Under the pieces are notes generated by a model. It was not told the origin of the DNA and searched no databases. It worked only from the letters and a program-made list of their open reading frames with translations. The position numbers and the translations under genes were made by a program. DNA of 64,000 nucleotides from Antedon mediterranea. Lineage: Eukaryota > Animalia > Echinodermata. This document shows positions 1 through 64,000 of this stretch, piece by piece (the stretch's first letter is position 1; every line of letters begins with the position of its first letter). Location of the stretch: contig NC_092672.1 of assembly GCF_964355755.1 (NCBI RefSeq), positions 20,039,237 through 20,103,236 on the forward strand, in the 5' to 3' direction.

Positions 1-1358
1 CAGACAACAATGAATAAAAATAAACAAGAAATAATTGTTACTGTAAAAAAAGACTTTCTGAGATAACAGTTTTAATTATTGTTCTTTCTTCATTAAATGA
101 TATTTTCTAAATTGATATTCTATTTAATAATTTAAGAAATAAAGATTTATTATCAATTATTTTTGTTTAAAAATCAGTAGTAAACATTTTGTGTAACATA
201 AATATAGTTTAAATTACTATAGACTATAGTACTATGCATATTCTTAGTGGCATTACTCCCTAAGGTTGGAGTGACCCACTCATACCCACAAACATTTCAG
301 TGAACAAAAAATGTATAATTTTCCATGAGCCTTCGTTGTACAGCAGCAGCCGACAAACGTACACACTAATCAAACAATTGTCATCTATATACACCCCATT
401 CGGCAAAAATATTTACCATAGAGAAAGGATTGTTTTGACCATTATTCAATGATATATATGATGGTAATTATACTTGGCCTCTATGTTGACAGCCAAAACA
501 CAGTTATTGTTTATTGAACATAGGTCTTACAAACTAATGTCTGCATACTGTACATATCTCAAAGACCCTCTGTGGGCATGCCCAGTTTGAGTTTACAAAT
601 TCCCATTTAGACTTTCTTACCAGACGTGCTTTGGGGTGTGCTCATGCCCAGTTTGTGTTTCTAAATACCCATTTTTTCAGCCTCAGTAATCTATTATAAG
701 CTTCCGCATGGCTAATGCTTCCGTTCTCTTGAATGTAACTGCCTAAAGGACTGGTGCGAAAATTATTGTTTACTTTTGAAAATTAACTTTTTTATTTCTT
801 TTATTTACTGAAGTATAAAAAATGTTGATGGGATAAGCAATGATTATGGAACATACAGCACTTTATTTGTTTATTGGTATACTCCTGGTGAGCATGGTCT
901 ACTATGAAAGTTTTAGCCTCAGTGAATATTATTCACATCCTATACACAATATATTGAACTTTTTGTCTTCAATGTTCATCAAAATAATATATTAATATCA
1001 GATTATTTATTTTTGTTTTAAATTAGTTATATAGGATTTATATAATTTTTTATTAGATAATTGTTAGTTGCATTAAATTTGTTTGAAATGTCAGTATGTA
1101 TACATATGAATAAATAATGTTTATTATTTCTTTTATAATTACTGTATAAAGTCTTATTTCCAGTGATTGTTTTTGTTATATCCTTGAAATAAAAAGAATA
1201 TAACATTTTTTTTGGTGTAAATTTTAATCATTTTAATAAGTCAATTCAATAAATATAAAACACAAATAATAAAGATGTAATAAAATCTATTAAAATGTAT
1301 AAATTTTAATATTTTTTACATTGATATGATTTGTTTGGCATCAGCCAAACCTTCACCC

Positions 1359-3546
1359 CTCCTAACGGGGTTTTATTTCCACAATATTTAGGCCTCTGGA
1401 CCTTATATCTTACATACAAATCATACGATAATATTTTCTGGTTGGGTTACAAAATAATATTTTCTATTTTCGTAAGCTAAATAAACAAAATTTGCTAAAT
1501 CTTGGACTACTCTAGTGTTGCACATTAAAAAATAAAACTTATTTAAACAAGGGAACGTGTGATAAAAATTAGGAATATATAAGTTTCTGAGTTCGGAATA
1601 ATATGGACAGACTAACATAAAATGAAATTCGTCTTCAATAGAATTCATATTGCATAATTTAGATAAACGGTTTTGTAGTGGGATTTTGTTCCATCTTCCC
1701 TTTTCTATTTCCAAATCTAACACTCCTAAACGAAATTTTGTGAATATATTTTTACGTTTCCAATCTTTTAAGTGTAACAAATGATAACTTATTTCAATTT
1801 TCGTTTTAAAATACTTAAAATATTTTAGTTTTGAATGTAAAGAAAATTGTTCAGAATATTTTTGTTTTTCTAAATCAATCAGTCGTAATTTAAATTCTTT
1901 AATAAATAATTTCTTGTCTTCAATCATTTGATTGTACCAAACATAACCAAAGCCGGTTGAACAAAGTAAATGTTTTACCTGACTAGCCCAACAATATTCA
2001 TTTCTGTTAATTTTTCTTAACTGAAAACTGTAACATTTAAAAATAAATCTATTTTTATCCATGTCAATAATATGCAACCAAAAACGAATAATTGAAATTA
2101 AACAATCGACATGCAAGGAAACTCTGCCTAATTCTGTAGTTACGGCTGCGCTAGGGGCACTTTTTCCAATGTTCAAAATAAACCTCGCAAAACGCGTGTG
2201 GAAATTATTAATAATTATTTGGTTAGAAAACCCCCATATTTCACTGCCGTAAATTAAAATTGGTAATATTTTTGTGTCAAAAATATAATTCCATGTATTT
2301 TCTGGTAAATATTTCATATTTCGACTAATAAAAGATTTAACGGAAAATAACGCGTTGTTTGCTTTTTGACAATTATACTCAAGTGCTTTGTTCCACTGGC
2401 CATTTGAACTAAATACCACTCCTAAATAATTATAAGTCGTAACAACCTCCATTTGAATATTCCTGTAATACCATTTTTCAAAATATTTTAGTTTCCCACC
2501 CTTTTTAAATACCATTATTTTTGATTTATTTATGTTTACACTGAGACCCCATGTGTCACAAAAATGTTCGAGTTTATTTATTACAATTTGTAAGCCCCTT
2601 ACCGTATCTCCAAATAATACTAAGTCATCAGCGTATAATAAATGATTGATAAAGCTGTCTTCAACTTGTATTTTGTCGCTATCTCTACTCTGATTTAGAT
2701 CATAACTTAAATCATTCATAAATATGTTGAAAAGTAAAGAGGATAAAGGTGAACCTTGTTGTATTCCAATAGAACAGTCAAATGGAAATGTCACTTTGTT
2801 ACCAATTTTTACATGTGCAGACAAATTGTTATACATAGACTGAATTATATTGTACATATATATACCATTTACACCTATTAGTTTTAATTTAAGTAAAAGA
2901 AAACTATGATTTATACTATCGAAGTCACGCTTGAGATCAATGAAACAGCAGAATACCCTACCTCGTTTTTTACTTAAATATTTTGCAATGATACTATTTA
3001 AAATAAAAATATTGTCGAATGTGCGAAAACCCTTACGAAAACCTGCTTGCTCTTGATAAATAATGTTGTTATTTTCAGTGAAGTGGTCTAATCTTGATTT
3101 AAGGATGTGTAACAAAATTTTGCCAAGTATCGGAATAAGAGCAATGCCTCTGTAATTTTCTGGCTTATTCTTTTTGCCCTTTTTGTAAATAGGAATTATC
3201 ATGCTCGTCGCCCATTGTGTTGGGAATTGGCCCAACTGAAAAATTGAATTAAAAATAAGTTTTAAATTATCAAATAATAAATTGGGTGCATTTAAGATAT
3301 ATTCTAAAAACATACCATCCATACCAGGAGATTTTCCTGATTTCTGCATTTTCAATGCTTGTTTGATTTCACCCAAGTCAATTTCTGAATTGAGGTTATC
3401 GTTTTCGTTAACAATGTTATGTACTATTTCGTCTGTAACTTTGTTAACTGGCTCGGGGGTTCAAACAGTGATTGGAAATGATCTCGCCATTCGTTAATTG
3501 TTATTTCAGAAGTTATTGTTTGTTTATGAGTTTTTAATTTTGACCA
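1359..3546 (-). mobile_element. 5'-truncated non-LTR retrotransposon (RTE-X/Daphne-like), RT plus C-terminal Cys/His motif
   Basis: ORF 1421..3376 has KSPGMDG, NYRGIAL, QQGSPLS, YADD and EDEFHFMLVC; AATAAA near 1371 on the minus strand; 12-bp direct repeat aaaccttcaccc at 1347-1358 and 3547-3558. Confidence 0.9.
1421..3376 (-). CDS. LINE ORF2 reverse transcriptase (partial, endonuclease missing)
   Basis: 651-aa ORF with non-LTR RT motifs. Confidence 0.9.
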   Translation of the reverse strand: MGEIKQALKMQKSGKSPGMDGMFLEYILNAPNLLFDNLKLIFNSIFQLGQFPTQWATSMIIPIYKKGKKNKPENYRGIALIPILGKILLHILKSRLDHFTENNNIIYQEQAGFRKGFRTFDNIFILNSIIAKYLSKKRGRVFCCFIDLKRDFDSINHSFLLLKLKLIGVNGIYMYNIIQSMYNNLSAHVKIGNKVTFPFDCSIGIQQGSPLSSLLFNIFMNDLSYDLNQSRDSDKIQVEDSFINHLLYADDLVLFGDTVRGLQIVINKLEHFCDTWGLSVNINKSKIMVFKKGGKLKYFEKWYYRNIQMEVVTTYNYLGVVFSSNGQWNKALEYNCQKANNALFSVKSFISRNMKYLPENTWNYIFDTKILPILIYGSEIWGFSNQIIINNFHTRFARFILNIGKSAPSAAVTTELGRVSLHVDCLISIIRFWLHIIDMDKNRFIFKCYSFQLRKINRNEYCWASQVKHLLCSTGFGYVWYNQMIEDKKLFIKEFKLRLIDLEKQKYSEQFSLHSKLKYFKYFKTKIEISYHLLHLKDWKRKNIFTKFRLGVLDLEIEKGRWNKIPLQNRLSKLCNMNSIEDEFHFMLVCPYYSELRNLYIPNFYHTFPCLNKFYFLMCNTRVVQDLANFVYLAYENRKYYFVTQPENIIV

Positions 3547-3711
3547 AAACCTTCACCCACTTTAAAGACAGGCTTGAGCTATCCAGTGAGGTATGAAAAT
3601 GGTCATGGTATTTCTACAAACTGTCCATTTGATCTAACAAATTAAAAAAATGAAAACATGTTTATACATATATCTGTTATGTGGTTCAAAAAGATGTCTA
3701 AAATTTATCTA

Positions 3712-3815
3712 TTTTAGTCGTGTGCAACGTGACTCTACAGCTCACTATGTTGGTCGGTCGGTGAACACTAACTCAAATTTGCGCACACGACTGCAGCCAT
3801 GTATATGACCTTGTT
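3712..3815 (+). mobile_element. Short Helentron-associated (HINE/DINE-like) element
   Basis: Subterminal inverted repeat agtcgtgtgc/gcacacgact, (GTCG)n microsatellite, 3' gcc...ttgtt end, T-rich flanks; second copy at 28878. Confidence 0.6.
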
Positions 3816-4299
3816 TTTTTATCAGATTAAACTCAACATTAATATTGTTCAGGGAAAATTTTCATTTAAAAATTTTGTTTAGCAATATTGCTAATCAAAC
3901 TGATTTTTAAGTCGAGAAACATAGTTTTGTATAGTATTTTTTGCTACACAATTTTCAAAATGTGTAGCAATAAGGTTGTTTTGTATAGCTTTTTGCTATG
4001 CTACACTGGCGAAAATGTTCCCTGGAAACAATCAATGTTTAGACTAATGTGTGTACGTCAAACCTCTTAAAACGGACAATGTTTTGTTGGTACACTAACA
4101 AATCTTTCTTTAGAATAGTGCAGGCCATTATCTCTGATAATATAAAATAATAGATTTGCATTACATACAAAATAATAACCATGTGCAAGGCTTCCAATTG
4201 AAATGAAAGTACCAAAGCAATCGATAAAATAGGATATGCTACACTCACAATAACTTGTACTAGCTAATGCCACCATCACACCATAGAGCAATGAACTAT

Positions 4300-6927
4300 T
4301 TCTTTGTTCTATGATCGCACAAAGGATAATTTAAATATATTGAATTCCTCATTTTTGGAGATTTCAACCTGCCCGAAATTAATTGGAGTAGCAACCCTTA
4401 TTCTGCTCCAGCTCAGTCCATGGGAGAACACTTACTTGATGTATTGCTTTCTAGCTGTGGCCTATTTCAATGCAATACGTACTGTACAAGAATGGATAAA
4501 ATGCTTGATCTTGTTATTTGTAGTAAAAACATTTCCGACAAAGTCTATACTGCCAACGATATTTTTTTATCTGACCACTCATCTTTGAGAATTGATTTCC
4601 GTTTAAATTTTGATGTTAAATGTAGTAATGATAATTTGAATCGTAAAAGTATAATTTACAATTTTAAAGCACTTGATGTCAATAATCTATGTAATACTCT
4701 TAACTGTGTTCCATGGAGTGTCTTAATTGATTTTGAAGGTGATTTAAATGAAGCTTTGGATATGTTTTATAATTTGTTAAATGCTGCCGTCAATGACACA
4801 GTGCCTAAAATTAGAAAGCGCAGAAAGCTTCCTCCGTGGTTTGACAATGAGTTGAGAAGTGCGCTTCAACTCAAAGAAAAGTATTATAGATATCTGAAAA
4901 AAAATAATAATCGGTTAGCCCAAAGTAATTTCAAATTTGCTCGCGCGTCTTTTAAAAAAATGTGCAATAAAAAGTACAAAGATTACTTGGACTCTTTGGC
5001 TAAGCAAATTGTCACTAACAGTAAAAGATTCTGGAGCTGGATGAAAACTAAATACAAGTCAAATAATCTTCCTTCTGTCATGAGTCACGATAACATTTCA
5101 TTCCAGTCTAATTATGATAAAGCTACCACATTTAATTCTTATTTTCATTCTTTTTTCAGTGAGCCTTCTCCGGATGTTCCCCGGTACTATCCAGGTCTTC
5201 CTGACTATGCGGTGGATAACTTAAGTTCTCTGTCTGTGAATCAGCATTCTGTGGAAAAGGCACTTAGTAACATTGATATCAATAAAGCTACTGGCATTGA
5301 TCAGATTAGTAACGTTGTCTTAAAGGGTGCCTCCTCCTCACTCTCTTATCCGCTTTGCAAATTGTTTCAGCTATCTATTAATTCTGGGGTTTTTCCTTCA
5401 TCTTGGAAACACGCTAATATTGTCCCAATTCACAAGAGTGGTCCCAAAAAACTAATCTGTAACTATCGTCCTATTTCGTTATTGCCTACTATGTCTAAGA
5501 TTTTTTAGCGCATTGTGCATGATGGTTTGTCATCACATGTTGCTAATGCTTTAAGTCCTAGGCAGCATGGTTTTGTCTCTGGGAGATCATGTCAAACCAA
5601 CCTCGCACTGCTTCTTGCTACATCATACGATGCAATTAACAGCAAGAAGCAGTGCGATGTGATTTACACTGATTTCTCTAAGGCTTTTGATTCCGTTTCC
5701 CATGATTTGCTTATTTTTAAACTTTCTAAATTTGGTTTATCCGGTTCACTGTTAAGTTGGTTTAAAAGCTATTTAACTAATAGACAACAGCGTGTTGTCA
5801 TTGGGGGAGAGGCATCTGATTGGCTCCCTGTGTTATCGGGCGTTCCGCAGGGCTCGATCCTGGGCCCGCTTTTGTTTAATTTATTTATCAACGATCTTCC
5901 TTTAAAATTTAATCATTCCGAGTCTCTTTTATTTGCTGACGATCTGAAATTGTTTAAAGTGATTACCACTCCACAGGATGCTTTTTCACTTCAGGAGGAT
6001 CTGGATGGTCTCGTGGAATGGACGGAGAAGTGGGGGATAAAACTTAATGCTAATAAATGCAAATATTTATCTATAACACTTAAAAAAAGGCCTGTGCTCT
6101 TCAATTATAATCTGAGTGGACATGATCTTGAGATGGTTTATGTATGGAAAGACTTAGGTATTTTTATTGATAGTAAATTAAATTTTTGTTCACATATTAA
6201 TCATGTGTTGTCAAAAGCTAATAGAATGATGGGCTTAATATGGAGAAATTGTAGGTTTATGAACGACGGCAGGGCACTTTTATCTTTATACAAATCTATT
6301 ATACGTCCTCACCTTGAATATTGTTCCGCAATTTTCAATTCAATTTCTCCATGTCAGGCCCGTCGAATCGACACTGTTCAACGGAAGTTTGTTCGATTCC
6401 TGTCTTATAACTGTGTTAATTTTGCCTTTTCCATTGATTCTGTCAGCAATCGTCGAACGATATCTGATATGGTTTTTTTATATAATATTTTAAATTCTAA
6501 ATATGACTGTTCATTAATTTCACTATTTAGTTTAAATGTTCCTGGTCGTACACGAAATAGACATTTATTGCATATTCCTTTTAGCCGTGTCGACTGTACT
6601 AAGAGGGGACTTTTCCATAGACTACCTTATACATTTAATAATCTAAATAGCAATCATATCGATATTTTTAATGATAGACTTGGTTATTTTAAGAGGACGA
6701 TGATATGTTCACTTCTTGAACAGTCTGCATAACCTGTTTTAATTGAAATTATTTATGGCATGCCAATCTATGTTTTATATATATATATACAGTATATATT
6801 TTATCTGTATTTTATTGTTAACCGTTTTTGATGTTGTATTGCTTTATGTTTCAAACCTGTTAGTGGCGGTATTTATCGCTGTTGGTTTTGATTGAATAAA
6901 ATAAAATAAAATAAAAATAAAAATAAA
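4300..6927 (+). mobile_element. CR1-clade LINE, 5'-truncated, one nonsense mutation
   Basis: GDFNLP and SDH endonuclease motifs; RT motifs PQGS, FADD, RPHLEY; ORFs 4420..5508 and 5515..6732 share one frame split by TAG 5506-5508; (AATAA)n tail 6895-6927; 5' limit approximate. Confidence 0.9.
4420..6732 (+). pseudogene. CR1 ORF2 (partial APE endonuclease plus RT) with an in-frame stop
   Basis: SKIF*RIVHD where the RT consensus is SKIFERIV. Confidence 0.88.
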
Positions 6928-7266
6928 CATGCCCCTGAAAGTAAAAGTTTGTACACCAAACCAATCCAGTAGTTTAATATTTAAACAATATTAAATAAAA
7001 AAAAAGTTAATTAATTTAAATACCAGGCAACAACATTTTTATGTAAAAACTGGAATAATAATAAAAATGTATACAAAAGTAGAAATAAAATTTAAAAAAG
7101 CTAATTTGATAGTATTTGTGTGCATTGCGTATATGATCACACACACAGCAAATACAAGTTACAAATTGAATTTGAAAATTGACACTTAATGGATGTATAA
7201 TTATATAAAATATTAATTAACCAATAAATATGTAAAAGATGTAACTTGTATGATTTTATATTTTAG

Positions 7267-7365
7267 GGTGGAGAATCAGCTTTGCATTGGGCAGCTAAGG
7301 CAGGTCACTCAGCCTGCTGTAACCTGCTGGTTGATGCAGGGTCAGACATCAATATCCAAGACATA
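7267..7365 (+). CDS. Exon 1 in window: canonical ankyrin repeat
   Basis: ttttag|GGT...ATA|gtaagt; 99 nt, phase 0-0; GGESALHWAAKAGHSACCNLLVDAGSDINIQDI. Confidence 0.9.
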
Positions 7366-10300
7366 GTAAGTTATACATTCTTTCATAGTCATATTTTTTG
7401 ATATTTTGTATTTTAAATATAATGATCTTTTGAATAATAATATCTGCATGTTATAATGCTATTTAATGTTTTTATTTAACTGTATTGATGCTAGAATTGG
7501 CATTATTTGAAGTTTTTCAATATATTTTTTTCTCTGATATTTAGTCATAAAAATTGCTATGACACTATACATTTTGTCATGTTTAAACATTTCCATTGAA
7601 CTCTTTATAAACAATAAAAACTACAGCAACATACTATTGAAATATAATCCTTATTCCAAAGTGTAGATAATTAAGTCGGAATTATGTACACTTCTATTAC
7701 ACAAAATTTCAATTTTTTTTAGTTCATTTTCACAAAACTGTTTAATAACTTTTGAAACACTATGATTCTACCTATATATCACATAGAGGTACAAATGATC
7801 AAAGATGCTAGTTGATAGACATATAGACTGTATTCATTTATTTTATAATTATTATCATACTCATTTGCCTTTATTCCTTTCAACAACATCACCACCAACT
7901 CCAACCACCTCCTGGTTATAGTAACCACCACCAATCCCAAGAATGATGATGCAGAATTTGGTTGAGAGCTAAAGTGATCTTTTAATACACACCACAATTA
8001 TAGTTCTTTGTTATTAGGTTGTAATTATTTTTTCCATATACAATATAAGATACAGATAGTATATCTGCCACATTTATTCTTTCTTTATACTCAGGATTAA
8101 CAAACATAAATAAAACTGAAATAGCGGCACAAATATAATTTTTGTAAGTTATTTACCGTACCTAGTTTTTAACAAATCACCTTACATAATAATTACAGTA
8201 TCAAACCACCATTACAATGTCATACAAAATGAAAAAATAAACAAATCATCATTAGCATAACTAGGTGATGATTGATCCATAGCAATATTTTTAGTCTATT
8301 TAAAAAAATGTTTATTTCTTAAAATTTATTTAGATATACATACACACATAGTAAATTATAGTAAACAAAAAATAAATGGAAATTGTTTAACACTAAACAA
8401 CCTACATTAGAGGTGAAATACCACTAAGAAACACAAGAAAGCTGAACTTAGACTTAAATGTTCTACACAACTGTAACAAGTTCAGAGTGTATCCAACATT
8501 TAACATTATGACATATTTTAGACCACTGACAATGGTGATCACCAGTGCTTCGCAAAGTCTGCAGTTGCACTTTATATCATGTTTTATTCATTGATATTTA
8601 TCTCCATCATCCAACTTTATCAAACAAAACTTTTTTGAGGATAAACATACAGTAGCTATATTTAAGGTTCAACTTTAATCATTTTAAAAAGTTTAACATT
8701 TTCTAACATTAATGTTAAAAGATTACTTTTAAAAGAACTTATATTATAATTTCAATTTTCAGTACAAGCTATTTAACAATTTAAAAAAAATATATGCCAA
8801 GTTATTGTAGCATAACTTTATATTTTAATCAATGGATGTAAATGACTTTGCATTATATAAATGTATTACAATTGTCTTCATTGTTGTAGATTCTATTTCA
8901 GCACAACCTTTTTTTAAAACTAATATTGACCTTGGTTCATCCTTGTTTCAGTTTGATGGTCCTACCTTTTCAATAGAATTACATTCATGTTCAGAGAGTA
9001 AATTAAGATTTATCTCCTTTAAAAATTAAATTTAATAAAACTATATCCCATAACAATTTTCCTATGAATAAATAAATGGAATTATTCTTAGTTTATTGAT
9101 TTGATTCAGACCAATTTCATACACATTTAGCAATATTTTTTTCATTTTTTAACTAATAATATGCATAGAAAATGTTTATTTTACAACTACAATACCTCAT
9201 AGTAATTCATTTATTTACTTTTTTATGGCTTTAACTAGTTGAATTCTCTCATGGTACCAATATAAAGTCTTAATTGGCAATAAATTTCTATTGATCATAC
9301 ATTCTAATAGTTAATGTTTCATAATTTTTGTGATTTTATTGTGTTACAATAAAGGAAAAATAAACAGTGTGGGAAAAAATATTATCAGATGACTAAATAT
9401 ATGTAATATAACGTTTTAATACATTTCTGGTGTTTTTGTGCAACTTCACATTTTTATTTTTGTGCTATAGTTTTTAGTAGTAAACTAAATTTATCTTCCC
9501 ATTTCCACCCTCTAAGACAGAATAGTCCAACTTCCCTTCCCCTGTAGTAGAGCACCGTATCAAGAATGTTAAATAACAGACAAGAGACATAAAATTGCTT
9601 GTCTACATACACTTTATTCACAGTACACATTTGGCTGAATGCATATAACAACATTACTATAAGCCCAACAACTGGGAAACCTTTAACACGTGGCTTACCT
9701 TTCATCGGTCATGCTTTTTTAACAACCTACCTTAAACCCCTGCGTTAGCGGCTAAGGTAACACCAACCCAGCGAATGCTATGCAGTCCAAATAGATACTT
9801 ATTGTACCCACATCTTCGTAAAATATCCTTAAACAGCACGGCAGCGTGAATAGGACATCTTGCTAGTGGCATGTGGCTACTAGTCGATTTCACTGACTAA
9901 ATAGTGCTAATGTAGTTCCATGCCTTCTACTCTCTATATCAGCATGTATAAAGACCCAGGTATCGTGTCCAACAATAATGTCCAACCACCAATAGTTCTT
10001 GATAGTTCAAACACTGAATTATTTAATATTTTAAATAAACTAAAATTTACACTATGTAGTATTTTTGTAAAAATTAAAAATAAAATATGCACTAAATGTT
10101 AATTTTCCTTTTACCTAAACCTTGTATTATTTTAGGTAAATACAGAATTTCATTTACAGTATTGTGGTACAAAACTATGGAACAATCAAGTCCTTCTGTT
10201 TCTGAATTATTTCTTGTAATGTTAAATCTTTGATTAGTTTTACACCTTTTCACCTTCTGTCAATTATTTAAGAATTACTGACATTCAGTGATTGAAGTTT

Positions 10301-13300
10301 CTCCTTCATCCATAGTTGCCATTTCTGACATTATTATGCTTTTTGGCATTATTTAGAGGCCCATGGCATCTGGCATAATGCCGCGGCATTATTTAGCCGT
10401 TTTTAGCATAATCTGGCATAATTTTGTGTTTTTTGAACAACCAAAAAAATAATATACCACAGAACAAAAATAAAATATTTTGTTTAATCTTGCAATTTAA
10501 TACATATCACCTTACACAATATCATAAAACAAAACAAAACAGATCTGTTCGGGTTTTCCGTACAATAGTTCTTCCATCCTTTTGTTTCGGACTTAAATAG
10601 ACTCTTCGGATAGGAAGGCTGCTCGAAAACTACCGTGTCTGCGATATAGGCAGCACAACAAATCCGAAGAGGCTAGCTATTGGCCAATTATGTTGCTCTA
10701 TTTCAGAGACCATGCAGGTTATTGGATCCCCAGATATAGAGACAATTGAACGAAAACATTATGAAAGGGGCTTTGTTGTTTCAGTTCATAATTATAAGTG
10801 GCCGCACCCCTACCCCAACCCTTAAAATGGCAATTTCCAGTAACTAATTAGAAGCTCTAATTTTAAAAAGAATTTCTTCTAGGAGAATTTGTTTTCCATA
10901 TTTCAAATTATGTTCCATTTGCATCGTCGTAGCAACCCTATTTTTCCAAATGTTCTTCACCTCTCAGCCCCAGTAGTGACCATGTGGGCGAGGTAATTTT
11001 TATTTAAAATTAAGTGCCATTTCCGCCCATCGAGCAGCTCTATTTTTCCATTTTTTTTTACCTCACCCTCAACCATGGTGGGGCTGAGGTCCTGGAGACA
11101 CTTGATATATATTTTTATTTTCTATTTTAAATTATAATTGCCATTTTCAAAACTATAATGGGCTAAGATCCTGGAGGTTCTAATAAATATATTTCTATTT
11201 CATATTTGAAATTAAGTGCCATTTCCGCCCATTGAGCAGCTCTATTTTTCCCAATTTTCTTCCTTCAGCACCAGCCATGGTGAAGCTGGGGTCCTGGAGA
11301 CACTTAATATATATTTTGATTTCCTATTTTCAATTATAATTGCCATTTTCGAACTATGGTGGGCTAAGATTCTGGAGACACTAATAAATATATTTTTATT
11401 TCATATTTTAAATTAAGTGGCATTTCCGGACATCAGCATTTTTCAAAATTTTCTTATCAACCATGGTGGGGCTGAGGTCCTGGAGACACTTAATATATAT
11501 TTTTATTTCCTATTTTAAATTATAATTGCCATTTTCTAATTATGGTGGGCTAAGATCCTTTCATATTTGAAATTAAGTGCAAAGATCAAGCAGCTCTCAT
11601 ATCTGCTAAAAAATTCTAAATTTCCATGGCTGTAACAGGTTTTTTTTTGGGGGGGGGGGGGTGGGGCGGGGGAGAAGGGTTCGTGGGTTGGTGTTTGTTT
11701 CATTTGCAATTACCATTTTCGCACCCCAGATATTTTTAGAATTATTAGTTATTACTCACAAAACTAAAAATACAATTTTTGAACGACATAGGGATACAAT
11801 TTAGGCCCTATTTTGTGTCAGTTGGGGTTTTACAAACGTTTATTAGACATACAACCGTTGGTGGCGCTGTTTAGGGCCAGATTTTGGGGATCTGGCATTA
11901 TTTTTCCCAATCTGGCATTATTTGAGACAGGATACGGCATAATTTAAATTTTATCGCTGGCAACGCTGCCTTCATCTAATGTTCAAGCTGTATTGTTATA
12001 ATGTTTTTTTTATTGAAAATTTTCCTATAATTTCACACATAAATTAATGTGAAAATGGCAAAAACATCAAAATTTGGATAATTGACCGTTGCCATGGCAA
12101 CGGAGGCTAAAAAATAAATGAATGTTGTAGATATGCTTTTTATTGAAATGTCTATTCATGGTAAAAATTTGAGAGAAATCCATTTTTTTACATCTGGCAC
12201 CAAATCTTTGATTTTTACAGACAATGGCTCTTAAAGTTTAGTTAGCAAAGTTCAAAAGGATGAATTAAAACACCTATTAAAAACCTTAAAGACCCCTTCC
12301 CTGCAATTTTGGACGTTTTTTGGAAAATAATACATATATATCACTTTAAAAACATTAAACCATGTCATTCCTTGTCTTAAATGTACGTTTTATGGTAAAT
12401 TATGATAAAAAGTGAGAAACAATGCACTACCTAAGTAGCTCGCGGCGATCGACCTCTCGTGGACGGTCTTAGGCCTAGCCTAGCTAGGCTTAGTTTTGTA
12501 GGCCTAGCTGGTAAACATCGGTAACGTACGAACATCGTACGCGAGCTATATACCTAGCCTAACGTTTTATAGTTGCTGCATTAATTGTCTTTCTATTTTT
12601 GCCAGACTCCGTTGATACAAATTGGGGAAAACCCGGTATTTTCGCTGAAAAGTTAGGAGTCTTCCATTTGTTTTGGCCTCACGATCGATCGAAAAGTGGG
12701 CGAATTACAGGTGAAAAACAAAAATATCAATCCGCGCGCAATGCATTTTGGGATTTATAGCGGGCCGCTATAATTATTAGAATCGACTTATTTTTCACAT
12801 TTTTAACCGTTTAGAGACCAAAAAAGTTATCGCAATAGGACCATATAGTATTATTTTTACATTAAATATAGTTTGTGATCTTAAATTAGATCTAAAAAAC
12901 GTAGGGAATGGGGCTTTAAAAAGAGGCTACAAGGATGCTTGTTTTTCTTGTCTTACCATTATTGAATAAATGTTATTAAATTGAAATTAAATTGAATTGA
13001 ATTCACAACCACCACATATTTAATATACATTAATGACAAAATATGATGTTTTAATTAAGTTTAACTAAAAATGAAAAACTACAATGTGTATTCCATGCGT
13101 ACTGTACATCCATTTTTTATTGTTGCAAAGTTTCAAAATGACGCAATGAACTTTACTCTGTCCATTGGATTGAATGTTAAATTGACCAAATATAAGTCCT
13201 GATAATGAACAGAACAGAGTATGCTCATAAGCATGCACAGATTAATATTTTGTGTAGATTACCGTATCCTTTCATTTACCGTCCCCTTTGTCTACCATCC

Positions 13301-16300
13301 TGTCATAAAGTCACTAGTATACAAATAATGAATGTTTATGAGTGTAATGGTACAAATAATGGCACGAGGTGAATGATGAAAGGTTATATCAACGAGGCAA
13401 AGCCGAGTTGATATAACCTTTCATCATTCACCAAGTGCCATTATTTGTACCATTACACGAATACAAAACATTCATTATTTGTTTTATATAACATCTAAAT
13501 AAATTCTAGTTATTTGAATCAAATAAAAGGTAGCCCTACCCTAGCCAAAGCTTACTACATTTCATTCACACACATTGATTAAAAACAGTAACATTTGGTT
13601 TTTAATAATGTTATATTGAATGTTATATTTATATGGATTTCGTAAACACACCTACTTTTGTGTTAATTATGTCAACAAACGACCAAACAATCCTAGGCCT
13701 AGCAAGGCTAAAACGCCTAGGCTAGGCCTAGCCTAAATACTAGCATGGCCTAGGCTAGGTCTAGTAGCCTAGTACTAGCTTGGCTGAAAGGCAAAACTTC
13801 GACAGACAATTGGAACTTATCTAAGCTAATTATGGTTTTTCCAACAATTCCACGTCTTGTAGGGATGTCCCCATTAATTAATCAAAATCCTAAAAACGAT
13901 CTAAAGCTAATTTAAATGCCATTTTGAATGAAATTAGTACATAATGTCCAAATCGTACACAAATATCTGCTGCTGTTGCATATCTCGCGGTGGTGTTTAC
14001 AAATGAAACTGAGACCAGACGACAGGTGGCGCTGTTGTATTTCACAGTACATAGCCATATCATATAGGATAATTTGTGTACTAGATTTTTTTTCATTCGC
14101 GAGACGTTTTTTTTTTCGTACACAAAAATGTTTCAAAAAGTACTATTTAACGATCGTTGAATAGTGCGTACTATTGCACGCCATGTGACCCACATTCGTC
14201 CAATCAAATGACAGGAATTTATATAGGTGTTATATAATAGGTTTTATTGTAAATTAATAGCACACTACGTGCAACAGCTAATACAGTAGTACTAATCATT
14301 GTCAGTATTTTCATTTTTGTTGTAAATGTATAGTCAACAGAGACCTCTTAGAATCAGGCTTCTGAGTCATGTCAGTCATACATTCTACTCATTCACCCTT
14401 TACCAAAAATTTGGGATTTTTAAAATGTCTTTCTTTCCATCATATATATTCATTTATGACTGACAATTTCATTCGTATAGTTTCTTTCTACTGTAAAACA
14501 ATAATACTCTCTTTGTCATTACATTCAGCCTCTTACATTAACATTCAAATTAATTCAGAATAAATACATTTGAATGATGAAGCCTAAAAAAACAAAAAAC
14601 AGAATAACTAAAATACAAATAAATTGGTATATTTCTATACTATTGTACCTTATAACACAAGAATCTCCTGTTCGTCCGAAGCGTGTAACAATTTCGAAAG
14701 GCATTGTGAGATAGAATAGAGCTAATGGGTGGCGCCATTGTGAGCCATGGAGTAGCGCGCCCTCATCAAATTAGAAAGTCAAAATCATAGAGGGGATCTG
14801 CTAATACTATAGGGGGATAGAGTAATTGACTGAGCCCTCTATAGGAATTAATAGTTTTGACTTCCTAGTTTGGAGGGGGAGCTGCTCCATGCTGTGAAAT
14901 GGCTTCGCCCAGTTTGACTTTTTAACCCTGTACATCTAGTACTACTATAAGTTCTTTTCTTTGATGTAGATGATGATACATAAAACTGTTATAAAGCCTA
15001 CCAAACATACAGTGCTAGTTGAGGGTGATTATTTGCTTTTTTGTTAAAAGTAAATAATAGTCAACCAGAAATAAAACTTGGTTTACTAAAAACTAAGCTT
15101 TGGTTGTCAACACAATGTAGGCGCTACGCAAGCGAGTTGACCAATAACAAGCAACAGTTTGGATAATCCATCACATTGTGATTGGTCAATTTGCTTGATT
15201 TAATTTCCAAAAAAATTGGATAGACTACAGACAAATGGACAGACTAAATTTTGGGACAAACAAACTTATTACATGCAAGTATTACTCAGTAATCACCTCT
15301 GTAGTCCCATGGGTACTCTTTTAAATAGTTATTGATTACAGTGCCTTAAAATGTTCTTTAAATAATAATTGTGTAAATTGATTTGACCAGGACCTTACCA
15401 TGCCAAACCATATCAATACTTTGAGTTACAATTGTAGATAATATATTGATATTCATTTGTAGCTATACACTAGGCTTCATTATCTTAAGGTTATTAGAGT
15501 GTGCGTAACAGCAGTATGATCATACACACTATCATGACAACTACTGTATTACAGTGCTTATGATGTACACAGCCTATTTAATACTTAGTTGAAATGCCAT
15601 TATTAGACATTTTTAATCATTGATTTATTTAGAGAACTTAATAAAACTTCACCAGAAGTTATAGAATGGTCATATCAGTTGTATTCTGATTGTTTATACT
15701 ACTATAACAATATATGTTCACATTTTGTAGTAATACACTACCAACATGTATAGATAGTATTTACAATACCCATCTGAATAATTATACTACACCTTAATCT
15801 GAATACCTTATCCAACCTGAATACAGTATTTATACAGCGAATACTGTTTCGTAGTTTCATTCCATAAAACCATAATTTAACATCAAATAAATAGTCATAA
15901 CATTAAATCTTCTTTATTTTAATAGATTCATCTCTTTTTTTTCTTTTGAAAAAGATTTTAATATACACCCCAAAAATAAACATCTACCCTGTATGTGATG
16001 ATACACATGGGGTCAAATCATTTTTCTATTCGACCTATTCGCTATCCGTCGCTAGGACAGAATAATCTGGATTTTTTTCTTTTACATAATCCAAGTTAAT
16101 CAACTACCACACTTTATTTCAAAAGATAACATTTTTTAGCATAAATATTTTTTCTGTAAAATGGCTGCATAATATAGTTATCCACACCTTGGCGGATAAC
16201 TCCTTGTGATTGTATAAAATCATCATCAACTTTTTTTACCTGTATTATTCTTCTTTCATTCAATATTTCATAACTTCGTAAAGTTGTGCACCTACTATTT

Positions 16301-19300
16301 TTTTTAAACGTCAGAGTTGCGCAACATGACTTTCGTGCGATTTTATGAATTTGAATGATTGTCAAATGTCATTTTGTATTGACACTTTTTTAATTTAAGT
16401 CATATCAAGAGTCAACTTTCTATGGATTAAAAATGGCATGTTTCACAAAGTTACGCGCACAAGATTTCTTACAACCAACACCTGCACTTGCTGTAACTTA
16501 ATGCGTATTCTCAGTTTGTGAACTTAATTCTCTTGAATTTTTCATTATTTAAGCCTTAAAATAATTGAAAAGTCAATTAAACCATATCAACTTTATTTTA
16601 ATGACTTACTGATTTTGATTTTAAATGCATTATGGCTACTCATATGTTGATTGCATTCTTAACCCTATTTCACATTGACTATTCTTATTATTTTAAATGC
16701 ATTATGGCTACTCATACATGCTGATTACCTTCTTAACCCTCTTTCACATTGACTATTCTTATTATTTTAAATGCATTATGGCTACTCATACATGCTGATT
16801 ACCTTCTTAACCCTCTTTCACATTGACTATTCTTTTTATTTTAAATGCATTATGGCTACTCATACATGCTGATTGCCTTCTTAACCCTCTTTCACATTGA
16901 CTATTCTTTTTATTGTACAAGTTACTAAATGTTTAAGTTTACTTAATTCACTTCCCACAACCTTCATCAATAATCACCTTGACAAATTTCAATATAGATT
17001 TACCTCCTGGTTCATCTTGTTTTTCATCACTGTTTTATGTATGTTTACGTTTTTTCTCCTTGTACTCTATACGCACAAACATACTTTGCCTATTATATTA
17101 TTCTTAATGTATATATAGTATAAGCCCATGGAGTAATTTATAATTCTTCCGTAAGCTTCCTAATTACATGTAAAGATAATAACATCGTCACATTTTGTAT
17201 CTTATTTGTTTTGTGTATTTCAGTTATAAACGGCTACTACTGTAGGAAACATTTTTTTTGTACTGTACAGTAATTATTAATTTAAATAATAATATTTATT
17301 ATTTGCATATCTACGGACGTACCATCAATTTCAAAATTCTTTTCAATTCAGTATGTTCTAGCAATACTTTCGAATTTGTAAATAATGTGTACTTGCTTTT
17401 TTAACTTCAGATTATGGACGATATACCTAAAGTGTATTTAAAATATACAGAAGTGTAAAATATTCTGTATTTATTTTTGTTACAATGAAAGTTACTGACC
17501 GCAAACATTCATGCATAGCCTACTTTAAACATAGAAAATGAGATTTCAATTACAACTCTTGCATTTTTAAGTTTAACTACGTCAACCTTGAAATCTGTTC
17601 GTCTGTAGGGCTCACACAAAGACGGGTGCTGATGCTAGTAATTTATATGATCAGACCATTTGATATCTGTTGCTGCAGTTGAGATTCATACACTTTAAAG
17701 TAAAGTTTGATTTAATGTGATCACATCATTTCCCTATTATCATTTGATTTATAATTTTAGTTGTTAATTTTGTTGTTGTCGTCGTTGTGGTTTATACAGT
17801 ATTTGTGAAACTAAACAAGATGAACGGATTAAAGAATAAAATATCTTACAATGTTTCTATGTTGTGCAGTCAAGATAAACTCTTTTCAGTTCAATATTAT
17901 AGAAACTATTTTATCAAGAAAGAGACCATGCCCCGCTCTAAATAGAGATGCGGTTATGTTAAGGAGTCCGAGAGAGAACTTTCCAAAATTGATGAAGCTC
18001 ATCTAAAAACACTGTTTTCATCAAGGTCAAATATGCATAAGTTAGAACTCAGAATTAGAATGCTCAGGATATTAATGAGTATCACTGAAATATTAATAAA
18101 TACAAATGTTGTTGAATTGTGTTATCCTAATGTCTACTACCAACCTTCATTTAAAATCAATTATTTTTTTAGGTAGATCAAGATCAAATATAGTTCTGAC
18201 TTGTTAATGGTCACATGACAGTATAGTTTATTGGGCTTGCCAGTGATAATGACAAAATATTTATTATTTTGGTCTACTATTACAGTAACACTTTTTATCA
18301 ATTAATGATACTGTATAACATATCAGTGCAACCTCCAATATTGTATTTTAAAAAAATCAACAAAAATATATATATATTGTTTTTTTATATTGGAACTGAG
18401 AAAGGCATATATTCCTGATCTAAAATTATTTTCACTTTGGGATATTTTTGTAAATTACAACTTTCATAAAAAAAATATCATTAAAAAAAAGACAACATTG
18501 TATGTCTGAACATAGTATAAATATGCACATGGTATAAATATATAATTTGTAAAATGCATCAGAGGTTGTACATTTGCAAAATAAAAAGAAAAAAAGGAAT
18601 TTACATATTTATTTTTATACAGAAGAGTGAGTGGCACTATAGCCTTAGTCAATGTAACTCTGTTATTTTTCTGCTATAAATGAGTTAGGAATAAAATTGT
18701 CATGTGACAGAATACCAATGTAACATTTTTTCTTTAATCAGTTTTTTAAAACCTGATGATTATAATCTCTTTCCAGAATGGAAACACTCCACTACATACA
18801 CATCTGGCTAATATGTTTAAGGATCCTACATTAGAAATGGTGACCTGTCTCATAAATAAGGGGGCATCGGTGACATCACAAAATAAGGTAATATATATAC
18901 AGACAATTTTCAGTAATACTGTATGCAACAATCTTTCACCTACTCGAGTATATTTTTCTATTCTTTTTTTTTCTTTTTTTATATCTGGTTCATCATAATT
19001 AATAATAATGATAATTATTATTAAATTGTGTGATTTTTGGTAGACCTATTTAAAAAACCATTCCTTCAAAGATGACAATATCTACTATCACAGCGATTTT
19101 AAACTGATAGGAAGATTGTGGGTTGTATAATTTATGCTGAGATTGGACCTATCGGATATTTTGACGACATGAAGTAATGGCAGTGGGTAGAGGGAATGTG
19201 CCCGGCTTCATATAAGTTATTTAATAAGGGCGTTTAATCCTATAACCTATGCTTCATTAAATACTCTGTAACCATCTGTATTTCAATACTGATCTACACA

Positions 19301-22300
19301 TGCGCACAGCTCGAATCTGAATTAAATGAAAGAAAGAATATTTTCCATAATTTGTTATCCAATGAACCATATCATATTCTAACTTTGCTCGATTTTGTCC
19401 CAATAAAACTGTATTCAGAATAAAAAAATCTATCCAACGATACCAAACAGTACAGTATTTTGGTGAAATTGCCTTTTAACCTTTTGACCTTTATTGATCA
19501 CGTGATTTGTTTAATTTCGCAATTACTATGTAACTATGCATTTATTGATATGGGTGTAATGGAATAAAATAATCAGTAATACATTCCCTTTCCAATGATA
19601 CCATGGATGACCAGCTTTAGTGTGGAACGTCGGCCATTTTGAAATACAAAATTGCGGCTGAAGGAGTGGTCGAAAAAAATGGCACCTAACTTTTTTGGAT
19701 TCAGCATCTCAAGAATAACAAAGTTAGCTAAAAAATTCTATTTTGGCACAAATATCGAACTGGAAGACATAATAACCCGTACTACAACGACTAGGAAACC
19801 TTTAACATGTGGCTTACCTTTCATTGGTCATGCTTTTTAACAACCTACCTTCAACCCCTGCGTTAGCGGCTGCGGTAACACTAACCCAGCGAATGCTATG
19901 CAGTCCAAATATACTCATTGTACCCACAGCATAAAATATCCTTAAACAGCACGGCAGCGTGAATAGGACATCTTTCTAGCATGTGGCTACTAGTTGATTT
20001 CACTGACTAAATAGTGCTAATGTGGTTCCATGCCTTCTACTCTCTATATCAGCATGTATAAAGACCTAGACCCAGGTATCTGTGTCCAACAATAGTGTCC
20101 AACCACCAATAGTTCTTGATAGTTCAAACACTGAATTATTTAATATTTTAAATGAACTAAAATTTACACTATGTAGTATTTTTGTAAAAAATTAATAAAA
20201 TATGAACTTAATGTTGATTTTCCTTTTACCTAACCTTGTATTATTTTAGGTAAATACAGAATTTCATTTACAGTATTGTTGTACAAAACTATGGAACAAT
20301 CAAGTCCTTCTGTTTCTGAATTATTTCTTGTAGATGTTAAATCTTTGATAGTTTTACACCTTTTCACCTTCTGTCAATTATTTAAGAATTACTGACATTC
20401 AGTGATTGAAGTTTCTCCTTCATCTAATGTTCAAGCAGTATCTATATATAAATTTACGTAAGGGCAAAATTCGATAAATCTCGGTTTATTTCTAGAATTT
20501 TTACTCGATGGTATATAAAGTTGGTTCATACTTTCGGTACTGATTTTAACCATCTGATGTAACCCTGTTTACTAATTAAATTTAGTTAGATAATTAGTTA
20601 TTGACGATTAAAACGAATTTAGGTTCAACGATTTGCCCCAAATAGGGGTGTTTTCCAATCGTGGTATACACTGTCTAATGAATGTCCATGGAAAAATACC
20701 CGCACACAATAATACGAGTATGCTTCGCATTTTCCTATCTCCTCCTACGATAATTGTTTTTAATAGCTGAAAACCGGTTGAACAGCTCGAGTATAGCATC
20801 ATAATGTTGAAGACAGGCCGATTTTCTTTAAAAAACTACTATTTTGATAGATTTAATATACACTTATACAACTGTTTTGATCTGCGATAAATGAAACATT
20901 CCAATCTCTGTTCCACAAGTGTCTATTCCCTCAGGCGTCGTAAAGACAAGTACTGTATCGTCATAACAGAAATTCGATCCATTTTATCCAATCTGTGCTC
21001 CAGAGGTTTGATATAGATATTTTTTTTAAACGGATAATGAGCTAGCCTTTCCAGTCGCCGTCTATTATGTACAATCATCTTTATTATTGCAGTTAAACCA
21101 CCACCCACACCACCACCCTCCCACTCACATGCATGAGTAGCATTGTAAAGCCATTAGGGGATAGGCCTACGGTACGGTATGAAGGATCACATGCCCTAAA
21201 CGCAGAACAACTTTGGTGGTTAGAAACCAACTTAAATATGAATTGGCTCTAATCTAAGAAACAATTCAAAACCATAAGACCTACTAATTAAGTTAAGTTA
21301 GATAATTATTTATTGACGATTAAAGCGAATTTACGATATTCCCAGAATAGAGATGTTTAGGCTACTTTATTACTGACAGTTCCTTCTGAACGTTAATATT
21401 AATTAATAACCTAATTACTGTACAAAAAATATAAACTTCGTATTATTAGTGTACTATTTCAATCGACTATATGGTGACAGTTTCAGCAAAGTATTACATA
21501 GCAATGTTTTACTGTGTTTAGTCATGGAGGTATAAATACCTCCATGGTTTAATGGTATATTATTTGTAAAACATGAAAACAATTAATATTTCGTTACTAA
21601 ATGGATAAAAAATATATTTAAAAATTGTTCGTCTTTGCACCCATCCTCTTCCCTATCTCTCAACCTTCATGTTGCATACAAAACACAAATTCAGTTTGTT
21701 TCAAAACAATTGGTCTTATTTTGTGACAAGTTTTTCTTTCGGAAGTAATTCCCAGGGTGCTAATTTTAGTTGAGTACATAAATCACAGTGTCTATTTATT
21801 CGTTCCTGTAAACGACAAATATTATTGTCCTGCATGTACATTTTAAAGATGAAATTAGTATGTATTTGAGAACCATCTGTGGGCATGACCTAGATGGTAC
21901 GCTCGCTTCGCTCGCGTACCATCTAGTCTATATATAAATTTACGTAAGGGCAAAATTCGGTAAATCGCGCGTTACTTCTAGAATGTTTACTCGATGGTAT
22001 ATAAAGTTGGTTCGTACTTTCGGTACTGATTTTAACCACCTGATGTAACCCTGTTTACTAATTAAATTGAGTCAGATAATTAGTTATTGGCAATTAAAAC
22101 GAATTTAGGTTCAACGATTTGCCCCAAATAGGGGTGTTTTCCGATCGTGGTATACACTGTCTAATGCATGTCCATCGTGAAAAATACCCGCATACAATAA
22201 TACGAGGATGCTTCGCATTTTCCTATCTCCTCCTACGATAACTGTTTTTAATGGCTGAAAACCGGTTGAACAGCTCGAGTACAGCATCATAATGTTGAAG

Positions 22301-25300
22301 ACAGGCCGATTTTCTTTAAAAAAATACTATTTTGATAGATTTAATATACGTTTATACAAATGTATTGATTTGCAATGAATGGAACATTCCAAATTATTTC
22401 GTTTAACCATACTTGCATACCTCCATGGTTTAACACAAGTAGGTAAATTTATAGACCCTTGGAGAATAAACAGAACTAGTATTGTAATTCTATACAATAC
22501 TGCAAATAGGTATTAACCACTTTTGATCGCCATTTGAATCAAAAGTGTGTTGGTATACTGTTAGATATAATATAAACAAATATACTAATAAACGTTATCA
22601 CTGTGAGTGTGTGGGTAGCCCCTACTTTTAGATTATAAACACATAATAATATAATACTTTATTACTGTCAGTTGTTTCTCAACGTTTGTATTAATTAATA
22701 ATTACAAAAATATAAACGTATTAGTGGTCTTTAAATGTACTTCACTATTTCAAACGACCATGAGACAGTGACAGTTTTAATAAAGTATTAAATCGGAAAT
22801 GTTTTACTCTATTTAGTGGTATATTATTTATAGGCCTATAAAAAAAATATTTCGTTACTGAGTAGATATAAAAGAAATATAAAGAATAATTTAATATAAA
22901 GAATATATTAAAAAATTGTTCCTCTTTGTACCTCATCCCCAACGCTCAACTCTAATGACAAGTTTCTAGGTGCTAATTTTGGTTGACTACATAAATCATT
23001 ATGTCTATCATCTAGTTGTTATAATGTTTTTTTATTGAGAATTGTCCTATAATTTCACACATCAATTAATTATTATTATTATTTGAAATAAAAAAAAAAT
23101 GTACATTGACTTAGGAATGTATTTAATAATTGCCCTGATTTAATGCATAACTATTAATTTAAATTGTATACTGGCTTTTTCTTTTTATCCAAATGTACAT
23201 ATGAAAAACATAAGCACTCATTTTGAGGGCTTGTGATGAGTTTAAAATCAAATAACAATATAATCAAGTTAAAGTTCAATACAATTTTTTTCGTAATGGT
23301 CAAATGAATACAAAACAGAAAATATATTTAGGTTACATTAATTTCTTTAAAAAGTAGCATGAAAACATAAAATAAATTACATGAATAAAGGTAATAACTA
23401 TACAGGAACCAAAACTTAAAACAAATAAATAAAATCAACAGAAATATAGACAATAGCATATTATTTCATCAGAAAAGTAGTTGGACAGATAATGATTTTC
23501 AATTATTATACAAAAGTCTTTCTGATTAGAAACAAGGGTTGAATCAAGACAATTCCACCTATATTTGGGGTAAAACATTATTTTTTGTTTAAAATAATTG
23601 CCAAACTCTGCAATCATCCAAAAAACATAGCAAACCTCATTTAACCAACATAAAAGTGATTGAATTAGTGTACAACTCACTTGGTTTGTCAATTAACAAA
23701 TTTAAATATATTTTTGTTAAATACTTAATTTTGTGGTTAAACATCATTTTTTCGTTTAAAAACAATATTGATAAACCTTCACCGCCCCAAACAATGTTAC
23801 AGTAATGTATAAGTAAAACATTTTATTTTAATTTCTTTAGAATACTAATATATTTAGATATTTTATTTGAGAAAAATTTTTGCCAGCCAATAATCTAATT
23901 AAAAGACCAAGGAATGATACTTCACTTTTTTCAATTAATTTTCCATTAAAAAAATATAACAATTGTTGTGTCCCGTAAGTTCACTAATACAATTAGTTTT
24001 AGTCGTATTAATTAATAATTAGTTTGTAGTGAACAATTTACTAACTTACTTAACTTTAAATTTAAAAAGTTCAACAAGACAATATTGTTATTAAAATGTA
24101 AAGTTGTATTATCTGCATTAAAAAATTTGTCTGAAAGATTTACTAATTATTAATTTGAAATAATGATTTCGATCTGTAAAATATCTTTTAAACCAATCTA
24201 AGAAAATACCATAACGAAACAACTTGAAAATATCATGGTTAACAACATCAAAAGTTTTTGATAAATCTAGAAAAGTACTTTCAAAAGCAGTATTAACAGA
24301 ATTAGTGAGTTCAAGAAAAGCATGACAAGTGGTATTGTATGCATACATTTTTTATTATTTTTTTGAAAAAATGGGTAAAATTAAGATTGGTATAAAAGTA
24401 TCCGTTTTTAAATACAGGATTTACATTTGATATGATTAGGTACAGAACCCATAATGAATGATTAATTAATGGCGTATGTGAGATGGCTTATAATTAATGG
24501 AGCAACCTTTTTAAGAATCATGCTCTGAACCTTTACTAGAATTCAAATTATTAATTATATTAAGCACTTCTGTTTCAGATATAAATGAGAGGCTATATGG
24601 GAGGTGGTAATTAACAGATTAGGTTTTAGAATATAGAATTACAGATTTTTACAAATGTGGCTATACTTTTTATATCTTGAAATATTTGAACTTTTATGAA
24701 TTTTTAAAAGTTTATGCTAATATTTACTAAATTTATTTAGGTGGGGTGTGTAGAGGGTGTCATCAATAGTTGTTTTAGTGTTTTGGTTTTTTTTAACTTC
24801 AAAAAGTATATAAAAAAATGTATCCAACATTAGGATTAACTGTACAGTTTAGACGAATCAGTTTGAGAAAAATCAAAGCAAAATGCACCTATATCTGTAA
24901 TTCAGTATCAATGGTCAAGAACGTCAACCTTATTGAAAGTTAATCATAATCAATTATTTTTGAAATAGTAAATGATCAGAGATGTCTGAATTGTAAATAC
25001 CTGATAAAATATCAAAATGTGTAGGCCTATAGAGTATCATGGTGTGACGTCACAATGATAGAGGGCGCTGCATGGTTGCTAGCCAAACAAAAAATGCGTT
25101 CAACGGTACTATGTTGATAAACTGTAAAGATTTGTATTTTCTAATATTTTTGAAATAGGTAAATGATCAGAGATGTCTGAATTGTAATACCCGATAAAAT
25201 ATCAAAATTGGTAGGCCTACAGGTATGGTTTGTGTAAAAATGAATCAATAAGTTCTGCATTTTTTTTTTGTAATTGTCATCAGTCGTAGGGAAAAACGTA

Positions 25301-28300
25301 CAATAGTTGATAAGATGATATAAAATAATTATTAATTATGCTTATTAAATTTTATTTAAAACAATAGTAAATTCTACCACAATATTACAAAATCTTCATG
25401 ATTTAAATCTTGAAAACAATTAATTTATAATAACAGCAAAATGTTCCGTGTTATTGTTGACTTGTAAATAAAGCCAATTATAGTTTGTTTTATTGATTTA
25501 TAAAAAGCGAATCACATATAGTTCTTTTTTCAATAATAACTCTGATAATATTTTGTAATAAAAAAAAAACAGTAATTGTGTTCTGGAATGTGCGTAATTA
25601 TAACTAACAACAATAACATTTTTATTTAAATACATTATGCGTATGACAAAGACGGTGATTTGTTTTTTTGATTTCTGAATCAAATAAATATTATGCAGAG
25701 CTATTTAAGTATGTCTTTACTCAGAGATGTCCATACTCTTCTACTACTACTAGTACTTTAATTTTACAGTAAATAAGAATTTGAGTTCTCTACACTAAAG
25801 GTTATTCACATGACAGTATGTAATAGTGATATGTAAAAGGAATTTAATAATAAATCATAATCATCAGAAATAGAACAATTTATTTAATTAATTCAAATTG
25901 TTCAATATAATTTAAAATATTTAATATTCCTGGAGTATTATCACAAATAGATAATCATTTCAATTTGTAGCATTCAAAATACAGTAGGAGAGTTTGTTTA
26001 TAATTTTATAATTGTATTGCTTGATAGGTTGGCACCCAAACATTTTTAATTTTTTTTACTCCATCTTTGGTATTTAATTGCATTCTTTGAAAATTACCTT
26101 TTTTTCAATGAGCTTGCCTGAATCTTCAACTGTCTGGTGTTTTCAAATCTCCTTCTCCTTTTTATTTGGATATATATTGTATTTTCATCTTCTTCCCAAC
26201 TTTTTTATTATTTTTTTCAGGGAGCCTAGGCGTAAAGTTTTTCAACTTATATAGGTTTCCTTCTACACATACTATGTTTTTTATTGGTTATTATTAAGTG
26301 TTTATATAATTATTATTTTATGTATTTTTAATATATGTATGGAGAACATTTATTGAATATTTATTGAAAATTGATTAAACAAATCAAATAAAACAAATCA
26401 TAATATAATTTTGTGTATATGCTAAAAATGCCTTAGTAAACAACTCACATGTTGTATACGAATACCATTGGGCTACTGGTTCAAATGTTGGTTTATATCT
26501 AGTAAGACTAATAATACAATTAATGTGCATTACTAGAGTAAGCTAAGCTAGTGTCATGTTTTGAAATTAAAATGACCATTTTGATTAACTGGCATTACAT
26601 AAATGAAAGTGAAACTATTGTTTAATAGTGAGTACAGGTATTCTTTAAACCCATAGAGTTAGCCTAGGCCTCTAGGCTTATAATACATAGCAGACAATAT
26701 TTTTGTGAATAGAATAAATAAATAAAAATACTTTTGTCTTTTTCTAATTGGACATTTGGATTAGTCATAAATACAACAGTTCTGACTACATTAGGTGTCC
26801 TGTAAAATCATTTCATTTTTTTTTTCTGTGGCTTAGACATTTTTTCATTCATACTTCAAATTTTGTAAGAAATGTCAGGATATCATGTCATGCAACATGT
26901 AAATATTGATGTTTTTGGACATGACATCATAACTCAGGTTTTCATAGCCATACAGCAAAGACTCTCCTAATATTAACCACTAGCAATTATACCCCCCCCC
27001 CCCCAGGGCGGGTTTCAAAATTAGTTTAAAGCCTTCTCAACACCCGACGCCAGTATCTGTCTATATACTCACCAATCTCCACCCTTCTTCAATACCACGT
27101 CCCCATACTCTATTTTAAAAACAAATTCTTCTCAGTGATGGACAAATTCAATTCAATGTAAGCTTCAAATTGAGAGGAGTATACATAGCTATGATGGGTC
27201 TAATAATGGTTGAAGTACGTTGTAAAATGTGTAAATGAATAGGTGTCATATTGGCTGATAATTAAAATATCTAATTTAGATACTGCGGGGCCCCAGCCTT
27301 CTTTCTCCTCTCACCACCCCAGCCACAATCAACAAACCTTAACTCCTCCCCTAGACAGTTCAAATATAGTAACTTTTCCTAGTACAATTCCAAGCATATA
27401 GGCTACTTCATCATGGAGGGCGACATTTAAGTTTATCTAAATTGTGTGCACAATAAAAAGAAGTTTGCTATTCATTTTGTATAACAAACACATGGAATAT
27501 TTTAAAACACATTTTGTTTTTATTGTTCACTAATCGTTGTATACTTTATTGTTTTATAGCATTGCTATGTTTTAATATTGTTGGTGTTCCACTTTAGTGC
27601 TTTTTGACAATTAGGCTTAAATATAGTTGTTACTGTGTGCAAAACAATATCAGTTTTTTTGTAGCAACAGTGTACAGATATGCTCTAATTTAAAATATAA
27701 TCTTTAATGTGTATTATTATCAATACATATTGCTATATATACGTTATGTTTTTTCACGCTATGGTCATAAATTTCCATTTGAAATACTTTATAAAACATT
27801 TACAATAGTGCCTTGACCATTATTTAATTAATATTTTTTTTTTAAACAGTATTTAATCAAATGGTGTATTGTCCCAAATTCATGAAAAATGAAGATTTAT
27901 TAAATCAGATTTTGAATATGTTGTTTTGTAGGGTTTTAATAAAGTAACTGTAATCACTTCCGTAGAAAAAAAAAATGTTTTCATGGTTAAATTCAACCAA
28001 AAACCCATTGGCTGGAAGCCAATTTGAACATTTTTTCATTAAAATATTTAATTTAAAATTTTTTCAGGTAAATACATTTTTTTGGATCAAATTTTTGGTC
28101 TAAATGGCACTTTCAACAAAAATGTTGTTAAGAATAATTTTTTTTTTTCAGGGGGACATTGCATTCTTAACAAAAACACTTAAAATTTCACAAACCTTCA
28201 ATTGTTCTTAAATATGATTTTGTATTTTAAAAGTGCAATTTTCACAAATTTGTTTTTTAGACAAGTCACTTAAAAATGCCCTAATGATCCCTGTGTATAA

Positions 28301-31300
28301 TATTGATCAAAGATGCTAGTTGTACTGAATATTTTAGTAATGACATGTTTTATTCATCATTTTTAGTAATAAATTTTGCCATACTCTCTTTTATTGTCAA
28401 CACACTACCAACTCCGTCCACCACCTCCTCATCATTAAATAGTGAAGAGCAATGATATTAAAGGATGTAATATAGACCCATTTTTAGTTTGTGCTTATTT
28501 TTTCCATAATACAATACAAGGGCCTATACATTTTATATTACACAGTGCCCTCACTCATCATTTATTTCTTTTTTTGTTCACACTTTTAGTACCAGTGTAC
28601 TGTTCAATAAAGGCCAACAAATCTGTAAAAAATTTAATTAAATTAAATTTTTTAGACCTTTTTTACGAAACACATTTTAATTGAAATAGCATTTAAAATA
28701 AAAGAAAAACAATTACCAGCATTAAACTAGAAGATGATTTCATTTCATTATTCGGTCTATTTCAGTATATGCATAAAAAAAACCTGAAGTTGGGGAGACC
28801 AGGGTCAACCTACAGTAATTAGTGAACTTAATCACTGAGCTATACGTTAATATTTGTTGTCTCAGTCTAATTTGGCATTTTTAGTCATGTGCAAATGAGA
28901 CTCTATAGCTCACTATGTCGGTCGGTAGGTCGGTCGGTAAACTCTAACTCAAATTTGCGCATGTGACTGCAGCCATGTATATGGCCTTGTTAATCATCTA
29001 TTTAAATAATAATAAATACAACATAGTATAAAACTGACTCCAAATAACGAGAAGCAAGCCATGATTCAACGTTTCGATCTTTATTTTATCATCATCAGGA
29101 ATGATTACAAAATGTAAGCATTATTGTTATTATTATGGAATGTTTTATTAAATAGGTAACAGCAGTGAGCACCAGTGCTGTGCACAGTCTGTAGTATAAT
29201 TAAAATGATTCCATCTTCTATCATTGTTATATTTATTCATCTTCTTCTTCATTATAAGACAATAACAAACAAACTCGTTTAAATATAAATCTACCCACTG
29301 TAATGTTGGTGTTGCTACAGTTGTTCATACTTTAGAACAATGACAGATTATCAATGCTTACTTTATAGCATTCATTCAAGTATAAGCAATAATGTCAACA
29401 GTATACTATTTGAAGATCACAATATAAATAGATCAACTTTATTTTTATGATTTTGTAAAGCTTAATATTTGTTAACAGACTGTTCTTTATTTATCCACAA
29501 AATAGCAAAGATTAAAAATAAACTTGTTTCAAAAATGAAAAAAATTTAAAACATTGATCGTTCCTTAAGTTGGTCATTGACACTATTTTAACTAAAATAA
29601 CTAACTAAAATTTAAAGTTTAGTTAGCAAAGTTCAAAAGGATGAATTAAAACACCTAATAAAAACCTTAAAAAGAGGCTACGAGGATGCTTGTTTTAATT
29701 GTCTTACCATTATTGAATAAATGTTATTGAATTGAAATTAAATTGAATTGAATTAACAGCCACCACATATTATAATATACATTAATGACAAAATATGATG
29801 TTTTAATTAAGTTTAACTAAAAATGAAAAACTACAATGTGTATTCCCTTTGCGTACTGATCAGCCATTTTTTATTGTTGCAAGGTTTCAAAATGATGCAA
29901 TGAACTTTACTCCGTCCATTGGATTGAATGTTAAATCGACCAAATATAAGTCCTGATAATGAACAGAACAGAGTATGCTCAGTATAATGTGCATAAGCAT
30001 GCGCAGATTAATATTTTGTGTAGATTACCGTGATCCTTTCATCTACCGTCCACCTTTGTCTACCATACTGTCATAAAGTCAACTACCACTATTTCAAAGG
30101 ATAACATTTTTAGCATAATTATTTTTTTTGTTAAATGGCTGCATAATTAGTTATCCACACCTTGGAGGATAACTCCTTGTGATTGTATAAAATGATCATC
30201 AACTTTTTTTATCTGTATTATTCTTCTTTCATTCCACATTTCATAACTTCGTAAAGTTGTGCACCTACTATTTTTTTAAAACGTCAGAGTTACGCAACAT
30301 GACTTTCGCCCGATTTTATGAATTTAAATGATTGATCATATATCAAAAAACCAAACGTCATTTTGTATTGACACTTTTTAAATTTAAGTCATATCAAGAG
30401 TCAACTTTCTATGGATTAAAAATGGCATGTTTCACAAAGTTACGCGCACAAGATTTCTTACAACCAACACCTGCACTTGCTGTAACTTAATTCGTATTCT
30501 CAGTTTGTGAACTTAATTCTCTTGAATTTTTCATTATTTAAGCCTTAAAAGAATTGAAAAGTCAATTAAACCATATCAACTTTTATTTTAATGACTTACT
30601 GATTTTGATTTTAACATTATGGCTATAACTCATACATGCTGATTGCCTTCTTAACCCTCTTTCACATTGACTTTTCTTTTTATTGTACAAGTTCCCACAA
30701 CCTTAATCATTAATCACCTTTACAAATTTCAATATAAATTTACCTCCTGGTTCATCCTGTTTTTCATCACTGTTTTATGTATGTTTACGTTTTTTTCCCT
30801 TGTACTCTATACGCACAAACATGCCTATTATATTATTCTTAATGTATATATAGTATAAGCCCATGGAGTAATTTATAATTCTTCCGTAAGCTTCCTAATT
30901 ACATGTAAAGATAATAACAGCGTCACATTTTGTATCTAATTTGTTTTGTGTATTTCAGTTATAAACGGCTACTACTGTAGGAAACATTTTTTTGTACTGT
31001 ACAGTAATTATTAATTTAAATAATAATATTTATTATTTGCATATCTACGGATGTACCATCAATTTCAAAATTCTTTTCAATTCAATATGTTCTATCAATA
31101 CTTTTGAATTCATAAATAAAGTGTACTTGCTTTTTGAACTTCAGATTAAGGATGATACCTAAACTTACAAGTGTATTTAAAATATACAGTAGTGTAAAAT
31201 ATTCTGTATTTATTTTTGTTACAATGAATGTTACTGACTGCAAACATTCATGCATAGCCTACTTATAATAAGCATTTAGCCTACCAGACGTATATGTTGA

Positions 31301-34300
31301 ACTTTCTTTCAATCCTTTGTATATCAATGGATTAAAACATAGAAAATGAGACTTCAATTGCAACTCTTGCATATAAGTTTAACTACGTCAACGTCGGTGA
31401 GGTTGAAATCTGTTTGTCAGTGGGTCTCACACCCAGCAAAGACGGGTACAGGTGCTAGTAATTTATATGATCAGATCATTTGATATCTGCTGCTTTAAAG
31501 TACAGTTTGATTTAATGTGATCACATCATTTCCCTATTATCATTTGATTTATAATTTTAGATGTAATTTTGTTGTTGTCGTCGTAAAGAATAAAACATCT
31601 TACAATGTTTCTATATTGTGTAGTGAAGATAAACTCCTTTCAGTTCAATATTATAGAAACTATTTTTATCAAGAAAGAGACCATGCCTCGCTCTAAATAG
31701 AGATGCGGTTATGTTGGGGAAAGAGAAAGAACTTTTCAAAATTTAAATAGATAGAGATAATAAATAGAGATAGAATATGAAGCTCATCTGAAAACACTGT
31801 TTTCATCAAGGTCAAATATGCATAAGTTAGAACTCAGATTTAGAATGCTCAGGATATTAATGAGTATCACTGAAATATTTATTAATAAATACAAATGTTG
31901 TTGAATTGTGTTATCCTAATGTCTACTACCAACCTTCATTTAAAATCAATTATTTTTTTAGGTAGATCAAGATCAAATATAGTTCTGACTTGTTAATGGT
32001 CACATGCCAGTATAGTTTATTGGTCTTGCCAGTGATAATGACAAAATATTTATTATTTTGGTCTACTATCACAGTAACACTTGTTATCAATTAATGATAC
32101 TGTATAACATATCAGTGCAATGTCCACTATTGTATTTTAAAAAATCAACAAAAATATATATATATTGTTTTTTTTTTTATTGGATCTGAGAAAGGCATAT
32201 ATTCCTGATCTAAAATTATTTTCACTTTGGGATATTTTTGTAAATTACAACTTTCATAAAAAAATATCATTAAAAAAAAAACAACATTGTATGTCCGAAC
32301 ATAGTGTAAATATGCACATGGTATAAATATATAGTTTGTAAAATGCATCAGAGGTCGTACATTTACAAAATAAAAAGAAAAAAAGGAATTTACATATTTA
32401 TTTATAAAGTGAGTGGCACTAGCCTTAGTCAGTGTAACTCTTTTTTTCTGCTATAAATGAGTTAGGAATAAAATTGTCATGTGACAGAATACCAATGTAA
32501 CATTTTTTTCTTTAAAATCAGTATTTTAACACCTGATGATTATGACCTCTTTCCAGAATGGAAACACTCCACTTCATATACATCTGGCTCGAAGGAATCC
32601 TACATTAGAAATGGTGACCTGTCTCATAAATAAGGGGGCATCAGTGACATCACAAAATAAGGTAATATAATATACACACAATTTTCAGAAATACTGTATG
32701 GCAACAATCTTTCACCTACTCTAGTAAATTATTCTATTCTTTTTTTTCTTTTTTTATATCTGGTTCATCATATAATTAATAATAATGACAATTATTATTA
32801 AATTGTGTGATTTTTGGTAGACCTATTTAAAAAACCATTCCTTCAAAGATGACAATATCTACAATATCTTTTAAACTTTTCGAAATTCCATTGAAATAGT
32901 TCCGGTAAACTTTTCGAAATTCCATTGCCATACTAGTGATCGGAATGTTGTTGTAAACACTTGGACTGTCTAAGAAGCATTTCTTCTTTACAAATTCAAT
33001 CCATTATTAAATTTTACAACAGACTAAGAATCTTTTATCCATTATTTTCCTTACATCTGCATACTTTGCTTAATTTGTATAAGCCTCTTGATTGATTTTA
33101 CATAATAATTTTACAATAGCGTTTTCAGGAGTCTGTTCTCACATAATTGCATTGTCATAAGATGTTTAAACCACTTAAAACCATTTATTCACCTTTGTTT
33201 TATTGTTACCCCCCAATTCTTAACTTGTTTCTTTATATTTACGTTCTTGTACTTTTCTGTTTTTACGTAACATTACCAGGCATCTTTTATTACATACAGT
33301 ACTATTGAATAAACTGATCACATTATGTATCGTTAGATATTCTCATGGACCCTTTTGACAATATAGATGCATTCCCATTTAATCACATTATTGATAATGA
33401 TGAATTCTTGCATGTCATTCACTATTACTTTTGTGACGATAGAATTGACTTTGATAGATTTAATTCTTTAATTTTTAACCTTTTTGATATTAATTTTAAA
33501 GATGTTATTAATGACAACGATGCCCAATTATTTTCCGAAAATATTGAATCTTGTGCCTATGAATATATCGATAGTCTTAACAACAAATATTCAACACAAG
33601 ATTATTCATTTAGTATCTTTCATTTAAACGCACGCAGTCTTGTTAAACATTTTAACGATATCAATGTATGCGTAGGTGCTATTAACCATGAATTCTCAGC
33701 ACTATGCTTCACCGAAACTTTTTTTAATCATAATACGCCTTTTTCCTTTTATAATATTCCCAATTATAACCTCTTGCATGTTTCACGAGCTGATAGACCA
33801 GGAGGAGGCGTTGCCATTTACCTACACCAGAGATTTAAATATATTCTTCGCCCTGATTTATCATTTATCATTACTAATGGTTCGGAATCTCTTTTCATTG
33901 AAATCGATGCACAACCCAAAAACATAATCCTTGGAGTAGTATATCGTTTGCCTGAATTATCCATTAACACATTTAATAAAGATATCTCTAATTTAATTGA
34001 CACCATTAATAATGAGAAAAAAACAGCATATATTTCAGGAGACTTTAATATTAACTTGTTAAATTCCAAAACACATAAAGGTACTTCTGATTTTGTTAAT
34101 ACTTTATTTCAATCAAATTATTATCCTCTTATTACTAGGCCAACTAGAATTACGCGTAATTCTGCAACTTTAATCGACAATATTTTTTGTAATAATCTAT
34201 ACGATAACATTTCTTCCGGAATTCTATATTCGGACATCTCGGATCACTTTCCTGTTTTCTTGTTAGTACATAAATCAGAACCTCTCCAACACCTGAAACC

Positions 34301-37300
34301 TAAATCAAAATATATATACATAAAAAAAGTCAATGATATTTCAATTTCTGCCTTAAGTAATGATTTGTCAAATGTTGACTGGACTAGTATTTATAACTCC
34401 AATGAACCCAATGAGGCATACGCTTTATTCAACGACATATTTAGTACATTATATAATAACAACATTAAAACCACTCGTTCCAGACGAAATATTCGGAAAG
34501 AAAAAAAACCTTGGATAACTAAATGCTTAATTAAATCTATCGACAAAAAACACAAATTATATAAAACATTTCTTATATCTAAAAAGCAAAAGGACAAAGA
34601 TAAATATGTTAAATATCGAAATGTACTTACCAAAATCCTTCGTACTGCCCAAAAGAATTACTTCAGTGACAAATTTGAATTCCATAAAAATAACATCCAA
34701 AAAACCTGGCAAACAATAAATGGAGTCTTTGGCAAGAAATCTCGTAAACCGTTTCCTTCTCACTTTATTAACAATGACATTGAATTAAATAATCCTCAAC
34801 AAATTGCAACTGAATTCAATAATTATTTTACTAGTATAGGGCCAAATTTAGTTAACAAAATACATGTGTCGGATAATGATAATTATACTTCTACCCTACC
34901 TCGTCCATGTGTGCACTCTCTCTTTCTTAGTCCTGTAACCGAACATGAAGTTGTCAGTATAATACTTTCCCTCAAAGATAATAAATCTCCTGGGTTTGAT
35001 GGGTTTTCCAATAAAATTATTAAACGTGTTTCTAATTTTATATGTAAACCCTTAACTCACATTTTTAATACTTATTTTCAAACCGGTATTTTTCCTGATT
35101 CTTTTAAAATAGCTAAAGTCATCCCTATCTACAAGAAAGAAGATCCTCATCATTTCAATAACTACAGACCAATCTCCCTACTTCCTTGTTTCTCAAAATT
35201 AATTGAAAAAATAATGCATAATCGAATTTCTTCCTTTTTAACTAAACATAACATTTTATTTAAAGGCCAATATGGTTTCAGGAAAAAGTATTCAACAGAT
35301 CTTGCTTTATTAGATATTTTTGACAAAATTACAATTGCCCTGAGTAAAAATGAGTTTTCTGTTGGCATTTTCCTTGATTTATCTAAGGCCTTCGATACTA
35401 TTAACCACGATATTTTAATTCATAAACTTTCAAATTACGGTATCAGAGGCCTTCCTTTAAAACTAATTAAAAGCTACCTTTCCAATCGTGTTCAGTTTAC
35501 TTCCTTAAATAATTTTAACTCTTCCTATTCCCGTTTAACCTGTGGTGTTCCCCAAGGATCGATTCTTGGACCACTCTTATTCCTGATTTTTGTTAACGAT
35601 ATACCAAACAGCTCTAAATTACTAAATTTTATCTTATTTGCTGACGACACAAATATTTTTTTCTCTCATCCTAAATTAAATACCTTGTTTAAAATTGTCA
35701 ATGATGAGTTACTTAAAGTTTCAAATTGGCTCAAACACAATAAATTAACTCTTAATACATTCAAAACGAACTATATAATATTTTCTAAACGTAAAATTTC
35801 AAATTCTAACACAATTTTTAGGAGTAACCATAGATGCCTCTCTGACTTGGAAACTACATATAAATAAAATCAGTAATCTAGTTTCTAGAAATGTTGGAAT
35901 ATTGAACAAATTAAAACATATCTTCCCTCAAAAAACCTTATTAACCCTTTATAATACTTTAGTTTTGCCTTACCTTTCTTATGCCAATTTATGTTGGGCA
36001 ATTACTCTAGATAAATTTAATACGTTATGCCCCTGGACAAGTCTAGAGAAAACTCAAATTGACCGCCTTTTTAAACTACAAAAACGTGCACTTCGGATTT
36101 GCGCGGGAGAATCATTTAGAGCCCATACAAAATTACTTTTTAAAAGATTTAACGTTTTAAACATCTATGATTTAAATAAATTACAAGTTGCCTCATTTAT
36201 GTACCGTTTATCTAACAATTTACTGCCTTCACATTTTAATGCTTTATTTACAAGAATTGACGAACGCCATTCCTATAAAACCCGATCCTCTGTTAACAAT
36301 TATATCCTTGATAATTTAAATGTTAAGGCTCGACGATTTTCTATGTATTATTTTGGTCCCAAACTTTGGACTTCACTCTCAAATGAACTTAAACAGAAAT
36401 CTTCCTTTTCTAGTTTTAAATCTAATTTCAAACACAAAATGGTGTCAGAATATGCTACATAATTTTTCGCCGATCTTTTATCCTTATTTATTTGGTGGTG
36501 ATACATGGCATTAAATCCTTCACCCTGGTATTCAATAATCTCCGCTACATTGTATCGTTATACTTGTTATTATACCATATTTAATTATATTTCATATTGT
36601 ACTCTAATTGTTATCATTATCCCTTTTATCATATATTATATAATTGCCTGGCTTATCTTAACTTCTATAATTTAAAATTTTTTTTATTTCTCTATTTTAT
36701 GTACTTTCACTATTATATATTCATATTTTAGTCTACTCTGTAGCAATGTTAGTATACTTAGGCACACGGGAGTCACGACTTAAAGTTCAGTGAACTTACT
36801 GTGACTTCCATCCACCCACATTTAATATATGTTATGTAAATGTAAATGATATATATATATATATATATAAGTGAGTGGAAAAAATAAATAAACGAAACGA
36901 AACGAAACGAAACGAAATTGGAAGATTATGGGTTGTATAATTTATGCTGAGATTTGACCTTATCGGATATTTTGACATCATGAAGTACTGGTAGTGGGTA
37001 GCCGTCCACACCCACCCGTGCTTCATATAAGTTATTTAATATGGGCGTTTAATTTTATAACCTATGCTTCATTATTATACTCTGTAGCCATCTGTATTTC
37101 AATACTGATCTACACATGCGCACAGCTCGAATCTGAATTAAATGAAAGAAAGAATATTTTCCATAATTTGTTATCCAATGAACCATATAATTTTTTAACT
37201 TTGCTTTGTTTCATAAGTAAATTTTATTTTTTGAACAGATGTCGGGATTATTCTCAATTTGCAATTCAATCTAGAAATTGCATTAGGCGCAGGAGCCCCG

Positions 37301-40300
37301 GATAGCGTTACGAAGTCGTTAACTCTGTCAGCCCATGGTCAACCCAACTAATGTGTTTTTCCCAAGGACAACTTATCAATAACTAAACTTTGTCACCACC
37401 CATAAGTGTGCTGTTCATTTCCTATTGACCAATGAACACCAATGTAACTGGACCTGAGTTTCTTGCTATTCGACCTTGGGTGCAAATTATACAATTAATT
37501 GATGTTAAGGCCACTGACTACTCTTTTCTGTATAGAAACACTGAATTGACTGAATAATAAGAAAAGCCTACAATAATTTCTACTACTACTTGATGGTGTT
37601 ATACAAGAACTATATTAAAAGAATTGAATGTATGGAGAATGAAAAGTTAAACGTTATAACTTATATGTAAAACATCACTTAGATGATATCTATCAGATAT
37701 ATCATTTTCTAAAAATTGTTTCATTAGTTAGATTAGAATAGATCACGGAAAACCAATACCAATACTGATCTGGACTCGGAAATTCAAAATGTAGCAGGCA
37801 ACGTTTCACCAATGAAAACTTTCAAGACAAACAAAGTATCATAATTATCATGATATCCATTTTTATTTAATAACGATAAATGGATATAAATATTTCGTCT
37901 TTTTTGTTATTTTGTGATGGAAAATATATTGAGTGAACATTGGCACTGAGCTTAAATGTTCCCCGTCCCCTTAATGTCCGCTTTATAGGAGTGTCCCCTC
38001 AGTAAAGATTTGCTGTTTTGCCCCTTAATAATAAATTATGATGTCCATCTTATCCTCTCAATTTTAATGTGCTACACCCGATAATAGAATACACATCTAG
38101 CTCGTGTGTACTTTAAAGAACCTAGTACATCTTTCGAGACGAGTGGGGGGTTACCCCGGTGTATTATCACAGCCACTGATCACCAACTGGGCCCTCTGGG
38201 AGACCAGTCTTTGACTGAAGAGGTTACCCAGTATAAATATATATTTCAATTCAATTCAATAGAATAACTGTACAGTAGGCTCCCATTTGATGCAATGTGT
38301 TACCCAATGTGCTCAATTTGATTGTGCTACCCAAATCCATGCTATCCATTTGAAATAATTTGCTATCCATTTGAAAGAATGTGCTACCCGATAATCCGTA
38401 TAGAATAATGTACAGTACAATTACATATATCCATTTGATTGTGCTACCTAATGTGCTATCCATTTGAAATAATGTGCTATCCATTTAAAGAATGTGCTAT
38501 CCATTTGAAAGAATGTGCTACCCGATAATCCGTATAGAATAATGTACAGTACAGTACTATATCCATTTGATTGTGCTACCCAATGTGCTATCCATTTGAA
38601 AGAATGTGCTATCCATTTGAAAGAATGTGCTACCCGATAATCCGTATAGAATAATGTACAGTACAATTACATATATCCATTTGATTGTGCTACCTAATGT
38701 GCTATCCATTTGAAATAATGTGCTATCCATTTGAAAGAATGTGCTACCCGATAATCCGTATAGAATAATGTACAGTACAGTACTATATCCATTTGATTGT
38801 GCTACCCAATGTGCTATCCATTTGAAAGAACGTGCTATCCATTTGAAAGAATGTGCTACCCGATAATCCGTATAGAATAATGTACAGTACTATATCCATT
38901 TGATTGTGCTACCTAATGTGCTATCCATTTGAAAGAATGTGCTACCCGATAATCCTTATAGAATAATGTACAGTACTATATCCATTTGACTGTGCTACCT
39001 AATGTGCTATCCATTTGAAAGAATGTGCTACCCGATAATCTGTAGGCTATAGAATAATGTACAGTACAATTATATCCATTTGATTGTGCTACCTAATGTG
39101 CTATCCATTTGAAATAATTTGCTATCCATTTGAAAGAATGTGCTACCCGATAATCCGTATAGAATAATGTACAGTACTATATCCATTTGACTGTGCTACC
39201 TAATGTGCTATCCATTTGAAATATTGTGCTACCCGATATAATCCTTATAGAATAATGTACAGTACTATATCTATTTGATTGTGCTACCCAATGTGCTATC
39301 CATTTGAAATAATGTGCTATCCATTTGAAATAATGTGCTATCCATTTGAAATAATGTGCTATCCATTTGAAATAGGCCTAATGTGCTATCCATTTGAAAG
39401 AATGTGCTACCCGATAATCATAGAATAATGTACAGTACTATATCCATTTGATTGTGCTACCTAATGTGCTATCCATTTGAAATAATGTGCTATCCATTTG
39501 AAATAATTTGCTATCCATTTGAAAGAATGTGCTACCCGATAATCCGTATAGAATAATGTACAGTACTATATCCATTTGACTGTGCTACCTAATGTGCTAT
39601 CCATTTGAAATATTGTGCTACCCGATAATCCTTGTAGAATAATGTACAGTACTCTGGGGCGGATCCAGAGGGGGGGTCCACGGGGTCCGGACCCCCCCTA
39701 AATTTTAAGGGTGCCCTTTTTTTAGAGGTTCAATATTGTATTCGTGTGACATATTTGTGTGTATATTAGTATGCACAGAGTAGGCTACACTAACCCCAAA
39801 AATAAAAACAGAAATTTATCACAATGAGCGCGATGTTAAAGTTACGGCGGCCGATCAAAGAGCATCGTGAGAGGAGGTGACGCGTGATGATCTCTACTTA
39901 AACTTCTAAAAATAGATCGTTTCACATACTACAGAGGGCGCATGTAAACTTTTTACGTTTCAACTCCGCGTACGTTACCATGTGCGCTATGTCATTGACG
40001 CGATTATTTGTCCATTGGTAAACACATTTTTATGTATTATTATTCTGAAAATAATTGAACTGTAAACATAATTCTTTTGAGTATTTGTTTATTTACATAT
40101 CATTCCATCAGATCAACTATTTTTTATTTCCATTACATCCAACCAAACATGTAAAAAATGTAGTTAAAATATCGTACTATCTAGCGCGTACGACCATACG
40201 CGGTAGATTGTTTACTCAAAAATCATCGAACGGTCCTTACACTATTCAGGGAGTTGTAAAATCAACTCCCTGCACTATTCAACCTTGTTTTTGTTGTTGA

Positions 40301-43300
40301 GCCTCTCATGACCTGGGATTTGTTTGTCAAGATAATATAGTTCTACAAGCCATGTGCTTTTTTCTCTGAGAAATATTTATTATAAGTGCCAAAAAAATCG
40401 ATATGAAGCCTTTATTATTCAAATCTTTTAAAGAAAAATCACACATACCATAAAGAAGGTTCATTTATTTCATTTTTTAAACAATATTTGTGAAAATTAC
40501 GTGAGGCTCAACTACAAAACCACCATTTTGTGATATAATGTCATCGTAAGCCAATCAAAGCTGAGCTTTCCCGCGAACGCTTCCCGCGTTCGGCAGAACT
40601 CACGGTTGAATGATTTTGGATTCTGGCTATTTGATTGGTGGACGCGAATCACCCACAGCGGAATGTTTTCTCTCTCGCGTGTGCCAAGAAGTCACGTGAT
40701 CTCTCTGTACTGAACGGTACGACACAAATTTAGAGCAATGAATTTGTACGAATTCCGTAAAATAAACAACTCTATATATTTTATAAACATTTAATAACAT
40801 ATTTTATTGATATTTCCAATGTTGATATATAAAAGAAATTACTATAAAACGTAATTATATGTAATTATTTTAGCGAAAAATGGCGCAATTTATTTACAAC
40901 GTTCGTGGCTAAAAACGATCATTTTCGGCAATGTTTTAGACCCTATATTTCGAAAACTACAACAAGTCAGATTTTCGTAATTCTTTCTTTATTGGAATAT
41001 TGAAACAAAATACCAACAGATAATGTTTAAATTGGTTGAAAAATAACAACTTTTAATTTTGCATCGTTATCCCTGCTAATAAAGTGTCATTTCCGGCGAA
41101 CTAGAAAGGTGCCATTTATCATGGATTTTGCGTGCGAGAGTGCCATTTCCGGCCATCTAAGTGTGTTCTGTAACAAAATTCGCTTCGCCACAACCCCCAC
41201 CATGGGGGGGCTGTGGCTCAAATACTCAATATCTGATGTGCCCTTTTTATCGACGGACCCCCCCTCTCAAAAATGTCTGGATCCGCCCCAGGTACTATAT
41301 CTATTTGATTGTGCTACCCAATGTGCTATCCATTTGAAATAATGTGCTATCCATTTGAAATAATGTGCTATCCATTTGAAATAATGTGCTATCCATTTGA
41401 AAGAATGTGCTATCCATTTGAAAGAATGTGCTATCCATTTGAAAGAATGTGCTATCCGATAATCCGTATAGAATGCACAGTACAGTTATATCATAGTTAT
41501 ATCCATTTGATTGAGCTATCTATTGTGCTATCCGTTTGAACTAATGTGCTGTCTGTTTGAAATAATTCAGGTTTTTTTTTTTTAATATGTTTTGCTATCC
41601 ATTTTAAACGTGCTAAACAAGTTACATATTTGTTGATATAAATTTGCGGTACACCACGTAGGCCTATATTAGTTCTGAAAAGAACTGTTGAGTTGCTTGA
41701 CGTTTTTCGATTTAGGCCTACTCCAAAGTCAAAATCTCCAAAGCTATTCCATCATGCCGTATTCGGGGAATCGCCCACAAGTGTTTTCTCAGAGAAGGGT
41801 ATGTTCTGTATGGGGTTTTGTATGCTATTTTTTAATAATGTACAAAAAATGAAATGAAAAATCATATTAATTATCGGTATGTACGGAGGAAGCTCGAACA
41901 AGACGAAGCGCGAAACAAATAAAAGCGCAGCGCGAAACATCTGAAATGATATAGGCTACAATTTCTCAAAACATGAAAACACAGAATATATTATATTAAT
42001 ATAACTTTTTAATATTTCCAAAGGCTCGGACAAGGAAGAAGGGCCTTAAAAAACTGAATTGCTATATGTTAGACCACATTTCCATAACTTTTCAAAACTC
42101 ATCGAACCCTCTGCTAGTAGGCCTAATTAATATAGGAGCTTATCGCCAAATCATTAGAGAAAAAAAAAACATGGCATGAAGATGTAATTAATCAAACAAC
42201 GGCCAAAGAATACCAACAATTTTAATTTAGGTTTCGATTCGTAATTACTAATGTGGTGGACTAAGCCTAGTTTGAAACTATAGTGACCATTTATTTTAGA
42301 AAGAAAGATAGACAAATTTGTTTCCATCTCCATGTTATTGTAATGTTAATACCAAGGCACTTTTCAATTAAAAATTCTGGCCTAGTATTCTTGCAAGGTC
42401 GTCACAGCTCCAGTTACAAAGGTCGTCACAGCTCCAGTTACAAACGGTGATACAAAGTGTCAATCATTTGACCAGTGAACAGCTCAGCCCACTGGTAGGA
42501 TAGTCCTTGAAACCGTCCGTAAAACACATTAATCACTCACATCAGTCATGCCGCTAATGGTTGAAAACCTCACTTTTTGGGGTTTTCAAACGTAACGCTA
42601 TCCGGGGCTCCTGCGCCTAATGGACATTGAAATCTAAATCATTCAGTGAAATAACTTACAAAAGCAGACCTCCCAACTATGCTGATAATGGCGAAAGCAA
42701 TTTTGAATATACAGAAAAATATTCTGATATTTCTAATCTCTATTAAGACTCTAGATAAGAATAAAAAGAAAATATGCTAAATATCCGCACAACGTTTGTA
42801 ATAAATTCATGTATTGTTTAATAATTGAAATATTGTATTTTCCACCATTTGGCATATTTACTATGATAAATACCAAAACCTTTACATTTCTAGTAGCGCC
42901 CTTTATGGTCTAATGTATTTTTCAAAATATTATAGCGCCCTGTATAGTTTGGACATGATTTCATAAAACCTCCCAATGTATCATTTGATTTGTTGAGAGG
43001 TGACAAACTTATAACAGCCGATTATATAAACTGAATAACAATGTATTTTACTTTACTGTAGTGTATTGTCAGTTATAGGCCTTTTGCTTATTTCATAAAG
43101 ACAATACACATTAAACAATGATTCGATAAAGATTGAAATGTTGAATCATGAATTCCCTAATATTATTGTTGTTGTTGTTGGCGTCTTTGCCGCACCCAAA
43201 ATTTCCAGAAAAAAGGGTGACTATTTTTGGACCAAAATCACTCAAGCGTGACTTGTGTTTTTCACATGGTAATACATGAAATTTGATCACTAAAATGCTT

Positions 43301-46300
43301 TAAATGTTGCCATTAGTGTATGAAAACATAGGGTTTGCCACAAAAATTGTAATGAATGGACTATTAGTTTAGGATATGTGAAAACATGGGTTTTATATTT
43401 TATTTGCATTCAAGTGATTGTGTTGGAAAGAGATTAACATCGTTACCATTTTAAGATAGTTAAAACAAATTATGTTATAACATGTGAATTATGGAATTAT
43501 TTTTAAGGATAAGATAAATACAGCGTCACACTTGACATCCTTCTTTCACAAAAAAAAATAATTTTTAACTTCATGATTGGTTTTTTTTCCACAGGATGGA
43601 AATCCTCCACTATATGAATACCTGATTCAAAGTCTCAACCCTGCTTCAGAAATTGTAAAATTTCTCATTAAAAAGGATAGTGCATTATTGACATTGCTAA
43701 ATAAGGTAATATGCAGAAAATTGAAGTTGCTTTTCATAAATAGATGTAAAATGCATAACAATAATCTCATGGGGACGGTCATTAACAGAGCTTGACTCTG
43801 TTTTGAGACGTACACAGACAAAAGTCGGCTTCTTTCGCAGATTAGTGGGCATGTTTGAGAAGTTTCTGCATTAGAAAGTCTAGGTCTTTAGGTAGCCAAT
43901 TAAAGAGGATGAACTAAAAACACCGAATCAAAACCTTAAAGGTGCTTACAAGAATGCTTGTTTATACTAATATAGCTAACAACTGTTAATGTAGTAAAAC
44001 CTCCAGCTAATGTAGAAACACTAACAGCTTATGTAGTAAATAAAAAGTCAACACCAGCTAATGTAGAACGGTCAACAACTAATGTAGTAACAAAAATTGC
44101 CTCACACTATCGCCAGCTAATATAGAAAATATATATTTTTACAAACCTGTTTAAATCTGTGCAAATGCATTTTTTTATTTAGCTATCAGTCTATCCACTT
44201 TTGTAAACGACCAATTTTCTAAAACGACCATACATTGTAAGCAAACATTTCTCTTAAGAGAGCGCTTTTCATAATTGACTACCTCTTGTAAGGGATCACC
44301 TCCTCTCATAAAGGACTACTTCTTATAATCGAACACCTCTTGTAAACGACCACCTCTCTTAAAGAACACACCTCTCTTAAGTGACCACCTCTTTCAAGGG
44401 ACCACAACCTCTCTCTTAAGGGACAACTTCAACCACCACAAAAGGTAGGTTCATGGTGATCCAAATATACAATTGTAGGGGTTTTCTGTCAAAACAATTG
44501 ATTAACAGTGCACTTTTATTTATTTATCAAATCCAAACATTTAAAAGCTCACTCATATTATGGGATAAAGAGGCCTACTTCCCATTATGGGGATAGTGTA
44601 GTATGTGGTGAAAATTAAACACAGGAAAGCTCACTCATATTATGGGATAAAGAGGCCTACTTCCCATTATGGGGATAGTGTAGTATGTGGTGAAAATTAA
44701 ACACAGGAGAGAATGCTATTCTTGCTTCTACATAATAAATAGATCAAAGTTGGTTTATCTGCCAGCAGTTTTTCTCATTGTTAGTATATTATTACTATTT
44801 ACGTTTGGATTTATAGATCTTGCCTACTACAGAACAGAGGTAGTGTTTTGGATCTGGGTGTCTATCAATTAATATGTCTTTGTAAATAGCTTGTTTAAGT
44901 AAATATTTTTGTTTTTAGGAAGGAAAGACGCCCGAATCTGTTGTAGAAACAAATGTGTACATAACGAAAAAAGAAAAAACTGTGATTTTAAACTATTTTG
45001 ACAGTAAGTAAAGTTTATAAATATAAATTATGCATTAATCTAAGATAGGTAAACACAGTGCAAAAGCTTTAGTGTGGTACAGGTGGTCATTTGAAATTAT
45101 CAATGCTACTACTATAAATTTTACAAAATTGTACTACAGAAACAAACTGTAAGGTGAATATTTTTATATAAGCTGGTAGACCTTATTTTTCTGGTTCATT
45201 ACAAATGAATGAAACTACATTCTCTGGATCAGCCCAATCAATAGCATAATTGATATTTATGTACATGGTTGCCACTATTTTATTATATTAATTGAGAGTT
45301 GGTTTAATATATTTGTATTAAAGATGTGTCCCCCTGAAAAAATAATTCTTAACAAAATGTTTGTTGAATATGCCATTTTAATGTAACATAATAGTTATCC
45401 ACTTTGACCAAAAATTGGATCGGAAAAAAAAACTTTAATTTAAAGCAAAAAATGTTCAAATTGGCTGCCAGCCAATGGGTTTTTGGTTGAATTTAACCAT
45501 TTATTTTGTCAATTTATAAGTGAAAACATTATTTTTTTTCATTTTTTTTTCTACGGAAGTGATTATCTTTATTAAAACTACAAAATAACATATTCAAAGT
45601 CTGATTTAATTAATCTTCATTTTTCATGTTTTTGGGGGACAATACATCTTTAATATTATTGTATTGCTGGTACTCGAACATAATTTAATATTCTTATTTC
45701 CCATGGTTCAAGTTTACCGGAGGTATTATTAAAGTTGATGAGAACTATTGTACTGTATATGGGATGACATTTATTTTACTGTTTAATAACAAAATACTGA
45801 TAATATCAAGCATTTTTAAGGCTTATAGAGGCAGAATGAGATAACAATTAATTTGTTGTCATAATAGAATTAGTTCCTGCAGAGATACGTGCCAGGGGTA
45901 AACAAGCTATTAAAATATATAAAGAAGAACTTAAAACTGGTAGCATGTCTGTTGTGAATTCAAGATGTATGTTTCTAGGAAAAGAAGGTGCTGGGAAGAC
46001 TAGCTGTGTAAAGGCTATGGTTGGAGAAAGGTAAAAAGTAAAATTGGTATAATGTTTATCGAGTATATATTACTGTACGGTATCTTAAGCTGTATTGACC
46101 ATCAATAGTTGTGTGCAAACATTATCTTGTGAACTGCTAAAGGAAAGGTTTTATTTAATTTGAATTATTATACACTAAGGGTGACATTGCAGTATGTTGA
46201 ATATTGTGATTCTTATAAAATATTAAAAACATTAATTTTATACACTTTAATTTACTTTTAAACTTACTAATGTTCTATTCATTAAAAATGTATCAGTTGT

Positions 46301-49300
46301 TTTATGATTGGAATATTTAAATGCAAACCCTTTCATGATTTAATCATTTTATACATACTATGTATGTTTCTAAAATGTACAATAAATTTTAACTTTACTA
46401 TACAATGTTATAATAGATTCAATTCTGCAGAACAATCCACAGATGGAATCGTTACAACCACAGTGTTTCAAGCAAAGAAGGATTGTAGTCAATGGAAAAA
46501 GATAAAAGATGTAAATGGTGAGAAAAGCAACTGAAAATGTTAAATTTTACATATTCATTATTTTGCTATAAATTTAACATTAATTTATTTTTGATAAAAT
46601 AATACTAATATTTAAATAAAAACATTCTTAAATGTATAATATAATGCCATTTACACATTGGTTATACAACAAATAACAATTCAAAATTCATTTGGCTATG
46701 CAACCATTACGTCTTGGTCTTACATTTTCAATGAGGTGATTGAAATCACCTCAGATACCAAGAATTGGAAAATTACTGTCAATGTTCAAAATATTGCTTA
46801 TCATTGTATTCCTCTCATCCCATACAACAGATTGGTTTCCTAATCTAATTGTCCATTTCTTGCTTTGTATAGATATTGAGCTATCAGAGCAAATTCGTTC
46901 ACATGCTTTAGGAGAAAAGGTTGATAAAAGGTTACAAGAAGGTAGGTACAGACTAATAAAGCTTTTATAACATTTAAATCTGCATAAAAGATGTATAATG
47001 ATATCGATCAGTAACACTGTTATATTGGTTTTGTTTCTGTAATTTTTTGTAGAAGGCAATGTTGGAACCTGGGCTAAATTTAAGAATGCTATGTATAAGA
47101 TGGTAAGAAGAAAAGAAAATGTGAGTGACATAACTAGTATATGGGACTATGCTGGTCAACTAGACTACTATATAACGCACAGGGTATGTTTTCATTATTC
47201 TATTATGAATATCACTTGTATTCTAAGAGTCATATTTAAAACAAATATTATTTTTATTGGGTTCAGAAATAAATCAATTAGAAGCTCTTAAATACTAATA
47301 GAGCTTTACTTTCTTTTTACATGATGTGTACTTACTATATTACTGACTGTATTTTGCCAAGAACATTTTTAACAGGGTTATTTATCAATGTGCAACATTT
47401 TTTTAGACTAGATGCTATGTTTTTGTTGGTTTTTCTAGTTTTCATATGAAACATCACCAGGGGCTGATCCAGGGGAGAGGACCACAGGGCATTTGTACCT
47501 GTCAATATTATCAACAGTAAAATGATAGGGTGGAGGGGCGGAGTGGAGTAGATGTGGGAATGAGAAGGTTTAATATATTATTTAAGCATCGTCAGTAAGC
47601 ATTAAACAACCTCAAAACCTCAGAAAACCATACCTCCACCAATTATACCAGGCCTTTCTTTCTTTCTCTTTTGTTCTTTATATTTCATGCAATAATGCGA
47701 TGTTGAATAAAGATCAATAGGTGATCTACAATAAACAATGCTAAAATAAATACTTTACACATACTATTCACAATCTAATTACAACAAATACTATTCCTGA
47801 TCTAAAAAGAAAGAAGGTCATATTAAGACTCATAATAAAAGCAAATCACTATCCAAATGGAAAAGTAAACAGAGAGGTACCACTTTTGAAATAATATCAA
47901 CAATTGTATGACTTTGATGGTAAGAAATTACCACGTGTATCAAGGCGAGCTAAACAATGGTTGTGGAAATGCCATTTGACGTAGTACACGCACCTCTCTT
48001 GTAAGAAATTACCACGTGTATCAATGCGAGCTGAACGATGGTGGAAAAACAATTTAATTTGACATACATACATCCCTCTTACAAGAAACCATGTGTTCCT
48101 GCCTGCATTGATGGTATCTGTTCCAATTTATTGTTATGTATCACTCTGGCCTAGACAATGACGACAATACAACAGACTCATGTATATACCAACAATGAAA
48201 TTGCGCTATATTTAGACATTGACAGGATTTGCTCACTGTCTGGGTGACAGCATGTAGCTTGTTTTTAAACGTCTAAACAAGTAGGTTAGACCTAGCCAAT
48301 GGTTTTGAAATGATCATGACAACATAACAAAACATACATAGTAATACACATTATGTCAAGTTAGTTCCCACAACATAGGAACCACAGTCCTGGTAAGGGT
48401 CTGGTATCACAGTGTAAAAATGGTGAAAGTTGATTTTACAGTCTGCATTAATCTGCATGTTTGACTTGATGAGGCATGAACAAAGTGCTCGTAACAAAAG
48501 CAGAGCAAAATAGATAAATAAATGACTATTTATTTGCGCACTAGATTGTTTCATAAAAGTGATAAAAAGAAGAGCTATTTTATCACCTTGATGAAACAGT
48601 ACAGTATGTAGTGTGCAAATAGAATGTTGAAGTTTAAACTTGAGTCATTAAACTTTATCTATATAAAATATTGTAATATTATATTATAATTAACCATGAA
48701 AACATAATCCTTGTTAATTTCCAGTTTTTCCTGACAAATACAGTATCATACTGTGTTGCTTTCAATGTCATGGACAACTTGGATGAGCCAGCTAAACCAC
48801 GGGATTCAAAAATAGTAAGTTAAACTTTAGTACTTTAGACAATCTTGTGAACTACAAATGCTATAATGTAATTTAATTTCAATATTAGTTTAAAAATATA
48901 TTGTCATTGTCATTTTAGGGTCAGCTAGGAATGACTAATTTGGACATGAATTTCTTCTGGATAAGGTCCATTTATGAACATACTGTACAACATGGTTCAG
49001 GAAACACTATTTCAATTGATGGCAAGAACATAGAGTCACCTCCCATCTGTTTGGTTGCAACTCATGTGGACAAATTGTCAGGGACAGCATCAGAAAAAGA
49101 GGAGGAGGTAAATAGTATATAAATATTAGATATTTATATCTTGTCTTTTTCTTAACTATGTCAACATAAGTGCTCCTAGCAACTGAACACAACTGAATGT
49201 AACTATAAACCTCAACTGACTGCAACTGACAGGTGCACAACAATGTAGACATAAGCTTAGTTTCATGTATAGTTGCCCATGTTCTATTTTTACTGTAACT

Positions 49301-52300
49301 GAGTGAAACTGAAAAGTTTTAAACGTGTCACACGGGTGATATGGGTAACGGCGACCAGTCGCGATTGGTTTGTATATACTGGTTCCTATACAACTATTAA
49401 TTGCGTTGTGCGTGTAGTAAGGTAAATTAATAGGCTCTTTAGAATTAATATTTTGCCTACAAAAAGGTTGACTGTATTTAACAACCCATCAGTACAATTA
49501 GAACAAAAAAGCAGTTTGAGGTCTAATGTACATGTTTATACAATCAAATAATATAACATGAAAATGGAACATTTAAGCTATACACATTACATGCATTACA
49601 AAAGAATTCATTAAAGAAAGCACATTAAAGTAGAAACATTGTTTGAGATTTTGTCATTTTGAATTACAGTATGAATCAAATAAAACAGCCTGTAACAGTT
49701 ATGGAAGATTGTGTACATTAGGTTGTGACATATTGTCTTGTAAACCACTGATCATGATGATCACTGAGATCACGCAGATTGATCTCGCTGATCATGTGAG
49801 TATTCTCAGTGGATATATCATTGTCTACACTTAGCTTGAAAATATGCCTGGAGGCGCAAACAAAATCCAAGATGGCGACAAAAATCCAAAATGACTGCCC
49901 GTTTGATCTAAATTGTATTTATAATGCCTATTAAATGTCCTTTTTAAACATGTTTGTTTTTTTTAATTTACCACACACATTGAATACAAAGTAAAAATAT
50001 TAAATGAAATATACTATACAGTATATCAGCGTGATCAGTAATTATTGTGATAAGTTATCAGCGATAGTAGCAATATGAATGTATTTATTAATTGAAGGTT
50101 ATGAAGATGTACAAGAAAATGTTCGATAAAATGGAAGGAATGCCATATGCTCACCATGTAGATCGTGAAATGTACATGGTTGATAACACCATGAAATCAC
50201 CTGAAGGTATTACAAAACTTAAGCGAAACGTTGGTAGATACATGATGGAAATGGTGAGAGAAGTTCCAGTAAAGTGGGTTAATTTACAGGAAAGTTTGCA
50301 AAGAATTGGTGAAACAAAATTGTGTATTACGTTTGAGGAGGTAAAGTTTTGATTGTGGATTCCAATGTAATTATATAATATGATTATTTATTGTTACTTT
50401 GTTTTTATTCCTATAGAGACTACTAATATTTATAGTCCTGGCCTATCATTGCATTTTCCATTAGCTTTTCTCCAGGCTCTACAAGTAATGTACTAAGTTA
50501 AGTTATTTGTTTGAATTAAATTCTGTATTAGGTTTTCAGGATTGGCACTGAATGTGAAATTTCCGAAGAGAGGCTCGACACTGCCATAAAGTATATGAAT
50601 GACATTGGGATCATTTTACATTCAAGTTCTAACAAAAAACTGAAAAACACTGTGATAACAGATCTTCAAATGATGATTCAAATGGTTACAAAAGTGATCA
50701 CAGTAGTTAAACCGTCTATTAAAGTGGTAGGTAGATAATGTATTTTATTATGATATTAGATTGTCAAAAATGTGGATGTATAGGCGATGTTAATAATCTG
50801 TTCTTAGTAACTTGATGTGAAACAGTATAATTGTATTGATCATGTGACTGTACTGTATAAAGTAAGAATAAACTGTTTTTTTTTTAATATAAAAGCAAAT
50901 GAGGGTGTTGTGGAAAAGCCTTGATGAGGAAGGAATACTGGAGGAAAGACTGCTACGGTATTTATGGGAACAGGAATTAGAGGAAGATCCACATCGCTTT
51001 GAAATCTTTACTGAAGTGATGAAGACATTTGGTTTGCTCTTTGAGAAATTGAAGGTAAGTTATTTCAATTCAATTTCCTTATTGCTGCAAATGCCATCAA
51101 GGGCTAATATCCACTTAAACATACTACATCATACAAACATATACATATTTACATTTAAAATTGTTTTAAACATCTTATTTTAGATTGGCTGTCACTTAAA
51201 TTAGCTTAAATGTTATACTTGTAATATTTTAATTTACAACACTTTGCTTACATCTGCAGGTAACTGAAGGTAACCGGGTATTCTTTGTTCCATCTCGAAT
51301 GAAAACCGAGAAAGAGAGTCTTGAAGTTGAAACGGACAAAAAAAATATGGTTTCAATCTATCTTACACCTGTAGACTTTCTTCCTAATGCTGTCTACAAT
51401 ACATTGATTGTTGCATTTCTGGACTTGATGGAGGAAAAAAATAAAGATGGCGACCAACGTGTGTCTCAAAACCGCAGTGAATTTGACTTTAAGGATCATG
51501 GGGTCAATCTAGGCACAGTGAAAATTGAAAACAAGCATGCATTAAAGGTTTGGAAATTATTCATTTTATTTATTTAATGTTTCAATTAAATATATTTAAA
51601 GACAAAATTGTAGATATCAAACAATGTTTTAAATGATTTCAATCAATCTTACTACTATTACACTATTACATTTTCAATTTTATAAATAAATTGAAGGCTA
51701 CATATTATGATGAATACAATGGTAATGTTTTGCATTTATTATTTAGCTCATTTTAAATTAACAAAGACAATTTCCTCATCAGCTTGAAATAACTCATCTG
51801 ACTGAAGTTGATGGTAATGCTAGAGGCCAAATGAAAGAACCGCAGCCAAGTTTCTGCATAGAGGTAAAGATTAGCATGATATGCCTATGTGTTATTAATA
51901 ACATATTCAACACCAGCACTTGAATGTAATGATTGCCAATAAACAATGGAAATGATCATATAAACGTTTAAGTCGCCATGTACGAAACTCAAATTGCTGA
52001 CTCTAATAAAAATTACAAAAGACATACTTATAATATTTTATTCTACGATATGTATATAATGTCTTGTTTATTCACCCAAAAACTATGTAAATTCATGGCA
52101 CGCTGGACCACCTAGTCCTAGGCGTATGTATCCCAGGAAAACTTGATGCCCCAAATTGGAATTTGGCAAACTGGCTAAATACTATATATAAACAGCTTGC
52201 ACCTTCTATGTAATCTTTGTTATCATGTAACACTCAGAGTCATTGAGTCACTTTGCATAATCTATTCTGCTCTGCTTAATTGCGTCAAGCACTTTTGCCT

Positions 52301-55300
52301 ATATGGGTTGGTTCAAACTTTCAACCTATTATATTTAAAACTTATGTTCTACATTTTACTTGGTTTGTAGGTGTTAAGTTATCTAATGCATCAACTAGAA
52401 ACTGTACTTGTCACTAGAGAAGGAGTTGGCTACAATCTATGTGTGTTGTGTACTGCTTGTAATCCAGCAGAGAAGCCTCATTTACATGATTTCAAAAAGT
52501 GCTTGAAACTAGATACTAATAGTGTTAAATGTGGCAATGAACGCATGATGACCAATCATTTAAAGTGGCTATTTTTGGAAGGTTAGTTGAAATTTTTGAT
52601 TATAATCACAATTTTCTTCAATTGCAGTATTTTTTATTTGATACAACATTTAACAATACAATGTACAAAGATATATGTCCTTTAGTCCAGAGACATCTAC
52701 GAAGGCCGTTTTAATTATAGATTGGTTTTATTGTTAAAGTAATACATGGTTAAATACTTTTTTTTACAATATAATGAAAATCAGTTGACTAATTGATTGG
52801 TATTCTATGAGTTTCCTCTGCAGAAAAAAGGGAAACAAGCTCATCAGTCACAGGTTTGTTGATGATAATACCAGATAATAAAAATGTCTTTTATGTAATT
52901 ACTAGTCCTTGCTAATGGTAGAAAAATGATAACATGACACTATCAGTATACACATAAGATTAAAAAAAATGATAACATGAAACTATCAGTATCCACATAA
53001 GATAAAACAAATGATAACATGAAACTATCAGTATCCACCTAAGATGAAATAAAATGATAACATGAAACTATCAGTATCCACCTAAGATGAAATAAAATGA
53101 TAACATGAAACTATCAGTATCCACCTAAGATGAAATAAAATGATAACATGAAACTATCAGTATCCACCTAAGATGAAATAAAATGATAACATGAAACTAT
53201 CAGTATCCACATAAGATAAAAAAAATGATAACATGAAACTATCAGTATCCACATAAGATAAAACAAATGATAACATGAAACTATCAGTATCCACCTAAGA
53301 TGAAATAAAATGATAACATGAAACTATCAGTATCCACCTAAGATGAAATAAAATGATAACATGAAACTATCAGTATCCACATAAGATAAAACAAATGATA
53401 ACATGAAACTATCAGTATCCACATAAGATAAAAAAAATGATAACATGAAACTATCAGTATCCACATAAGATAAAAAAAAATGATAACATGAAACTATCAG
53501 TATCCACCTAAGATTTAAAAAAATGATAACATGAAACTATCAGTATCCACATAAGATAAAAAAAAATGATAACATGAAACTATCAGTATCCACATAAGAT
53601 AAAAAAAATGATAACATGAAACTATCAGTATCCACATAAGATGAAATAAAATGATAACATGAAACTATCAGTATCCACATAAGATAAAACAAATCATCAA
53701 GGAAAGAATATAATATTTTGTTGTTTTGTTATACAATACATTTTCATTGTAGATTTTGTCAGATTGTTTTTTGTATTAATATAAGGATGAGATATAACAC
53801 AGGATGACAGTTTTAACACTTACCCCAAATTAAACGAGCATTATAAATAATGTATTTCTAAAAATCATCATGTCTCAAGTTCAACAAATTCTAAATGGAA
53901 TTTAAACAAAAATCATGAAAGATGTGTTGGCTAGGTGTGGTAGTTCGAGATCAGTCGGACACAATCATATGAAGGCAGCATTGATTTCCATCAGTATTTC
54001 ATTTATTCATATTCACATTCATATTCACTGGCATTTATCACATAAACTACAATCAGATTCATATTCACTGGCATTTATCACATAAACTACAATCAGCCAT
54101 CTCTTGAAAAAAAAACCCTATAAATACAACAGACAAACATACATAATAATAATCCACATATGAACAATTGATAACCATTGTTATACTCATTACGTTATCT
54201 TTAGTACAATACATACACATCACATCAGTATTACATTATTATCTATTATATATAACAAGTGATAACCACATCTATACCTGGATTAAACGATGTTAATTTT
54301 TACAACGTACCTGGAAACGAATAACTGATAATTTAATTAGAATAGCAACTGCCTCTACTCAGCCACAATGGATATGCCCAATCTGTACTCATGTGCGGGG
54401 AAATGGAAATATCTGTTTTTAAACAAAACTGTGTGAGCTATTATTTTAGGGCTAAATTTTTATGTTATCTGAGATTAACAAAAACATACAAGTATTAACT
54501 AACACTGACACACAAGCTAATTTTCCCACAAAAAATATAAACGTCGTAGTGGTGTATCGTTACATGTACTTTACTATTTCAGTCGACTATGACAGTGACA
54601 GTTTTAACAAAGTATTAAATCACAAATGTTCTACTCTATTTAATGAGACAAATCTCATGACACAAAATACATGAATAAGGTCCAATGTGAATGGCATAAT
54701 AAAACAGTGTATCCTAGTGTTAAAAGAATGGTTTATTTAATAAAAACTAACTTTAAAATCTGTATTGCATAAATTGTACGTGATACTGTTTTTGTTATTA
54801 TAACTAATATGTTTATTTTGCATAGATACACAGACTGCTACTCCTCTGTCTACAAGCTCATTAGAGACAGGTTAGTGGTTATCATTAGATCATTATGTAT
54901 CATATGGACAGTTTGTCTGAAAATACATGAATATAATAGCATAACATCTATGAGCAGAATAGTTGATTTAATACTGGTATTCTTGATTATGACTAATGTA
55001 TATGTTTATTTTGCATAGATGCACCTATTGCTGCTCCTTTGGCTACAAGCTCATTAGGGACAGGTATAGGTGAGTAACATTAGATCATTAGGGACATGTA
55101 TAGGTGAGTAACATTAGATCATTAGGGACAGGTATAGGTGAGTAACATTATATCATTAGGGACAGGTATAGGTGAGTAACATTAGATCATTATGGACAGG
55201 TATAGGTGAGTAACATTAGATCATTAGGGACAGGTATAGGTGAGTAACATTAGATCATTAGGGACAGGTATAGGTGAGTAACATTAGATCATTAGGGACA

Positions 55301-58300
55301 GGTATAGGTGAGTAACATTAGATAATTAGGGACAGGTATAGGTGAGTAACAGTAGATCATTAGGGACAGGTATAGGTGAGTAACATTAGATCATTAAGGA
55401 CAGGTATAGGTGAGTAACATTAGATCATTATGGACAGGTATAGGTGAGTAACATTAGATCATTAGGGACAGGTATAGGTGAGTAACATTAGATCATTAGG
55501 GACAGGTATAGGTGAGTAACAATAGATCATTAGGGACAGGTATAGGTGAGTAACATTAGATCATTAAGGACAGGTATAGGTGAGTAACAGTAGATCATTA
55601 GGGACAGGTATAGGTGAGTAACATTAGATCATTAAGGACAGGTATAGGTGAGTAACATTAGATCATTAAGGACAGGTATAGGTGAGTAACATTAGATCAT
55701 TAGGGACAGGTATAGGTGAGTAACATTAGATCATTAGGGACAGGTATAGGTGAGTAACATTAGATCATTAGGGACAGGTATAGGTGAGTAACATTAGATC
55801 ATTAGGGACAGGTATAGGTGAGTAACATTAGATCATTAGCGACAGGTATAGGTGAGTAACATTAGATCATTAGGGACAGGTATAGGTGAGTAACATTAGA
55901 TCATTAGGGACAAGTATAGGTGAGTAACATTAGATAATTAGGGACAGGTATAGGTGAGTAACATTAGATCATTAGGGACAAGTATAGGTGAGTAACATTA
56001 GATCATTAGGGACAGGTATAGGTGAGTAACATTAGATCATTAGGGACAAGTATAGGTGAGTAACATTAGATCATTAGGGACAAGTATAGGTGAGTAACAT
56101 TAGATCATTAAGGACAGGTATAGGTGAGTAACATTAGATCATTAGCGACAGGTATAGGTGAGTAACATTAGATCATTAGGGCATTGTTACAACCACTTAT
56201 GTAGTACCAGCTATAATAAAAACTACTGCTAAGATAGAAACAATAAAGATATCATATCATTTATTTTATTTGAACAAACATGTAAACATAACAAATGTAA
56301 ATCAATGTTTGATGACAGAGGAACATGAGTTTGTTTATTATTTTGTACCACATGTTAGAAATGTCCAGAAATATCTGCGATAATCCTTTAAATTTGATAA
56401 ACAGTTGCTGGTGTGATGTTTTAACAGCCTTCACACGTACGGCTTAAGAATGGCGTGGCTTACGCAAGCGGTAAGGTAATCCACGGATTAAAATGCTCAG
56501 GTGTTCACACGTACGGCGTTCGGTATATTAATGAATGGAATTAAACAAAGAAGTCCAACTATCATTACGTTTTAAAGGTTAAACCCTTGTTTCCTTTTTA
56601 GATTTTACACTGTCTTGATGGTAATCTTTTAATTTTTTTTTTCTTAACCAGCTTGAAATATAGTCAGCACTTGATTGCTAAATCAATTCATTCCCGACAA
56701 AAAACACTCTGCTTTTGGCCATAATTTACTTTTATTTCACCCTAAACCATTCATGCGCGGTTAATCGAAGAGCAGATAGTAGCTAAATAGGTGGTTTTTA
56801 TATCCGCAATAACATTTACAGTAAAAAACAAGAATTAATTGGTAAATATCATGAAATAAGGTTAAAATCATTCAAGCGTCGCTGGAGTTTGCTCCGTGGC
56901 GTTAGTTAATTTGGGGTGTGTAGCTGTCGTTAATAACGCCACGGACGTGGCTTAGTGAGTTGCGTTAATAACGCCACTGCCTAGTTCACACGCAAGGCGT
57001 AGGCTACGCAAGGCGTACGCCACTGCTTACGCCATACGTGTGAACAGGCTTTTAGTTCAGTAATTGATGTTGTCAACAATTACCACAAAAATGATATCAA
57101 TAAACTAAGTCAAGAAAACCTCCTATATTATTTACTCAACAGTCATGAACTTTGTACATATTTAAGTACTTTTTTTACAACCTAATGAGAATCACTTAAC
57201 TAAGTAATTGGCATTTGGTAATTTGCTATTGACAATCAAAACAAATTTATGCTAAACCATTTGCCTCAAACAGAGGTGTTTTAGAATCTGCCATATACAT
57301 CTATGTAAAAAACCTTTGTAAAAACGTATTAAGGATTGCTATCTGTTTATTCTGATTTTTGTGAGACCTGAATAACCCTAAAATATATATTGAATAAATG
57401 TGTGCTATTCTTGATAATGACTATTAATGAAAATCAGTTGACCATTTAGTCAAATTGTTAATTATTACTTGATACAAATTTAGGCTGAACCATTCCCAGA
57501 ATAGAGGCGTTCTAAAATCAGATTTTTTGGTTTTCTGTGAAAGCATGCATTTGTGATATTTATGACTAATACATGTATGATATATATCTTTCAAGTCAGT
57601 TGATTGCTAATTATAAATTACATTATACATTACATACAATTTAGAAATGGCAATAGCTAATTCAGAAAACACCAGCTAATGTAGAAACATTAACAGTAAA
57701 AAATATGTTATATGGTACTTGATATGTAAAGTTTGGAAAATGTTAGTATTTTAAAACAATTTTTGATAAGGAACATGTCAAAGATGGTGGTTTCTGACAA
57801 ATCTCATGATTTCAAAATACATGAATAAGGTCTAATTTGAATTGCATGAAACAGTGTATCCTAGTGTTGTTAACAGAATAGTTTATTTAATAAAAACTAA
57901 CTTTTAAATGTGTATTGAATAAATTGTGATACTGTTTTTGTTATTATGACTAATGAATATGTTTATTTTGTATAGATACACTAACTACTACTCCTCTGGC
58001 TACAAGCTCATTACGGACAGGTAAGTTGATTATCATTAGATCATTAGAGATCCTAATATGTTTATTTTGTATAGATACACTAACTACTACTCCTCTGGCT
58101 ACAAGCTCATTACGGACAGGTAAGTTGATTATCATTAGATCATTAGAGATCCTTAGATAGGGTAGTGTTACAACCACTAATGTAGAAATAGCAATAGCTA
58201 AATTTAGAAATAACAAATTGCTCATATGTAATTGTACCAGCTAAGGTGAGAAAATGCTTCACAACTATGCTGAAACTACTGTTTGGAACTACATCAAGAA

Positions 58301-60917
58301 ACGTGAAGGATAGATACATTATGTGAAGTTAAATGTAATATAAAGTTGGTAATACATAAGGATAACAACTAAGGAGATTCTGTATTAATCACTTTCAACT
58401 ACCATGTCTGTGTTTTGGGGATATTAATTATTCCCTATGCAGCAATATATATTGTGACCTGATTTATGGAAAGTTATGGTGTTTTAGGAATTTATATTCA
58501 TACATACAGACATATTCAAACAATGATTTTCAACAACTATGATAATTATGATAATTATTCTCAATTTATATCATAATTTTGGAAACTTGTCTTCAACTAT
58601 TTAGAGTTGTCAGAGGATAATTTTAAACAGTTGATTGCAGACTTTGCAAAATGGTTTGATGATCGTGGTCTCCTTAAAAGGCTACAAGTTCTATGCATAG
58701 AAATAGTAGATGACATCAAAGAGTTGAAAATGACATAGACCATTTTAAATATCTATGTTTTTGTAGCCTCTTTATCTACCCACTAGAATAGACTCATTAA
58801 TGTACAATATATAACATGTGATGGATCATGTAGATATGGAAGGCAACAAACAACTGACATAGACCATTTTAAATCTCTATGTTTTTGTAGCCTCTTTATC
58901 TACCCACTAGACTAGACTCATTAATGTACAATAGATAGCATCTGATACATCATATAGATATGAAAGGCAACAAACAACTGACATACACCATTTTAAATCT
59001 CTATGTTTTTGTAACCTCTTTATCTACCCACTAGACTAGACTCATTAATGTACAATAGATAGCATCTGATACATCATATAGATATGGAAGGCAACAAACA
59101 ACTGACATACACCATTTTAAATCTCTATGTTTTTGTAACCTCTTTATCTACCCACTAGACTAGACTCATTAATGTACAATATATAGCATCTGATGAATCA
59201 TGTAGATATGGAAGGCAACAAACAACTGACATACACCATTTTAGATCTCTATGTTTTTGTAACCTCTTTATCTCCCCACTACACTAGACTCATTAATGTA
59301 CAATAGATAGAATCAGATGAATTAATTGTGTGTTGCTTGTATAATAGGTCAGAGTATAGCATCAAATTAAACTCTGGGCAAACAAACAAAAGCCAGCCAG
59401 GTACAGGCATGAATTTTAAACATAATATCTGGTTAATTGTACATAAATCAAATATTTGTAGCAGAAATCAAGACGAAAAAACATTAATTTTCCCTTAATA
59501 TGGTCTAATACAAAATTTGGCAAAATTCTGCCATCAAAACCAGGAAGACTTTTTTTCAGTAGTTTGGTAGTTTAACCTAATGTAATAACATGTCTGGTGA
59601 CTCCCTAGAAGGTGAAAAAAAGATGGTGGATATACCGTGGATAATTTTTGCTATAGCATGAAAATAAGAAAATCTAAAGTTGAATAAAAATACCAGAAAT
59701 GTAAAATTCAACTTACATTACCTATATTTAGTGATCTGATAACATTTTTTACTACACCGTTTATTTTTCATAGCTTTTTAAAATGCCTCTCTATTTACAA
59801 AATTTGAATTTAGAGATTTTACTGTGTAATTTGAACTATGATCCCACTGATAAGAAAGTGCTTATTTTCAACAAACTTGTGTAACACAAATAAAATCCCA
59901 AAAATTATGAAACAAAGGGGAAACTATAGATCGATAATTATTGGAGTGTATGATCAATAGAAATTGTTTGCCCGCACCTGGCCTTAAAGATAATAACGTG
60001 AGAATGTAATTATCCACATTGATAGTTTTTTTAATGGTTATCTAGTTAGTAAATCACTGATTTATTAGTAAAGTGTTGTCTATGGTGTGATGATTGTCTA
60101 CCATGTGTCTTCTATGCATCATTTATGATGTGGATTTTAAACCTTAATTTCTTTTGGCAAATTACAATAGTATGGTCACAAAGAATATAAGTTGAATGGA
60201 AAGAATGTTTTAATGATTTAAAAGATTTCCTGTTTTGTTGACCTTCAAACTTTTTATTTTTTTAAAATATATTCATTATTCAAAATGTTGGTACTGAAAT
60301 TTTTTCAAATCAGCTATCTCGGCCTTTTATTGTGTCTACAAAAAAAACGACCCAGTGACATATATTACACTGTTGGTTTTTTAGGTGAACTATCTGACGA
60401 TAACTATCGGGAACTGCTCAGCAAAGTGTCATCGTGGTTCAAGGAATCAGAGAAAGTCAACCTATTGAAAGTTATACTTTGCAAGTGTGAACAATTTTCT
60501 GTTGTCGAAATAGAAAGAAGCAATGATCCATTTGAGCTGTTTAAGTTACTTGAAGGTCCTGGAATCATTAGCCAATCAAATATCGATGTTCTCATTGAAA
60601 TCATTGCAATAGGAGGAATAGAGGGTGTGTATGAAAGCATCAAGCACTTGATACCAACCTTTGCTGGATTTGAGAAATTAATCATCTCTGAACGCTGGAA
60701 TGATGTACGAAAGGTGATCAGATTTGGTCTTAAGATAAGTAACGCAGATAAAGTAAAAATTGGACAGTTGCGTGGCCTGAAGGTTAAGGAATGGGATGAT
60801 GTTTGGATTTTAATATTTAAGTTAGTAATGAAAGATACATTCACTAAAAAGAGCACAGAATTCGTTCGACTACTTAAGGACAATGACATGGATAGCCTTG
60901 CTACATTATTGGAATAG
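7267..60917 (+). CDS. Spliced gene, 5'-partial: ankyrin-Roc-COR-linker-DED Roco-family protein, 23 exons, ~1057 aa in window
   Basis: All exons listed below have AG/GT borders and compatible phases. They sum to 3174 nt with no internal stop, ending at TAG 60915-60917. Roc G1-G5 motifs and COR motifs are recognisable. Confidence 0.88.
10311..11968. mobile_element. Non-autonomous hAT element with internal ~200-bp tandem repeats
   Basis: TIR catagttgcca/tggcaacgctg; 8-bp TSD ccttcatc (10303-10310, 11969-11976); empty site in the paralog near 20417-20424. Confidence 0.88.
12290..12915. mobile_element. TTAA-targeting MITE, Kolobok-like
   Basis: TTAA TSD (12286-12289, 12916-12919); imperfect TIR agaccccttccctgc/gtagggaatggggct with RR..YY termini; empty site near 29667. 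Confidence 0.8.
13318..14240. mobile_element. Non-autonomous element with long terminal palindrome (Crypton-like architecture)
   Basis: ~160-nt hairpin 13321-13481 centred on gaggcaaagccgag; inverted repeat ttatataacatcta (~13484)/taggtgttatataa (~14224); absent from the paralogous copy. Confidence 0.55.
16618..16912. repeat. ~73-bp minisatellite, ~4 copies
   Basis: ttttaaatgcattatggctactcatacatgctgatt...; only one unit in the paralog at ~30609-30680. Confidence 0.85.
18777..18887 (+). CDS. Exon 2: ankyrin repeat (duplicate A)
   Basis: ttccag|AAT...AAG|gtaata; 111 nt, phase 0-0; NGNTPLHTHLANMFKDPTLEMVTCLINKGASVTSQNK. Confidence 0.88.
20441..21926 (+). mobile_element. Non-autonomous Helitron, copy 1
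   Basis: 5' TC after A; 3' hairpin ctagatggtacgc...gcgtaccatctag ending in CTAG; no TSD. Confidence 0.85.
21927..23015 (+). mobile_element. Non-autonomous Helitron, copy 2 (head-to-tail, internally deleted)
   Basis: Same 5' ~470 bp as copy 1; ends catCTAG before T; empty site gta|ttgttataatg at ~11992. Confidence 0.82.
23100..24750 (-). mobile_element. Decayed LINE (CR1/L2 group) RT remnant
   Basis: Minus-strand fragment FLDLSKTFDVVNHDI...KLFRYGI (24118..24348); flanks full of stops; limits approximate. Confidence 0.65.
24958..25222. repeat. Direct repeat of ~75 bp, ~190 bp apart
   Basis: tttttgaaatagtaaatgatcagagatgtctgaattgtaa...gataaaatatcaaaat occurs twice. Confidence 0.7.
27866..28160. 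repeat. Dispersed repeat; inverted copy at ~45324-45647
   Basis: aaaaacccattggctggaagccaatttgaacatt versus aatgttcaaattggctgccagccaatgggttttt, with matching flanks. Confidence 0.7.
28878..28992 (+). mobile_element. Second HINE-like element
   Basis: Homologous to 3712-3815. Confidence 0.6.
32557..32661 (+). CDS. Exon 3: ankyrin repeat (duplicate B)
   Basis: ttccag|AAT...AAG|gtaata; 105 nt, phase 0-0; NGNTPLHIHLARRNPTLEMVTCLINKGASVTSQNK. Confidence 0.88.
32877..36919 (+). mobile_element. Near full-length L2-group (Crack/Daphne-like) LINE, APE plus RT
   Basis: ORF 33345..35867 (HLNARS, TET, GGGV, GDFNI, SDHFP, PQGS, FADD) continued by 35902..36462 after a frameshifting deletion near 35810; (AAACG)n tail; empty site at ~19105. 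Confidence 0.92.
33345..36462 (+). pseudogene. LINE ORF2 endonuclease-RT with one frameshift
   Basis: FLGVTIDASLTWKLHI appears in a different frame at ~35816, contiguous with the 35902 ORF. Confidence 0.88.
38092..38257 (+). mobile_element. 5'-truncated SINE with MetaSINE-like core
   Basis: tgtactttaaagaacctagtacatctttcgagacgagtgggggt core; (TTCAA)n tail; 9-bp direct repeat aatagaata at 38083-38091 and 38258-38266. Confidence 0.6.
38260..41560. repeat. Compound satellite of 21-bp units tgtgctatccatttgaaa(t/ga)a in higher-order repeats, split by a MITE
   Basis: Arrays at 38260-39653 and 41292-41560. Confidence 0.9.
39654..41291. mobile_element. Non-autonomous TIR element with 5-bp TSD (hAT5-like)
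   Basis: TIR ctggggcggatccaga/tctggatccgccccag; TSD gtact (39649-39653, 41292-41296) reconstitutes the satellite unit. Confidence 0.8.
43595..43705 (+). CDS. Exon 4: divergent ankyrin repeat
   Basis: ccacag|GAT...AAG|gtaata; 111 nt, phase 0-0; DGNPPLYEYLIQSLNPASEIVKFLIKKDSALLTLLNK. Confidence 0.85.
44545..44707. repeat. ~81-bp tandem duplication
   Basis: aaagctcactcatattatgggataaagaggcc...aaacacagga x2. Confidence 0.85.
44919..45003 (+). CDS. Exon 5: ankyrin C-cap/linker
   Basis: ttttag|GAA...A|gtaagt; EGKTPESVVETNVYITKKEKTVILNYFD; phase 0-1 joins exon 6 in frame. Confidence 0.8.
45868..46030 (+). CDS. Exon 6: pre-Roc motif and P-loop
   Basis: LVPAEIRARGKQAIKIYKEELKTGSMSVVNSRCMFLGKEGAGKTSCVKAMVGE; GxxxxGKT/S Walker A; phase 1-2. 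Confidence 0.92.
46417..46517 (+). CDS. Exon 7: Roc switch I
   Basis: FNSAEQSTDGIVTTTVFQAKKDCSQWKKIKDVN; STxGI motif; donor G|gtgaga; phase 2-1. Confidence 0.88.
46873..46941 (+). CDS. Exon 8: Roc insert
   Basis: gtatag|AT...G|gtaggt; DIELSEQIRSHALGEKVDKRLQE; 69 nt, phase 1-1. Confidence 0.8.
47053..47183 (+). CDS. Exon 9: Roc switch II
   Basis: EGNVGTWAKFKNAMYKMVRRKENVSDITSIWDYAGQLDYYITHR; WD(F/Y)AGQxxYYxTH Roc signature; phase 1-0. Confidence 0.93.
48725..48814 (+). CDS. Exon 10: Roc
   Basis: ttccag|TTT...ATA|gtaagt; FFLTNTVSYCVAFNVMDNLDEPAKPRDSKI continues the THRFFL motif. Confidence 0.9.
48919..49107 (+). CDS. Exon 11: Roc G4
   Basis: GQLGMTNLDMNFFWIRSIYEH...SPPICLVATHVDKL...; WxxSI and PPxxLVxTHxD motifs; phase 0-0. 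Confidence 0.92.
50098..50340 (+). CDS. Exon 12: Roc G5 and start of COR
   Basis: ...MYMVDNT...EVPVKWVNLQESL...CITFEE; 243 nt, phase 0-0. Confidence 0.9.
50532..50726 (+). CDS. Exon 13: COR
   Basis: VFRIGTECEISEERLDTAIKYMNDIGIILH...LKNTVITDLQMMIQMVTKVIT; matches the COR pattern L.fLhdlG.ilh...L...V..dPqwl; phase 0-0. Confidence 0.88.
50896..51054 (+). CDS. Exon 14: COR
   Basis: QMRVLWKSLDEEGILEERLLRYLW...VMKTFGLLFEKLK; donor gtaagt. Confidence 0.88.
51260..51547 (+). CDS. Exon 15: COR
   Basis: VTEGNRVFFVPSRM...FLPNAVYNTLIV...; resembles the y.vP..L and flP.g.f..L COR motifs; 288 nt. Confidence 0.88.
51783..51863 (+). CDS. Exon 16: COR C-terminal part
   Basis: catcag|CTT...GAG|gtaaag; LEITHLTEVDGNARGQMKEPQPSFCIE; 81 nt. 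Confidence 0.82.
52371..52581 (+). CDS. Exon 17: end of COR plus Cys/His cluster
   Basis: ttgtag|GTG...G|gttagt; VLSYLMHQLETV...CVLCTACNPAEKPHLHDFKKCLKLDTNSVKC...WLFLE; phase 0-1. Confidence 0.86.
52824..52853 (+). CDS. Exon 18: 30-nt linker micro-exon
   Basis: ctgcag|AA...ACAG|gtttgt; EKRETSSSVT; phase 1-1; shares ACAAGCTCA...ACAG with the 45-nt exons. Confidence 0.7.
52922..53694. repeat. 43-bp minisatellite, ~18 copies
   Basis: tgataacatgaaactatcagtatccac(a/c)taagat(g/a)aaa.aaaa. Confidence 0.95.
54826..54870 (+). CDS. Exon 19: 45-nt linker micro-exon
   Basis: gcatag|AT...CAG|gttagt; DTQTATPLSTSSLET; phase 1-1. Confidence 0.75.
55019..55063 (+). CDS. Exon 20: 45-nt linker micro-exon (alternative in-frame donor after 55069)
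   Basis: gcatag|AT...CAG|gtatag; DAPIAAPLATSSLGT; a second donor AG|gtgagt lies 6 nt downstream. Confidence 0.72.
55051..56181. repeat. 34-bp minisatellite, ~33 copies, containing the exon 20 3' end and splice donors
   Basis: tcattagggacag|gtatag|gtgagtaacattaga. Confidence 0.95.
56426..57050. mobile_element. MITE, PIF/Harbinger-like
   Basis: Imperfect TIR agccttcacacgtacggcttaag/cttacgccatacgtgtgaacaggct; internal ttcacacg repeats; TSD unclear. Confidence 0.55.
57976..58020 (+). CDS. Exon 21: 45-nt linker micro-exon
   Basis: gtatag|AT...CAG|gtaagt; DTLTTTPLATSSLRT. Confidence 0.75.
58075..58119 (+). CDS. Exon 22: identical copy of exon 21 (99-bp tandem duplication)
   Basis: Same 45 nt and splice sites as exon 21; separated from it by a 54-nt intron. 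Confidence 0.6.
58605..58738 (+). pseudogene. Truncated alternative terminal exon: N-terminal part of a DED-like domain
   Basis: atttag|AG, phase 1; ELSEDNFKQLIADFAKWFDDRGLLKRLQVLCIEIVDDIKELKMT* aligns with ELSDDNYRELLSKVSSWFKESEKVNLLKVIL of the last exon; the stop codon lies inside the 124-bp repeat. Confidence 0.72.
58731..59320. repeat. 124-bp minisatellite, ~4.7 copies
   Basis: Unit starts at 58731, 58855, 58979, 59103, 59227. Confidence 0.92.
60385..60917 (+). CDS. Exon 23 (terminal): DED-like domain followed by a probable second death-fold
   Basis: ttttag|GT, phase 1; YRELLSKVS...LLKVIL...DPFELFKLLEGPGIISQSNIDVLIEII fits the DED pattern (LF..Le..g.is..N...L.ell); a second helical unit follows to the stop. 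Confidence 0.8.
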
Positions 60918-61453
60918 ATAAAATACAAGATAACAATACATAACATGTGACAACATAACACTGAATTAACATTCTACTACTTAAGGACAATGACATGGAT
61001 AGCCTTGCTACATTATTGGAATAGATAGAATACAAGATAACAATACATAACATGTGACAACATAACACTGAATTAACATTCTACTACTTAAAGACAATGA
61101 CATGGATAGCCTTGCTACATTATTGGAATAGATAGAATACAAGATAACAATACATAACATGTGACAACATAACACTGAATTAACATTCTACTACTTAAGG
61201 ACAATGACATGGATAGCCTTGCTACATTATTGGAATAGATAGAATACAAGATAACAATACATAACATGTGACAACATAACACTGAATTAACATTCTACTA
61301 CTTAAAGACAATGACATGGATAGCCTTGCTACATTATTGGAATAGATAGAATACAAGATAACAATACATAACATGTGACAACATAACACTGAATTAACAT
61401 TCTACTACTTAAGGACAATGACATGGATAGCCTTGCTACATTATTGGAATAGA
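60870..61453. repeat. 107-bp tandem repeat (~5.4 copies) spanning the last codons, stop and proximal 3' UTR
   Basis: tacttaa(g/a)gacaatg at 60871, 60978, 61085, 61192, 61299, 61406. Confidence 0.93.
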
Positions 61454-61920
61454 ATGGAATTTAAATGTGACAATATAACTATTAGAATCAGAATTACTAA
61501 AAAGTGACTACAATTTAATAACAGTTGTTTGGATTTTTTTTTTTAAATAAACTAATTACAACCAATCAAAATCTGAATTTGATTGTAAAGAACCTGTAAA
61601 GTTTTATTAAATACAGTCAGTTCATCCAAAACCATACCTTTTTAATGTCCCAAATTGTTCAGAATACCAGATATATTAGCTCAGCCCAAGGCTGTCCTGT
61701 TTTGGAAAGTTGACTGTATTATTAAATTATTTATTGGTTATTGTAATAATGTTTCAAGACAAATATTTAATCTTGCAAAAATTCATACAGTAGTGATTCA
61801 GATTTAATAGCTCTTGATGGACAATACAGCTTCTCTGTCCTTAAGAAGTATACAGACAGCTGAAGTTTAAAGATGAAATGTAGCTTACTGTCACAAGTCT
61901 AACCTTTTTTTGCAAACCAT

Positions 61921-62365
61921 ATCTCTCTGTATTTGTAGCCTCTTTATCTATCTACTAGACTAGACTCATTAATGTACAATATATAGCATCTGATGGACCA
62001 TGTAGATATGGAAGACAACAAACAACTGACATACACCATTTTAAATCTCTATGTTTTTGTAGCCTCTTTATCTACCCACTAGACTAGACTCATTAATGTA
62101 CAATATATAACATGTGATGGATCATGTAGATATGGAAGTCAACAAACAACTGACATACATCATTTTAAATATCTATGTTTTTGTAGCCTCTTTATCTACC
62201 CACTAGAATAGACTCATTAATGTACAATATATAACATGTGATGGATCATGTAGATATGGAAGGCAACAAACAACTGACATACACCATTTTAAATCTCTAT
62301 GTTTTTGTAACCTCTTTATCTACCCACTAGACTAGACTCATTAATGTACAATAAATAGCATGTGA
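61921..62365. repeat. Second array of the 124-bp minisatellite, ~3.6 copies
   Basis: Same unit as 58731; tgacat at 62027, 62151, 62275. Confidence 0.9.
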
Positions 62366-62493
62366 TAGGAATAATTATTTCAATGTTGTTTATTTCAGGT
62401 GCTTTTTTTTTTTTCCAATTTATATTTGTGTATGTTTTTTTTACAATCAATCATTGTGAGTTTATTTTAAATACTTAAATATTATTGTAAGTG

Positions 62494-62618
62494 TTAAAGC
62501 TTTGTACATTATATTATATACATTATGAAATAAAATGTGAATAAGATGATTTATTGTTAAAGCTTTGTACATTATATTATATACGTTATGAAATAAAATG
62601 TGAATAAGATGATTTATT
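62494..62618. repeat. ~62-bp tandem duplication containing AATAAA (candidate polyA signals)
   Basis: tgttaaagctttgtacattatattatatac.ttatgaaataaaatgtgaataagatgatttat x2. Confidence 0.7.
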
Positions 62619-64000
62619 TTTGTATATAGACAATTGTAAAAATGAACACATTTAATATTGTGTGTTTATATGATGTGGGATTTTTAGGTGGATGTGTGTT
62701 AACAGATAACAATAGTGATAGTAGCAATAATAATGCACAGTTACAATACTGATAACAATGTAGTCACTCATATAAACAAATAAAATATATAAATATTATT
62801 ATATAATTTACTTATATAATGAGGACATGTTCACCTAAAGAGTGTGAGTGCTGGCTGTGTACAGGCTGATAGTCATTAAATTGTTTACACAACTTTTACC
62901 TGCTGCCACAATATTAGGTTAATTACATTTGGTATTTTAAGATGGAAATTATCGGCAATTTTGAAGCAATTTTTATATGAAGTTTAAAAATCCAATAAAT
63001 TGAAAGAAGAATACCAATCTAATATAATAGTTTTTGTATGTTTATTTTTCTGTAGGTAGGTTATGCAAACATTATGAATTATTCATAATGTGTAGTGCAT
63101 CAGCTATGTTTGTTATAATGGATTGCTATGTTTAAAAAAAATCATCAGAAAATCACTATATTAATTTATTTTGTGCATTATGAGAAATGCAGTTTATGGC
63201 TCAGCAAATGATGCAAACTAAGGGATTTAATGTATTACCAGTCTGTGGTACAAGGGTTGTTGTTATTGTAATTATTAGGCCCATTATTGACAGTCCATTG
63301 GGGGAAACAACAAAAGCTGAGCCGAAAATGGTTCTTACCAAAGAATATATGTCACAAGAATGAGTAATCCGCGATTTTCCCTGTAACAGTAATATTGTCC
63401 ATGTGGTAGGGCGCCGCCATAAGTAAAGGATGTATACAACTTTTTGTGACGGTTACACTAATCTAAGCCTGCACCACCGATAGTATTTTCATGATAAAAA
63501 ATGTTATCAACTACATGCCAACATCATGTTAAATGCTGTTTGGATATTTAATTGTTCGTTTCATGCAATTTATGTAGTAAAAACTGCCGAATAAACAGTT
63601 CGCTTCATCAACCGGGCGTGAATTGATGTTTACGCGTTTTCACGAAGGATAGTTTAATAATATTTCTATATTTAACTTGTTTCTGGTATAACAAATAAAT
63701 GTTAATGAAATTTAACATTGTATCCTATTAATAACATGTATTTTATACTAATTTATATCTTAAAAACAATACTTAATTTACCGGGCGTAGATTAGTACGC
63801 GGCAATGGTAAAGAATAGGCCGTGCTGACTAACGCTTCGTTGATTTTTGGAGTTGCTGTTAGGCTTTTTTGTGAACTAATTTAGTATGGTAGTAAATAAT
63901 TTTCTGTAGAAGTGAATGTACACTACTTTGGTATTATATATGCATTATAAAATGTTTTACAATTGCAAAATATATTATCATAATTCTATTTAATCATAAT

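Follow-up and report, generated by a model that had tools for sequence, protein, structure and literature searches.

A ROCO gene of the crinoid Antedon mediterranea with a predicted tandem death effector domain tail and a core of different history

Core and tail of a predicted ROCO gene of the crinoid Antedon mediterranea have different histories. The gene lies in a window of 64,000 nucleotides, i.e., the whole stretch of DNA that was analysed, and its reading frame encodes ankyrin repeats (ANK), a Roc-COR unit, a Thr/Pro linker and a terminal module, in this order. We consider it fairly probable that the product is a cytoplasmic, NLR-like sensor-switch-effector of innate immunity or cell death, the last exon of which was likely exchanged recently with a distant paralogue. 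The new element is the discordance between core and tail, which is a predicted tandem death effector domain (DED); the overall design has precedent.

The exon chain was rebuilt from splice signals and reading frames. It comprises 23 exons (7267..60917, plus strand) with compatible phases and GT-AG ends at all introns, and its translation of 1057 amino acids is free of internal stops and ends at TAG 60915-60917. The open frame with ANK, Roc-COR, linker and DED-like end that an earlier note on this DNA had described was thus recovered. The exons are spread over 53.6 kb of AT-rich animal DNA and have a GC content of 0.38, compared to 0.31 for the whole span. A chance estimate of approximately 1e-26 for such an open chain, calculated as a product, overstates the case because exons had been chosen for openness; the real support for the chain is homology. 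The splice path is mirrored by the RefSeq paralogues P0088 through Roc-COR (92% over amino acids 155-866) and P0094 through ANK-Roc-COR (69% over amino acids 2-885), and P0063 and P0099, encoded on another contig of the same species, are complete ANK-Roc-COR-tandem-DED models. Architecture and open frame constitute a model derived from DNA, with predicted splicing, which is backed by these paralogue models. As neither a start codon nor a 5' exon was found for the gene model within the window, the gene begins elsewhere than at exon 1. Two candidates were rejected during reconstruction: acceptor 51747 for exon 16, which introduced a stop (51783 was taken instead), and an exon at 59353-59400, which has a weak acceptor and lies inside a very high-depth repeat. 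The features of the locus are as follows.

7267..7365, plus strand: exon 1, canonical ankyrin repeat, phase 0-0; Pfam Ank E 1.6e-9; 48% to the first repeats of P0094
18777..18887, plus strand: exon 2, long-loop ankyrin repeat, phase 0-0; Pfam Ank E 5.5e-6; inside the segment duplicated at 29.6-37.2 kb
32557..32661, plus strand: exon 3, duplicate of exon 2; Pfam Ank E 1.3e-6
43595..43705, plus strand: exon 4, long-loop ankyrin repeat, phase 0-0; no Pfam match; 59% to a repeat of P0094, E 1.7e-8
44919..45003, plus strand: exon 5, ankyrin cap, phase 0-1, bridge to Roc; no Pfam match
45868-46030, 46417-46517, 46873-46941, 47053-47183, 48725-48814 and 48919-49107, plus strand: exons 6-11, Roc with G1-G4; 97% to the Roc region of P0088
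50098-50340, 50532-50726, 50896-51054, 51260-51547, 51783-51863 and 52371-52581, plus strand: exons 12-17, end of Roc, COR-A, COR-B region and Cys/His-rich end
52824..52853, plus strand: exon 18, optional 30-nt linker exon, phase 1-1; skipped in RefSeq P0001
54826-54870, 55019-55063 or -55069, 57976-58020 and 58075-58119, plus strand: exons 19-22, four related 45-nt Thr/Pro/Ser linker exons, phase 1-1
58605..58738, plus strand: alternative terminal exon, phase 1, cut short after the opening ~43 codons of a tandem DED that belongs to another subtype; the frame then enters a 124-bp array and meets a stop
58731..59322, no strand: 124-bp tandem array, 4.8 copies; the same unit recurs at 61921-62366 after the full terminal exon
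60385..60917, plus strand: exon 23, terminal, predicted tandem DED of 176 amino acids, and stop

In the gene model Roc is directly followed by COR, and the gene is a member of the ROCO family. When exons were scanned one by one, Pfam recognized COR-A on exons 13 and 14 (E 1.5e-7, at 50532-50726, and 0.0096), Roc weakly at 47055-47183 (E 0.053) and Ank on three of the five N-terminal exons. The region of exons 12-17 is 91-97% to P0087-P0091. P0088, a relative with 91-97% identity, matched Pfam Roc (E 1.2e-9) and COR-A (E 9.9e-16), and its best PDB matches were 4wnr, 3dpu and 6hlu, followed by LRRK2; the ESM Atlas returned Roc/COR clusters at 0.97-0.98. The nucleotide-binding motifs G1-G4 are present and common to the paralogues: GKEGAGKTS (amino acid 208), STDG, WDYAGQ (312) and ATHVD. 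The claim that G1-G5 are intact held for these four; at the G5 position only the family-conserved MVDN was found. According to passages in PMC6337361, G4-G5 vary among Roc domains. Exon 14 starts at an AAG acceptor and is devoid of one Lys that is present in five paralogue models, a comparison by which an ancestral acceptor may have been lost. No further copy of any of the 12 Roc-COR exons occurs in the window; they are single-copy there, as the earlier note had stated.

At the N-terminal end, four phase 0-0 exons of 99-111 nt each encode one ankyrin repeat, in line with the one-repeat-per-exon layout of brown-algal genes to which the earlier note had pointed. Exon 5 was the best of seven phase 0-to-1 candidates and is 94% over 16 amino acids to the start of P0088 and 54-55% to P0099 and P0094. 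Exons 2 and 3 derive from a segmental duplication (12.2-19.4 kb versus 29.6-37.2 kb, 87-98% in pieces) and are distinguished by one replacement, two silent changes and a loop after helix 1 that has been rewritten without loss of frame. This difference is close to the rate in the flanking introns (4.8% versus 3.1-3.9%); the ANK duplication within the gene shows no excess of amino-acid change, and one pair cannot show selection. Across 29 long-loop repeats of eight proteins, variability peaked at column 8 and loop columns 11-16 (2.7-3.1 bits, gappy column 14 excepted), with 0-0.6 bits at G, T, P, L and H in the same alignment. In ankyrin proteins, as known from designed ones, the positions of column 8 and the loop face the ligand. 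The variability among paralogues sits on the predicted binding face.

Several repetitive elements were observed in and near the gene. Long-ORF blocks at 1424-3460 (minus strand), 4330-6729 (plus) and 33318-36459 (plus) resemble LINE endonuclease/reverse transcriptase by eye, and the last of them interrupts the second copy of the duplicated ankyrin segment. Intronic tandem arrays with 21-bp and 43-bp units are located at 38340-39652, 41320-41566 and 52922-53694. In DNA runs, 45013-45766 behaved as a very high-depth repeat (hundreds to thousands times the local depth).

The tail was modelled with AlphaFold2. Based on a 13-row alignment, an all-helical structure was obtained with a pLDDT of 90.9 and a pTM of 0.86, which superseded a single-sequence fold with a pLDDT of 59. 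Structure comparison against 48,161 chains placed tandem DEDs of caspase-8, cFLIP and vFLIP at ranks 1-9, with caspase-8 4zbw as best match (Z 14.7, rmsd 3.2, 164 residues aligned), followed by the single DEDs of FADD and PEA-15. Helical bundles can reach a Z value of 13 by chance; here, the entire match list consists of death folds and the whole tail model is covered. Foldseek ranked the same structures at the top, with E values of 0.076 or weaker. Pfam detected DED on the last exon with an E value of 6.5e-4, below the curated cut-off, and a profile of the tail alignment had no matches among PDB sequences. The terminal exon is predicted with high confidence to encode a tandem DED, i.e., two packed six-helix DEDs with 12 helices. 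Of the DED-like end reported previously, the death fold, of caspase-8 type, was borne out by the prediction; its extent was revised from one DED to a tandem DED of 176 amino acids. The mammalian DED motifs FL and RxDL are presumably not kept in the tail, judging by eye.

Between core and tail, RefSeq P0001 contains all four exons 19-22. Exon 20 has two in-frame donors, 55063 and 55069, the second of which fits P0001. Upstream of the full terminal exon, the truncated exon at 58605 matched the tail profile with E 1.8e-8 and is 88% to P0069 over 41 amino acids; splicing into it would give a product of 926 amino acids. As it is only 29% identical to the full terminal exon, it represents a different subtype and not a duplicate. 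The previous claim that all outer modules are duplicated thus applies to ANK exons 2 and 3 and the four 45-nt linker exons, and fails for the terminal exons. Exon 23 is 100% identical to XP_071944709.1 and 95% identical to XP_071944702.1 (A. mediterranea RefSeq). The linker and terminal exons in the window all start in phase 1, so that any tail can be joined in frame. With respect to P0092, its core is 78-95% like that of the window's gene and its linker ends like that of P0002, suggesting that linker exons were exchanged too. Further repeats were seen in this region: (i) 33 copies of a 34-bp unit at 55051-56181, which corresponds to the end of exon 20 with its two splice donors and could supply many cryptic donors; (ii) a very high-depth repeat between the two terminal exons (59320-60099; hundreds to thousands times the local depth in DNA runs); (iii) 5.5 copies of a 107-bp unit at 60865-61453, in which the final 17 codons of exon 23 recur together with its stop.

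Core and tail were compared in a set of 28 rows with a COR region and a following tail; 14 of 42 core rows were left out of the trees, as they have no full tail after the core. The window's core is 93-97% identical to those of P0087-P0091 whereas the tails of the same pairs are only 14-16% identical (alignment-based values; global pairwise identities of unrelated tails are higher, 22-25%). Conversely, its tail is 95% identical to that of P0002, the core of which is only 25% identical. Placing the window's model with its core sisters was rejected in the tail tree (p-AU 2e-80), and placing it with P0002 was rejected in the core tree (p-AU 1.5e-66); the core tree is based on only approximately 210 amino acids of COR, BLAST results were already at hand when the test groups were selected, and long branches meet in both trees. 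Of the 14 core splits that were starred, eleven are incompatible with a starred split of the tail tree (28 rows). Core and tail trees of the predicted proteins conflict, in a comparison that uses automatic models in a cluster with possible exon mis-joins.

Since several pairs are discordant, the tail swap was not a single event. Tails are less than 50% identical in 10 of the 18 pairs with cores of at least 85% identity, among them P0088 and P0091 (cores 99%, tails 49%) and, on another contig, P0026 and P0110 (core 87%, tail 22%). The tails of P0058 and P0101 are 84-90% to those of P0064 and P0100, with cores at 54-57%. Tail types B and C occur in two and four independent RefSeq models, respectively. 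In the window, the order core-linker-tail was read straight off the DNA, and no COR exon of P0002 type was found between core and tail. The core of P0002 groups with that of P0004, whose tail is the next relative of the window's tail (51%). This tail type is probably native to the distant P0002/P0004 branch and would have been captured by the window's gene, a direction that we infer from unrooted trees. Diversification by exon duplication, as proposed earlier, is evident in the ANK and linker duplicates; the stronger signal is the exchange of effector exons between distant paralogues.

A HMMER search of 1.84 billion representatives retrieved 84 tail homologues, and all representatives checked for organism were crinoid; among the 152 proteins of the whole analysis, the organism was assigned by cluster look-up for 30. 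Pfam domains were assigned in 83 of them (P0081, a repetitive protein with a 40-amino-acid match, was omitted). The tail module is combined with Roc and/or COR in 15 proteins, with NACHT in 10, with TIR in 4, and in one protein each with NB-ARC-TPR, a RIG-I-type helicase, Rel homology, a caspase and a kinase. This domain company is the main ground for proposing a role in immunity or cell death, which it suggests by association. One homologue, P0039/P0097 (XP_071955940.1, Antedon, another contig), is a Rel/NF-kB-type protein with RHD DNA-binding and dimer domains and an N-terminal tandem DED, possibly a direct link from DED receptors to transcription. In the Anneissia protein P0080 (XP_033103796.1), a RIG-I-type helicase, a tandem DED occupies the N-terminal slot in place of CARDs; brachiopod RIG-I-like receptors (RLRs) with DED are described in passages of PMC8998645.

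A profile of nine Roc-COR proteins yielded 59 matches when proteins of 418-1936 amino acids and the 7994 best candidates were scored: 23 from Antedon, 25 from Anneissia japonica and 11 distant ones, including scallop and bacterial-type proteins. With 48 of 59 matches from crinoids, the family is lineage-expanded, as had been supposed. At least 16 related models are present on the window's contig, some of which may be pieces of one gene. The C-terminal domains vary within the family: besides DED, there are Death (P0105, P0132, P0137, P0138), HEPN_DZIP3 (P0103, P0106, P0109) and ZU5 between two tails (P0026). In the three HEPN proteins, which are from Anneissia, Roc-COR is followed by one or two HEPN_DZIP3 domains, possibly a nuclease effector. 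Two further arrangements were also seen, two Roc-COR units in tandem in P0098 (Antedon, 1681 amino acids) and a tandem DED on both sides of Roc-COR in P0036 (1130 amino acids). Among similar Roc-COR clusters of the ESM Atlas, those from molluscs and sponges carry Death, CARD or HEPN, whereas bacterial ones carry TIR or CHAT; the general repeat/Roc-COR/effector design is widespread.

The gene was compared with known systems. Passages of Kaur et al. 2021 (PMC8195603) propose a role in conflict for bacterial LRR-AP-GTPase(Roc)-COR proteins, for which no fewer than 24 effector types are given; as described there they share with the crinoid gene a repeat sensor, a Roc-COR switch and a variable C-terminal effector slot. 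In contrast to them, the crinoid gene is an intron-split animal gene with ankyrin instead of LRR and a tandem DED adaptor as effector, and the exchange takes place between exons of clustered paralogues. Brown-algal LRR-ROCO genes, as presented in parts of Zambounis et al. 2012 (PMC3341825) and Teng et al. 2024 (PMC11378527), likewise form an expanded, clustered ROCO family of proposed immune receptors with one repeat per exon; they are further characterized by positive selection and alternative splicing of the repeat exons, and in Ectocarpus the C-terminal region was replaced twice. Here, the crinoid gene differs by ankyrin in place of LRR, the death-fold effector and the presence of only four repeats. 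Kinase-less animal Roc-COR proteins are likewise described, in excerpts of Civiero et al. 2014 (PMC4104024), PMC5094078 and PMC9334734, for Trichoplax (at least 17 ROCO genes; PMC4104024), cnidarians (anemones) and molluscs (Aplysia); the domains that accompany Roc-COR there are CARD, Death or TIR. A tandem DED tail, ankyrin cassette exons and a recent effector exchange do not appear in these excerpts. Lophotrochozoan RLRs resemble the crinoid family in that sibling immune-sensor paralogues differ by a DED or Death exon (passages of PMC8998645); there, the domain was gained on a helicase, whereas in the crinoid family one tandem-DED subtype replaces another on a GTPase.

The tail shares with caspase-8, cFLIP and vFLIP (4zbw, 8ybx, 2f1s) the predicted two-DED fold (156-167 residues, Z 12.8-14.7), but it has only 11-14% identity to them and is C-terminal, without a caspase domain. 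As in DAPK1, Roc-COR is combined with a C-terminal death fold (PMC6337361, in part), whereas no kinase was found in the window, the tail is a tandem DED instead of a single death domain, and the gene is multi-copy. DAPK1 also has ankyrin repeats. Like in an NLR, a repeat sensor and a death-fold effector flank an NTPase, in reverse order (ANK N-terminal, tandem DED C-terminal); unlike in an NLR, the switch is Roc-COR, and neither NACHT nor NB-ARC is present in the gene. The gene product, which as far as tested is neither an NLR nor DAPK1, likely works like an NLR. The earlier proposal of an NLR-analogous Roc-COR receptor from a variable family agrees with architecture, expansion, death fold and immune-type tail homologues, with the restriction that the protein is not an NLR proper, as it has no STAND ATPase. 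The literature search listed no paper on crinoid Roco genes, on Roco combined with tandem DED in invertebrates or on an animal Roco family with recently exchanged effectors; the architecture may be included in the source data of PMC8195603 or in Figure 2 of PMC11378527, which covers approximately forty domain combinations of animals.

In the mechanism that we propose, the ankyrin repeats would bind a ligand, the Roc-COR GTPase would act as switch and the predicted tandem DED would recruit partners. A ligand on the variable ankyrin loop may shift the nucleotide and dimer state of Roc-COR, by inference from known Roco proteins (passages of PMC6337361). Once clustered, the tandem DEDs could seed a complex that includes tandem-DED adaptors, a caspase-8-like protease, kinases or a Rel protein, partners suggested by domain sharing; the assembly step is drawn from caspase-8 and FLIP structures (PMC11874512, in part). 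The outcome of such an assembly would be cell death or the induction of genes, and the partner would be determined by the tail subtype, again to judge from domain sharing. Tails may be exchanged by unequal crossover or conversion among clustered copies, eased by the phase-1 linker and terminal exons. A wider hypothesis is put forward only tentatively: crinoids might have a parallel NLR-like system that is built on Roc-COR GTPases. In it, ankyrin cassette exons would alter detection independently of the phase-1 terminal exons (tandem-DED subtypes, Death, HEPN), which would be exchanged between clustered genes within a few percent divergence and also serve as alternative last exons in series. 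One sensor would thereby be wired to different branches of a network in which a single tandem-DED module has come to serve as adaptor on NLRs and TIR proteins, on a RIG-I helicase, on kinases, and on caspase-8 and a Rel factor.

Other explanations of the locus were weighed. The family may be functional and tail-swapping while this copy is a young, decaying chimera, a by-product of birth-and-death turnover without a full-length protein, whose sole product, if any, would be the 3' linker-tandem-DED piece. This is rather unlikely in our estimation: the frame stays open and the phases fit through all 23 exons (53.6 kb), with GT-AG introns throughout, G1-G4 are intact, and the change in the loop of exons 2 and 3 preserves the frame. 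On the other hand, RefSeq has only the last 268 amino acids of the locus, the upstream terminal exon is truncated, the acceptor at exon 14 is possibly lost, and the introns contain three reverse-transcriptase ORF blocks and many arrays; with 91-97% identity to its sister cores, the copy may also be too young for stops. A functional death-fold scaffold outside immunity, similar to a kinase-less DAPK1 and serving, e.g., in programmed cell removal in the course of arm loss, regeneration or development, appears improbable. The order ANK-Roc-COR-death fold is also that of DAPK1, which regulates cell death and autophagy (PMC6337361, in part), but the large recent expansion, the variable repeat loops and the effector exchange fit conflict-driven families, whose pattern of expansion and variability is described in passages of PMC3341825, better than housekeeping regulators.

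We give very little credence to the tail exchange being an assembly or annotation artefact of a repetitive cluster. While the stretch from 58731 to 60100, with its arrays and high-copy repeat, is not spanned by any contig, and many paralogue models are partial, each core-tail junction is common to several independent models, discordance was found on another contig as well (P0110 versus P0026), a difference of 5% from the P0002 tail argues against a collapsed copy, and in run X4 one contig extends from the intron at 60265 into exon 23. Least credible is that the gene is the 3' part of a DAPK1 orthologue whose kinase exons would precede the window, as might be imagined from a 5' end outside the model and from exon 1 being a canonical ankyrin repeat. 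Kinase similarity was absent from the window (best E 0.21, inside a tandem array), no kinase family was assigned in any of the 48 crinoid Roc-COR matches, and in P0063, P0099 and P0144 a short cap precedes the ankyrin repeats, which agrees with an ANK-Roc-COR-death-fold architecture devoid of a kinase. Moreover, the tail is a tandem DED and not one death domain, DAPK1 was absent from the matches of the searches with exon 15 and with the Roc-COR family, and the many close paralogues, among them the related models on the window's contig, speak against one-to-one orthology, as far as sequence comparison goes. Three of the four points on which the earlier note had staked its reading did not refute it: the tail is a predicted death fold, the gene is multi-copy, and no kinase was found in the window or its relatives. 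The reading as an NLR-like receptor with a recently exchanged last exon is the one that we favour.

Most Roco proteins are, to our knowledge, without known function, and the idea of Roco immune receptors rests mainly on algae and bacteria. The crinoid family represents a deuterostome case of Roco proteins as candidate immune receptors. It also offers natural controls, i.e., cores that are 97-99% identical and differ only in the effector exon; P0088, P0091 and the window's gene have three different tails. Such controls permit a direct test of Roc-COR as coupling of sensor to output and of death-fold subtypes as an address code. The findings further bear on the question how immunity and cell death became connected with LRRK2, MFHAS1 and DAPK1, and on the immune system of crinoids, which has received little study.

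With respect to annotation, the RefSeq protein of the locus is P0001 (XP_071944709.1) of only 268 amino acids, which comprises the COR end, linker exons and tail. A search with exon 15 yielded eight proteins, all from Antedon and encoded on the window's contig, with 78-98% identity and none identical or above 98%; the core of this locus seems to be missing from the RefSeq annotation. Sequencing runs X1-X5 were inspected over 41620-52915 and 56200-60860, where introns are covered like in DNA and none of the joints listed connects one exon to another, so that the runs have no bearing on expression. Over exon 23, their main contig carries the P0002 residue at four of ten listed differences (three are silent, three are other replacements), hinting at several near-identical copies of the exon 23 tail. 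Depth was raised on the Roc-COR exons and exon 23 (X4, 179.5 versus ~76; X2, 413 versus 128; X5, 105.8 versus 35; X1, 74.6 versus ~10-16), values that are not a measure of copy number. In X1, depth was near zero at 57136-57603.
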